Shown here piece after piece: positions 1 to 64,000 of a stretch of DNA of 64,000 nucleotides. Position 1 is the first letter of the stretch, and every line of letters begins with the position of its first letter. Location: the NCBI GenBank assembly GCA_029953675.1, contig JAMWBK010000002.1, forward strand, positions 62,001-126,000. The letters run 5' to 3'. The translations under genes were made by a program, and so were the position numbers. The stretch comes from Rhodosorus marinus CCMP1338. Taxonomy: Eukaryota; Plantae; Rhodophyta. The notes beneath the pieces are model-generated. The model made no database searches. It was not told the DNA's origin and saw only the letters and a program-made list of their open reading frames with translations.

Positions 1-1246
1 ATGAGAACACGAATACAACCCCTCGCCTTCTTCAGCAGTTGGCGACAGACTCTGAAGCTCAATTGGACTGGATCTAGCCACCTAGGAGCGCTACTCGATG
101 CCTGCACATCGACGAACCTGACCGAGCACCACCACATTCGACCCCTGCTCCACTCGACGGATCAACTTGGAGCACAACTAATCGAAGCGAGCCTCCACTC
201 AAAACGCTGCCTGGCACGAGGAACACCGGCCCCCATACTCCGCCTAACAGAATGGCAATCGTTGGAGAGCCAAGAACAAGCAGAGAACCCGCACACACCA
301 CCCGACAGGCCCTTGATCGGTTCAACCCAAAAACTCCTCTCCAACTGGAGTCACCGACGGGCATTCGAGGAAATGGTGGAGAACGCGGAGATCAGCGAGA
401 CGGCACGTGCGCGAATACGCTCCTGCAAGGGATCAGGAGGCGGTACTTGGCTGCGAGACTTGCCAAGGAAACACGGACGCGGCCTAAGTAGCGGAGAACT
501 GAACCTGAGCTTTCGACAACTGTTGGGATTGCCCCTGCCGAGCGTACGAATACTTAGTACGTGTACGATATGTTCCCAACCACACGACGCTGCAGGCATT
601 CAACGCCTCACCACTGCACCAGCTCTACCGGGAGCTGGACAATTCGGCATAACATGGTCAGGGACGCCCTGGCGACAGTGCTGAGACAATGGCGACTAGA
701 AGTGACAATAGAACCGACCGGACACTACCAAGGCAGTCGGCTTCGGCCTGACATTCTAGCCCGACACCCACGAACAGGCAAGCTCTACGTGATCGATGTG
801 AAGGTGACCTCGCCTTTGCAAAGAACACACCTACACAAAGCGTCTTGGGAGACCGGGTATGCGGCACGGAAAGCGGAAAAGTTTAAAGAGTCCAAATACC
901 GTGACAGTATCGGAGAACATAACGACGACATCTTCGTCCCCTTCTGCCTGGAAACATTTGGGCAGATGGGACAACAAGCGAATGAGTTCCTCAAGGAAGC
1001 GACTATACACCTGGATCAGCGGGCAACGCAAGTAAGTGAGGCTCGGGCGATCTTGAACCGCACTTTGTGGAAAGGAAACGCTATCCTTGCCACCCAGGCT
1101 CGTCGTGTCGACGAAGCAGACTATGACATCGTCCTTATCTTAGAACGTAGCCACACAACCCATTAGGGGTTTCTTTGCTGACCAATAGGATCCTTATTGC
1201 TTCTTAATGGGCTCCAATAGGGAGTTCTTCAGTAAAGTGTACGCGG
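1..1246 (+). mobile_element. CRE-like non-LTR retrotransposon family T2, 3' part (end of RT thumb, Zn knuckle, RLE endonuclease, 3'UTR)
   Basis: ORFs 1-684 and 561-1166 join through one frameshift into ARIRS..GTWL..CTIC..HC..RHNMVRDAL..RPDI..IDVKVTSP..KY..VPFCLETFG, the typical C-terminus of CRE/SLACS RLE elements. The 3'UTR ends ...GTACGCGG directly before the 16-mer core. Confidence 0.9.
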
Positions 1247-1259
1247 TTACGTTAGTCTG
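1247..1259 (+). repeat. Telomere-like target motif TTACGTTAGTCTG between T2 and T1
   Basis: Exact core located at the junction of a T2 3' end and a 5'-truncated T1. Confidence 0.9.
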
Positions 1260-2131
1260 CATTTCGCATGAACACCGGACGCGAATTCGATCGGCCGCCG
1301 GGTCAGGTTCGGGGATATGGCTGCGGGAGCTGCCGCTGCTGGAGCCCAAAAAGCTGACATCGAACCAATTACAGGTAAATGTCCGTCAACTCTTGGGATT
1401 GCCGATCCCTGGATTAAGGACGACGGAGAAGTGTAGCAGTTGTCGGCGTCCCCACGGTGCCAATGGGGTACAACGCTTTCAACACTGCCCTACGTCAACT
1501 GGGCTATGGCAGAGGAGACACGATGAGATCTGCACGGAATTGGCGAGATGGCTGAACCGTTGGAACTTTTTAGACATACAACAGGAGCCTACATCCTATT
1601 TCGAGAACTACCAGCTACGACCAGATATTATCGCGACCCACCCGAAGACGTTCCAGAGGTACGCTCTGGACGTGACGGTGACTTCACCGCTCCAGGATAA
1701 GTACTTGAGGCGCGGGAGTGGGGAGAGCGGGTATGCAGCGAAGATGGCGGAGAATTATAAATTGGCACACTACAAGGAAGCAATGGCGGTGGAGAAACCC
1801 AGCGACAAATTCGTCCCGATTGCGATTGAGACGTTTGGGCGGACAGGGAAGTTGGCACAAGATTTTTTACGGGATGGCTGCAAGCACCTCCTACATCGTA
1901 GCGAGGAGTTGAGCGACGTACGCGCTCAGCTAAACAGGCACCTTTGGCAGGGGAACGCAGAAGTCGCACTAGGCGCTCTGCGTGTGGACCAGCTGGACAA
2001 TCCAGTGGTCCCTGTTTTTTCTTTAGAACGTAGCATGCGACCCCGGTAGCGGGGTTATTGTAAGTAATTCTCTAGTTAGTGATAGACTCAGTGTTACGCC
2101 GCATTAGGCGGCTGCCCAATAAAGCTTACAG
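1260..2131 (+). mobile_element. Family T1, 5'-truncated copy (Zn knuckle, RLE, 3'UTR)
   Basis: ISHEHRTRIRSAAG..CSSC..HC..RHDEI..RPDI..LDVTV..VPIAIETFG..ERSMRPR*. Near-identical to 48448-49320. The 3'UTR ends AATAAAGCTTACAG. Confidence 0.92.
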
Positions 2132-2195
2132 TTACGTTAGTCTGGGGTAGTCTGGGGTACGTTAGTCTGGGGTAAGTGTACGCGGTTATCTGGGG
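2132..2195 (+). repeat. Degenerate tract of 16-mer units (TTACGTTAGTCTGGGG and partial units)
   Basis: One perfect unit (2132-2147), then TAGTCTGGGG, TACGTTAGTCTGGGG, a 12-nt T2 3'-end scrap and TTATCTGGGG. Confidence 0.88.
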
Positions 2196-2250
2196 TTATT
2201 GGATAAGGTTCGAAATTAAGTTTGTAGGTTTGGTTCGCCTGGGGTAAAAT

Positions 2251-3513
2251 ATGCCAAACACTGGCACTTCCCCTTCGTTTGGGGAGGGGAATTCGAAGAA
2301 TACCGGTGCAATGAGCGGAATGCTGCCTGCCTCTCCAATTGCTGAACGAGAGGACGGGCATGGGCCACATGATGGACTACAAGCGACTACTTTACGCCCA
2401 GAAGAACCGTGCCAGGAGGGGAGTCGGACAGAGCCTTCTACGTCATCCTCTCCCGCTAACACGTTCCTCCACCAACTTCGAAGCTACGATCAGTGCTATC
2501 ACGCCCTCGGAATTGGGGAGCAGGACATCGCGAACTTCTACAAAGCAGTCTTCAATCTCTACTCGCGAATTAACAGTACCACAGAGATACATAATGTCAC
2601 CAGCCGCCTCACGGAACTTGCACAGAAGCCCCACATGTGGCAAGCTTCTGCACAGACTTCGAATCCCTCGGGAGCTTCGGCGCATCACCGGCAGACGGCG
2701 GTGGTCAATCAACTTGCGGCTGGAACGGGCTTCAATCAAGTTCCGGTCGGGACAGGTGTCCCTGCGGGTGTCCGGTTTGAGACGGCTTTCCCGGCCCTTG
2801 GGAATGACACCCCCAGACCCACCTACGCGGCGGTTTCGGCGGTAGAAGTACCAGAGAACGGTGTAGAGACACCCATCCGCACCATGCGAAGGCCTGGGCC
2901 GCAGACGCAACATGCCGCCCTGAAGCAGTTACACGCCACAGTGGGAGGGGCCAGCTGGGGCCCTGAGACCACGCCAGTGCTTGTTACCCTCCGAAATATC
3001 CGTCCCCCACGACAGGATGAGGTGGCTGCTTCTGACTTCACTACGGTCCTATGCCGGGCGTTGGGCATTCCCGGCTCGTATGTGGCGCATCTGGACTTTA
3101 TCTCTTCACGCGTGAGCCTCGTGTGCCACCCTGATGCAATTCCTCTTCTCCAAAGCGCAATCAGCCGGGGTGTGTTCCGGACTGGGATTTTCGGATCCTT
3201 TACCATGCGACACCCCGATCGACAGGTAACCCTGCACACTGGACGCGGCTTAGAGGCTGATAACCTGTTAGGCTTCAACGAACGACAACGGCTCGCACCC
3301 GAGGATATCCCAGGCCAGACGCTGCAACGGGCCATCCAACAAATCATCCGTATAAGGACGCGGCTCGGAAAGCGACACCTGTCCTTCTCCACTCTCGCCG
3401 CCATTCATGAGATGCTGGAAGAACGCCTTGAGGAGCTCCAAGCCCCGCAATCTCCCTCAACGGTACCCGGGGAGAGCGCGGAACCCCCTGCGCCTGCAGC
3501 CGCTACGCAAGCA
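2251..3513 (+). CDS. Retrotransposon ORF1 (RRM-like), 3'-truncated and joined to a host gene
   Basis: Colinear homolog of ORF1 at 30015-31606 (FLHQL.SYD.CY.ALGIG..DIA.FY; LRN.RPPR.DEVA.SDFTTVLCRALGIP). Homology stops at GCTACGCAAGCA (3513). Confidence 0.85.
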
Positions 3514-6221
3514 AGTACGACGACCCGCGAACCTATGCGTATGAAAATTTTCCTCAGCCTTTATCGTACATCGACTATGGTCTCAGCCTCTCGAGGAGGA
3601 TGCTGGATATTATGTTCTTCAACGACGACGCCGAGGAGAACCAAAACGCGTACAATCTGATCCTCCTATCGGTTTCCGATATGCTTTACAACGCGCAACT
3701 AGCTGCCAACCGGACCTCGGACGAGACGGAGAAAGCTAAGTACACCTCGCTGGCCGGCAGGGCAATCTCTATCATCAAAGGTGCGAATCCGCTGACCACC
3801 TCCTCGGGTACGAATGCCAACCAGCTCAGCGTCATGAGCTTTACGTACCTGCTAGACTACCTTGAATCACAGCGTCAGCTCGGAGAATCCATGGAATACT
3901 ACTACGACGCCTACAGAAACAGCGTTGAGGACTCGGAAGCTTCTATGGAGCTCCTTTCCAACGCGACCAGTAACGCGCAGACGGGTATCGCCACGCAGTT
4001 AGCCAAGCAGCAGGCACTGATGGAGGAGATCATGGAGGTGAACCGGTCGATGTCGGTAGCTGATCAAAATATTTGGAAATACAAGAGCACGATGGAGATG
4101 CGGCAGGGTGATATGGACGAGTGTTGGCGTCAGGTCGAAAAGGCTGCTAAGTTCAACAAGGTGATGCAGTTTGTGAGCTTCTTTGCTGGCGTCTTTGACG
4201 CGGCATTCGCAGTGACCAAGGCAATGTCCAAAGTCAGCGGTTGGACCAAGAGTGATTCGCTCGCAGATACAACGAAGGCGGTGTTCTCCGGCATTGATGC
4301 CTGGAGTGGTGTCAAGTTTTCTATGATACCTTCGCTGACGAATGAAATGGTGGACTTCTTCCCTTCGCCTGGAGAAAGCGCCGACTGGTCAGGGTACGAA
4401 GTGAGCTACGAGGCGATCATGGCCGATATTGGACTTATCACGGATGGCACAGAGACGCTCGCGGATCCTCTGGAGAGCGTCTACAGTGCGGACGACTATG
4501 ATGAAGCCGTAGCGCTATCCGCGCAAGTAAACAAGGTCCAAAACTCGATAGGCAGTGCAATGGTGGCGCTTGACAGAAAAGAACTCGAAGACTACGTGGG
4601 GTACATGAAGAAAGAGTGCTACAGCTCGGCGACTGGATTTCTTCAGGCTTTCGATGGGCTGGAGATGTGGGTCAACCAAAAGAATGACCTCATCGCGCTC
4701 TACTCCTCGTATATGAGCTACCTCAAACAGGTCACCGCGACAAAGCTCTACCTAGAGAACGTTGTGGGTGCACTGGCGGTCGAAATGAAGAACAACATGA
4801 TCAACCCTGCCGCACCGGCCGTCAAGGCCGCTCACGAGACCAGCTATTTCCTTCTGATCTCCGATTTTCACCGAGATCTTGAGACCGTCTTGACCGCGAG
4901 AGACTATCTCATGATGGGCTCGGTGTCGTCGGTGGACACCGTTAGCCTTGCGGACTGTGAGTGGGAAGCTTCTCTTCTGGACGAATCATCGAGCTTATAC
5001 TTCAGCTGTGCAGCAGATGCAATCATTCAACTGCAAAAGTCACTCAAGAATTGGTACGAGACCGTTTATTCGCACGGCGAGCTGATGGAGTATGGCAGCT
5101 ACTGGGGCCCTTATAGTATCAACGCACAGACGGTAGGAGAGGATAACTGGACGGAGTTTCTGGAGACGGGGTCAATCAATTTTTGCGTTGACCCATCGCA
5201 TCCGGCGTTCAACAATCTCCCGGGGCTGGACGATCCGCTCTTCTTCCCTATGATTTCGATGGACAGCATGTTCGTCGTTTTCGACGGCGTGTCGCTTGAG
5301 AAGAGCCCAGTTATCGACATCACACACAAGAGCACGTCCGGAATCACTCGTGTTGCAGAGGCAGAGGATGATGAAGACTCGATGTACTACGTGAAGAGGT
5401 ATTCGCACTCCAACCGGGAGCGAACGTTTATGTACTTTGGGGGTGCTCCCGGGTATAGCGAGCTGGAAATGAAGGAGTGGATGGCATCTGACTACATCCG
5501 ACAGCACGCCGTGTTCTCGCAGGACAAATTTATCGACTTAAGCCCATTCAGCAACTATCAAATCGATGCCAGGCTCAGCGACATCGACGGTATTACCAAC
5601 GTTCGGATCTACTTCACTGGAAGCTACGTGAGGTCGCACTTTGCCGATGCCCTGAACTCGTCAAATCCAATCATGTGCAACTCTTTCGATTCGGCTGAGA
5701 CCCCGACCCCGACCCCGACCCCAATAGCGCCTCCGACTCCGACCCAGACACCAATAGCGACTCCTAATCAGACAGCAACGCCGACTCCGACTTCTACGAG
5801 GGCTCCTACGACGGCCCCGACGACGGCTCCCGCAGAAACATCGACCGAGCTACCGTTGCTAGAAATGGTGGCCCGAAAGGAGGAAGCTGATTGCAGTTCT
5901 TACAAGGTATCAGCAGAGAAGGTTGGATCCGTAACCAGGTTCTCCGGTGAGACAGTTAGTGCCTGTGTGATAACGTTTTCGTCTAAGGATGCTGGTGTAA
6001 ACCTGCCGAAGAGCCTCGAGATATCGTGGGAATGGCCCCAAAAGCCGAAGAGACTTTCGTGGGAGCAAGCGGATGGCATCGTCATCAGCTCAAACGAGGT
6101 TTTCGGCGTATTGAGCATCTCCTCTCGACTTCAGAGGTTATCCGAGGCAGTCACGGTTGCCATCTCTGACACCTGTCCAGACAATATCGAAATCGTCGCG
6201 GTTAACCGATCCGGGTGTTGA
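3514..6221 (+). CDS. 5'-truncated host protein: helical/coiled-coil region with hydrophobic segment, beta module, PT linker and C-terminal domain (putative pore-forming toxin-like)
   Basis: 873-aa ORF from ATG 3600; the frame is already open from the junction (KYDDPRTYAYENF..RRMLDI). Long heptad-like stretch, then VMQFVSFFAGVFDAAFAV, a SPFSNYQID..ITNVRIYFTG module and a (PT)n linker. The function call is inference only. Confidence 0.6.
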
Positions 6222-6636
6222 AAGACTTGAGATTATTGTGCCCGTATGCGGTGTGAAATTTTACTTCATGTTCCTGACTGTAAAGTAAGGAGTATAATAA
6301 ATTACACAGTATCGCCTTAAAGCGACGCCAAACCAATGTGTGGGACCCCGAAAAAAATTGTATTGCGCTTATTAGACCTCTTTTACTCCCAGTTTTGGTT
6401 TCGTGAGGGTGTATGGTGCTGGCTTTTGGTGGTTTTGAGTCGCTATTGTGTTCTTCGGTGGGAGGCGCTTCTTTCTGCAGCCTTTCCCCCGCATCTTCTA
6501 GTGGTGTGGTGCGTGCTGGGGGTTGCTAGCGCCCCTTGGAGGTCGTGGTGGTTTTTCTTTGGTTGCAAACGTTGGGAACAAGTTCTCTTTTTGGGGGTTT
6601 CGTGGAGGAATCGGTTTTTCACACCTTCCAATCGTT

Positions 6637-7935
6637 ATGGTTGGGGTTTCCCCACCCATTCCGGCGGACGGAGCCGTTCTCTCAGCGCGCGTGGAGCTCT
6701 GCGTGGGCGGGTTTAGTACCGCGGCCACCCTCACGGACTGCGCTGACGAGTTAGCCCATGGGATCTGCTCGAAACTGACGAGTCTTCTTGTGACTGCTTC
6801 CCAGGAACACCGCCTGCCCCTGCTGATCGCCTATTTGGAGCGCTTCTCCGCCTCCGCGCCTGCCCCATACCCCCCGGTGCCCGTCCCCGCGGATCCGCAC
6901 GGTACAGCGGGGCCTGCCTCCACCCGACCCGAGCGCTCCGCTCCGGTCATTCCTGATTCCGACTGGCCTACCCCTATTCAAGGACAGACGCCTCCTGGGC
7001 CCGCGTCGGGCCCGAATCCTGCTCCCTCCAGTGCCCCACGTGCGACCTATTCGCAGGTCCTACGCAGGGGCTCTTCTGAACAACGCACGACGGCAATGGT
7101 GCGTATGATGCCACAACACATCCCTATTGACTCTTCTCGCCAACTATCTCCGTTCCACTTTGTTTGGATGACGAACGTGCGTCCCCAGACCCCCTCTCGT
7201 GGTCGGGGCCGCGCGCCCGTCCACTACCGCGATTTTCGCGACACCATGGCTTCCTCCCTTGGGGTCGCCCCGTCTGAATTCCTATATGTGGACTTCACGG
7301 GCCCTCATGCCTGTTTTCTTGTTACTGACTCGGCTTACCAGTTCCTTCAATCGCTTGTAACCACCCCCGCGCCCCAGCGCTCTGCTCTGGCCAACATGAT
7401 ACTGACTCGTCCTCATGTCTCTTTGTTTGTCGAGTTCGATCGTTTTGACGCCGGCTGGGTTCCTCCGTCGGCCTTGCAAAACCTGGATGCCTCGCAGGCT
7501 TCGGTTGTCGCGCTACACACTCATGCGGCGCGGCTCTCGCGCATACAGGCGAGCCTCTTCGCGCGTTTTCCTCCTCGCGGGGTCCTCCGCACCGCGCTAG
7601 AGGCCTTCCTCTCCACTGAGGCCACCCTGCTGGAAGCTCACCCTGCGTTTGACCTTCTGCCGCCGACTCTTGAGCACCCTTCCTCCCCTCGCCCTGTCTC
7701 CGAGGCTCGTGACACCGACATGGCAGAAGCACCATCGGCCTCTCCGAATCCGCTGGCTCTGGACACCCTCAGTCAAGACTCCGCTGCTGAAAACCCTGTG
7801 TCTACTTTCTTCAGGTCTTTTAGTTCCTTCGTGCGCCCTCCACGTAAGCGTCGTGCGGCTCCTGAGCCTCCCTCCGAGGCACCTCCTCCGGATATTCGAT
7901 CTGCCTTCCCGACTGAGGGGAGGCCCGATGTCTGA
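6637..7935 (+). CDS. Family B ORF1 (RRM-like nucleic-acid-binding protein)
   Basis: Starts MVGVSP, as does family C ORF1 (MVGISP). Central WMTNVRP..DFRDTM..LG..YVDF..HACFLV motif is shared with T1 and C ORF1. Confidence 0.75.
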   Translation: MVGVSPPIPADGAVLSARVELCVGGFSTAATLTDCADELAHGICSKLTSLLVTASQEHRLPLLIAYLERFSASAPAPYPPVPVPADPHGTAGPASTRPERSAPVIPDSDWPTPIQGQTPPGPASGPNPAPSSAPRATYSQVLRRGSSEQRTTAMVRMMPQHIPIDSSRQLSPFHFVWMTNVRPQTPSRGRGRAPVHYRDFRDTMASSLGVAPSEFLYVDFTGPHACFLVTDSAYQFLQSLVTTPAPQRSALANMILTRPHVSLFVEFDRFDAGWVPPSALQNLDASQASVVALHTHAARLSRIQASLFARFPPRGVLRTALEAFLSTEATLLEAHPAFDLLPPTLEHPSSPRPVSEARDTDMAEAPSASPNPLALDTLSQDSAAENPVSTFFRSFSSFVRPPRKRRAAPEPPSEAPPPDIRSAFPTEGRPDV

Positions 7936-10900
7936 GTCTTCCTCCTCCGCGTGCGTGTCGTCCCGGTTACCCTTGTTTACCAGTGACCGCTCAGCCTGGC
8001 ATGAGCGTGTTCTCTCGTGGTTTTCGCACCTTGTCGCCTCCTACCCGGACGGTTCCCTTCCCCTTTGTCGTCAGAGCACGGCCGTACGGCTCCCTCGTCG
8101 ACTTCATAAGCCCCTAGGATTGGTGTTGGATTTTCTCTGGCAGCAGGTCGCCGCGAACCCTCACTGCTCTCTTCGCTGGGAACTCTTGTTCTTTTTTCCC
8201 CGCCTCGTGCTCACCTCCTCTACCGTCCCCCTCAACCCACATCCTCGCCGGGTCCACCCTCGCCGAAAACTGCAAATGTTCCTTTCCGGCGACTTTGAGG
8301 ACCTCGAACGTCTTTATTTCGCTTCTCTCTCTTCCTTTTCTCCTAGTGCTCCCTCAGCTTTTAGGTCTTCTCGACAGAATCGGGCGCGTCACGCGGTGGC
8401 AGGTGGTGATCTGCGGCGGGCAGCCGGGATCCTCCAGCAGCGGCAACCTGTGGTTCCATACTCCGATGATCTTTCTTCACCGCTCCGTTTGCTCTTTCCC
8501 TCGGAAGGCTCCCCTTGGGACTCCTCGTTTGAATCAGTGTTGGAAGAGTACCGCGCCGCGCCACATCCCAGTGCGCGGTTAGTGGTCAATCTGGAGGCGG
8601 TGCGTGAGTTGGTTCATGATGCTCCGAAGGGCCGTTCCCCAGGGCCCTCGGGGCTGCGGGTGGAATATCTCCGTTTCTTAAGTGATGAAGGTTTGAAGGC
8701 GTTGGCGTGGGTGGTCGAAGCGCTCGTGAATGGTGATCCCCTGTGTGAGTGTGCGTGGTTCTTGGTCGGGCGTTCGCAGTTGTGTCTGCTTTCGAAGCCC
8801 GGCCACACGGCCTCGAGCCCTGCTATTCGCCCTATTGGCCTGGTTGAGGTGGTCCGCAAATTGGCGGCGCGATGGTTAGTGAAAATCCTGGTTCCCGAAT
8901 CCCGCCGTTTCTTTGGGCACGTGCAGTTAGGCGTGGGCTATCGTGGTGGCTGTGAGTTGTTGTCTGTTTTACTCCGTTCGGAAATGGCGTACTCCCCAGA
9001 TTCTGGGCTCCTCTCTGTAGATTTTACCAATGCGTTCAACCGCGTCTCTCGTCCGGCTCTCATGCACGTGGTGCGCGAAGTCTTCCCTGTAGGCTTTCCC
9101 TTTGTTAGTAGACTTTATTCTCCGCTTGGTCGTGGGGCTACCTATGACACCCTTGGCGCTTCCTCACACACGTTTGCGGCGCGCACAGGGGTACAACAGG
9201 GTGATCCCTTGTCCCCTTTCCTACATGCCTGTGGACTACAACTCGTCTTGCTTTGTCTTCGCTCCGAATTCCCGCAGGTTCGTACGGTTGCATACCACGA
9301 CGACGTGTGCCTCCTGGGGCCCCCTGATACTCTAGCACTCGCTTATGATCGTCTCCGCTCCTTGGCTTCGCGGGTTGACCTGGAGGTTAATCATCACAAA
9401 TCGTTCTACTGGGGAGGTGTAGCTGCACAAGAGCAGCAGGTACCTGCGTCGTTCCAGGATATTTGGAGACCGGATGGTTTTGTCCACTTAGGCATCCCCT
9501 ACGGGTCGCCGTCCTTCGTTGAAGGCGAGTTGCTGCAGCTCCTCGGTAAGCACAGACAGCTGGTTGCAGAGCTTCGACGGCTACCTCCGGGCTTTCTCCA
9601 GTGCTCGTTGTTGCTGTTTCGGTATTGTTGCAGTCAGCGGTTAACCTATTGGCTTCGCTCACTTCCAACTCATTGGGGCCGGTGGTTGGCCACTCGTGCG
9701 GATGCTGAAAGTTTCCGTGACCTGGGGTATTTTCTCGATGAAGAGCTGAGCGCTCTGCCGCGACCCACCTGTGATGTTGTGCGCGCCCAGGTAGGCCTCC
9801 CATTGCGATTGGGGGGACTGGGCCTCTGCAATCGTGTTGTGGTCCAACCTGCAGCTGCAGTAGGGGCCTGGGGCACCGCACTTCCCACTTTCAGCAGCTT
9901 GGGTATCTGGAAGTTCCGCAATTTGATGGCGAGCCTCTCGCGGGGTGTCTTGCTTCCCAGCGTACCGGAAAGCGCCCAAGACTTGTTTCTGGAGCTCCAA
10001 ACCGCCCTGAATTCCTGTACTAGTCTCCCCGAAACCGTTCAACCCCGTCTTCCTGACTGGCGAGCTGTATTTGACCGCTCTCGAGGCTCCGCCCCGGGGA
10101 TTCGTCCTGCGCCTGAACCTGTTCTAGGGGAGATTGACACAGTGGTTGCCGCAGAAGAAGAAGTTCCAGTTGATCCTCCTGATGATTCCCAGCGCGCTGG
10201 GAGCCGAGCTCAAGCACGCACGGATGCGCTGCAAAATATCCTTTCTTGGGACTTGCACCGTGCTGCATATGGCCGACTCCTCGCGCAGATGGTCTCATCT
10301 TCTCGCGCTCGCGCCCGCCTACGTAGTCTTGGAGGGGTTCTTAGCTCTCAGTGGCTCATGACCGTACCAGCCTTTCCGCCACTCACACTGTCGGATTTCG
10401 AAGTGCGTACTTCACTGCGCTTATACCTCGGCTTACATCAGCCCCCTTGGCCGTACGAGATGGGTTCGTCGTGCCCTCTCTGCTCTCAGACTGAAGACAA
10501 CGCAGATTTTGGCGCCCACCTGCTCGCTAGTTGCCCGGCGGTGAAAGGTGCTCGAACCCGCCGCCACACACGGATCTTGAACCTGTTATACCGGGAACTT
10601 CGGCCTATAGTCCGGCAAGCCGGTCTGGAAATCGAACGTGAGAAACCTTTACCCGTCGCGGACTTTCAAAATGATGAACGCCGTGTAGCCGACCTGGTGA
10701 TCACCTGTGACGACAGCCGCCCTACCACATACGTTGATCTTGCTGTTCCTAACCCTCAAGCTAGTCGTTATCTCCCGGCTGCGGGGGAGCGCCGTGGATC
10801 TGCCGCCGCCAGCATGAGACGCCGCAAAGAGATCAAATACGCGGGGGCTTTGTCTTCCCCTGGTGTTCGTGCTTCGGCACTAGCACATCGCTTGGTACCC

Positions 10901-11071
10901 CTGATCATTGAGTGCTTTGGGTTCATGGACTCTGTTGGTTCTCGCTGGCTTCGGGAGTTGTTCCGCGAACGCCCTGACCGTCTTCAATCGTTGTTTACCC
11001 GCTTAAGTTTCCTGCTGTGGCGCATGAATGCCGCTTTGATGTTGGAGGCGCGAGTACTTCGCCGCGCTTAG
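7928..11071 (+). CDS. Family B ORF2: reverse transcriptase, CCHC knuckle and restriction-like endonuclease (1047 aa)
   Basis: GRSPGPSGL, IRPIGLVE, SVDFTNAFN, GVQQGDPLSP, YHDD, HLGIPYG, GGLGL, CPLC..H...C, RHTRI, RVADL..YVDL..K..KY, PLIIECFG. The ATG at 7928 overlaps the ORF1 stop. Confidence 0.95.
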   Translation: MSESSSSACVSSRLPLFTSDRSAWHERVLSWFSHLVASYPDGSLPLCRQSTAVRLPRRLHKPLGLVLDFLWQQVAANPHCSLRWELLFFFPRLVLTSSTVPLNPHPRRVHPRRKLQMFLSGDFEDLERLYFASLSSFSPSAPSAFRSSRQNRARHAVAGGDLRRAAGILQQRQPVVPYSDDLSSPLRLLFPSEGSPWDSSFESVLEEYRAAPHPSARLVVNLEAVRELVHDAPKGRSPGPSGLRVEYLRFLSDEGLKALAWVVEALVNGDPLCECAWFLVGRSQLCLLSKPGHTASSPAIRPIGLVEVVRKLAARWLVKILVPESRRFFGHVQLGVGYRGGCELLSVLLRSEMAYSPDSGLLSVDFTNAFNRVSRPALMHVVREVFPVGFPFVSRLYSPLGRGATYDTLGASSHTFAARTGVQQGDPLSPFLHACGLQLVLLCLRSEFPQVRTVAYHDDVCLLGPPDTLALAYDRLRSLASRVDLEVNHHKSFYWGGVAAQEQQVPASFQDIWRPDGFVHLGIPYGSPSFVEGELLQLLGKHRQLVAELRRLPPGFLQCSLLLFRYCCSQRLTYWLRSLPTHWGRWLATRADAESFRDLGYFLDEELSALPRPTCDVVRAQVGLPLRLGGLGLCNRVVVQPAAAVGAWGTALPTFSSLGIWKFRNLMASLSRGVLLPSVPESAQDLFLELQTALNSCTSLPETVQPRLPDWRAVFDRSRGSAPGIRPAPEPVLGEIDTVVAAEEEVPVDPPDDSQRAGSRAQARTDALQNILSWDLHRAAYGRLLAQMVSSSRARARLRSLGGVLSSQWLMTVPAFPPLTLSDFEVRTSLRLYLGLHQPPWPYEMGSSCPLCSQTEDNADFGAHLLASCPAVKGARTRRHTRILNLLYRELRPIVRQAGLEIEREKPLPVADFQNDERRVADLVITCDDSRPTTYVDLAVPNPQASRYLPAAGERRGSAAASMRRRKEIKYAGALSSPGVRASALAHRLVPLIIECFGFMDSVGSRWLRELFRERPDRLQSLFTRLSFLLWRMNAALMLEARVLRRA

Positions 11072-11788
11072 TCTTTTTTTCCCCTCGGGGTTTTTTTTTC
11101 AGCCTCCGATTAAACCATTCGTTCGTACATGTCACTCTATGCCTGTGCGGAGGGATGAGATGGGGTCTTTGCAAGAAACCTTGTTGCATGCTGTGTGTTT
11201 GTCGTTGATGGGGAGGGAGGACGAGCTAGTTTCGATGTGCGGAAGAGGATCTTCTGCTAATTGAGGGAGGTTGATTGTAGTCTAGTTTTGGAGGGGGGGG
11301 ATTTGGGAAGGAGTGTTTCTGAGGCTGTTAGAGGGGGGGCTTGAGGCTGTGGCACGTTGCCCAAGGCTTCATTACCGAAACTACTGACCATCTTGAGCAC
11401 AAAGCGGACGCGCAAACGCTCGTGCGCGTGGACCTTAATCGAGAGCTATGGCGTGGTACGGCTCGCTTGGCGATCCATGCCATGCGCAAAGATAATATTG
11501 TTCGGACGAGGTTCCCACTAGAAATTAATCTTCTACCCCGCTCTGGGGTCTCCTTAGCCTAGCCCCTCCTGTTTTCGGTGTTGGCAATAAATGTACCCGT
11601 TGCCGACAGACGCTCGCAGACAATTGGACTGGATCCACTTACTTACGGGAGCTACGAGACGCCTGCACGTCGACGAACCTCGTAATGGAAAATCTATGTT
11701 GTTTGCTCACCATCTCCATTGTTAGCTATGGGAAATGAGCACGCATCAATTGGAGTCAATTCGTCACACTTTATCAATAGTTCGTTTT

Positions 11789-12417
11789 CTAGTTTGAGCA
11801 GTTCAATTCAATTTTACATGCTGTCCCGTCGTATCCCAAGTTGTCAACGTAAGAGCAACCGTTGTGCCCGTCTTGAGGAATTATATTCACGTCAGACTCG
11901 TCTATCACAGCTGCTATGAGTAAATATAAGTGTCCGCCGCAACATCCTTTCCCGCTCGGTAAAGGGAATACTTGAAATTCGTCCATGCATATATATTGGG
12001 TGGCTCCGATGGGAGACCATGTGTACAATGGGGGGGGCTAACCTCGTCTCCATGAGACTGAATGACACCACCCTGTGTACCCGTAACTTTCGATCCTTTG
12101 ACTAATCCCGTGTAGGTAATCATAAAGCATTTCTGTCCCTGATGTGATACCACCTCGACACACGCTTGGGCAAGTTCCTGATATTCTCCAAAAACGCTCA
12201 TCTTATAACAGACTTGGGATTGTCCCGCAAGTGTTACATTCTGGTAGTTCTTAGTAAACTCTGAACATACCGCCAAGCCTGGAGTCGGAGTCGGAGTCGG
12301 AGTCGGAGTCGGAGTCGATATCGAGCTCTGAGTCAGAGGTCGAGGTGGAGTATGCACCCCCTGCACTACGTTGATGCATAGCAACGTAGCAACCACAAAC
12401 ACAACCACAACTCTCAT
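11789..12417 (-). CDS. Secreted Cys-rich protein (signal peptide, PT linker, one Cys domain) with a frameshift in a G8 run
   Basis: ORF 11914-12417 (MRVVVVFVVATLLC..) switches near 12030-12037 into ORF 11789-12028 (YICMDEF..GCCGG..C..CKIELNC). The joined product aligns with the domains in 37083-39842. Confidence 0.65.
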
Positions 12418-13089
12418 TTTACAGCTTACCGTAGTTTACCTGTTGTAACTTTTCCTTGTCACTTTCCGCACAAGAATCCAATCACCAACCGCTGGGTACG
12501 AGCTGTGTAGTTGCTGAAGTACGCTACTTTACGTTTCTTGATCTGCAAATGACTTCTCTCAAACGCTATGCCATCGTCTGTTCATCTTCGGAGGTCAACA
12601 CGCTGCTCATTCTCTTTATATACTACTAAAATCTGATCACGCTCTCCGTCGTGGAACTGCTCTAAAGCATACTAAAGTATCAAGGCCTGACGGCTGGCCT
12701 GACAGCCAGCTGCTGGTCCTTGAGTTTCCTTGCTACTAGCTACTACGACTGTTGCTCAATAAATCCACTAAACTACTACTAAATACGCATAAAGCAGCGA
12801 ACGATATTCATATCCACGGAAACTACAAAAAGTTTGGAATCGTTTGGAAGCCGTTGAATGCGCATGTCCGAGAGCCCTAAATGATGGACGGGATAAAAGG
12901 TAGAACAGTCTCGATCAAGACCGGGTCAATATGAGCTTTGAGCTTCCAAACGCAATCGTTGAGCTATGGAGCCAGAAGTTGGGCATAGATTGGGAAGATA
13001 GGGGGCAGAAGCGAGAGAGTGAAGTAAAAAGATTGTATTAAAGATTAAACCAGCTTGTCCTGAGAATTATCTTACACCCATCACGGTTT

Positions 13090-13915
13090 TCACGTCAGCT
13101 CACCCGGAGGCCTCCACGGGTCAGCTGGGCACGGTGGCTCTCGCACTTTAGTTCCTCTGGTCATCGAAACTTTTAGCTTAACGGAGCCTGAAGGCGGGGT
13201 GGACTCCACGCTTCCGCCTATTAATAGAAGCAAAAAGCTGTTTAACGGAAGACTTGGCATGCGGGGGGGAATGGACTTCGGGAGCTGAGTGCGAGCACAG
13301 ACCGGTGGGCTTACACAAGCGAAACGAAGATACGAGCAAGCATGAGATGATGATGATTTGTCAGTCTCGGGTTCCGAATAAAGGCTACCGGTTACGTTAG
13401 TCTTGGCGATATTCTAGCAGCATGCTTGCCGAGGCGCGCCATCGGCGCCTGGATTTGTCTCCCTAGTTCTTCGCGCCTGGGTTTGCACGTTTCCCTCCCT
13501 AGTTCTTACTTCTCTTTCACGCCTTGCGTAGCGCTGCCTATTAATAGAAGAAAAAAAACTAGCAACGGAAGACTGGGTTGCGGGGGAATGGACTTCGGGA
13601 GCTGAGTGCGAGCACAGAGCGGTTGGGCTTACACACGAACGAACGAACACAAGGGCAACGAAGATACGAGCAAGCATGAGATGATGCTGATTTGTTAGTC
13701 CGGGGGTTCCGAATGAAGGCTACTCGGTTGCCTTCATTCGGAACCCCCGGACTTAGTCTTGGCGATATTCTAGCAGCATGCCTGCGGAGGCGCGCCATCG
13801 GCGCCTGGTTCTGTCTCCCTAGTTCTTACTTCTCTTTCACGCCTTGCGTAGCGCTTCAGGCTATGCTATAGTTAGTCAGTAAAGTCCAGCAAAGCCAGTA
13901 AAGCCAGTCTAGGGT
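13090..13915 (+). mobile_element. Three tandem 3'-end fragments of C/B-related elements
   Basis: RLE tail remnants (LVPLVIETF; WRYSSSMLAEARHRR) are repeated and separated by TTACGTTAGTCT (13392-13403) and TTAGTCT (13753-13759). Confidence 0.7.
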
Positions 13916-14219
13916 AAGCGTTCATAGTTACGGCTTTCCGAAGGTTGGTTGCGCATGAGCAAATTTCGCCTGTAGATCGGGCCAGAATTCGGTCAGGAGC
14001 GGGTTCCAGATCGGGAGTGTGGTTGAATCTCGAACCGAAAAAACTTTTTGGAGGAACAGCAAATTTATTTGTTTTTACACTACTGCAAATTCCACTCAGG
14101 TTTGTTCTATTTTAGTCTCCGGTTAAACTATTCAAACACTGCAAATTAGTGTGCGACAGCTGTTGGGCCCGCAGACTCCAGGATTAAGAACTACGGAGAA
14201 GTGCGGCAGCTGTCGTGTT

Positions 14220-14640
14220 TCAAATGGGACTTTAGTCACTTTACTGGCTGTACTCACTTTAGTGGACTTCACTTTACTAACATACTAGCGATAGGGACTT
14301 TCAGGCAGGCTTGACTGGCTTTACAGGCTTTTTAGCCCGAAGCGGGTCGCAAGGCGTGAAAAGGGAACTAGCATAGTGTGAAGCGGTGCGCAAGACTTGA
14401 AAAGTAACGAAGAACTAGGGAGAGAAACCCAGGCGCCGGTTGCACGCGGCGGCAAGCATGCTGCTTGTTTTAGAACATCGTTAAGGGCGACACTGAAACG
14501 GCGTATGAGCTCCTAGTATTCGATAGGGAACTCAGCGAAACACTTCCTCATTCCAAACCCGATTTCCCACGTGGCCCAAGCTTTCCACAGTGAAAGGCTG
14601 GAACCAGTAAGAACGACCAGCAACGAAAGCGAGACTGGCT
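14220..14640 (-). pseudogene. Degenerate 3' end of a C-like element
   Basis: Reverse complement resembles C ..FQPF.VES.GHV.. and ..SMLAA..RRLG.., followed by an AGTAAAG-rich tail. Confidence 0.55.
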
Positions 14641-14677
14641 ATACTCAGTGGTTTTTACCGTTTCCGTGGTTTTTGTT

Positions 14678-14696
14678 GGGGTTACGTTAGTCTGGG
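14678..14696 (+). repeat. Telomere-like unit GGGGTTACGTTAGTCTGGG ahead of an element 5' end
   Basis: Exact core located 50 nt upstream of the ORF1 ATG (14747). Confidence 0.88.
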
Positions 14697-16896
14697 ATAC
14701 TCTGGGCATAAATCGGAAAATACAGCGGTTTGGAACTAAATTCGTAATGATAGAGAAGGAATTACGCGAGCGGTACCCGGAGCCTCTTCTGCTCCCGAGA
14801 AACCCGCCCTCGGTTACACGCGCACGCGAGAAAGAGCTGCTGCAACAGCACCAGCAGAACCACCAGCATACAGGAGCAGAACAGGACGCAGAGATGAATG
14901 CAGAAAACAGAGCAGAGGGGAAGGCTGCAGCCTACCCAGCTGCCGCCTTTATCCACCAGCTGCACAGCTACGACCGGTGCTACCAAGCCCTGGGAATGGG
15001 CGAGTCTGACATCGTCGACTTTTACCAGGCAGTCTTCAACCTTTATTCGTGCATAAATTGTTCGAACGAACTGCAAGGAGTGACAGCACGTCTTAATGAG
15101 CTTGCACAAAAACCGCGTATGTGGCAAGGTGGACCAGCCACTACGAGCTCGCCTCAACCCCCGCAGCAGCACCAGCGGACGTGCGGCAGTCAATCAATAT
15201 GCGCCAGAACCTATCAACAATCAACTTCCGGAGGGGACAGGTGTCCTAGCTCAGGCCCACTACGCAGAAGTATTCCCTGTCATCGGGACCTGCAGCACAC
15301 GGGCAACGTACGCTCAGCGCACTGTCTAAAATACTCCAACTCGAGAATCAGAGGCTCAAGTCCGAACAGCAGGACGCCCGGGCTCACAGACCCAGCAGGC
15401 AGCGCTGCGACAGCTGCACGCCACAGTGGCAGGGTCCTCCAGGGGACCTGAGATCAAACCAATCCTCGCCACCCTTAGAAACGTACGCCCGCCAAGGCAG
15501 GATGATGTGGCACCTTCCGACTTCACCACCGTCCTCTGCCGCGCGCTGGGAATCCCAGCCTCTCACATCGCGCATGTGGACTTCATCTCATCACACGCAA
15601 GCTTGCTCTGCCATCCGGATGCAATCCCCATAGTGCAGAGCGCTATCGCCCGAGGCTCGGAAAGAGACATCTGTCGTTCTCTACTCTCGCAGCCATCGAT
15701 GAAACGCTGGAAGAGCGTCTACCGCCGTTACGAGGACTACAACATCCACCAGCGGTCGCCGGGGAGAGTGTGGAACCCCTTGAGACTGCAGCAGCTACAC
15801 ACGCAGCCCCAGAAGCCTAGGCTCCTCACGGAGCCGCGCAGGCAACCCGCGGGACCATTGACGCCTCGGGTAACTCCAGCGCTACGTCTCAACTACCACA
15901 GGAGGATGCCGAAGAGGAAAATCCACACGGCAAGTGACTCTCTACACGGGACAGGCACTGGATACAGACAACCTGTTGGGATATAATGAACGTCAGCACA
16001 TTGCCCCAGCGAACATCGGGGCCTAGACCCTGAAAAGGGCCATTGAGCAGACTATCCGGATCCGCGCGAGGCTTCGCAGAAGGCAACTCTCGTTCAACAC
16101 TCTCGCAAGCGATACACGAGTACCTGGAGAGCAGACTCGGAGACCTACAAGCCAGACAACGTACTCCAACGGTACAAGGGAAGAGCGGGGAACCCCCAGC
16201 GCCTGCAGCCGCCACGAACGCAGACCCTGAAGCCTCGTCCCTTACAGGGGACGCACAGGCAGCCCGTGGGACAGTCGACGCTCCGGGCAATCTCCTAGCG
16301 CTTCCCAAGTACCCGAAGAGGATGCACCCGAGGATAACCCTCATGCAGAGCTCCTCTGCAACCTGCCCAAGCCTCCTCAACACAAGCGGTCGGGAGTATC
16401 CACTGATGGCACAGGCCAGGATATCGAGATGACTCCGGCAGCCGTAGAGGCTCCACAGGGCAACACTGCACCCCAGGCCGACCACACTGCCACCCATCAT
16501 GCGATGGACACACAGGACAGCCAGGAAACACCTACGCAATAATGCCCAGCCGACAAAGGGGAATCAAACGAAGACGCGACGAGCCTCTGTTCTTCTCGGA
16601 TCGTCAAGCCTGGGTCAAACGGTGGACCGACTTCGTTGACCAAGTTACGACAGGAGGCAGGCATTGGACGCGCCTAACACACTGCCCGGTGCCCACACGG
16701 CGCTTTGTACCCCGTGCCCACGTCAATACCTGGAGCCGCCTTCTTCGTGCAGCTCTTGAGATTTCCATGGACACAGCCGCACCCGCCAACGCTAGCCTAC
16801 TTCTTGTCGCACTTCCAGGCCTGGTGCTAGGACGTTGTGCACTTGACATCGGTATTCAGGTCACACATGTGCTCCAAGGAGAATTACATAGGGGGG
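14697..16896 (+). mobile_element. T1-related element: decayed, rearranged ORF1 and the start of ORF2, 3'-truncated
   Basis: ORF1 pieces at 14747-15451, 15426-15660 and ~15940-16542. TAATG stop-start at 16540-16544. ORF2 MPSRQRGIK..LVALPGLVLG is homologous to 30015. Confidence 0.85.
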
Positions 16897-16900
16897 TTAC

Positions 16901-17140
16901 GCACGAATTAGGTCCCTGTCGGGAGCAGCTTGAAGATCGAGGGGTTCATCCAACAGCGTGCCCCAGTGGTGTAGCGTCATCTCGTCGGCTTTGGCTGCGA
17001 TCCACGAGCCCCGGTCCGGTGGTAGGCTGCGCAACCAGTAGTTGAGTCGGGGACCGGCACAACAGCGGGAAAGCAACTTTACGGGAAAGCAACCAGGCCG
17101 ATTGCTGCATGCTGTCTGGTAGGCGCTCAATGGCGTCGGT
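16901..17140 (-). mobile_element. Internal fragment of a C-like ORF2
   Basis: GPRLNYWLRSLPP..WIAAKADEMTLHHWGTLLDEPLDL..DLIRA matches C at about 18620-18850. Confidence 0.8.
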
Positions 17141-17309
17141 CCCAGCATCATTTGTTGGACTGGATGAGTTGTGAATGGGGAGCCTGCCTGCTCGTGGCTT
17201 GCAATGCGAGACCAGCAGATCTGCGATGCGGCGAGACGGCGCCGTGCCGGATACTTATCTGGGAAGTCTACCAGTAAATCCACAACGGACACATAGCGAT
17301 TGGTATTCA

Positions 17310-20300
17310 TGGACTTTACTAGCATAGACTGAAGCGCTACGCAAGGCGTGAAGATGAACTAATAACTATGGAGGGAAGCATGCAACCCCAGGCGCCGATG
17401 GCGCGCCTCGGAAAGCATGTGGCTCGAATATCGCCAAAGGGAGACACTTAAACGCCTCAAGAGCGCCAAATATTCAGTAGGATGCTCAGCAAAACATTTC
17501 CGCAGCCACTCTAAATCCGAATTATCCACGTGACCAAAGCTTTCCACAATGAATGGCTGGAACCGGTGAGAGCGACCCTCAGCGCAAGGCAGACTGGCCA
17601 TGCTCTCAGCATACCGTCGTTCCTTAACTCTTCGAAGGGCTGAAGCCGCGGCCCCCCGGCGGCGGGCGGCTGCGGTGAGGTGGGCGCTGGCCACGGGGAG
17701 GTAATCGCAAGGTCCACATATGTTGAGCATCTGGCAGCAGCGTCGGAGACGAGGAGATCGGCGATACAACGGGGCGGTGCAGAGTCCGAGATTGATCTGG
17801 GCAGTTCCGACTCAACCTCAACCGTATGCCCTATCCGAGTCAAAAATTCGCTGAGGATGTACTTGAGGCGAGTCAGACGCCTCGTACGGAGACCTCTCAA
17901 CAGTCAGCAGGAACCCAGGAAGTGGTAGCCACAAGCGTCAATCCGGCTCTCACATCCCTGACAGAAAGACGGCCGATTAGAGTGCCACGGAGCCTGTGGC
18001 AAACCGAGATAGATCCGTGCGGCCTAACGGAACTGGAAAGCATCGAGACGATGACTCAATGACGACGGTAGAGTGGTTAACCACAAGTGCGAGAGGTGGC
18101 CTCCCATGCCGCGGAGACGAGCGGCAGTGGTAGGCGGCGTGAGAGGAGAATCGAGCATGACTGTGTGAGCGGAACTGTGTTGGCCCCAGGTGAGGCTATG
18201 TTGAATCACATCAGTGCGGGAGCTCCATAATCGGCTCAAACCCGGGTAGTCTGCAACAGGTGACCCGGGGCTAGCCTCTCCGTCATCGGCAAGAACTCGG
18301 TCGAGGGGAGAATCCTCAATCGCTTCAGCTCGTCCCCATAACAGCTCCTTCCAGGAACGAAAGCGGGACCTATTTGCGTCCGGCACGGCGTTGCACCTCC
18401 TGAACGCGTGTTGAAGACCATCATAAATTGTCAAAAGCGGGGGCGGCAGGGTCACTGGATCCTCGTTGGTCAAAGCTCGAGCCAAGAGGCAGGCACTTCG
18501 CATCTGGAAGGTCACCAACGTTCGCAGCGCGGTAGCTCAGGACGCAACCGCCGCTGGCGAGCATACCAGCCCACGGTCTGCGACGCCGAATCCCCCTAAT
18601 CGCAACGGTAGAGCGATCTGTGCACGAATCAAGTCCCTGTTGGGAGCAGTTTCAAGATCGAGGGGCTCATCCAAGAGCGTTCCCCAGTGTTGCAGGGTCA
18701 TCTCGTCGGCTTTAGCCGCGATCCACAAGCCCCAAGCTGGAGGCAGGCTGCGCAACCAGTAGTGGAGTCTGGGACCGGCACAAAAGCGGGAAAGCAAGCA
18801 GGCCGATTGCAGCATGCTGTCGGGTAGGTGTTCAATGGCGTCGGTGAGTTGCTTGTGCCGTGCCAAAACTCGCTCGCAGGATGCTTGGACAAAGTTGTCA
18901 GTCCCCAATCCGACGCCGTGGTGTTCGAACCCTTCACGTTCGCTGATTAGTCGCAGAGTGGGTGGCAGAGAGGCCAGCGACACGTCCCTCGGGGGGAGAA
19001 AGCGACATTTTTCTGTTTCCACAATCAAACCGACGCGACGTGCAATCGCTTCGATCTCGGTCAGCCCCCTAGCCAGGGTCTCAGGGGTGCCCGGCAATGT
19101 TAAGTCATCGTGGTACGCGCAGATTCGAAGATCCGAGACCTCAGTCGAAAGACGTAAAAGTACGAGCTGTAGGGCACAGGCATGAAGAAGAGATCCGCAA
19201 GGGTCGCCTTGTTGGACGCCAGTATGTGCTTGAAAACAGTGCCCTCCGTTGTCAAGTAGGGGAGGCTCTCCCCTCCGTAAATACCCGATAGAAACGGCCG
19301 CGCCTCCGGACACACCCGTCGGAGCACCTCTAGCGCATGCGTCTGCGACACACTGTTGAATGTGTTCCGGAAATCAACCACCAAGACTCCCCACTCCGGC
19401 CTACTGGCGCGTTCTAGCTCGATCCCATGGGTGATCAGTTCGCAACCCCCAGAAAATCCCACCCCTACTTGCAAGGGCGCCATAAAAGCTGTGACGCGCT
19501 GGCGAGGCGCTGGCATAGCCACCTCCCGGCTAACTTCCGTAGGCTCTCCACCATCCCGATCGGCTGGAGACGCGGGTGGGCCGGCTGGTGGTCAGGTTTC
19601 GTGAGCAAGCAAAGCTGTGCCTGCCGGAGATGTTCCCATGGCGCAGACGCACCCGATACGCCCTGAAACAACTTGTTAAGGATCCTCAGAAGCGCGCTCT
19701 GGCCAGGCTGGCTCAGGGCCTGCAATAGCTCTGTTCTTAGTCCGGAGGGTCCGGGACAGCGTCCCCGACGCGAGGTACGAAGCAAATCCTCCAGGTCAGA
19801 CTCACTGAGGGTCAGATCGATGCGAAACCTGGCCAACTCCGGACGGTCCAAGAATACCTCGAATTCAGGGGACAAGTCCACGTCGGACTCAGGGAACAAA
19901 GACGACACCGTCTGGGCGAGACTATCATCGTAAGGGAGGACAGGCGCCTGGCCCTCCAAAACCCGCGCCGCTCGACTTAAATCGCCCACTGCTACCAATT
20001 TCTGTACTCGAGCCGGCACGGGCGACACTGTGCCATCCCGAGTCCGACGGGTGGATGGTGCTGACGACGCCAAATAGCTGCGCTGTAGTACTTCGAAGTC
20101 TCCCTTCAAGAACAGGGCCAGTCGGTCTCGTACTCGCCATCTGCGCTCCGATGTGTGAATGGGGGCCAGAATCAGGCGCGGTATGACCCCCAGAATCCTA
20201 CCCAAATGACTGTGTCCCGAATGTTACGAGCCAGGCTCGTGAAGATGAAATCGAGAATGGTTCCAGTTACTAGAAGGTCTCCACGAGGGAGGACGACTGG

Positions 20301-22000
20301 GGGAATGCCCCCACGGAGGGGAAGCGAGCCTCCTTCCAAAGAAATCCACCGCCGGAGCCAACTCCGAAAACGCGTACGCCAAATGCCCCAGTCTCCGCCC
20401 TCCTTCAGGACATAAGCCTGTAGATCCATAGGCTGCGACCTCGCAGCCGTGCCTGGAGCGCTAATCGTGCTTCTCCCCCTTAGACCCGGGAGGGTCGGTC
20501 CTCGCTATCTTACCTCCTATCCGCACCAAAGTCGTGAGCCGCCCACTCCGCGAGGCTCGCGGAACGGATCCCGCGGGCTTCAGCAAAGTAACCTGGGCGT
20601 CCTCCACCGCCATGCCCTCAGTCTGCTCCCCTGCCTCACCACTCTCGCTGGAAGTGGTGCTGGAAGCAGAGCCCTCCAAAATCCCCAACCGCTGCAGCTC
20701 TGTCTTGTAGCGCAAAGTCAGCACAAGTCGCCTCTCCAGATCGAAGAAGCTGGACACCGCCATGCGCAGGTTACGAGGGCCCGACCGGAAGCGCTCCAAC
20801 AAGATCCTCTCAAGGCGCTGAATCCGTAGCCAATGGATCGCTGCCGCCTTCACGCTGCTCTCATGCTCAGAGAGCCCTGCCGTTTCTCCCGGAGACAGGA
20901 AATTGCCCGAGAGACGGTCAAAATCGAAGTGCAAAACCACCTGCGGGTTGCAGCGCAGCCACCGGGCGCTCTCATGCCACTGCTCGGTAGGCTTCGCCAG
21001 TAAGGCCTCCAGGTACTTGGCGGCGGTTGCGGAGACCAAAAACAGCACTTCGCCAGCCCTCATAGTTTGTGAAGAAGAAATCACCCCGGCTGGACCCTAA
21101 CGATTCCGCAAAAGTGTCCCGGAAGTCTCGCATAGACGGAACCTGGCCTCGGGTAGTCTGAGGCCGGACATTTCGCACCCACAGAAATTGGAGAGTGGTC
21201 TCCACAGGTCCATCCTGAGGCTCGCGAGATGGTAGGAAACGGAGCATAGCCGCCGTACGTGTGGCAGTGGTGCCCTTCCGCAAGACTGAGGCGTACGAAG
21301 CGCCCCCCTTGCGGCCACCACGTGCCCCCGCAGTAGCCGGGAGCTGGTGACCACCTGAGGGCTGGTCCAAGAGAGGGAAGTCCACAGCTGCAGTCTCCTC
21401 CACACCGGTTGCCGCACAGTCACCACCACCATTGCCTCGAGTCCCCGAGCGCTGAGGCGCGTTTGGGCCCGGCCTGCCGCTCCCCAACGTCGTACTGTCC
21501 CGCGCAGAAGCAACCGCCCTCGCCTGTCCCGGGACAGGTTCATGTTGATTGACCTGATGTTGACTGCCTTCAGCCAACGCTGCCACTCTAGTGCAATTCA
21601 AATTCTCGTCATTTGAATTTGACCTGGCCAGCAATCCCGCTTCCAGCCCACCTAGCTTCTGGCTGAGCTGAGGCAGCACTCCACGATCACTCGCAGCCGT
21701 GATCAGGCTGGTGACAGCGGAGATAAGTGCACGCGCCTGGGTGCCAGAAGCGCCTTCCAAGTCAACCTCGGAAGAAAAGGTGCCGCAGCTGAGGCGAACA
21801 CGGAGTCCCCCACCTGGTAGTGCCTCCTTGGGAGGAGGCTCCGTCGATCGCGGAGATATCCCTACCATCCTGAGGGAATGCGCAAAGGAAACGTTGCACC
21901 ACCAATATGAAACCGCACCGAGAGAATAATCGACCAAACCCAACCCAAATAGGAAAGGCCCCGCAACTCACCCACCCGGAAGACAGAAGTAGTTGCAAAT
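17310..22000 (-). mobile_element. Family C, near full-length two-ORF element with multiple frameshifts (5' boundary approximate)
   Basis: ORF1 21868 to 20461 (one shift near 21090). ORF2 20429 to 17359 in about 7 frame segments, with GRCPGPSGL, LQPIGMVE, VDFRNTFN, GVQQGDP, YHDD, GGFGV, CIADL and FQPFIVESFG. Confidence 0.9.
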
Positions 22001-22510
22001 GCAAACGACGCCTTATCTATGACGGGGCACATCAGCGCGGATCATGAAACTCTTGAAGGAGGAGGCGAAGCCCACTCCGTGGTTTGGGGGTTTGGTGGTT
22101 TTACGACCTCTTCAAAACAATCGAGCTTGTGCTAAACGACTGCTGAGCTGAAAAATGTACTCTTGCGTTTCTGTGGACAGCCTGGTGCTCGGTTCCCCAA
22201 TCGGAAATTCGAGCTGAAAATTTTGGCTCCTGTTCAAGGGACGACCGTCTATGGAGGTGTAGCCAGACTAAAACCAACAAGCGACAGCGCTCGGATACGC
22301 TCACCATGTTGGGCGTTCGTCGCTCTTTGCCTGGTTAGGAGTCTGATTGCAAAGATCTAATAAGCGCAATACAATTTTTTTCGGGGTCCCACACATTGGT
22401 TTGGCGTCGCTTTAAGGCGATACTGTGTAATTTATTATACTCCTTACTTTACAGTCAGGAACATGAAGTAAAATTTCACACCGCATACGGGCACAATAAT
22501 CTCAAGTCTT

Positions 22511-23009
22511 TCAACACCCGGATCGGTTAACCGCGACGATTTCGATATTGTCTGGACAGGTGTCAGAGATGGCAACCGTGACTGCCTCGGATAACCTCTG
22601 AAGTCGAGAGGAGATGCTCAATACGCCGAAAACCTCGTTTGAGCTGATGACGATGCCATCCGCTTGCTCCCACGAAAGTCTCTTCGGCTTTTGGGGCCAT
22701 TCCCACGATATCTCGAGGCTCTTCGGCAGGTTTACACCAGCATCCTTCGACGAAAACGTTATCACACAGGCACTAACTGTCTCACCGGAGAACCTGGTTA
22801 CGGATCCAACCTTCTCTGCTGATACCTTGTAAGAACTGCAATCAGCTTCCTCCTTTCGGGCCACCATTTCTAGCAACGGTAGCTCGGTCGATGTTTCTGC
22901 GGGAGCCGTCGTCGGGGCCGTCGTAGGAGCCCTCGTAGAAGTCGGAGTCGGCGTTGCTGTCTGATTAGGAGTCGCTATTGGTGTCTGGGTCGGAGTCGGA
23001 GGCGCTATT

Positions 23010-23063
<54 letters not shown>

Positions 23064-25248
23064 TCAGCCGAATCGAAAGAGTTGCACATGATTGGATTTG
23101 ACGAGTTCAGGGCATCGGCAAAGTGCGACCTCACGTAGCTTCCAGTGAAGTAGATCCGAACGTTGGTAATACCGTCGATGTCGCTGAGCCTGGCATCGAT
23201 TTGATAGTTGCTGAATGGGCTTAAGTCGATAAATTTGTCCTGCGAGAACACGGCGTGCTGTCGGATGTAGTCAGATGCCATCCACTCCTTCATTTCCAGC
23301 TCGCTATACCCGGGAGCACCCCCAAAGTACATAAACGTTCGCTCCCGGTTGGAGTGCGAATACCTCTTCACGTAGTACATCGAGTCTTCATCATCCTCTG
23401 CCTCTGCAACACGAGTGATTCCGGACGTGCTCTTGTGTGTGATGTCGATAACTGGGCTCTTCTCAAGCGACACGCCGTCGAAAACGACGAACATGCTGTC
23501 CATCGAAATCATAGGGAAGAAGAGCGGATCGTCCAGCCCCGGGAGATTGTTGAACGCCGGATGCGATGGGTCAACGCAAAAATTGATTGACCCCGTCTCC
23601 AGAAACTCCGTCCAGTTATCCTCTCCTACCGTCTGTGCGTTGATACTATAAGGGCCCCAGTAGCTGCCATACTCCATCAGCTCGCCGTGCGAATAAACGG
23701 TCTCGTACCAATTCTTGAGTGACTTTTGCAGTTGAATGATTGCATCTGCTGCACAGCTGAAGTATAAGCTCGATGATTCGTCCAGAAGAGAAGCTTCCCA
23801 CTCACAGTCCGCAAGGCTAACGGTGTCCACCGACGACACCGAGCCCATCATGAGATAGTCTCTCGCGGTGAAGACGGTCTCAAGATCTCGGTGAAAATCG
23901 GAGATCAGAAGGAAATAGCTGGTCTCGTGAGCGGCCTTGACGGCCGGTGCGGCAGGGTTGATCATGTTGTTCTTCATTTCGACCGCCAGTGCACCCACAA
24001 CGTTCTCTAGGTAGAGCTTTGTCGCGGTGACCTGTTTGAGGTAGCTCATATACGAGGAGTAGAGCGCGATGAGGTCATTCTTTTGGTTGACCCACATCTC
24101 CAGCCCATCGAAAGCCTGAAGAAATCCAGTCGCCGAGCTGTAGCACTCTTTCTTCATGTACCCCACGTAGTCTTCGAGTTCTTTTCTGTCAAGCGCCACC
24201 ATTGCACTGCCTATCGAGTTTTGGACCTTGTTTACTTGCGCGGATAGCGCTACGGCTTCATCATAGTCGTCCGCACTGTAGACGCTCTCCAGAGGATCCG
24301 CGAGCGTCTCTGTGCCATCCGTGATAAGTCCAATATCGGCCATGATCGCCTCGTAGCTCACTTCGTACCCTGACCAGTCGGCGCTTTCTCCAGGCGAAGG
24401 GAAGAAGTCCACCAGTTCATTCGTCAGCGAAGGTATCATAGAAAACTTGACACCACTCCAGGCATCAATGCCGGAGAACACCGCCTTCGTTGTATCTGCG
24501 AGCGAATCACTCTTGGTCCAACCGCCGACTTTGGACATTGCCTTGGTCACTGCGAATGCCGCGTCAAAGACGCCAGCAAAGAAGCTCACAAACTGCATCA
24601 CCTTGTTGAACTTAGCAGCCTTTTCGACCTGACGCCAACACTCGTCCATATCACCCTGCCGCATCTCCATCGTGCTCTTGTATTTCCAAATATTTTGATC
24701 AGCTACCGACATCGACCGGTTCACCTCCATGATCTCCTCCATCAGTGCCTGCTGCTTGGCTAGCTGCGTGGCGATACCCGTCTGCGCGTTACTGGTCGCG
24801 TTGGAAAGGAGCTCCATAGAAGCTTCCGAGTCCTCAACGCTGTTTCTGTAGGCGTCGTAGTAGTATTCCATGGATTCTCCGAGCTGACGCTGTGATTCAA
24901 GGTAGTCTAGCAGGTACGTAAAGCTCATGACGCTGAGCTGGTTGGCATTCGTACCCGAGGAGGTGGTCAGCGGATTCGCACCCTTGATGATAGAGATTGC
25001 CCTGCCGGCCAGCGAGGTGTACTTAGCTTTCTCCGTCTCGTCCGAGGTCCGGTTGGCAGCTAGTTGCGCGTTGTAAAGCATATCGGAAACCGATAGGAGG
25101 ATCAGATTGTACGCGTTTTGGTTCTCCTCGGCGTCGTCGTTGAAGAACATAATATCCAGCATCCTCCTCGAGAGGCTGAGACCATAGTCGATGTACGATA
25201 AAGGCTGAGGAAAATTTTCATACGCATAGGTTCGCGGGTCGTCGTACT
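22511..25248 (-). CDS. Second copy of the 5'-truncated toxin-like host gene (883 aa from ATG 25162)
   Basis: Same protein as 3600-6221 except a few substitutions (S>G, M>L, L>F) and 10 extra PT residues. Confidence 0.6.
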
Positions 25249-26511
25249 TGCTTGCGTAGCGGCTGCAGGCGCAGGGGGTTCCGCACTCTCCCCGGGTACC
25301 GTTGAGGGAGATTGCGGGGCTTGGAGCTCCTCAAGGCGTTCTTCCAGCATCTCATGAATGGCGGCGAGAGTGGAGAAGGACAGGTGTCGCTTTCCGAGCC
25401 GCGTCCTTATACGGATGATTTGTTGGATGGCCCGTTGCAGCGTCTGGCCTGGGATATCCTCGGGTGCGAGCCGTTGTCGTTCGTTGAAGCCTAACAGGTT
25501 ATCAGCCTCTAAGCCGCGTCCAGTGTGCAGGGTTACCTGTCGATCGGGGTGTCGCATGGTAAAGGATCCGAAAATCCCAGTCCGGAACACACCCCGGCTG
25601 ATTGCGCTTTGGAGAAGAGGAATTGCATCAGGGTGGCACACGAGGCTCACGCGTGAAGAGATAAAGTCCAGATGCGCCACATACGAGCCGGGAATGCCCA
25701 ACGCCCGGCATAGGACCGTAGTGAAGTCAGAAGCAGCCACCTCATCCTGTCGTGGGGGACGGATATTTCGGAGGGTAACAAGCACTGGCGTGGTCTCAGG
25801 GCCCCAGCTGGCCCCTCCCACTGTGGCGTGTAACTGCTTCAGGGCGGCATGTTGCGTCTGCGGCCCAGGCCTTCGCATGGTGCGGATGGGTGTCTCTACA
25901 CCGTTCTCTGGTACTTCTACCGCCGAAACCGCCGCGTAGGTGGGTCTGGGGGTGTCATTCCCAAGGGCCGGGAAAGCCGTCTCAAACCGGACACCCGCAG
26001 GGACACCTGTCCCGACTGGAACTTGATTGAAGCCCGTTCCAGCCGCAAGTTGATTGACCACCGCCGTCGGCCGGTGATGCGCCGAAGCTCCCGAGGGATT
26101 CGAAGTCTGTGCAGAAGCTTGCCACATGTGGGGCTTCTGTGCAAGTTCCGTGAGGCGGCTGGTGACATTATGTATCTCTGTGGTACTGTTAATTCGCGAG
26201 TAGAGATTGAAGACTGCTTTGTAGAAGTTCGCGATGTCCTGCTCCCCAATTCCGAGGGCGTGATAGCACTGATCGTAGCTTCGAAGTTGGTGGAGGAACG
26301 TGTTAGCGGGAGAGGATGACGTAGAAGGCTCTGTCCGACTCCCCTCCTGGCACGGTTCTTCTGGGCGTAAAGTAGTCGCTTGTAGTCCATCATGTGGCCC
26401 ATGCCCGTCCTCTCGTTCAGCAATTGGAGAGGCAGGCAGCATTCCGCTCATTGCACCGGTATTCTTCGAATTCCCCTCCCCAAACGAAGGGGAAGTGCCA
26501 GTGTTTGGCAT
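25249..26511 (-). CDS. Second copy of the truncated ORF1
   Basis: Mirror of 2251-3513. Confidence 0.85.
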
Positions 26512-26566
26512 ATTTTACCCCAGGCGAACCAAACCTACAAACTTAATTTCGAACCTTATCCAATAA

Positions 26567-27832
26567 CCCCAGATAACCGCGTACACTTACCCCAGACTAA
26601 CGTACCCCAGACTACCCCAGACTAACGTAACTGTAAGCTTTATTGGGCAGCCGCCTAATGCGGCGTAACACTGAGTCTATCACTAACTAGAGAATTACTT
26701 ACAATAACCCCGCTACCGGGGTCGCATGCTACGTTCTAAAGAAAAAACAGGGACCACTGGATTGTCCAGCTGGTCCACACGCAGAGCGCCTAGTGCGACT
26801 TCTGCGTTCCCCTGCCAAAGGTGCCTGTTTAGCTGAGCGCGTACGTCGCTCAACTCCTCGCTACGATGTAGGAGGTGCTTGCAGCCATCCCGTAAAAAAT
26901 CTTGTGCCAACTTCCCTGTCCGCCCAAACGTCTCAATCGCAATCGGGACGAATTTGTCGCTGGGTTTCTCCACCGCCATTGCTTCCTTGTAGTGTGCCAA
27001 TTTATAATTCTCCGCCATCTTCGCTGCATACCCGCTCTCCCCACTCCCGCGCCTCAAGTACTTATCCTGGAGCGGTGAAGTCACCGTCACGTCCAGAGCG
27101 TACCTCTGGAACGTCTTCGGGTGGGTCGCGATAATATCTGGTCGTAGCTGGTAGTTCTCGAAATAGGATGTAGGCTCCTGTTGTATGTCTAAAAAAGTTC
27201 CAACGGTTCAGCCATCTCGCCAATTCCGTGCAGATCTCATCGTGTCTCCTCTGCCATAGCCCAGTTGACGTAGGGCAGTGTTGAAAGCGTTGTACCCCAT
27301 TGGCACCGTGGGGACGCCGACAACTGCTACACTTCTCCGTCGTCCTTAATCCAGGGATCGGCAATCCCAAGAGTTGACGGACATTTACCTGTAATTGGTT
27401 CGATGTCAGCTTTTTGGGCTCCAGCAGCGGCAGCTCCCGCAGCCATATCCCCGAACCTGACCCGGCGGCCGATCGAATTCGCGTCCGGTGTTCATGCGAA
27501 ATGCAGACTAACGTAACCGCGTACACTTTACTGAAGAACTCCCTATTGGAGCCCATTAAGAAGCAATAAGGATCCTATTGGTCAGCAAAGAAACCCCTAA
27601 TGGGTTGTGTGGCTACGTTCTAAGATAGGGACGATGTCATAGTCTGCTTCGTCGACACGACGTGCCTGGGTGGCAAGGATAGCGTTTCCTTTCCACAAAG
27701 TGCGGTTCAAGATCGCCCGAGCCTCACTTACTTGCGTTGCCCGCTGATCCAGGTGTATAGTCGCTTCCTTGAGGAACTCACTCGCTTGTTGTCCCATCTG
27801 CCCAAATGTTTCCAGGCAGAAGGGGACGAAGA
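26567..27832 (-). mobile_element. Mirror array: repeat tract (26567-26630), T1 fragment (26631-27503), motif (27504-27516), T2 fragment (27517-27832)
   Basis: Reverse complement of 931-2195. Confidence 0.9.
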
Positions 27833-27836
27833 CGAA

Positions 27837-27868
27837 CCCCAGACTAACGTAACCCCAGACTAACGTAA
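27837..27868 (-). repeat. Two perfect tandem 16-mer units (TTACGTTAGTCTGGGG)2
   Basis: The plus strand reads CCCCAGACTAACGTAA twice, which defines the unit length. Confidence 0.95.
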
Positions 27869-30015
27869 GCCCTTATCTGCTCTCCCAGCTGCTCCGTCGA
27901 CACTTGAATGCGCCCGAAACCGCTTGTGGATGTGTGGTCAGGTCTCCGTACCTGTCTCTCGAGCTCGGTGATGTGAGGCCATTGGTCTTCGTTACTGCGG
28001 AAGGTCTGGACCCAGGCTGAGAAGAACGCGATCGGCTGAATGCGCGTTCGGGTTGCAAACCCCAGTCTACCCCATCGGCAGGGTAGCGCGATCTGGTCGT
28101 CAACGGGATGACTGGACTCCTCTTCCGCTGGGACCGTTGTAGACAGTCCTCCGAACAGGACTTCCAGGTGGTACCTACTCAGAGCGTCAGCTTCCCGCGC
28201 CAAGGCTCGTCCGAACGGGTATGCCAGGCATCTGAGAAGGTAGTCAAGCCTGGTTTCCGCGCAACACCTGAAAAGAGCAAGCTGCGTTGGCAGTTCCTCG
28301 CTTGGAAGCTTCGAGATTTCTTGGAACAGTGTCTCGTGTTTGAGCTGCATTGCTCGGCACTCCTGTTCTATGTACTGACGAGTTCCAAGCGGGATGGAGT
28401 GTATCGTCACTCCTTCTCTGCTCACGTGTACTCCTGGCAGCTCTCGGTTAACAAGGCGGGTAGTTGTTAGAGATCGTCCATAAAGCGTGCATTTGCCCAA
28501 TTGTAGGCGGGCCCCTAGAGACGGGAGAAGGGTTTGTCCCCAGCTCAGTGCTGTTTTGAGGGTTGGTAGCGCCCCGACCAGGGTTATGTCATCGTGTATG
28601 GCTACTATGGTCAGATCAAGGAACTGCGAACGAAGAGCCGTCAGGAACGGTGCGAGGGAGAGCGCGTGTAGCACTGGTCCTAGAGGATCCCCCTGTTGCA
28701 CGCCAGTGTCTGCCTGGAGCGTAAGTCTTCTGTAGCCCATTGTGTTCGGTCCGTGTGTGGCACGCCAGCCACAGAATGTCGGTGTCTCGCCATCGACACC
28801 GTATCCGAGCCTATAAATCGCGGCAAGCTCCGGGAACTGTTCCTCGATCAGTCGCTTCGCGATGCGCCTATCAATGCGATTGAAGGCGTTCTCCAGGTCC
28901 AAGCGTAGGACTACGGCGTCGGGTACACATGCTAGATGGGCTTGGATGGCGTGTAAGGAGCGTTCACAGCCCCCGCTGACGCCAATCCCCAATTGTAGTG
29001 GGACGAGGAGCTCTCGCACCCTGTCCATTACCGCGCGTAATGTCCACTGCGTACTCACCTTACGCAGAACTTCGGGCACTCCGATGGGGCGGACCCCTGC
29101 GCTGGTCTGGAGCCCAGTTTCCTTTCCGGGCTTGGCAATCGGCAGCAGCCTGTTGCTGCGCAGGGCCCTTGTCAAAAGGGGTGAGAACTCTTCCGGAGCT
29201 GTGGCGAGTTGTCGCAGAACCCGTAGCAGCGCGACTTGTGTACTTCGCGTTGCACCTTGTAGATGTTCCGCCCGCAGTCCGCTAGGTCCAGGACTCTTAC
29301 CTGGAGGGAGACGCGCTATGATCGAGAGAAGGCCCTCGTCCGCGGCCTTTTTGGGATCCCAGCGGGCTCTCAGAGTATCGTTGTCCGCCGTGAGCAGACT
29401 GTCGAGAGCTTGTGCGATTTCTGCAGGGCATTCCGTGTCTACGCGACTCGGAAAGAGCTCTATCAGTTGTCGCCATGTAGTTTCCGTGAATGGGGCCATT
29501 TCCGCAGCTTGCAGGCTGCTTGCGGCGTCGGAGAGCCGCCCCATGCGGGCGAGTTTCAGCGCGCGTTTACGTCGTCCAACGACTCGTCGGCGAACAGCTT
29601 CGGCTCCTTGTGGGGCAGTGGGAGGCCTTAGCGCTGAGGCCTTCTCCTCAAGCGCACTCCATACCCGTTGAAAGTCTCCTTCAAGCACGTGGGCAACCTG
29701 TACGCCGATTTCCAGTGTCGAATGTCCAAGTACCAGCCCAGGGAGGCCTACCAGAAGCAGACTGGTCTGATCAGGTGCGGTGCGATCCATAGAAAGTTCC
29801 AGCGCAGCGCGAAGAAGCTTGCTCCAGGTGGAGACGTGTGCTCGAGGTACGAAGCGCCTTGTAGGTACCGGGCAATGAGTGAGGCGAGTCCAGTGCCTAC
29901 CCTCCTCCGTGAGCTCGTTGACGAAAGCACTCCAGCTGCTAATCCAGTCCTGTCGATCAGAAAAGAACCGAGGCTCCTCTCTCGGGCTTTTGATTCCATG
30001 TCGGCGACTTGGCAT
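27869..30015 (-). CDS. T1 ORF2, RT portion (3'-truncated)
   Basis: GKSPGPSGL, VRPIGVPE, RLDLENAFN, GVQQGDPLGP, AIHDD, HSIPLG, RLGF. Confidence 0.93.
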
Positions 30016-31606
30016 TATGATAGGTTTCTCTCCTGTCCGTGTGCGGTATCCATCGATTGGGTTTGGTCCACAGCATTAGCCTGGGGCTCGTTGTCGTGCT
30101 GTGGCAGCTCGACCGCAGCTGGAGGCATCTCCGTATCCGAGGTAGAGTCAGCGGCGGCAGCTCTCGAGCGTTTCGCTTGCGGAGGCTCTGGGAGGTTGCA
30201 GTCGAGTTCTGCATGAGGGTTGTCCTCTTGGTCAGTCTCCTGTGGTACTTGGGAGGATGCACCGGAGTCACCCTGAGTGTCAGCCATCCCACGGGCTGCC
30301 TGTTCATCTACCGGAGGAGACGAGGCTTCTGGGGCTGCTTGCGTAGCGGCTGCAGGCGCAGGGGGTTCCGCACTCTCCCCGGGTACCGTTGGAGTACGTT
30401 GTGTGGCTTGTAGGGCTCCGAGTCTGCTCTCCAGGTACTCGTGTATCGCTGCGAGTGTGTTGAACGAGAGTTGCCTTCTGCGAAGTCTCGCGCGGATCCG
30501 GATAGTCTGTTCAATCGCCCGTTTCAGGGTCTGAGCCCCGATATTCGCTGGGGCAATGAGCTGACGTTCATTGTAGCCCAACAGGTTGTCTGTATCCAGT
30601 GCCTGGCCCGTGTAGAGAGTCACTTGCCGATCGGGGTGTCTCTGGGTGAACGAACCGAAGATGCCCGTCCTGAAAACGCCCCGAGAGATGGCGCTTTGTA
30701 GAATCGGAATCGCGTCCGGATGGCAGAGTAAGCACGCATGGGAAGCGATGAAGTCCACGTGCGCCACATAAGAGCTCGGAATCCCCAAGGCTCTGCAAAG
30801 GACCGTGGTGAAATCCGATGGGGCTACCTCGTCCATCCGTGGCGGTCTTACATTCCTCAGGGTCGCCAGTACCGGCTTGGTCTCAGGTCCCCAGGAGGAC
30901 CCTCCCACAGTGGCGTGCAACTGTCGCAGCGCTGCCTGCTGGCTCTGTGGGCCCGGGCGCCCGGCTGGTCGGAGTTGAGCCTCTGATTCTCGAGCTGGAG
31001 TACTTTGGGCAGTCCTCTGAGCGTACGTTGGCCGTGTGCTGCTGATACCGGCAACCGGGAAGGCCGTGGCATAGTCCAGTGAGGCAAGGACACCTGTCCC
31101 CTCCGCAAGTTGATTGATGACGGGTTCTGCCGCATGTTGATTGACCGCCGCCGTCCGCGGGTGCTGCTGCGGGGGTTGAGGCGGGGTCGTAATGGCTCGT
31201 CCGTCTTGCCACATATGCGGTTTTTTGGCGAGCTCATTCAGACGTCCTGTCACTGATTGAAGTTCTTTTGAGCAGTTGATGCGGGAATAGAGGTTGAAGG
31301 CGGCCTGGTAGAAGTCGGCGATGTCTGACTGGCCGATTCCCAGGGCGGTATAGCAGTGGTCGTAGCTCTGCAGCTGGTGGAGAAAGGCGACAGCTGGGTC
31401 TGCTGTGGCCTGCTCCGCTGCACCCTGTTCTGCATTCCTCTCTGCCTCCTGTTCTGCTCCCCTATGCTGGTGCTGTTGCTGCTGCTGCTGCTGCTGCTCT
31501 TGTAGCAGCTCTTTCGCCCTCTCCATTTCGCGGGTACCCGGGGTGTGTGGGGGCCCGCGATCACAAGAGGCTCGGGGTACGGCCCGCGTACCTCCTTCAC
31601 AATCAT
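30015..31606 (-). CDS. T1 ORF1 (polyQ, RRM-like domain); probable 1-nt frameshift near 31545
   Basis: MIVKEVRGPYPEPL (ATG 31606) matches MIEKELRERYPEPL at 14747, then shifts into the 548-aa frame. The stop overlaps the ORF2 start (TAATG). Confidence 0.8.
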
Positions 31607-31663
31607 ACTTGTAACTTTTTATCAGCTTTTTCCGTCGTTTTCCACAAACAAAGCCGTCCAAAA

Positions 31664-31783
31664 CCCCAGACTAGACAGACTAACGTAACCCCAGTGTGCG
31701 TGGTTCTTACCCCAGACTTTACCCCAGACAGTTTTACCCCAGACTAACCCCGTAGCCTTTATTCGGCAGACTAACGTAACCCC
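31664..31783 (-). repeat. Degenerate telomere-like tract with embedded element 3' scraps
   Basis: Two exact cores (31677-31688, 31768-31779), several (AG)TCTGGGG partial units and a 20-nt element tail (31748-31767). Confidence 0.88.
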
Positions 31784-31840
31784 TTGAAAATGGCTCGGGA
31801 TGCTTGAATATCGGCAATGGATGTGCAAGCCAAAGTATCC

Positions 31841-32187
31841 GTGAAATAGCTGGGGACGTTGGATAACGGATTGAATGAATGGGCTAATCAAAATCGCCGT
31901 GAAATGACTGGGGACGTTGGATAAGGGAATGAATGGAGATCCACAAAATCGCCGTGAAATAGCGGGGGACGTTGGATAATGGAATGAATGGATCTGGCTA
32001 AGCAAAATGGCCATGAAATGGCTGGGGGCGTTGGATAATGGAATGAATGGATCTGCTAATCAAGATGCCCATGAAATGGCAGGGGGCGTTGGATAATGGA
32101 ATGAGTGGATCTGCCAAGCAAAATGGGCATGAAATGGGTGGGGACGTTGGATAAAGGAGTGAATGGATGTGCTATGCAAAATGGCAT
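31841..32187. repeat. ~58-bp minisatellite, six diverged copies
   Basis: Units start at about 31841, 31899, 31954, 32013, 32071 and 32129 (RTGAAATRGCTGGGGRCGTTGGATAA..). Confidence 0.9.
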
Positions 32188-32369
32188 TGTCATTAGGATG
32201 TGCCATGATTTTTTTCTAAGGGGGACACGCATAACGTAGTGGATGTACTATTAGTTTTCTTTTAAGAGGGACCCGGGATACGGAGGGCTGTGCAATGGCC
32301 AGGCCACATTGTGGATTAGGACGTTCCGTTTTAGTCTTTTAGGGGGGCGTGGGATACGGAATGGATGTG

Positions 32370-32600
32370 CCATTCTTTGGGGTGCCACTTGACGCTTGCA
32401 TATTCCACGGCCATTGTCCTCATAGCAATTCTCCGGATAATTGAGCGGAAGAGGATGACCCCATTATCGCATAGAGTATCTGTCACAAGAACCAGACCAA
32501 CCTTGCTATGCTTTATCTGCGGTGGTAATCACCCTGGAGGTGCAGGTTAATCGGTTCGCGGTGCAGGCGAATCGGTTGGCGTTGCTGACCCTGTCACCAA
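32370..32600 (-). pseudogene. Diverged paralogous fragment of the 3' region of the PT-rich gene (36860-37090)
   Basis: Visible nucleotide similarity to 36860-37090, with a stop inside the PTDSPAP repeat. Confidence 0.6.
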
Positions 32601-34963
32601 CGCCAAGTTTTATTTCCGTGCTGGGCCGGATGGCGCATTCAGGATTTGCTTCGCCTACAGAGCGAACAGGGTCCACCGTGAGGGACAACTTGATGGGCAA
32701 GGATATGCGGTAGGTGTCTGGCAATAAACTGAAACAAAAGATATATTCCAAGAAGTCAAAATCAACAAACCATGAGAAACCAACTGAAACAAAGCAGGAA
32801 AACCCTCTTCCAGAAACAGCACGAACAAAAACACACAGCCCTGCTCGCTCGCTCCAGAAAAGGCTTCAAACCTGCCACGAATTCCCAAAAATACAAGAAT
32901 AAGTCGGGTGTACCTCCTCCTTGGGTAACAACACCGCAACCATCTTTTCGCTCACAGCGCGCTGTTCAAGTACTGTGGACAGTAAAATGGACTATATATT
33001 CTATGGGCTGGTTTTGTGCTTTCGCTGGGCCTTTTCGGGCGAGATATAGGTCCGCTTCGCAAGGCGATTCTGAGGTGGCTGGTGGTTAAAATTTTGAAGA
33101 TTGGCCCGGATTTGCCGTTTTGGCCTTGTTTCGGGGGTTTTGTTGTTTTCGTGATTTTTCTTGATTTGGCTTGCTGTTCCCTACTAGATTTTGCTTATTT
33201 TGAGCTTTTTTAGGCTATTTTGGGGTTTTGGTGGGTAGGTCAGGGCTTGGCCTGTTTTCAGGGTTCTGGGGGGAACATATCGCTGGTTAAGCTCTCTGGG
33301 GCTGCTTCTTGGAGTATCTTGATTGCTGGCCTGATGAGATACGTGCTCGGAGAGCTATAGTTGATTCCTGGTGGATTTAGTTTGATGGGCCCAAGTCTGA
33401 GCTCATATAATTTTTGGGTTTGAGGTGTATTAGGCTTTATATTTTGTTCAGTGGTTCTTGTCGAGAGTAGATTTAGCCTAGCAGTGAGTTGCTATTTCCG
33501 GTGATTGTTTCTGGTTCAGAGCTGATAGTCCTAGTGATTGCTGTCTCCCAATGACTGTGAAGATCTGTACCTAAGATCTTGGAATTGCTCCGTAGGTTCT
33601 CTACGCGTTGTAGGACTCAGTTACGGATAAGGGTGATGGAGGTGTGCAAGCTTTGCAGATTGACACCGAAAGGCACCCGGCGAACGAAATGGAAGCCACT
33701 ACGAAGCAACCAAACGGTAGAATTAATGGGCAGGTCGCTTGGGGTTCATACCTACCTTTGGGTGCTGCAGTATTTTGAGCAGTTGTAGATTCCGCGCGGT
33801 TGGGGGAATGTTACTAGCTTTTCTTGTAGAAAAGCCAACACAGGAGCCTGGTAAATGAAGGGCCCTTGTGAAAAAGATGAATCATTGTAGCTATATTTCC
33901 CCAACATCTTAAACGAACAGGGAACACAGGAATTGTGGGCTACCTACTAAAGCAGGAAGGACAATGTGCAGTTTTAGCCCTGGTCAAAGCAAAGCCCGCA
34001 AAGATGAATCCGATTCTTATCGCACGCTGTCCACCAGCTCCCCCATCCTCAAAGTCGGATTGGGTAGGTATCAGGCTTATTTTCGGCCGAAGAAGTGAAG
34101 AAGTTTCTATTCACCTTCACAGATATTTATCGCTGTCGCCAACTTCGACCTCGTTGAACTGCTGCTCCCAGGCGTTTTCGTTGTACCTATGCAATTGCAC
34201 TGCTGGGCCCATGACGAGCTTTTGTGGAACAGTCCAGATGGACATAGGCAACCACGACGGTCCAAGCGCTTAATTCATTTAGCTTAGGACCCTTATTATG
34301 TTCTAGAACAAATAATTGGTTATTAGAAGGCTAAATAAGATTGAATTAGAATAAAATAAGTACCATACGACATGCTATTACCTTATATAACAAAATTATC
34401 CCAATAAAACAACCAGAAAAATCTTAGACTCTTCCATTCATATTTGAAGATATTTTATTGGTTAAAAGCCGTCATCATAGAACATATTAAAACCAATGAA
34501 TAACTCGAAAATCTATTAAGAAGAAGCAAAAGCCGATTGGGATTTTCTCTTCAACATTCATGGATACTACAATACTTACAATTTGCGTTACCCATCCACC
34601 TCCATGGTTTGGCCAGCATTTTTCTATTGGTTTACAAATGTTACGAGGTATCATTTGGCCCCTTGGTGTGAAATTGTTTTTTGGAATAATTGTAACTTAT
34701 CTTGGAAATCTGAGTTGATTTTCGATGGTTGGATTGTTGGTTGAGGAAAAAGAGCAGAAGGCTATAAATATGGGGCAGCAATGAGTGACTTGAAGGGAGG
34801 GGGTTGACATGTTGGAGAGAGAAGGAGAGAGGATGAGAAGTGCGAAAACACATATATGACAGTTAGAAATTTTGGAAGAGGAGTGAACGCTTTCGTGAGT
34901 GCGTTTACTGTTGGAAATTCAGAGAGAAGTAGAACATCGATTGCGAAGAGAGTGACAGGGAAA

Positions 34964-36091
34964 ATGGCGGTGTCGGTAGTGCCAAAGGAGTCCTTGTACG
35001 TGTCGGAGCCGGATCCAGCATGGTATGATTATCGAATGACTATTGTGAAAGTTCATAGCTGCTGTTTCAGGTGGCCGCGTGAACTGATTGAGGTTTTATG
35101 GTCGTTTTTTTTTTGTTTGACGTGCTTCAGGTTTGGAAACGGACAGAACGATTCTTCAAATGCGAGATGGACAAATGCCAATTGGTTGAAGTCTCGTTTT
35201 CACTTCAGTTTCGCAGAGAATATGAGTGGAAAACCCAAATTTGGAGTTTTACGTGTACTTAATGACGGTGAGTAGCCACGTCTGAACCTTTGCGGTGCCC
35301 TGGTGCTTTACTGATCGGGAAAGTGTTTCTTCCCCCAACAGATTTAGTGCAGCCGAGTAGAGGATTCGGGACACATCCCCACTCCAACATGGAGATAGTA
35401 ACATATGTTGTCGATGGCGAGCTCACCCACAAGGACTCGATGGGAACTTCAGAGAGTCTCGGTCGAGGCTCAATCCAATTTATGGTAATGCTCAAACCTG
35501 CAGTGCAAGAAAAGCTTCTTCTAGTCTCTGACTGTTGGTTGTTGATGTCTCGTAGACGGCGGGAACTGGAGTCATGCATTCAGAGTACAACGATGATGAC
35601 GAAAAACCACTACGATTTATTCAAATGTGGATACTTCCAAGGAAGCGGGGCCTAGAGCCAAACTACGGCTCTTACCGTGGTGGAAGTTGTCATGACGCAA
35701 AGGACAAATGGGTTCATCTGGTTTCGTCTGTGGAAAGCGAAGCTGATGCTAAGGCCAAGGTGAATCAGGATGTAAACATTTACGGTACTGAACTCAGTGA
35801 AGCTGGGAAAAAGGTATCACTTGCACTCTCATACACCTCGATTTTGGAAGTTATTGACACTAGAGTTTATCTCTTGTGCAGCTCGATCTCGATTTCGGAC
35901 CTGATCGTCAAGTATACGTGCTGGCCATCGAAGGATCGTTGACGGTCGATCTTGAAGGAGCTTCGGCAGCAAAGCTCAATCAACAGGATGCGGCTGAGAT
36001 CGTCAGCACGTCAGCAAAGATCCAAAAATTGGAATTCAGCTCTGTGGAAGGGCCTGCGCATGTTCTGGTTGTCGAGATGGCCCGTGCTTAG
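34964..36091 (+). CDS. Pirin-family (bicupin) protein, 5 exons
   Basis: Spliced product [78 protein letters not shown]. GT-AG introns at 35023-35130, 35268-35341, ~35484-35554 and ~35814-35881. Confidence 0.93.
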
Positions 36092-37082
36092 AGAGCTACG
36101 CAAAAGACGGGTTTCACTTGGAGCAAACCCAGGACTCTGCTTCCCCAACGCCGAAGCAGTGTTTCCCCCAATATTGTTAACTTCATTCGGCTGAGGATGT
36201 TCACGAGAATTCCGTTCCAGTCAAGTCTATTAAAAAACAACTAATCATGCAAGGTTGTGACCACCTTGCTCTCAAATCCGCGTTCCACTATTAGCTAGCC
36301 CCTTCACCTCAAGCCCTACCTTTCAACCCCCCGCAACCAGATGCTACAAACTCGCCATCTCTCTCCGCGAACCACTCGTTGTGCAGTGCGGGAATCGACC
36401 TAGAGCAGGATGTAACCAAGCTTCGCGGGCTCCAGGGACAAGGATTGCGATGATAAACCAGCTGAGTCTGTGCCAAGGCAGAGTCCAAGCTGCTTCACTA
36501 TCAAGTTTTGTCTGAGATTCGTTTCTGCTCGGAATCTGGTCAAGGAAATCCTCCGCCGTATAGAGGCCGTTCAGTAAGTCCCATCTTTTGGTGCAACCGA
36601 GAGTTCGTAAAGAAATCACTGGTCAGTTTAATTAGGTTGTCAGAAATCAATTAGTTTGCTATGAAGTTACTAGGGAATCATATTTGGATTCCTCCCCTTC
36701 GGCGTTTCATGTTGTTACAGGCGTGGACATCACTACAAACGAACACATGCGCTCCTACGCTTTCAGCCTTTAAGATTCCTTCTCTTCCTCTGCTGGTCAG
36801 CAATGCATCCGCGCTTTTTTCGAGGCCCCCCACCTCCCTACTTGGGGAGAACGTTGCTTCATGGGGTGCCAAATGACGCTTGCATGTTCCACAGCTATTG
36901 TCCTAATAGCAATTCTCAGGATAATTGAGCGGTACACCTCGAAGACAATGGCTCCTTTATCGCCGAGAGTATCTGTCACAAGAACCAGACCAACCTTGCT
37001 GTGCTTTATGGGCAGCGATTACCCTGGCGGCGCAGGCGAATCAGTTGGCGGCGCAGGCGAATCAGTTGGCGGCGCAGGCGAA

Positions 37083-39842
37083 TCAGTTGGCGTTAGCGAC
37101 GGAGTCGGGCTTGGCGTTGACGACAGAGTCTGGCTTGGCGTTGACGACGGGGTCGGGCTTGGCGTTGGCGACGGGGTCGGGCTTGGCGTTGGCGACGGAG
37201 TCGGGCTTGGCGTTAGCGACGGGGTCGGGCTTGGCGTTGGCGACGGAGTCGGGCTTGGCGTTAGCGACGGGGTCGGGCTTGGCGTTGGCGACGGAGTCGG
37301 GCTTGGCGTTGGCGACGGAGTCGGAAGCTTGGCGTTGGCGACGGAGTCGGGCTTGGCGTTGGCGACGGAGTCGGGCTTGGCGTTGGCGACGGAGTCGGGC
37401 TTGGCGTTGGCGACGGAGTCGGGCTTGGCGTTGGCGACGGAGTCGGGCTTGGCGTTGGCGACGGAGTCGGAAGCTTGGCGTTGGCGACGGAGTCGGGCTT
37501 GGCGTTGGCGACGGAGTCGGGCTTGGCGTTGGCGACGGAGTCGGGCTTGGCGTTGGCGACGGAGTCGGGCTTGGCGTTGGCGACGGAGTCGGGCTTGGCG
37601 TTGGCGACGGAGTCGGGCTTGGCGTTGGCGACGGAGTCGGGCTTGGCGTTGGCGACGGGGTCGGGCTTGGCGTTGGCGAGGAAGTCGGACTCGGCGTTGC
37701 GGTTGGCGTTACCAGGGAATCCGTTGGGAATGGAGTAAAATCCCACATGGGACCCCACGAGGGGTCATGTGTGTAAGCCCAAGTCGGTGTCTCCACCGGT
37801 GTTTCTCCTGGCTCCAGTGTTGGCGTAATAGACCCGGAAGCGGTTGGCGTCTCACTCTCCGTCTCAGTCTCACTCTCGGTCGGAGGCTGAGCTACCAAGG
37901 TCCCAGTCGGCGTCGGTATTGGTGTGGGGGTAGGAGGTTCCTTCGTCTTGATCGGGACTCGAGTCGGCGTTGGCGACGGGGTCGGACTCGGCGTTGGCGA
38001 CGGGGTCGGACTCGGCGTTGGCGACGGAGTCGGACTCGGCGTTGGCGACGGAGTCGGACTCGGCGTTGGCGACGGAGTCGGACTCGGCGTTGGCGACGGA
38101 GTCGGACCCGGCGTTGGCGGCGGGGTCGGTGGCACTGGGGTCGGTGTCGGCGGAAGAGGAGTTGGCTCCACCGCTGAGCCACACTGCAATCCAATCTGGC
38201 AACGCACAGATGCCTCGGAGAAGTATTGGGAACAGTCGTCCTCACCCATCACCGGAAAAACATCTTCAACGACGCTGTGGTCTGATTTTAGCCAAGCCTC
38301 AGCGCGAGGGATCACGCAAATACTAGTGTTGCAGCAGTCGAAAGGACTACTGAACCTGTTTAGGCAGACGTAGACGCTCTTTTTCGACCATGGTCCATCC
38401 GTTCGATCGATCTGGAAAGGTGAAGACTGCTCATCGCTACAATTCGTCCATGCTCCCGCCTCCAGACGAGTGAAAATCCACTCGTCGCTGTACATTTCAA
38501 ACCGAAACTTAATACACCATTTGTTCGTATATTCCATTTCCACGCAGACTTGACCCACTGTGTCCCCTACACCCATCAGCTTGAGGTCGTAACATTTCCT
38601 ATTAGACGAGCCTCCCAAAGTTATAACCTCTTGGTTCGCCGCGTGGCTTTCACAAGTCTGTGGAACTGGAGTGGGCGTCGGCGGAAGAGGAGTTGGCTCC
38701 ACCGCTGAGCCACACTGCAATCCAATCTGGCAACGCACAGATGCCTCGGAGAAGTATTGGGAACAGTCGTCCTCACCCATCACCGGAAAAACATCTTCAA
38801 CGACGCTGTGGTCTGATTTCAGCCAAGCCTCAGCGCGAGGGATCACGCAAATACTAGTGTTGCAGCAGTCGAAAGGACTACTGAACCTGTTTAGGCAGAC
38901 GTAGACGCTCTTTTTCGACCATGGTCCATCCGTTCGATCGATCTGGAAAGGTGAAGACTGCTCATCGCTACAATTCGTCCATGCTCCCGCCTCCAGACGA
39001 GTGAAAATCCACTCGTCGCTGTACATTTCAAACCGAAACTTAATGCACCATTTGTTCGTATATTCCATTTCCACGCAGACTTGACCCACTGTGTCCCCTA
39101 CACCCATCAGCTTGAGGTCGTAACATTTCCTATTAGACGAGCCTCCCAAAGTTATAACCTCTTGGTTCGCCGCGTGGCTTTCACAAGTCTGTGGAACTGG
39201 AGTGGGCGTCGGGGTGGGCCCAATCCTCCCGTCACACAGGAATGGGATATCGCAACGTGCAAACACATCTCCTTGTTCAATCCTGCACTTCTTCCTTCCG
39301 AGTTCTGGGTGTGCAGTTACTACCCGCGACCCTTTTGATGCGACGGCGTACGGGAATACGCAAATATCCGTGTTGCAGCATCCATCCCCATTCCCGGCGG
39401 GCGCTTCGAACTTTTGTAAGCACATGTATAGTTTTTTCTTCGTGAGAGGTCCGGTGCGGGAAACAAAGAAAGGGTCGTCAGTCTCTATCCCACATGACGC
39501 AGCCCCTCCTGCTCTCAGATCGTCCCAAACCCATCCTTCATCTGCGAGGTAATTGAACCGTATGCAAATCTTTTCTCCGATATACTTTACATTCAGGTAG
39601 ACGATACCAACCCTTTCACCCGTCCCATCGGCATGCAGAACATAATTTCGAGCGTTATAATGTTTATAGACGTAATGGTTCTCAAACTGTTTCGCGTAAT
39701 CTGAACACAGCTGTTGACACGTCCCAACTCCTATCAGCAGACCCAATAGAATCAACCCTTTGTACAAACCCAGCGCTTTTCTAGCCTCCAAGTTCGTACG
39801 CGAAAGAGGCGAATCTATCCGGGGATATTGGGAACGCAGCAA
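37083..39842 (-). CDS. Secreted modular protein: three Cys-rich domains and a long PT/PS-repeat tail; frameshifted in the tail, start codon uncertain
   Basis: Hydrophobic leader ([14 protein letters not shown]), three homologous C..VG.VC..C..F..W..L.AG..CL..F..CC..C..C domains and (PTPS)n. Confidence 0.7.
37085..37680. repeat. 24-bp coding tandem repeat (PTPSPTPS)
   Basis: About 24 units of CTTGGCGTTGGCGACGGAGTCGGG; a shorter related array lies at 37965-38120. Confidence 0.95.
38151..39212. repeat. Near-perfect 531-bp tandem duplication (one 177-aa domain unit)
   Basis: 38151-38681 versus 38682-39212; I saw only a few synonymous-type differences. Confidence 0.95.
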
Positions 39843-40769
39843 CTGCTGGAGATGGTTACGTTCCCCCGGAAATGCCCTAAGCTAGTTTCTGATGTGGTAG
39901 GGGCATACTTGTGGATTGTTTTGACTTTATAGATTGGGAAGATTGTGCAATACTATTCTTCGGTTTCTGCTCGCTCTTACAGTATCTGCTCTGCGTCTGC
40001 CTTGGTATGCGGGTTCTCTCACCCAAACATGATTACACACTAAATTCCCTTAAGACTTTATTTTTCGGAATGTTTGGAGTAATTTCGACCTTTCGCCCGT
40101 TCAACCCGAGATGTCAAAGCTAGCAATGTCGAGTGTGATGTTGATATCTTTGTGAGACAGAAATTAGAATAGATCGTATTGATCCCCTCCGGCTGGTGGC
40201 TTGGGAATTCGCCCGCAGCGCTAGCCCTTGTGGCAAATAGGCCCTCCCTCGCGCGAGGCTGAGTTTTTTATGCTGACAGCGAAGTCACTTGTTTTTGTTC
40301 TGGCGAATTATCCATAGCCCCAACTGCACATCTCCTGTCGCGTTGGTTTGTGGAGTCACGAGAGGGAAAGGGGATCCCCAGGACACACCCACCCGGGGTT
40401 GTTAGTTTTCCAGCAAAGCAGAGAGTGAGTCCTAGCTGGGCGGCGTATTTTTGACACGGTGAAATGCAGATTGGATGAGGCAGAGATGCCAACAGTGTCG
40501 CGACAGCATGCACCGCCTCACGAGCCACCTAAGCTCGGGGCCCCACCGCCTTGAACAAAGCTCCTGCCGCGGTGAACCGCACGCGGGTCCCCCCGGTGGA
40601 GATAGAGCATCAGAGCTACCGAATGCAAAAATTCGGTGTTTTGATACCAAAAACATGCGGTCCACTCCAGTTTGCTTTGTGGTACCCTCCGAGAATTTTA
40701 AACTTTTAATACTCAAATAGCCTCACTTGGGGCCAACAGAGTGCTGTTCACGCGATCTTCCTGAACTCT

Positions 40770-41500
40770 CCGCTTGCAACACCCACGACCGTGGCGCGAA
40801 TACGCGGTCTGGGAGTTTGCTTATCTCATCTGTGGTTGACAACCCTGCCCTCGTCGCCCGGCCAAAGTCTGGATGCTTTCCAGTTCAGGACTGCGGTCCG
40901 GACCTACCTGGGTTTGTCCCAGCCCCGATCGCAGTTACGGACCTTCCTTCTGTCAAAGGCCGTGAGAATCATATTGACGGTTGTGGCTACCACTTTCTGG
41001 GCTCGTGTGCACAACTGCGAGGCCTCCGAGCGAGACGCCACGCGTGCAGGAAATACATCCTGAGTGAGCATTTCATCCGAGTTGGCTATACCGCAGCCTT
41101 CATTCGGCAGCCAGCTACCGTCGAAATCGAGTCCCTGCTACCTCGATCGGCCTCGGCTCCCTCGGCCTCCCGCTGTATTGCAGACCTCCTGCCTTCAGAC
41201 GCAGCCGCCAGACGCTCAGAATATTTCGAACTCGCCATCGCTTCCCCAGATTCAAGTACCTATCTCCGACCCGCGGCCATTCGCCAGGGTGCAGCAGCTG
41301 CTATTCTTCGCCAACAGAAAGAGCGCGGGTGCGCTGAGGGCAGGGCGCAAACGGTTTCAGCCTTTCGTTGTGGAAAGCCGTTTTGGTCACCCGCGCCGGT
41401 TCTGTGTCGCTTTATGGCGATGTTCTAGCAGCATGCTCGCGGAGCCTCGCTACCGCCGGCCTGGCTTGCACGCTTTAGTTCCTCGTTCCTACGCCCTACG
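40770..41500 (+). pseudogene. Degenerate C-like ORF2 3' fragment
   Basis: ARIRGLGVCLSHLWLTTLPSS..LDAFQFRTAVRTYLGL; RCIADLL; FQPFVVES. Confidence 0.8.
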
Positions 41501-41959
41501 TACCCGCCGTATCATATCAAAAAACGAAAACAGGAAATCGCGAATAGGTCTTCTCCTCGCACGAGGAGAAGACCAGGTGTTGAGGCTATGTTCGCAACAC
41601 CCTTTTGCTAGTTGTTGTAACGGCTGTCCATATTCCAATGTTTCATGAGGTGATGTGATCTAGCAAACAGAGTCCTCTTTCGACATCCTGGATTGCTAGT
41701 CCCGTTACGCTGGGAAGAGTTAGTTGTCTGCACCGTTAGCAGTCGATAAGCTTCGACAAAAGATATACAAACAGCTAACCGCCCTAACATTCCAGACACC
41801 TAGAAAAAACCTGACAGTTGGAAGAAGCACCGGTTATATGTCTTGCCAGAATAGACGGATGTGGATATGAAGATACGCAGCATTTAGCTCGACATAGGCC
41901 ATACGCCTCTGTCTCGCCAGACTTTATCATCTGTTTGCACCGACTCTCTTGGAGTCTTC

Positions 41960-42240
41960 CCCGGGAAGAGGGCCGGTCTCACCGGTTCCAGTCTTTCATT
42001 GTGGAAAACACTGGGCATCTGGAAAAGTCAAGCTTGGGGTGGCTGCGTAAAATGTTTTGCCGAACATCCTGAAGAATATCAGGTGCTCCTCCTCCATTTC
42101 AGTGTCGCTCTCTGGCGGTATTCTAGCTACATGCTAGCCGAGGCGCGCCACCGCAGCTCCGGCTTACACGCTCTCCTCCCTAGTCCCTAGTTTCCTTTTA
42201 CGTCTTTCGTAGCGCATCAGGCAAAGTTAGTAATAACCAC
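41960..42240 (+). pseudogene. C-like 3'-end fragment
   Basis: EGRSHRFQSFIVE..WLRKCFAEHPEEY..LWRYSSYMLAEARHR. Confidence 0.8.
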
Positions 42241-43949
42241 TACCCTCTTGGACGAAAAGCCAAGGGCCTTTCGTCTTCTAATTTCGACGGTTTTGGACGT
42301 CCAAACCAAAAAAAAGGAAAATCTAGAAAGACGTGTTTTGTTTTTTTTTGGTAGATTTCAGAAAGGAAGGGATGAAAAATTCACATCCGTTGTTTTTTGA
42401 CTTTTTTGCCTAGAAAACCAAAACAATTGAGAAGAATATTTTCAAAAAAAACTGGAAAAGGTTTGGTGAAGGGAAACTGCGTCCCTCGGGACTTGAGATA
42501 TACCGGAGAGGCGCGCTCTAAATCGACGCTATATCGCACTTAGCAAGAAAACGCCTTCCACCAAGACAGTCTCTGGAGCTGTGACGTTGTGTTCAAAAAT
42601 TACAGTCCTTAGCTTCCACTTCGGGGAACCAAACAAATTCTTTTTAATATTTTTTCTCTCCATACGTTTTATGTATTAAAAAACATTTCTTCTATTTTTT
42701 TTATCTTAAATTTTTCGATACTTGTTTTTAAAATATTTTTCATTTGGTACCAGTCAAGGTGGGATTGTCGGGTCCCCTTGAAACAAAGCCGTGTAAGCAT
42801 GATTAATGGGTTGAAATCTGAAATCATCCTTTTACCATACAAATACTCAAACCTACACAGTACGGAGAGTCTTGATCATGATGATGCTAAGAACCCTACT
42901 AGTCTATAAGCTCTATTGGAACCTTGCGCTCTTGGCATAGTTTGAAGGTTATGCCAGATAGGGTAGCTAGGATAGTATATGCGGTGCCTAAATAGTATAC
43001 TGTAGGCTCGAAGTAGAATCATTGAGGGGCCTCACAATAGGCTGCCACGAAGTGGCACGCATTGATTACACTTTGGGTCCACCAAGTCGTGGGCCTCGGG
43101 GCAGGGAAATAGTAAAAGAAGGAACCGAAGTTTGGAGAAATATAACGGAGGTCACGTACTTCTGATAAGCTTAGACAAAAAAGATATCCAAACAGCTAAA
43201 CCGACCCTACCATTCCAGACACCTAGAAAAAAACTTATAACTAGAAGAAGCCACCCGGTTATATGCTGGTGACGGGCGGGGAAGAACGAGTGCCTAGGTA
43301 GCTTAGCAAGTTGTGCCGGCGCGCGTGCCTTGGAGAAGAATTTGCGCTCTGTTTTTCCGTGGAGGGGGGGAAACCTGTGTTTTGAAATAACGCGCGCGTG
43401 CGCCTTGGAGAAGAATTTTTGCTCTGTTTTTCCGTTGAAGGGGGGAATCTGTGTTTTGAAATACAAAACGTCCACTTTTACCATGTTGCGAATGTTGTTG
43501 GACCAGAATATCTACAATTTCAATTGATTAAACCAGCTTGCTAATTCTGTAATCCAAAAAGAATGAACGCGTTTCTTACAGGTTGTCCACGTCACCTGTT
43601 TTTTTTAAAAATTTTGAAACACAGTTCTCCACACAAAAGCGGTCGTTTCTCTTCGGTCGAATAAATTCTTGCAAATTAGGAAAAATGTTACTGACCACAC
43701 CATCGACGCCTGGGTTTTTGATTGACATTCCTGTAGTCCGGGATCAGGGCTTGTATTCAAGACATCACTGCCATGGTCATTTTTTTGTTCCGGTGGTGTG
43801 TAGCGCAATTGAGTAAGTGAATGTGCTTTAATATTCCCAACATTACTCACATGGCCACAAGATCGATACAACCCTCCTTGGGCTGAATGAATGTGTTCAT
43901 TCGGAGACTGAAAAAAAAGGAGCGACAAAGGGAATACTGGAGGGCCCAG

Positions 43950-44580
43950 ATCACGCGCCACGGACATCAAAACAGCGTTCATAGGCGACAACAGGAAACT
44001 CAAACGGGTTGACAGGAAGGAAAACTGGTCGTGGCGTCTCACGGAACATCTCGCGAAGCCAAAACACGAACCAACGGAATCCAGGAATCCGGAACACTCA
44101 CTGACTAAACGTACCAGGCGATGAGCTCCAGGAATCCGGAACACTCACTGACTAAACGTACCAGGCGATGAGCTCCAGGAATCCGGAACACTCACTGACT
44201 AAACGTACCAGGCGATGAGCTCCAGGAATCCGGAACACTCACTGCCTAAACGTGCCAGGCGATGAGCTCCAAGAATCCGGAACACTCACTGACTAAACGT
44301 ACCAGGCGATGAGCTAAAGCTGAATCGAGAACTCCGGGAGTAGAAAAAGCCCCCGCATATATCACAGCTTTTCGAGAGCGCATGGTAGGCAGCAGCGGCT
44401 CCACGGTGTTCCCCCGCCGCCAGCAGATAACGGCTAGCCTCGGGGGTTGGGCGCAGCCAGATACACCCTGTACGTATGTAGTGCGACGACTTTCTTCAGC
44501 ATTTGACAATGCGGTGGGCAGCACGGCGCTCTTCGTTAAAGCTGTCCACCACGCGCAGGGGTTTCTCAAGTTCAATCTCG
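43950..44580 (-). pseudogene. Degenerate B-like RLE fragment with an internal 47-bp expansion
   Basis: EASRYLLAAGEHRG; AHRLVRLVSECSGFLDSVGS; TRLSFLLSPMNAVLM are homologous to the B C-terminus. Confidence 0.75.
44081..44315. repeat. 47-bp minisatellite, five copies
   Basis: CCAGGAATCCGGAACACTCACTGACTAAACGTACCAGGCGATGAGCT at 44081, 44128, 44175, 44222 and 44269. Confidence 0.95.
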
Positions 44581-46250
44581 AGGCCGGACGATTTGGTCAA
44601 GTTCACGGTACGTTACGATCTCCTCGTATATTCTGGGGTACGGGTGTTCCTTGTACAGCATTTCAACTGGCTACGGACGGAATCTTAGTGTCAAGGGATG
44701 AGTGATTTTACATACTTTACGTTACGCTAGAGGCGCCGGATAAATCCTTGTAGGTAGAATGCATTGAAACAGCTCGTCCGATGAACAAGGTCTGATATAA
44801 AGTTCCATATTCAATCAACGCTTGTCTAATAATCAATCACCTCCGGTACAGATATTGAATCATGATAATTTCTCGGGATAATGAGCTCCTCTCTCTCCCT
44901 CGTATGGAAATTGGGATCACTTGTGAATTTCGCAGCAATTCGCACCCGTTCACCATATAGGATCTACTAATTCTACTAATGGTTTTTTTGCGCAGTGTGA
45001 TGCTGAAACAGAGCGGGAAGTGATAATGCGGCAAGTCGCGAACTTTGTCAGGATCACAGGAAGAAGAAGATTGAAGCTCAGTCAATATTTGTAGTTGATT
45101 GAAGAATATCTGACTCCAATCGCGTGTTTTGGGAGAAATCAAGTGTTTTTCTTTTCTATTCAGATGCGAAGCGAGCGGGGCGAAGTTGGACACGTAAATT
45201 CAGGTAAACCCCAAACTTAATAATATTAAAATATTATAATGCTCTGAGGTCTTCGGGCTTGGAATAATGCTAAATAGTGGAAAACCGTTGATGTCGACAC
45301 ACTCGTTCAAAAACATAATCTTACCAAGGCCTTACCGAAATTCACAAATTTGATGCGCTTAGAGAAAACGCTTCACATTCGCATGCCACTCTTCCGAGGT
45401 GAAAAACTTGGGGGGGGGACGTGTTTGGGATATTAGAGTAAGTGGAAGGGAAGGTAGGAGGTGAATCACATACAATTGTCTTCAGTCTCTTGGATTCTGT
45501 TCAGCTATGTTTGTCCCCGACATTTGACAACTTTAGTTAGAGGGGTTGCCCTGTTCAAATTTTCGCTCGCACTTTACAATGTTCCTCCATTAGCAGGTGT
45601 GGGGTGTGTGGCGAGGTCTCTAATGTTATCGCCTCCCCACTGGGAAGGGGGTGTGTTCCCCAACCGTTTTTGGTGAGATAGAGAAAATATGCCCACGTGC
45701 AGGAGAGCGACACTCTAAACCTGCCATTCCGAACGTTCCTACCCCTCAGAAGCTCTTGTCGCACGCTTGAGACACAATTTTGCAGAAAAGATCCGGACAA
45801 GGGAGCAAAACATTTTCAAGCGCGGCCGTCCTCGTCCATGGACAAAGTAGATTCGGAAACCTACTTGGTGTTGATTTGTAGGTTTATCACCAGGTGTGGT
45901 GCTCACAGAGTCTTGTTTTCACCTATCTAAAATTATGGAAGACAAGAGTAAGGTTTAGCAATGGTACATTTCATTATTAGAGACAAGAGTCGAGAGGGAC
46001 CAAAGACGGAACGCAGAGTTTTCGTATAGAGGCGCCTGCGGTCCGGACAGGCTCGAGGTGGGTGAGGAAGGCTGCTGCTATTGGGAACGCATACTATTAA
46101 GCTTTAGTGGTAGTTGGGTGGCGTGTTTGACCCACTGAAGTACAGATTGGATGAGGCAGAGATCGAACAGTGTGAACTAGGCGCTTGGAGGAGAGTCACG
46201 CGGTAGATTGGCTTCAGAAGATTGGTGGTCGGGGAAGGTGTCCTTGTAAG

Positions 46251-47285
46251 ATGGTGGGCAGAGGAAAAAAGCTTGGATTGATCCTGGGGATCTTGTTGGG
46301 AATCACCCGAGCCGTGGTTTTCGACGCCGAGGATCTGGTCTCGACGGTTGTCGTCGAAGGGGACTACCAGTCCATGCTTGATGTGGATTGGATTCCCGGC
46401 GATGTGTCGCGTATCGTGGTGTGCGAGAAGCGCGGATTGGTGTGGTTGGTGATCGACGGCGTTCGTCAGTCCAAACCCTTCCTGGACATCTCGGGTGAAA
46501 TCGTCAACTTCGGTGCGAGAGGGCTTACCGCGTGCATGGTAGACGCAGACTTTCAGAACTACCCCTATTTTTACGTCTCATACACGGACAACCGGCAAAA
46601 GCAGACAAACGAATATGGAATCAAAGGCGGAATCGTTGCCCGGTATAAGCTTAGTGATGACCTGACTCAGGCCATTGACCCGGTGATCATAATGGGTACT
46701 CAAGCTCCGCCAGCTTCTGGCTGCACGGCAGGATCTGTGGCCGTGAAGGATATCATCTGCCTGGAAGATAGAAGTCATAACATGGGCGGTCTCGCGATGA
46801 GCCCGGAGGGAAAGATTTTCATAGGGGTTGGCGACGCCTCCAGTGTTGCCGCGTTTACTGAACGCCAGATCTGGTACAAGACTGGAAAGGTCCACTGCAT
46901 CACGAGAACAGGGTTGGCATGTCCAGGCAGTCCCTTCATCTATAACAACGACCGAACCACGAACAGAGCGAAAGTTTGGAACCTGGGAGTGCGAAATCCC
47001 TTCAGAATCGGGTACGATCCGGTGTATGACATACCGCTGATTGCGAACGTGGGCCAGGCTACTTGGGAGAGCATCTGGCCTGGTTTTCCGGGTCTCAACT
47101 TCGGATGGCCATGTACGGAAGGCCAGCGCACGAACCTTAAGGCTATAGACTACCCAATCTGCATGCAGATAGAAGAGGGGCGGAGGACGACACAGCCAGA
47201 TCGCACTTTCTGGGACTACCATCACGACCTGGGAGCGGCGGCCACAGGAGTGGTTCGGCTATCTTCGAACAAGTGGCCCGCCGGG
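46251..47285 (+). CDS. Secreted glucose/sorbosone dehydrogenase (GSDH, PQQ-type beta-propeller) family protein, 3'-truncated
   Basis: Signal-like leader, PFLDI, YFYVSYT, HNMGGLAMSPEGKIFIGVGD, GVRNPFRIGYD, NFGWPCTEG. The ORF runs into a (GA)n tract. Confidence 0.8.
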
Positions 47286-47317
47286 GAGAGAGAGAGAGAG
47301 AGATAGAGAGAGAGAGA
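47286..47317. repeat. (GA)n microsatellite
   Basis: About 16 GA units. Confidence 0.95.
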
Positions 47318-47351
47318 AATTCGTTTTAGTGGTTTCGAGTATATAGTTGTT

Positions 47352-48302
47352 ATGGCGCAATATGAGGATGGCGAAGCGGAAGTAGCAGATTCCACTGTGG
47401 TTAGGGTGGATGAAGGGAGTGCACCTGATGAAGTACCTGTTCCTGGGGCTGATGTAGCGTCAGTACCGGGGGATGATGTTCCTGAACGGCCTGAGATTAT
47501 CGACGGTAGTCACATTGAGGTGAAGCCTGTTTTTAAACGGGCTCCTCCCATGCCGGTTGTTCCCGAAAACCTCAAGGTAAGCCAGCAGGCTCTCCTCCGA
47601 TGCTCCTAAGGAGCGTCAATTGGAGAAATAGCTATAATCTGGAAGGCTTGGAATCGGTGGACAATGTCTTGCACGGAGCTAACGGGCTCCTGTGTTTTTG
47701 GTACGGTTGTACCCCGTAGGACTATCCGCTACCGCCCCCGATAGCGAATGACTTTAAACACTTCAACCCCAGCGAGCAGATGGGCGCGAACAGCGTCATG
47801 AAGTTCAGGCCTCCACCGGCAGTGAAAAGTGAAGAAGCGTGGTTTCAGGCTAACGTCCCGGACAGTATTTCAGTATCAATCGCAGACGGCAAGGCTCTCG
47901 GAGAATCCGATATGAGCATTGTGGACTCGGCATGGCTCAACGCCAACTCGTTGGCTGTGGCGAAGAGTGACGGGATGGTGGATGTGTACAATGTGCACTC
48001 TCAAAAACTCGTGACGCAGTTCCGACCGTATATGGACGATGATCCCGTCCAGTATCTGGCCTCCCTGGAGAGGACAATTGATGACGATGACTTTGAAGCA
48101 AATTTGCTCAAGGTGGCTACTGTTTCAGGTAAAACGAGAACCGTAAGGATGTGGGAGTTGGACGGGGATAGGGCTGAGCTTATTCGGTCCATTGCCGTTC
48201 CGAAAGATGGGACCGAAGTAGCTATGTCTGTACCCCTTGTTTCCAAGTTCAAGATGCCGGTTCGCAATGATCTAGTTTCGAAGCCAAGGGTGAGCAGAGA
48301 AA
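47352..48302 (+). pseudogene. Spliced host gene with WD40-like segments, cut by the repeat-capped array
   Basis: Acidic exon ending AAG|GTAAG, then LAVAKSDGMVDVYNV and KTRTVRMWEL. The frame ends at the 16-mer (48303). Confidence 0.5.
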
Positions 48303-48447
48303 CCCCAGACTAACGTAACTGTAAACTTTACTCGGCAACTGCCTAATGCAGCGCAACACTAATTCTATCAAGATCTAGGGAAAATGTGTGTGTTTAACCC
48401 CGACTCCCGGGGTCTCTAGCTACGATAAAAACCCCAGACTACCGTAA
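48303..48447 (-). repeat. 16-mer unit, 113-nt T4 3'UTR scrap and a variant unit
   Basis: Units at 48303-48318 and 48432-48447 (one mismatch) flank a copy of 51004-51116. Confidence 0.88.
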
Positions 48448-50202
48448 CTGTAAGCTTTATTGGGCAGCCGCCTAATGCGGCGTAACACTGAGTCTATCAC
48501 TAACTAGAGAATTACTTACAATAACCCCGCTACCGGGGTCGCATGCTACGTTCTAAAGAAAAAACAGGGACCACTGGATTGTCCAGCTGGTCCACACGCA
48601 GAGCGCCTAGTGCGACTTCTGCGTTCCCCTGCCAAAGGTGCCTGTTTAGCTGAGCGCGTACGTCGCTCAACTCCTCGCTACGATGTAGGAGGTGCTTGCA
48701 GCCATCCCGTAAAAAATCTTGTGCCAACTTCCCTGTCCGCCCAAACGTCTCAATCGCAATCGGGACGAATTTGTCGCTGGGTTTCTCCACCGCCATTGCT
48801 TCCTTGTAGTGTGCCAATTTATAATTCTCCGCCATCTTCGCTGCGTACCCGCTCTCCCCACTCCCGCGCCTCAAGTACTTATCCTGGAGCGGTGAAGTCA
48901 CCGTCACGTCCAGAGCGTACCTCTGGAACGTCTTCGGGTGGGTCGCGATAATATCTGGTCGTAGCTGGTAGTTCTCGAAATAGGAGGTAGGCTCCTGTTG
49001 TATGTCTAAAAAGTTCCAACGGTTCAGCCATCTCGCCAATTCCGTGCAGATCTCATCGTGTCTCCTCTGCCATAGCCCAGTTGACGTAGGGCAGTGTTGA
49101 AAGCGTTGTACCCCATTGGCACCGTGGGGACGCCGACAACTGCTACACTTCTCCGTCGTCCTTAATCCAGGGATCGGCAATCCCAAGAGTTGACGGACAT
49201 TTACCTGTAATTGGTTTGATGTCAGCTTTTTGGGCTCCAGCAGCGGCAGCTCTCGCAGCCATATCCCCGAACCTGACCCGGCGGCCGATCGAATTCGCGT
49301 CCGGTGTTCACGCGAAATGCGTTCATTGCTGACCAGGCGTTCGAAGGCCGAATGGTGTGCCTCTCGGGAGAGGGTTTGTTGTTGGGAACCATTATTCCAA
49401 CCTTTCGAAGCGTCACTGGGGTCGTCGTTGCCATGGGTTGAACCATGGCTCACCGCGCACAATCTCTTGATCCTCGGATGGGTCTCGGGGCGTAGTCGAC
49501 GCTGTATGGCTCGACTTGAGGCCCTTATCTGCTCTCCCAGCTGCTCCGTCGACACTTGAATGCGCCCGAAACCGCTTGTGGATGTGTGGTCAGGTCTCCG
49601 TACCTGTCTCTCGAGCTCGGTGATGTGAGGCCATTCGTCTTCGTTACTGCGGAAGGTCTGGACCCAGGCTGAGAAGAACGCGATCGGCTGAATGCGCGTT
49701 CGGGTTGCAAACCCCAGTCCACCCCATCGGCAGGGTAGCGCGATCTGGTCGTCAACGGGATGACTGGACTCCTCTTCCGCTAGGGCCGTTGTAGACAGTC
49801 CTCCGTACAGGACTTCCAGGTGATACCTACTCAGAGCGTCAGCTTCCCGCGCCAAGGCTCGTCCGAACGGGTATGCCAGGCATCTGAGAAGGTAGTCAAG
49901 CCTGGTTTCCGCGCAATACCTGAAAAGAGCAAGCTGCGTTGGCAGTTCCTCGCTTGGAAGCTTCGAGATTTCTTGGAACAGTGTCTCGTGTTTGAGCTGC
50001 ATTGCTCGGCACTCCTGTTCTATGTACTGACGAGTTCTAAGCGGGATGGAGTGTATCGTCACTCCTTCTCTGCTCACGTGTACTCCTGGCAGCTCTCGGT
50101 TAACAAGGCGGGTAGTTGTTAGAGATCGTCCATAAAGCGTGCATTTGCCCAATTGTAGGCGGGCCCCTAGAGACGGGAGAAAGGTTTGTCCCCAGCTCAG
50201 TG
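48448..50202 (-). mobile_element. Family T1, 5'-truncated copy (RT thumb to 3' end)
   Basis: Intact 540-aa frame 48530-50152; overlaps about 680 bp with 27869-28550 at near identity. Confidence 0.93.
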
Positions 50203-50218
50203 CCCCAGACTAACGTAA

Positions 50219-50950
50219 CCCTAGGCGCTCGATATCCCAAGCATGATGGGCCTTGCTTCTGGTGGAGTCCCGAGGTCGAGCATTGAGTAGCACAAATGCA
50301 TCAACGTCCTTCTGGCTCTGGTACTGCAGCCCATGAATGCTCGCGAAAAACGAGCGATTGGCAGCTGCTGGGGTCTGGTTGGCGCGGACACGTGTCGTCC
50401 AGCTCATTGGTTGAGGTTGAGCTCGAGTCCTTGTCCGTGCTTGCTCATTGGCCGTTACGAGATCTGGGAATGCATTGGAATCGAGATCACGTGTCTCGGG
50501 AGATCGCGGGCGGGCTGCTGCAGTGGCGTAGTTTGCTGGTTCGTAGACAGGGAGGGGGCGTTGTGCCCTCGGGGCAGCTTGTTGTGGCGTCGTAGTCAGA
50601 TTGTGAAGGAGTTGAGCCTCGGTGCCATTGGCGTGTGCCTGGGCTAAGAGACCCATAAACCGCAGCATAAGCCCATTGTAGAGCGGGGTCTTATGCTTGG
50701 GCGCGTCGAGATGCAGCTTCAGCGCTCCGCAGCTCAGGTCAATTGCCAAGGGAGTAGGTACGTCGTTGTCAAGTGCAGATGCAGTTGTAGGCTCAGAAAC
50801 AGGTACTGGCAGAGGCTCGGGTGCGTCTGCCCTCAGGCAAACGGCCGGGAGGTCTTCCATCGTTGCGTCTGTGCAAAAGCCCCCCCCATCCGGAGGCACG
50901 GGCTCGAGAGTAGTCATATCACTCGATAAGCGTTCGTAGAAAGAATGAAA
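50219..50950 (-). mobile_element. 5' end and N-terminal ORF1 of another family, truncated and flanked on both sides by the 16-mer
   Basis: ATG 50917 lies 33 nt after a unit. IDLSCGALKLHL..LLAQAH..QLLHNL resembles B/C ORF1 N-termini. Flanking units at 50203-50218 and 50951-50966. Confidence 0.65.
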
Positions 50951-51003
50951 CCCCAGACTAACGTAACCCCGTAGCCTTTATTGGGCACCCCAGACTAACG
51001 TAA
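50951..51003 (-). repeat. Two perfect units separated by a 21-nt T5 3'-terminal scrap
   Basis: Minus strand: TTACGTTAGTCTGGGG TGCCCAATAAAGGCTACGGGG TTACGTTAGTCTGGGG. Confidence 0.92.
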
Positions 51004-52371
51004 CTGTAAACTTTACTCGGCAACTGCCTAATGCAGCGCAACACTAATTCTATCAAGATCTAGGGAAAATGTGTGTGTTTAACCCCGACTTCCGGGGTCT
51101 CTAGCTACGATAAAAAAGAAAAATAAGGGATCAGTGGCTGGTCCGACTGATCCACGCGCAAAGCCCCTAACGCGAGCTCCGCGTTCCCTGCCCAGAGTGT
51201 TCTGTTTAGTTGAGCCCGCACGTTGCTCAACTCGTACTGCTTAGTTAGGCATGTGCCCACAGCCCTCACGGAGAAAGTCTTGGGTCATCTGCCCTGTAAT
51301 GATGAACGCCGTGTAGCCGACCTGGTGATCACCTGTGACGACAGCCGCCGTACCACATACGTTGATCTTGCTGTTCCTAACCCTCAAGCTAGTCGTTATC
51401 TCCCGGCTGCGGGGGAGCGCCGTGGATCTGCCGCCGCCAGCATGAGACGCCGCAAAGAGATCAAATACGCGGGGGCTTTGTCTTCCCCTGGTGTTCGTGC
51501 TTCGGCACTAGCACATCGCTTGGTACCCCTGATCATTGAGTGCTTTGGGTTCATGGACTCTGTTGGTTCTCGCTGGCTTCGGGAGTTGTTCCGCGAACGC
51601 CCTGACCGTCTTCAATCGTTGTTTACCCGCTTAAGTTTCCTGCTGTGGCGCATGAATGCCGCTTTGATGTTGGAGGCGCGAGTACTGCGCCGCGCTTAGT
51701 CTTTTTTTCCCCTCGGGGTTTTTTTTTTTTCAGCCTCCGATTAAACCATTCGTTCGTTCTGCCGAAGGTTTCTATCGCAATCGGAATCAGTTTGTCATCT
51801 GGATGCTCTGTCGCCATCGCCTCCTTGTAGTGTGCAAGTTTCCAACGCTCCGCCTGTTTTGCTGCATAACCATTGTTGTCTTTGCTGTTGGCTAGGTGTC
51901 TCGCCTGTAGGGGTGACACCACCGTCACATCGATCGCAAATCGTTGCCAGGTTCGAGGGTGTATAGCTACCAAGTCAGGTCGTAGATTCGAGTTCGTGAA
52001 GTAGTCTGTAGGTTCTTGCTGAACATCTCTGAACTGCCATCTGTTAAGCCAGCGCGCCAGCTCAGTGCAGAGCTCATCATGTCGCCGTTGCCAGAGCCCA
52101 GTCGAGGTCTGACAATGATGGAATCTTTGTACACCGTTCGTACGGTGTGTACTATTACACGTAGTACACCTCTCCGTCGTTCGCAGTCCCGGAATCGGGA
52201 GACCCAGCAATTGTCGGATATTCAGGTGCATGCCTCTCCCGCTCAATTTTCGGGGTCCGAATTGTGGCAAATCTCTTAGCCAGACACCTGAACCTGCTCC
52301 TGCAGCGGAACGGATTCGGGCACGATGTTCCGGGTCGAGTAAGGGATCCGTGACCAGTCGGGTGAAAGCAA
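51004..52371 (-). mobile_element. Family T4, 5'-truncated, interrupted by an inverted B fragment
   Basis: ..IPIAIETFGRT stops at 51758 and resumes as TGQMTQDFLR at 51297. A unit at 52372-52387 precedes it. Confidence 0.85.
51298..51757 (+). mobile_element. Family B 3' fragment nested in T4
   Basis: Matches 10670-11126; a 2-nt GT overlap is present at the flanks. Confidence 0.92.
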
Positions 52372-52387
52372 CCCCAGACTAACGTAA

Positions 52388-53913
52388 CCGTAAGCTTTAC
52401 TGGGCAGCTGCCTACTGCAGCGCAACACTACGTCTAATCCTATCTAGGGAGAAACTTACTGGAACCCCGCTACCGGGGTCTCATGCTACGTTCAAAAGAA
52501 AAAACAGGTACCAGCGGGTTCTCCAGCTGGTCCACGCGCAAAGCGCCTAATGCTATCTCTGCGTTACCTCGCCATAGTTGCCGGTTTATCTGGGATCTCA
52601 CGTCTCTCAGCTCCTCACTCCTGTGCAGTAGGTGTTTGCAGCTGTCGCAGAGGAAATCTTGTGCCATTTGCCCCGTACGCCCAAACGTCTCTATCGCTAT
52701 CGGGATGAACTTGTCATCCGGTTTCTCGATCACCATCGCTTCTTTGTAGTGAGCGATTTTCCACTTCTCCGCAGCTCTCGCCGCGTATCCGCTATCATCT
52801 TGGCTCCGCCGCAAATATTTTCCCTGTAATGGTGACACCACCGTCACATCCGAACGAATGGTCACATCCAGCGCATACCTTTGTTTGGTCCTCGGATGCC
52901 TAGCAACGATATCAGGTCGCAGTCCGTAGTTCTCGAAGTACCCCTCAGTTTCTTGCTCTACGTCCATGAAGTTCCATCGCCTTAGCCACCGTGCCAGCTC
53001 TCTGCAGATTTCGTCATGCCTACGTTGCCACAGTCCAGTTGATGTTGGGCAGTGATGAAACCGTTGTACCCCAGTCCTTCCGTGTTTACTCCGGCAACTA
53101 GTGCACTTCTCGGTGGTCCGCAATCCCGGAATTGGCAGACCCAGCAGTTGTCGAACGTTTACCTGCATCTCAACCGCACTCAATTTTTTCGGTGTCAGCG
53201 TTGGTATTTCACGTAGCCAGACTCCCGACCCGGATCCCGCGGCAGACCGTATTCGAGCTCGGTTTTCAGGGGAGATTCGTGGGTTGGTGACCAGCTTTTG
53301 GAATGCACAATGGTGTGCCTCTCGAGAGAGGGTTTGTTGTATTGAACCATTATTCCAAGCTGCAGTCTCGCCCGGGGCGCTTCGAAGAGATGTTTCTCGC
53401 GGTTGTTGCAGGGTAGTCAGTGCCAAGATCCGCGGCGGGGTTTCTGGTCCGAGCCTCCGTTGTATTGCTCGCGACGATGCACAGATCTGGTCCGCCAGCT
53501 GTGCAGTCGACCATCGTTGATCCATCGGCTCGTATGTGTCTGGTCAGCGTTCTGCCGAAACCTCCCGCTCTAGTTCAGTCAATTATGGCCATTCATCTTC
53601 ATTGTTCCGGAAGGTGTTTCTCCATGACGAGTAAAACGCGATGGGTTGGACGCGCTTTCGAGTAGCGAAACCCAAACCTCCCCAGCGGCAGGGCAGAGCG
53701 ATTTGGTCCGAGATCAGCTCTGCGTACTCATCGTCCTCTACAGCTGTCGTAGCGAGGCCTCCGAATAGAATTTCCAGGTGATATCTGGTCATCACGTCGG
53801 CCTCGCGTGCCAGATTTCTTCCAAACTCGTATGCGAGGCATCGTAGCACATAGTCTAGTCGCGTTTCTGCACAGAACCTGAAGAGGGCAATTTGCGTCGT
53901 AAGCTCCGGTCCA
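52388..53913 (-). mobile_element. Family T3, 5'-truncated (one frameshift near 53550)
   Basis: ORFs 53583-53849 and 52470-53525 are homologous to T1. Units on both sides (52372-52387, 53914-53929). Confidence 0.9.
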
Positions 53914-54041
53914 CCCCAGACTAACGTAACCTCATGCCGAGTCTAGAAAAGGTACTTGCAATGACCTAGACCCCAGACTAAGAGTATAAAATAAGCTGCG
54001 CTAGAGTGGAAATATGAGAAGGCGAAAGGTAGAAGTTAAAC

Positions 54042-54507
54042 ACGAAACGAATGGTTTATAATCGGAGGCTGAAAAAAAAAACCCCGAGGGGAAAAAAAGA
54101 CTAAGCGCGGCGAAGTACTCGCGCCTCCAACATCAAAGCGGCACTCATGCGCCACAGCAGGAAACTTAAGCGGGTAAACAACGATTGAAGACGGTCAGGG
54201 CGTTCGCGGAACAACTCCCGAAGCCAGCGAGAACCGACAGAGTCCATGAACCCAAAGCACTCAATGGTCAGGGGTACCAAGCGATGTGCTAGTGCCGAGC
54301 ACGAACACCAGGGGAAGACAAAGCCCCCGCGTATTTGATCTCTTTGCGGCGTCTCATGCTGGCGGCGGCAGATCCACGGCGCTCCCCCGCAGCCGGGAGA
54401 TAACGACTAGCTTGAGGGTTAGGAACAGCAAGATCAACGTATGTGGTACGGCGGCTGTCGTCACAGGTGATCACCAGGTCGGCTACACGGCGTTCATCAT
54501 TTGAAAG
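54042..54507 (-). mobile_element. Family B 3' fragment
   Basis: NDERRVADLVITCDD.. through the B 3' terminus; not followed by the 16-mer. Confidence 0.9.
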
Positions 54508-54651
54508 GCTCAGCGCACGTGCAGGATCCTCCGTTCCCGGCGAATGCAACCTAAGGCAGAGGGATATAGGAAGAAAAAGGGCCGAGTCCGTTATCGTCGA
54601 AGGTGGAAGAAAAGTGCGTCCACAACGAGAGCAAAATCGTGAGCAGGAGTG

Positions 54652-56427
54652 TCATAAAGTCGGAGGTTCGTCACGTACAAGTGGGCTTGAGCAAGGAAAT
54701 TCGCTAAGGAGGACACACAGGTCCTGTTCGTCAATACACGAGGTCCCCGAATCGCAGCAATCGCATGTTAAACCGTCCGCACCTCTTCCCAGAAAGCCCG
54801 AAAATGCACTCTAGACGAGGTTAGTAGACGCACAGATGCCCGCGAGGTCCAAGTAGAAACGGATGCACTCTTCTGTCAGAATTGTTCTGGAAACGGAGCT
54901 TGAGCTTTTCCTTAGACTTACGCCGCTGCTGTTGCAGGTTCCTCCAGTGGAGAAGCACCCAAAGCTCACGAAAAAGCAGGTGCCCAACGGGCACTGGACC
55001 TCACAGGAGCATGTTCCGTCATCAGCTCTGACGGGATCCTACCATGGAGAACGCAGTTATAAGACGTACAGCCGGGACGAAGTAAGCCAGCTGCAATTGG
55101 TTTACAATCTTCGTTCGCGGCATTTCCAATCAGGGGTTTATCGGAACTTACCTCTGCGGAAGCAGAACACTTGAAGTCCGCAGTTTTAATACAGTCGGTA
55201 GAGCCCTCCAAAACGCATGTATCCGTAGCCGTGCATCCGCAAGCACAGAAACCTTTTTCGTCTGTGAAAGTCTCAGCCGCGTCGTCGCAATTGAAAAGCG
55301 CATAATTGACGCAGGCGTTACTTGTCTCCACAACGCATGTACCCTCAGCCACGCACGCGCAAGCACATGCCCCGTCTTGATTAACCAGCACCTGGCGTTG
55401 TTAGACCCGGGGACGGTCTCGTCTCAGCTTGTTTGCAATGTCCCAGGGAAGGAGAGGCTGATTCAGAAGGTGGACTAGTACTTACCGAAGCGTCCGGGCA
55501 AACAGGATCGTCAAGTGCAACGCAGTCGAAGCCATCCAAGCACGAGTCCCCTCCACAACATGCGCAGAACTCATCACCTTCTGGAAGGTATGGTACCTAT
55601 CACGTCAGAGAGGTTGGTGCAACTTGTCAGCCGTTTGCAACACGTTCACTATCCCTCAGATTGTAAAGCATGGAATAACCCCAAGCGCGTTTTTCTGAAG
55701 GAAACCAGTCCTGATGGACTCAAGGCCTCCGGTTCGTTCTAAACGTTTAGCGCATTAAAGAACGACATACACTTGCAGTGGGGCAGAGAAAGTCGTCAAC
55801 CGCCGAACAAGCACCCCCTAACCCTCGGCACTGATCCCCTGCGCAAGCCTCACACTGAATCTCAACGGTACAGGAGGTCGTGTTGTCTGCCTCTCGTGTC
55901 GTACATAGGTCGTCCGTATCTTCGTTGGCACCGAGAAAAGCACGGATTTCCTCACCATCGGGGATTGAACTGACTATGGCGTACGCGACTGCATTGACAG
56001 TTCCTCCGCAGCACTCAGACATTCCGGCTAATTCCTCCGGACAGATGAGAATCCTGGCTACTGTAACCGGGTCTACTATCCCATTTACTGACTTCCAACT
56101 ATCGATGTCCCGGTAGGACGTAAATCTATCCTGCTTTTCAGGAGGCTCACCAAAGTGCCCCCCTCCTCGCAGCTTATTGAGTTGATATCCTTCATCAGCT
56201 CTGAACTTGAGTCTCATACAGCTCGGGGGGAACTCGGCCACAACATTGTCGTTTAACTTTGTGTCTGCACACACTTCACCATATCGGACCCCATTCCTGT
56301 CACGGAGTGGTCTACAAAACTTTGAATATTCAAACGCTCCGCTTCGTGGATCACTAGAGCAGTCCTGACATTGAACGACAGCAAGGACCGCGGCCAGTAC
56401 GAGTGCTACAAGTGCGCAAGACCCCAT
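54652..56427 (-). CDS. Multi-exon secreted protein: one Cys-rich domain plus ~35-40-aa Cys repeats (3' exon structure uncertain)
   Basis: Signal peptide MGSCALVALVLAAVLAVVQC; the domain is homologous to those in 37083-39842. Later exons EFCACCGGDSC..CPDAS|GTAAG, AG|VLVNQDGACAC.. and GLTCDCCDSGTSC. Confidence 0.6.
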
Positions 56428-56502
56428 CCCTCCTCAACCTCTCTCTCCGTATCCAACTTCTTTCTCCTACAATCCCCCAAATCTACCAAGACTCAGCGCT
56501 CG

Positions 56503-59110
56503 ACTTCACTGAGCAGTAACAAGAGGCGTACTTATTCTCTTGAGTAGAGTTGTGCAATTACGACGAGCATGGGTGGATTTGCCGGTGGGCACGAGGGATG
56601 TTCGATTTTTGCCCACTTTCCATGTTTCAAGGTCCATTTCCCGCCTGTGTGCATTCCTTCACTGTTTGGGCCTTCGCGTTGCCTCGCTTCAGCCAGTGCG
56701 GGGCTGTAGAGATTCCGTAAAACAAATCATTGATAAAGGAGCCTCGAAGGTCAGCCGCGAATCCGATTCTTTCTAACGGTTCGAATCAGCAAAGCTAAAT
56801 GTGCCAGGGAAAAGTGTTAGAGGATCCGTGTTTTTCCTACAGCAACGCTGGATTCCGTACCGACGCGCTTCCTTTCCCCTACTATAGCCTGGGGTAGATT
56901 TTGGGGGATGTATATAGGATTTTAGATGGCTTGAGTCACGGTAAAAAAAAACAGGGGGAATCGCAATACGATTGATCCAGATCCCCGGTCCGCAGAGCTT
57001 ACTCCACTGCCGTCAATTGTACCTCCTGAATCTCCACCCCCCCTTACGCAACCCGTTGGAAGCGCAACGAACAAACAATTGCCGGTTCCAGTAAGTTTCT
57101 CCGTAAATAGGACTAGACGTAGTGTTGCGCTGCAGTAGGATCTGCCGCCGCCAGCATGAGACGCCGCAAAGAGATCAAATACGCGGGGGCTTTGTCCTCC
57201 CCTGGTGTTCGTGCTTCGGCACTAGCACATCGCTTGGTACCCCTGATCATTGAGTGCTTTGGGTTCATGGACTCTGTTGGTTCTCGCTGGCTTCGGGAGT
57301 TGTTCCGCGAACGCCCTGACCGTCTTCAATCGTTGTTTACCCGCTTAAGTTTCCTGCTGTGGCGCATGAATGCCGCTTTGATGTTGGAGGCGCGAGTACT
57401 TCGCCGCGCTTAGTCTTTTTTTCCCCTCGGGGTTTTTTTTTTCAGCCTCCGATTAAACCATTCGTTCGTCGCAGTAGGCAGCTGCCCAGTAAAGCTAACG
57501 GTTACTTGTGACGGTTAGGCCGTGGGCCTGCTAGAGGATCCGTTTTTCCTACAGCAAAGCTGGATTTGCCTACTGCCTACTGCCCAGTAAAGCTAACGGT
57601 TACTTGTGACGGTTAGGCCGTGGGCCTGCTAGAGGATCCGTGTTTTTCCTACAGCAAAGCTGGATTTGCCTACTGCCTACTGCCCAGTAAAGCTAACGGT
57701 TACTTGTGACGGTTAGGCCGTGGGCCTGCTAGAGGATCCGTGTTTTTCCTACAGTAAAGCAGGATTCCATACCGACGCGCTTCCTTTCCCCTACTATAGT
57801 CTGGGGTAAATTTTGGGGGATGTATATAGGATTTCAGATGGCTAGAGTCACGGTTAAAAAAAACAGGGGGAATCGCAATACGATTGATCCAGATCCCCGG
57901 TCCGCAGGCTTACTCCACTGCCGTCAATTGTACCTCATCAATCTCCCCCTACCCAACCCGTTGGAAGCGCAACGAACAAACAATTGCCGGTTCCAGTAAG
58001 TTTCTCCGTAGATAGGACTAGACGTAGTGTTGCGCTGCAGTAGGCAGCTGCCCAGTAACTTCACTGAGCATTAACAAGAGGCGTGCTTATTCTCTTGGGA
58101 GTTGTGCAATTACGACGAGCATGGGTGGATTTGCCGGTGGGTACGAGGGCTGTTCGATTTTTGCCCACTTTCCATGTTTCAAGGTCCATTTCCCGCCTGT
58201 GTGCATTCCTTCACTGTTTGGGCCTTCGCGTTGCCTCGCTTCAGCCAGTGCGGGGCTGTAGAGATTCCGTAAAACAAATCATTGATAAAGGAGCCTCGAA
58301 GGTCAGCCGCGAATCCGATTCTTTCTAACGGTTCGAATCAGCAAAGCTAAATGTGCCAGGGAAAAGTGTTAGAGGATCCGTGTTTTTCCTACAGCAACGC
58401 TGGATTCCGTACCGACGCGCTTCCTTTCCCCTACTATAGCCTGGGGTAGATTTTGGGGGATGTATATAGGATTTTAGATGGCTTGAGTCACGGTTAAAAA
58501 AAACAGGGGGAATCGCAATACGATTGATCCAGATCCCCGGTCCGCAGAGCTTACTCTACTGCCGTCAATTGTACCTCCTGAATCCCCACCCCCCCTACCC
58601 AACCCGTTGGAAGCGCAACGAACAAACAATTGCCGGTTCCAGTAAGTTTCTCCGTAAATAGGACTAGACGTAGTGTTGCGCTGCAGTAGGCAGCTGCCCA
58701 GTAAAGCTAACGGCTACTTGTGACGGTTAGGCCGTGGGCCTGCTAGAGGATCCGTTTTTCCTACAGCAAAGCTGGATTTGCCTACTGCCTACTGCCCAGT
58801 AAAGCTAACGGTTACTTGTGACGGTTAGGCCGTGGGCCTGCTAGAGGATCCGTGTTTTTTCTACAGCAAAGCAGGATTCCATACCGACGCGCTTCCTTTC
58901 CCCTACTATAGTCCGGGGTAAATTTTGGGGGATGTATATAGGATTTCAGATGGCTTTAGTCACGGTTAAAAAAAACAGGGGGAATCGCAATACGATTGAT
59001 CCAGATCCCCGGTCCGCAGAGCTTACTCCACTGCCGTCAATTGTACCTCATCAATCTCCCCCCCCCCTACCCAACCCGTTGGAAGCGCAACGAACAAACA
59101 ATTGCCGGTT
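56503..59110 (+). repeat. Composite higher-order tandem repeat containing T3 3'UTR tails
   Basis: Two large units start at 56503 and 58058. A ~270-bp head (TAGAGGATCCG..CAATTGCC) occurs 4 times, 3 of them joined to the T3 tail, and ~100-bp subunits end GCCCAGTAAAGCTAACGGTTAC. Confidence 0.85.
57140..57470 (+). mobile_element. Family B 3' fragment inserted in a T3 tail with an 8-bp target-site duplication
   Basis: GCAGTAGG at 57132-57139 and 57471-57478; the empty site is visible at 58035 and 58682. Confidence 0.9.
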
Positions 59111-59815
59111 TATGAGTGTCATGCCTCCTCAGCTCATACTCCACTTTATACCGAACCAACCAGTAATTGAAGGCTGCTAGGATCACTATTATGCAATACC
59201 AGTCTCTGAGATCTTTGGAGTTAGGGAAAACGTTCATCCGGTGCAAGCGTGCAAAAACCCTAGTCCTACCCAGCCTTGATCCTTATTGCTCTAGTAGCTG
59301 ACAAACTACGAATCACAATCACATCTAGTGCTTATAAGTCCTCAGTGTTAGTAGTCGACTCTGTTCAACAATGCTACCCCCTCAGTTCCCAATCAGCAAG
59401 CTCGATTAATATCGGGAACATCATAGGTTACCCCGGCCGTGGATTGGCCTATGCTTGTCCTGGGACTGGACTGATAATAGAAACGTCTGGATGCAAACAT
59501 TCACGTACCAGGGGGGCATTCAATAGGATGCAAGAAATTCGCATGTTGTACAAAGGGCATTGTATTGGGCTAAGGACTCGCCTCTATTGCTGCATTTCAA
59601 ACAATACCAAGTACCTTGTCGAGGGGCCACAGCTTACCGTTGGGAGTTGATCAACGCAACATTAGCTCCCATTATAACTGCTGCTCCGTGTGCAGTCATC
59701 TACGATACGGAAAGGTAGTTTCGTGTAATGCGATCCTCGTAAAGTACTCGTTGGAATCTTAGCATTTCTTCCCTTTCAAGTACCGGAGTTCGACTTGTCT
59801 GTCGATCTGGGCTGC

Positions 59816-60324
59816 GGTCGGTAACCGATCGAAGGATCCACTGCGTGGCCACCTTTCGGAGGACTTCGGGTACTCCGATCGGCCGGATGCCAGGTCTCAC
59901 TGCAACGGTTGTGTTGCTCGTGGGTTTTTCAAACGGCAGTAGTCTGCTGCTACGCATTGCCCGGGTCATCTGGGGTGCAAACTTCTCTGGTGCCGTAGCG
60001 AGTTGCCGGAGAACGCGGATTAGAGCCACTTAGACGTCCTGGGTGGCTCCCTGCAGGTGTTCTGCTCGGAGTCCACTAGGCCCGGGGCTGGTACCTTGGC
60101 GAAGCCGGGCTATTATCGCGAGAATATCTTCATCTGCTGCTTGTCGCGCATTCCATCTTGTCCTGAGATTATCGGTGTCCTTGGAGAGCAGGTTTTGTAG
60201 GGCTTGGTCGACATCCTCCGGTAGGGAACACTCCGTCGGGTCCGGAAAGAGTTCCTCCGATTGTTGCCACGTAGCGTTGGTAAATGGAGCCAGTTCGGTG
60301 GCCTGCAGTCTTCGGGTGCATTCC
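59816..60324 (-). mobile_element. Inverted RT N-terminal fragment (T-group)
   Basis: GTSPGPSGLRAEHLQG and IRPIGVPEVLRK; internal stop at 60030. Confidence 0.85.
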
Positions 60325-61236
60325 AAAGGTTGGTCACCAACCCACGAATCTCCCCTGAAAACCGAGCTCGAATACGGTCCGCCGCGGGGTCCGGGTCGGG
60401 AGTCTGGCTGCGTGAAATACCAACGCTGACACCGAAAAAATTGAGTGCGGTTGAGATGCAGGTAAACGTTCGACAACTGCTGGGGCTGCCAATTCCGGGA
60501 TTGCGCACCACCGAGAAGTGCACTAGTTGCCGGAGTAAACACGGAAGGACTGGGGTACAACGGTTTCATCACTGCCCAACATCAACTGGACTGTTGCAAC
60601 GTAGGCACGACGAAATCTGCAGAGAGCTGACACGGTGGCTGAGGCGATGGAACTTCATGGACGTAGAGCAAGAACCTGAGGGGTACTTCGAGAACTACGG
60701 AGTGAGACCTGATATCGTTGCTAGGCATCCGAGGACCAAACAAAGGTATGCGCTGGATGTGACCATTCGTTCGGATGTGACGGTGGTGTCACCATTACAG
60801 GGAAAATATTTGCGGCGGAGCCAAGATGATAGCGGATACGCGGCGAGAGCTGCGGAGAAGTGGAAAATCGCTCACTACAAAGAAGCGATGGTGATCGAGA
60901 AACCGGATGACAAGTTCATCCCGATAGCGATAGAGACGTTTGGGCGTACGGGGCAAATGGCACAAGATTTCCTCTGCGACAGCTGCAAACACCTACTGCA
61001 CAGGAGTGAGGAGCTGAGAGACGTGAGATCCCAGATAAACCGGCAACTATGGCGAGGTAACGCAGAGATAGCATTAGGCGCTTTGCGCGTGGACCAGCTG
61101 GAGAACCCGCTGGTGCCTGTTTTTTCTTTTGAACGTAGCATGAGACCCCGGTAGCGGGGTTCCAGTAAGTTTTTCCCTAGATAGGATTAGACGCAGTGTT
61201 GCGCTGCAGTAGGCAGTTGCCCAGTAAAGCTTACGG
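60316..61236 (+). mobile_element. Family T3, 5'-truncated
   Basis: Near-identical to the reverse complement of 52388-53310; followed by TTACGTTAGTCTGG (61237-61250). Confidence 0.92.
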
Positions 61237-61250
61237 TTACGTTAGTCTGG

Positions 61251-62425
61251 ACTGGTGGAGGCAAGTCGCGCAATTAGACGACGTTTGCAGTGCACGGATC
61301 CAGAGGCTGGCCGATTGGCAACGGCTGGAGGACTCGGCCGAAGGCACAGCGGAAGACACAGGAGGTACCCAAAGGTTTGACGGTCCGATCCAAAAAACGC
61401 TCTCTCGAGAGTGTCACCGACAAGCCTTTGAGGAGCTTACTGGAGATTCAACACTGGACGACCTAGACCGGGCGAGGATCCGATCGGCATCTGGAACGGG
61501 GTGCGGGGTCTGGCTACGCGACTGTCCTAGTACAGGGCCGCGGCAGTTGACGCGAAATGAGATGCAGTGGAGCATGCGGATGCTTCTAGGGCTACCACTA
61601 CAAGGACTAGGGCGGTCACACACGTGCACAGTCTGCGAGCAACCACACGATGTGCGTGGGATCCAGCGGCTGTACCACTGCAGGACCTCATCAGGGATGC
61701 GAACCAAGAGGCACGACGAGCTAAAGGTGGAACTGAGTCGATGGTTACACCTATGGAGTTTCACGGAGATACAAGTAGAGCCTCAGGGGTTCTTTGCTGG
61801 GTCTGGAATTCGCCCAGACATCGTTGCACGACACCCGACGAGCGGATGCGTGTACGTGGTGGATGTGATGGTGACATCGCCACTTCAAAGACATCAGTTG
61901 AGACATACGAGCTGGAACTGCGGGTATGCTGCGAAACAGGCCAAACAAGCGAAGACGTTGCATTATAAGGAAGTGTTGAGGGGGCAAAACCGAGATGTGG
62001 TTCTTGTGCCGTTCATTTTTGAGACAATTGGTCGAATGGGCCAGGCAAGCCTTGAATTTCTTCGAACGGCGAGCGCGCACCTGCATGATCGTGACTCCCA
62101 TCTATCGTCGGTGAGGGGTCAACTAAACCGCATTTTGTGGCAGCACAATGCTGCGCTAGTTGAGCACGCGATCGAGAAAGATCGCGCAGATAGACCGATA
62201 TTTCCCCTAAGTAGAATTTAGATGAGACTCCTGGACAGGGAGTCCAGGTTTGGTTAGTGCGTACGTAGTGATCATGTGATGCGCTACATTAGGTAGCTGC
62301 CCAATAAAGGCTACGGGGTAGAATTTAGATGAGACTCCTGGACAGGGGGCCCAGGTTTTATTTGTGCGTACGTAGTGATCGTGTGATGCGCTACATTAGG
62401 TAGCTGCCCAATAAAGGCTACGGGG
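61251..62425 (+). mobile_element. Family T5, 5'-truncated, with a duplicated 3'UTR
   Basis: ORF to 62221 (CTVC..HC, RHDEL, RPDI, VDVMV, VPFIFETIG). The 3'UTR 62214-62318 is repeated at 62319-62425; a perfect unit follows at 62426-62441. Confidence 0.9.
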
Positions 62426-62441
62426 TTACGTTAGTCTGGGG

Positions 62442-62987
62442 TTTGACAGTAGAACCGACTGGACACTACCAAGGCAGCCGGCTTCGGCCTGACTTTCTAG
62501 CCCGACACCCACGAACAGGCAAGCTCTACGTGATCGATGTGAAGGTGATCTCGCCGTTGCAAAGAACACACCTACACAAAGCGTCTTGGGAGACCGGGTA
62601 TGCGGCACGGAAAGCGGAAAAGTTTAAAGAGTCCAAATACCGTGACAGTATCGGAGAACACAACGACGACATCTTCATCCCCTTCTGCCTGGAAACATTT
62701 GGGCAGATCGGAAAACAAGCGAGTGAGTTCCTCAAGGAAGCGACTATACACCTGGATTAGCGGGCAACGCAAGTAAGTGATGCTCGGGCGATCTTGAACC
62801 GCACTCTGTGGAAAGGAAACGCTATCCTTGCCACCCAAGCTCGTCGTGTCGACGAAGCAGACTATGACATCGACCCTATCTTAGAACGTAGCCACACAAC
62901 CCATTAGGGGTTTATTTGCTGACCAATAGTATCCTTATTCCTTCTTAATGGGCTCCAATAGGGAGCTCTTCAGTAAAGTGTACGCGG
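62442..62987 (+). mobile_element. Family T2, 5'-truncated
   Basis: Near-identical to 703-1246; followed by the variant unit TTACGGTAGTCTG (62988-63000). Confidence 0.92.
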
Positions 62988-63000
62988 TTACGGTAGTCTG

Positions 63001-63320
63001 CAGCAGACTACTACCATTCGCGAAGCCACCGAAGGAATCGGCCCCGCAGGAAAACCAGGCGTTCGGCCCATCGGCGTCCCTGAAGTTCTGCGAAATGTGG
63101 CGACTCAATGGACCCTTCGCGCGGTGATCGACAGGGTGCGCACGCTCCTGGTGCCATTACAACTAGGGATCGGAGTCAGTGGCGGATGAGAACGCTCACT
63201 TCACGCGATCCAGGCCCATCTGTCATGTGAACCAGACGCGGTGGTGCTCAGGCTTGACCTCGAGAATGCATTGAACAGGATTGATCGAAGCCTCGCCAAG
63301 AAACTCGTGGACCAGCACTT
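63001..63320 (+). mobile_element. Internal RT fragment (T-group)
   Basis: GVRPIGVPEVLR..QLGIGVSGG*ERSLHAIQAH..RLDLENALN. Confidence 0.85.
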
Positions 63321-63341
63321 AACCCCAAACGCACCCCAGAC

Positions 63342-64000
63342 TCCAGGATGCCAACAGGTGTCCACCGAATTCACCGTACGGCACGTGGCTACCGCACAGG
63401 TTAGAACTCGAGGCCCCAGCCGCGGGCCATGGCGGTTGGGGCAAGCCAAGGTACAAACGTAAGCTCGTGCGCATCTTGAAGTCTGTCATCACTAGCCGCT
63501 GGTAGGCAGGAATAACCGTAAAGAAGTGAGAGCTGAGGTTACCCCCCAAAGCGCGAAGGCGAGCCAAAGTCGAAGGCGGAGAGGAAGCTGAACCGAGAAG
63601 GGTGGCGTACGAGTCGCGATGTATGTCCCAGGAAAGGGTTTTTTGTACTACATCAGTTCTCGAAGGGGCCGGGCCCGACCGGGTAACAGACTCCTCAGGC
63701 GGCCTCGACGGCACGGAAACAGCGTCCGTTTCAGCATCGACACCATCCATGTCAGCATCGTCTCCAGCGCAAACGCCAGCGCCCATCCGGGCTCCACTGT
63801 CAAGACACGGTTCGGCCGCAGAGCTTCCCGAACGAGATCCGCCAAAAGAGTCAAGAACTGCCCGCCACGACCCGTAGCGGGGTTGTGTACCGCTTGGCAG
63901 GGCAATACATTTCTGAAACGCACCCTCCAGCTCGTCAAAAACGCCTCCGAGCCTCGAGCTGAGAGTCACGTCCAAATGCTCCTCACTTAGGCCTCGTAAC
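63342..64000 (-). mobile_element. B-related ORF2 fragment, truncated at the Zn knuckle
   Basis: QKTLSWDIHR..ARLRALGG..RTSLRLYLGLPQPPWP..GHLLAS, ending on AGTCTGGGGTGCGTTTGGGGTTA (63321-63341). Confidence 0.8.

What the first reader, a model, noticed from the sequence alone, without database searches (positions are those of the whole stretch)
1247..63000. Candidate novel 16-bp telomere repeat (TTACGTTAGTCTGGGG) shared as insertion site by five CRE-like retrotransposon families
Seen: at least 18 exact copies of the core TTACGTTAGTCT by manual count on both strands, plus single-mismatch variants. Random expectation for a 12-mer in 128 kb is about 0.008. Every copy lies at an element junction, and a perfect dimer occurs at 27837-27868. 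Five diverged families end at the same phase: T1 ..TTACAG|TTACG, T2 ..CGCGG|TTACG, T3 ..TTACGG|TTACG, T4 ..TTACAG|TTACG, T5 ..TACGGGG|TTACG. The element sense strand is always the G-rich strand, and several termini mimic the target (TTACR). Known: RLE-type elements are often site-specific, and telomere-associated relatives exist in fungi (MoTeR in Magnaporthe, Cnl1 in Cryptococcus). Inference: this is a long, yeast-like telomere unit, nicked on the C-rich strand, that hosts a multi-family community of telomeric retroelements stacking head-to-tail one or two units apart.
Basis: partly seen in the sequence, partly recalled or inferred. Interest (0 to 1): 0.92.

Follow-up and report, generated by a model that had tools for sequence, protein, structure and literature searches.

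The report
Red alga's probable 16-base telomere repeat
In the red alga Rhodosorus marinus, at least five families of jumping genes insert head-to-tail at one fixed point of a 16-base repeat that behaves like the alga's undescribed chromosome-end (telomere) repeat, although the chromosome tips themselves could not be read here.

Summary
TTACGTTAGTCT occurs 18 times exactly and 4 times with one mismatch (0.2 expected), always at a boundary between sequence blocks. The window is Rhodosorus marinus CCMP1338 contig JAMWBK010000002.1, bases 62,001-126,000, so it is subtelomeric, not terminal. Five diverged families (T1-T5) of non-LTR retrotransposons with a restriction-like endonuclease end exactly before TTACG. 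Their sense strand is always the G-rich strand. The 5' junction of the next element varies.

Four new results point to a tandem repeat that something other than the elements adds to DNA ends:
- A 3'-truncated element is capped by two perfect units.
- A 58-bp satellite breaks at ...AAGG and continues GG+TTACGTTAGTCT.
- Five of six non-element upstream flanks end in GG.
- The base after a complete unit is T in 11 of 12 independent cases, so the target was a unit-unit boundary.

This fits telomerase healing followed by site-specific insertion. Telomere identity is still unproven. The contig ends could not be reached, no array exceeds about 2.6 units, and two blocks have inverted polarity. The closest known systems are the fungal MoTeR, FoTeR and Cnl1 elements, which insert in the opposite orientation. 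I found no paper that prints this repeat. Verdict: real, a new variant of a known kind, telomere reading about 65% likely.

The parts
1..1246 (+). T2 element, 3' part (runs off the left edge of the window). It has a frameshifted ORF with an REL endonuclease motif and ends ..AGTAAAGTGTACGCGG.
1247..1258 (+). 12-nt unit TTACGTTAGTCT between the T2 3' end and a 5'-truncated T1.
1259..2131 (+). 5'-truncated T1 element (REL domain ORF 1189-2046). It ends ..AATAAAGCTTACAG and is 99.3% identical to 48431-49320.
2132..2195 (+). Unit tract: TTACGTTAGTCTGGGG, TAGTCTGGGG, TACGTTAGTCTGGGG, then a 13-nt T2 tail (2173-2185), then TTATCTGGGG. It is mirrored at 26567-26630 on the minus strand.
2196..6383 (+). 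'A' element with a full-length 5' end (ORF1 2251-3660, orphan ORF 3600-6221). A second copy lies at 22351-26566 on the minus strand.
13392..13403 (+). 12-nt unit after a T5-like tail ..AATAAAGGCTACCGG.
14682..14696 (+). 15-nt unit preceded by ..TTGTTGGGG and followed by the 5' end of a degenerate T1-like element (14697 to about 17040).
26631..27504 (-). 5'-truncated T1, the mirror copy of 1259-2131.
27505..27516 (-). 12-nt unit, the mirror of 1247-1258.
27517..27836 (-). 5'-truncated T2.
27837..27868 (-). Perfect dimer of the 16-nt unit, capping a 3'-truncated element (junction ..AAGGGC|TTACG).
27869..31663 (-). T1-like element with an intact 5' end: ORF1 (30018-31670) and ORF2 with RT (AIHDD). 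It is cut off internally at 27869. The copy at 49521 continues into the REL domain.
31664..31783 (-). Degenerate unit tract. Read on the minus strand it runs: seed GGGG; TTACGTTAGTCT; 20-nt T5 tail (31748-31767); TTAGTCTGGGG; TAAAACTGTCTGGGG; TAAAGTCTGGGG; TAAGAACCACGCACACTGGGG; TTACGTTAGTCT; GTCTAGTCTGGGG.
31816..32185 (.). 58-bp satellite, 6.4 copies. A further, diverged copy (31837-31780) follows the array called by TRF; it breaks at ..TTTCAAGG and continues GG+TTACGTTAGTCT.
48303..48318 (-). Full unit between a T4 tail and unique DNA. The stop codon of the annotated 272-aa gene (47352-48313) lies inside it.
48319..48431 (-). 113-nt 5'-truncated T4 tail, flanked by two non-identical units.
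48432..48447 (-). Variant unit TTACGGTAGTCTGGGG.
48448..50202 (-). 5'-truncated T1 (1.75 kb) with one ORF through the RT C-terminus, the CCHC motif and the REL domain.
50203..50218 (-). Full unit preceded by ..GCGCCTAGGG.
50219..50950 (-). 732-bp block of unknown origin (U1). It is one open frame on the G-strand side and has no relative in the window.
50951..51003 (-). Unit, then a 21-nt T5 tail (50967-50987), then a unit. This is an extreme 5'-truncated insertion exactly between two full units.
51004..52371 (-). 5'-truncated T4, interrupted by an inverted N-family fragment (51298-51757).
52372..52387 (-). Full unit.
52388..53913 (-). 5'-truncated T3 (RT C-terminus plus REL).
53914..53982 (-). 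Full unit (53914-53929) preceded by ..GCATGAGG, a 42-nt spacer, and the 11-nt variant TTAGTCTGGGG (53972-53982).
60316..61236 (+). T3 3' part, 98% identical to 52374-53308.
61237..61250 (+). 14-nt unit.
61251..62425 (+). 5'-truncated T5 with a 107-bp duplicated tail.
62426..62441 (+). Full unit.
62442..62987 (+). 5'-truncated T2.
62988..62999 (+). 12-nt variant unit TTACGGTAGTCT.

Best explanation
TTACGTTAGTCTGGGG is most likely the telomerase-made telomere repeat of Rhodosorus marinus, and the window is an old, rearranged stretch of chromosome-end sequence.

Shown: at least five families of non-LTR retrotransposons with a C-terminal restriction-like endonuclease (T1-T5, CRE-like) insert at the boundary between two units. 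The 3' junction is fixed (element|TTACG). The 5' junction of the next element falls either 1-3 nt into the next unit (GGGG+T/TT) or after TCT.

Inferred: the endonuclease nicks the C-rich strand at 5'-..CGTAA^CCCC..-3'. That 3'-OH primes reverse transcription of the element RNA. The RNA carries a small conserved 3' hairpin, an A(A/G)TAAAG signal and a terminus (TTACAG, TTACGG, CTACGGGG) that resembles a shortened unit. The second strand is cut a few bases away.

Inferred: when ends break or erode, telomerase re-seeds units on any 3' end that finishes in a G-run, and new elements insert into the fresh tract. Long internal tracts are lost. What remains is stacks of mostly 5'-truncated elements one unit apart. 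Later fusions and fold-backs inverted some blocks.
For: 1. Motif enrichment and junction position.
2. Precise 3' junction for five families, all on the G-rich strand.
3. The elements are of the endonuclease-bearing (RLE) type. RVT_1 hits are, and the RT motif AIHDD. All five families match RH[DN]-x19-33-E-x9-21-[RK]PD-x12-14-[DE] (consensus from PMC12857005). The six best fold matches are R2 retrotransposon proteins, followed by PD-(D/E)xK nucleases. The source paper's supplement gives LINE CRE/SLACS as 9.04% of the genome.
4. The target was a tandem array and not a target-site duplication. Units flanking single inserts differ (TTACGG against TTACGT at 48447/48318 and at 62426/62988). A 21-nt tail sits exactly between two full units. 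T follows a complete unit in 11 of 12 independent cases, P about 1e-6.
5. Units are added independently of the elements. The T1-like element is 3'-truncated at 27869, where the copy at 49521 continues, and it is capped by two perfect in-phase units. Target-primed reverse transcription cannot give that. A diverged 58-bp satellite copy next to the array breaks at ..CAAGG and continues GG+TTACG. Five of six non-element flanks end in GG, P about 1e-5.
6. Irregular variants (TTAGTCTGGGG, TAGTCTGGGG, TAAAGTCTGGGG and others) keep the GTCTGGGG end, as slippage on a template would give.
7. Location and polarity. The window is 62-126 kb from the left end of a 3.48-Mb contig. In the 27-kb minus-strand block the G-rich strand runs 5'->3' towards that end.
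8. No conserved sequence extends beyond the 16 nt, and there are no Rfam hits. That excludes a larger gene as the target.
9. Literature. Red algal telomeres outside the Cyanidiophyceae are unresolved. Stable interstitial telomere tracts between MoTeR copies are also limited to 2 repeats or fewer.
Against: No chromosome end was examined. The contig ends, raw reads and telomerase RNA were out of reach.

The longest run here is two perfect units, or about 2.6 counting variants. Two blocks (1247-14696 and 61237-62999) have the G-rich strand pointing away from the nearest contig end.

At 48303 a unit is followed, in the distal direction, by unique gene-bearing DNA. That needs an extra fusion or capture event.

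The junction at 27869 is GGGC|TTACG, an imperfect seed. Three of the six G-run junctions (31689, 50219, 53930) could be tails of families not otherwise present in the window.

The assembly is Nanopore-based, so lengths of G-runs may carry errors. The genome paper reports telomeres on 12 contigs but does not print their sequence, so it may differ.
Confidence: 0.65

Rival explanations
1. The 16-mer is a non-telomeric minisatellite, for example a subtelomeric or heterochromatic one, that these elements have specialised on. The true telomere repeat is something else. Copies spread inside transposon islands because each insertion keeps a unit on both sides.
For: No array longer than about 2.6 units is seen, and the polarity is mixed over 64 kb. 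The window is 62 kb from the contig end. Elements that target microsatellites or satellites are known among site-specific non-LTR families (my own knowledge). CRE-type elements make up 9% of the genome, which could equally mean centromeric or dispersed islands.
Against: It does not explain how perfect, in-phase units come to cap a 3'-truncated element and a broken satellite repeat at G-runs. The unit has the T/A-then-G-run build of telomere repeats. The main block has the polarity expected for the nearest end.
Confidence: 0.2
2. The unit is carried by the elements themselves. It would be a 3' tail copied from read-through transcripts or made by reverse-transcriptase stuttering, as with the short tandem tails of some LINEs. 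It therefore appears wherever an element lands.
For: The A(A/G)TAAAG signal lies only 6-8 nt before the element end, so transcripts probably run into the downstream unit. At 48303 one unit lies between an element tail and unique DNA. The variant TTACGG recurs after two different families.
Against: Units also lie upstream of randomly 5'-truncated copies. They cap a 3'-truncated element and a satellite repeat. They occur without any element tail before them (six junctions). Five families only 43-75% identical would all have to keep an identical 16-nt tail. The N family in the same genome has no such tail.
Confidence: 0.1
3. The unit is a piece of a multicopy gene, such as a spliced-leader RNA, snRNA, rRNA or tRNA gene, which is the usual kind of target for CRE, SLACS, R2 and Utopia elements.
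For: Known CRE-clade elements of trypanosomatids target spliced-leader genes (my own knowledge; the elements are named).
Against: Nothing is conserved beyond the 16 nt on either side at any of the 19 independent sites. There are no Rfam matches at gathering score anywhere in the window.
Confidence: 0.02
4. It is an assembly or polishing artefact of a Nanopore assembly in a repeat-rich region.
For: The assembly was made with NextDenovo and Pilon. A 5.5-kb inverted duplication at 99.2% identity is present.
Against: There are nineteen independent junctions in different sequence contexts with exact 12-16-nt identity. The orientation rules are coherent and the flanking ORFs are intact. An assembler would not produce these.
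Confidence: 0.02

Closest known systems
MoTeR1/MoTeR2 (Magnaporthe/Pyricularia oryzae), FoTeRs (Fusarium oxysporum) and Cnl1 (Cryptococcus neoformans): telomere-repeat-specific non-LTR retrotransposons of the CRE group with a restriction-like endonuclease
   Same: RT plus a C-terminal CCHC/REL endonuclease. A fixed 3' junction with a telomere-type repeat. Many 5'-truncated copies. Head-to-tail arrays separated by very short repeat tracts. Variant repeat-like sequence at full-length 5' ends. Internalised relics and rearrangements at chromosome ends.
   Different: Orientation is opposite. In MoTeR the 5' end faces the chromosome tip, and FoTeR 3' ends are followed by TAACCC, so their sense strand is the C-rich strand. 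Here the sense strand is the G-rich strand. The target is a 16-nt unit, not TTAGGG or TTAGGGGG. At least five diverged families coexist, and CRE-type elements reach about 9% of the genome, against a few to tens of copies in the fungi. The host is a red alga. Two ORFs instead of one. No phylogeny was made here.
CRE1/CRE2, SLACS and CZAR (trypanosomatids)
   Same: The REL core motif RHD..E..R/KPD..D/E has the same spacing. They insert site-specifically. RepeatMasker files the R. marinus elements as CRE/SLACS.
   Different: Those elements target spliced-leader RNA genes. Here the conserved target is only a 16-nt tandem unit with no gene around it. The CCHC spacing differs (C-x2-C-x13-HC).
SART1 and TRAS1 of Bombyx mori (R1 clade, telomeric TTAGG repeats)
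   Same: Endonuclease-dependent, phase-specific insertion into telomerase-type repeats. Several families share the same repeat. SART and TRAS insert in opposite orientations, so insertion with the sense strand on the G-rich strand has a precedent.
   Different: They use an AP-type endonuclease and have poly(A) tails. They are insect elements, and the unit is 5 nt.
R2 elements (28S rDNA)
   Same: Best structural match for the endonuclease domain and a weak sequence match across CCHC and RPD..D. The first-strand nick is precise, the 5' junctions vary, and the stagger is a few bases.
   Different: R2 targets a gene rather than a short repeat. It has a single ORF with N-terminal zinc-finger and Myb domains, which were not found here.
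Long or irregular telomere repeats of budding yeasts (8-26 nt, e.g. Candida, Kluyveromyces; Yarrowia TTAGTCAGGG) and the red-algal candidates AATGGGGGG (Cyanidioschyzon) and TTATT(T)AGGG (Galdieria)
   Same: A T/A-rich start and a G-run end. The unit is longer than the common 6-8 nt. The variants look like slippage products. The red-algal candidates show that the lineage departs from TTAGGG. The yeast repeats are cited from my own knowledge.
   Different: No terminal arrays, telomerase RNA or binding proteins are known for this unit. Whether it is a telomere repeat at all is not shown.

Membership tests
Non-LTR retrotransposons with a restriction-like endonuclease (R2/CRE superfamily) | Reverse transcriptase domain with an intact catalytic motif | tested here: met
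   Pfam RVT_1 in the ORF at 27844-30015. PDB matches to L1 ORF2p and R2 reverse transcriptases. The motif VAIHDD is present.
Non-LTR retrotransposons with a restriction-like endonuclease (R2/CRE superfamily) | C-terminal PD-(D/E)xK nuclease core: RHD/N-x19-33-E-x9-21-R/KPD-x12-14-D/E | tested here: met
   All of T1-T5 match a regular expression built from the published consensus (consensus quoted in PMC12857005).
Non-LTR retrotransposons with a restriction-like endonuclease (R2/CRE superfamily) | CCHC motif with spacing C-x1-3-C-x7-8-H-x3-4-C before RHD | tested here: inconclusive
   The cysteines and histidines are present, but the spacing is C-x2-C-x13-H-C followed by x9-RHD. The strict pattern is not matched; a loosened one is matched in T1, T3, T4 and T5.
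Non-LTR retrotransposons with a restriction-like endonuclease (R2/CRE superfamily) | Restriction-endonuclease-like fold of the C-terminal domain | tested here: met
   The AlphaFold model has low overall confidence (pLDDT 48), but the core reaches 72-80 with an alpha-beta-beta-beta-alpha-beta layout. Foldseek ranks six R2 protein structures first (probability 0.99-1.0), then PD-(D/E)xK nucleases.
CRE clade (CRE1/2, SLACS, CZAR, MoTeR, Cnl1) | Grouping with the clade in an RT or REL phylogeny | not tested
   No reference sequences were available. The only support is the RepeatMasker label LINE CRE/SLACS in the source paper's supplement.
CRE clade, spliced-leader-specific members | Insertion in spliced-leader RNA genes | tested here: not met
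   No conserved flank extends beyond the 16 nt, and there are no Rfam matches.
Site-specific non-LTR retrotransposons in general | Fixed 3' junction with the target, variable 5' junction, 5' truncations | tested here: met
   Fourteen element tails abut TTACG (or TTAGTCT in one case). The 5' junctions fall after 12, 14, 15 or 16 nt, or after 16 nt plus T. Copies range from 13 nt to full length.
Fungal telomeric retrotransposons (MoTeR/FoTeR type) | 5' end towards the chromosome tip, sense strand on the C-rich strand | tested here: not met
   All T elements have their sense strand on the G-rich strand. MoTeR and FoTeR have the opposite orientation.
Telomerase-made telomere repeat | Tandem arrays at the physical ends of chromosomes | not testable with these tools
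   The window is 62-126 kb from the contig end. The elements' proteins are not in the protein index, so I could not walk to the end. The 24-mer is absent from the metagenome, GTDB and viral collections.
Telomerase-made telomere repeat | G-rich strand runs 5'->3' towards the chromosome end | tested here: inconclusive
   This holds for the 27-kb block 26590-53929 relative to the left contig end. It is reversed in 1247-14696 and 61237-62999.
Telomerase-made telomere repeat | De novo addition to non-telomeric 3' ends at G-rich seeds, in register | tested here: met
   A 3'-truncated element is followed by two perfect units. A satellite repeat ending ..AAGG is followed by GG and then a unit. Five of six non-element flanks end in GG. 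The pattern is consistent with healing, but telomerase itself was not observed.
Telomerase-made telomere repeat | A telomerase RNA with a matching template | not testable with these tools
   Every occurrence in the window is at a junction between blocks.

The most novel reading that the evidence does not exclude
Rhodosorus marinus, and perhaps the Stylonematophyceae in general, has a 16-nt telomerase-templated telomere repeat, TTACGTTAGTCTGGGG. That would be an unusually long and complex unit; the comparable cases I know of are in budding yeasts. It would also be the first resolved telomere of a non-cyanidiophyte red alga. Its chromosome ends would be built of roughly 100-kb stacks of at least five co-existing families of endonuclease-bearing retrotransposons. 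These insert with their sense strand on the G-rich strand, opposite to the fungal telomeric elements, and amount to about 9% of the genome.
Probability: 0.55. Interest if true: 0.8.

Novelty: new variant of a known kind. Interest (0 to 1): 0.68.

Why it matters
Telomere sequences of red algae outside the hot-spring Cyanidiophyceae are still called missing, fragmentary or 'recalcitrant to standard analysis' (PMC3622300, PMC7046594). If this unit is the telomere, it gives a concrete and easily tested candidate. It also predicts the template for a red-algal telomerase RNA, which is unknown.

Telomere-repeat-specific retrotransposons are listed from insects, Giardia, Chlorella, fungi, a lizard and rotifers (PMC10088271). 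A red-algal case would show independent or ancient specialisation of the CRE group on telomeres. This case has many families, the opposite orientation and a far higher genome share. It would offer a natural system for asking how a genome tolerates, or uses, elements that make up most of its chromosome ends.

Practically, it would explain what the 9% 'CRE/SLACS' fraction of this genome is doing and where it sits.

Tried and rejected
1. Literature search for the 16-mer in all rotations and both strands found only unrelated primer hits. A search for Rhodosorus plus telomere found only the genome paper, which does not give the sequence in its text or in the supplements held. The gene-position sheet that could have shown gene-poor contig ends was truncated.

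2. Scans for a 1.5-unit 24-mer in JGI metagenomes, GTDB genomes and IMG/VR found nothing. This is uninformative, because the organism is not in those collections.

3. Walking to the contig end failed. The elements' ORFs are not in the protein index. Only two lookups of annotated window genes were possible, and they fixed the window's position and strand.

4. A chimeric query of unmasked ORFs, meant to catch annotated paralogues near other ends, was first too long, then timed out, then returned nothing.

5. A search for relatives of the REL domain in metagenomes found none.

6. Target-site duplication as the source of the flanking units is rejected, because the two flanks of single inserts differ.

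7. A larger gene as the target is rejected.

8. The 732-bp block U1 and the 'A' element's second ORF could not be identified.

9. The 3' UTR hairpin is real but small: 7 pairs, of which 2 are compensatory. It is supporting detail only.

Full report
OBSERVATION. The 12-mer TTACGTTAGTCT occurs 18 times exactly and 4 times with one mismatch on the two strands, against 0.21 expected from dinucleotide-preserving shuffles. The 16-mer TTACGTTAGTCTGGGG occurs 10 times exactly and 18 times within two mismatches, against 0 expected. Tandem Repeats Finder reports the perfect dimer at 27835-27872. Six copies lie in the arms of an inverted duplication (931-6383 and 22351-27832, 99.2% identical). That leaves 19 independent sites. 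The motif lies on the plus strand at 1247-14696 and 61237-62999, and on the minus strand at 26590-53929.

SOURCE. A host gene in the window, a PQQ-type sugar dehydrogenase at 46251-47306 (Pfam GSDH), has an exact match in the protein collection. Its encoding contig is NCBI GCA_029953675.1, JAMWBK010000002.1, 3,480,314 bp. A second lookup fixed strand and offset: the window is bases 62,001-126,000 of that record, in the same orientation. The accession belongs to the nuclear genome of the unicellular red alga Rhodosorus marinus CCMP1338 (Stylonematophyceae; PMC10250338). [quoted passage not shown] Neither its text nor the supplements held give the telomere sequence. Its RepeatMasker table lists 4,036 LINE CRE/SLACS fragments, 2.82 Mb, 9.04% of the genome. 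The two largest families are only about 1% diverged.

THE ELEMENTS. Five 3' termini recur next to the motif:
- T1 ..CCCAATAAAGCTTACAG
- T2 ..CAGTAAAGTGTACGCGG
- T3 ..CCCAGTAAAGCTTACGG
- T4 ..CCGAGTAAAGTTTACAG
- T5 ..CCCAATAAAGGCTACGGGG

The proteins encoded just upstream are 43-75% identical between families. All five match the core of the restriction-like endonuclease consensus published for CRE/SLACS elements, RHD/N-x19-33-E-x9-21-R/KPD-x12-14-D/E (consensus quoted from PMC12857005). An example is RRHDEIC..QQE..RPDIIATHP..ALDVTV in T1. The zinc-knuckle spacing is unusual (C-x2-C-x13-HC).

A structure model of the T1 C-terminus has low overall confidence, but its core is confident and has an alpha-beta-beta-beta-alpha-beta layout. 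Foldseek puts six R2 retrotransposon protein structures first, followed by PD-(D/E)xK nucleases. A weak sequence alignment to an R2 protein covers the same CCHC and RPD..D residues.

The most complete copy (27869-31663, minus strand) has a 551-aa ORF1 and an ORF2 with a reverse transcriptase (Pfam RVT_1; motif VAIHDD; PDB matches to L1 ORF2p and R2). The copy at 48448-50202 shows that ORF2 continues into the endonuclease domain.

T1, T3, T4 and T5 share a 7-bp hairpin with loop A(T/G)TAG about 20 nt before the end. Two of its pairs show compensatory changes. All element ORFs lie on the strand that carries the G-rich form of the motif.

A further family ('N', RT ORF 7649-11071) ends ..CCATTCGTTCGT in four copies. 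It is followed by a different sequence each time and never by the unit. The unit is therefore not a general by-product of retrotransposition in this genome.

JUNCTION ANATOMY. The 3' junction is fixed. Fourteen element tails abut TTACG, or TTAGTCT of an 11-nt variant in one case. Every tail ends in G, GG or GGGG, which could belong to a preceding unit, so the exact nick position is ambiguous by up to 4 nt.

The 5' junction of the next element varies. In four independent cases it comes after TTACGTTAGTCT. In single cases it comes after 14 or 15 nt. Otherwise it comes after the full 16 nt.

After a complete unit the next base is T (one to five Ts) in 11 of 12 independent cases, although the downstream elements are truncated at unrelated positions (binomial P about 1e-6). 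The simplest reading is that the upstream flank keeps the first T or TT of a following unit. The target would then be a unit-unit boundary, GGGG|TTACG, cut with a stagger of a few bases.

Three insertions are extreme truncations:
- a 21-nt T5 tail exactly between two full units (50951-51003);
- a 20-nt T5 tail (31748-31767);
- a 13-nt T2 tail (2173-2185).

The two units that flank single inserts can differ: TTACGGTAGTCTGGGG against TTACGTTAGTCTGGGG around the 113-nt T4 tail at 48319-48431, and likewise around T2 at 62442-62987. The flanks are therefore not a target-site duplication. They are neighbouring members of an array that already existed and contained variants.

Nothing beyond the 16 nt is conserved at any site, and the window has no Rfam match at gathering score. 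The target is therefore not part of an RNA gene.

EVIDENCE THAT UNITS ARE ADDED TO DNA ENDS INDEPENDENTLY OF THE ELEMENTS. First, the T1-like element at 27869-31663 is truncated at its 3' side. Its sequence matches the copy at 49521-50203 up to ..CAGATAAGGGC. The other copy then continues into the coding sequence, while this one continues with two perfect units. Target-primed reverse transcription starts at the 3' end of the RNA and cannot give a 3'-truncated copy. A random deletion would hit the start of a unit only one time in 16.

Second, a diverged copy of the 58-bp satellite, lying just beyond the array that TRF calls at 31816-32185, ends at ..CCATTTTCAAGG, where other copies read ..CCATTTCATGG followed by CCATTTTGC. 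It continues GG TTACGTTAGTCT. This looks like a GG end filled to GGGG and then extended in register.

Third, of the six units not preceded by an element tail, five follow GG, GGG or GGGG and the sixth follows GGGC (P about 1e-5 for GG).

Fourth, the irregular variants all keep the GTCTGGGG end and vary at the T/A-rich start (TTAGTCTGGGG, TAGTCTGGGG, TACGTTAGTCTGGGG, TTATCTGGGG, TAAAACTGTCTGGGG, TAAAGTCTGGGG).

These are the marks of chromosome healing by a telomerase whose template begins and ends in C-runs. That is an inference. No telomerase was observed.

POSITION AND POLARITY. The nearest contig end is the left one, 62 kb from the window. In the 27-kb minus-strand block the G-rich strand runs 5'->3' towards it, as a telomere should. 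Read outward, the order is: gene island (32.2-48.3 kb), 58-bp satellite, first units, then element stacks.

Against a simple picture, the two plus-strand blocks are inverted. One of them belongs to the 99% inverted duplication, which suggests a fold-back event. At 48303 a unit is followed distally by unique DNA, and the stop codon of an annotated 272-aa gene lies inside that unit. This needs a fusion or capture event. Events of this kind are documented for MoTeR relics in Magnaporthe.

MECHANISM PROPOSED.
- Shown: site-specific insertion of endonuclease-bearing retrotransposons at the unit boundary, with the sense strand on the G-rich strand.
- Follows from the established mechanism of R2-type elements: the endonuclease nicks the C-rich strand (5'-..CGTAA^CCCC..-3'). 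That end primes cDNA synthesis on the element RNA, and the G-rich strand is cut a few bases away.
- Inferred: the RNA ends inside or just before the downstream unit, because the AATAAAG signal is only 6-8 nt from the element end. The unit-like termini (TTACAG, TTACGG, CTACGGGG) may help register the RNA on the target.
- Inferred: telomerase makes the units and heals broken ends. Long internal tracts are unstable, which would explain why one unit is the usual spacing. In Magnaporthe, stable interstitial tracts between MoTeR copies likewise have two repeats or fewer.

COMPARISON WITH KNOWN SYSTEMS. The closest are the fungal telomeric elements MoTeR, FoTeR and Cnl1. They share the enzyme type, the fixed 3' junction with the telomere repeat, the truncated copies in arrays and the variant repeats at 5' ends. 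The orientation is the reverse. MoTeR 5' ends face the chromosome tip, and FoTeR 3' ends are followed by TAACCC. Membership in that group is therefore not claimed.

SART and TRAS of Bombyx show that both orientations occur among telomere-repeat-specific elements, but they use a different endonuclease. CRE, SLACS and CZAR share the endonuclease motif but target spliced-leader genes, which is excluded here.

A published list of telomere-inserting retrotransposons covers insects, Giardia, Chlorella, a fungus, a lizard and rotifers, and mentions no red alga. Reviews state that red-algal telomere sequences are mostly missing or fragmentary. No paper in the searchable library prints this 16-mer in any rotation.

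LIMITS. The decisive test is whether contig and read ends carry arrays of the unit, and I could not run it. The elements' ORFs are not in the protein index. The external collections do not contain the organism. The assembly is Nanopore-based, so the lengths of G-runs should be treated with care.

VERDICT. The transposon biology is well supported. I judge the telomere identity of the unit about 65% likely, from junction evidence within the window alone. It is a new variant of a known kind of system, in a lineage where the underlying question, what red-algal telomeres are made of, is still open.

Noticed in passing
window 931-6383 (+) and 22351-27832 (-): A 5.5-kb inverted duplication, 99.2% identical, with arms 16 kb apart, made of T2, T1 and 'A' elements and their units. 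It could be a recent fold-back or palindrome, such as a breakage-fusion-bridge product, or an assembly artefact.
   Followed up: partly
window 31816-32185: A 58-bp satellite, 6.4 copies, lies at the boundary between the gene island and the first units. It looks like a subtelomeric satellite.
   Followed up: partly
window 46251-47306: A PQQ-type glucose/sorbosone dehydrogenase gene whose best homologues are bacterial, at only about 30% identity. It may be a horizontally acquired gene sitting in a subtelomeric island.
   Followed up: no
window 47352-48313: An annotated 272-aa gene with one intron takes its last codons and its stop codon (TAA) from the C-strand unit at 48303. The gene seems to have been cut off by the repeat and element stack.
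   Followed up: partly
window 35272-35939: Pirin-domain ORFs (Pfam PF02678), split over two frames, lie in the gene island. This is either a gene with an intron or a frameshift.
   Followed up: no
window 36873-37738 (repeats 37087-37699 and 37964-38129): An annotated 265-aa gene consists largely of 24-bp coding tandem repeats (25 copies). A long ORF is also open on the opposite strand.
   Followed up: no
window 6384-11126; fragments 51298-51757, 54042-54507, 57138-57469; relics 40.7-44.6 kb and 17.3-22.3 kb: 'N' is a separate family of reverse-transcriptase elements (RT motif AYHDD) that ends ..CCATTCGTTCGT and is never next to the unit. Its closest named relative is a Pyropia vietnamensis hypothetical protein (37% identity over 21% of the query). 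Both copies of the 'A' element are followed at the same point (6383 and 22351) by an N-type element, and these two are only about 40% identical to each other.
   Followed up: partly
window 2196-6383 and 22351-26566: The 'A' element has an ORF1 65% identical to the T1-like ORF1. It then has an orphan ORF of 873-929 aa with no Pfam or PDB match and no reverse transcriptase. It may be non-autonomous, or it may carry a captured gene.
   Followed up: partly
window 57482-57766 and 58694-59110: A 100-bp tandem repeat built from a T3-like 3' tail (..CAGTAAAGCTAACGG). The tail is followed by TTACTTGTGACGGTTAGGCCGTGGG instead of the unit. This is an exception to the junction rule, and a satellite born from an element tail.
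   Followed up: no
window 50219-50950: A 732-bp block between two units is one open reading frame on the G-strand side. It has no relative in the window and no Pfam hit, and it ends ..CCTAGGG before the unit. It may be a fragment of a family not otherwise present, or captured DNA.
   Followed up: partly
window 57795-57820 (+) and 63334-63341 (-): Isolated unit-like pieces (TATAGTCTGGGGTAAATTTTGGGGG; GTCTGGGGT) lie outside the listed junctions. They may be decayed units.
   Followed up: no
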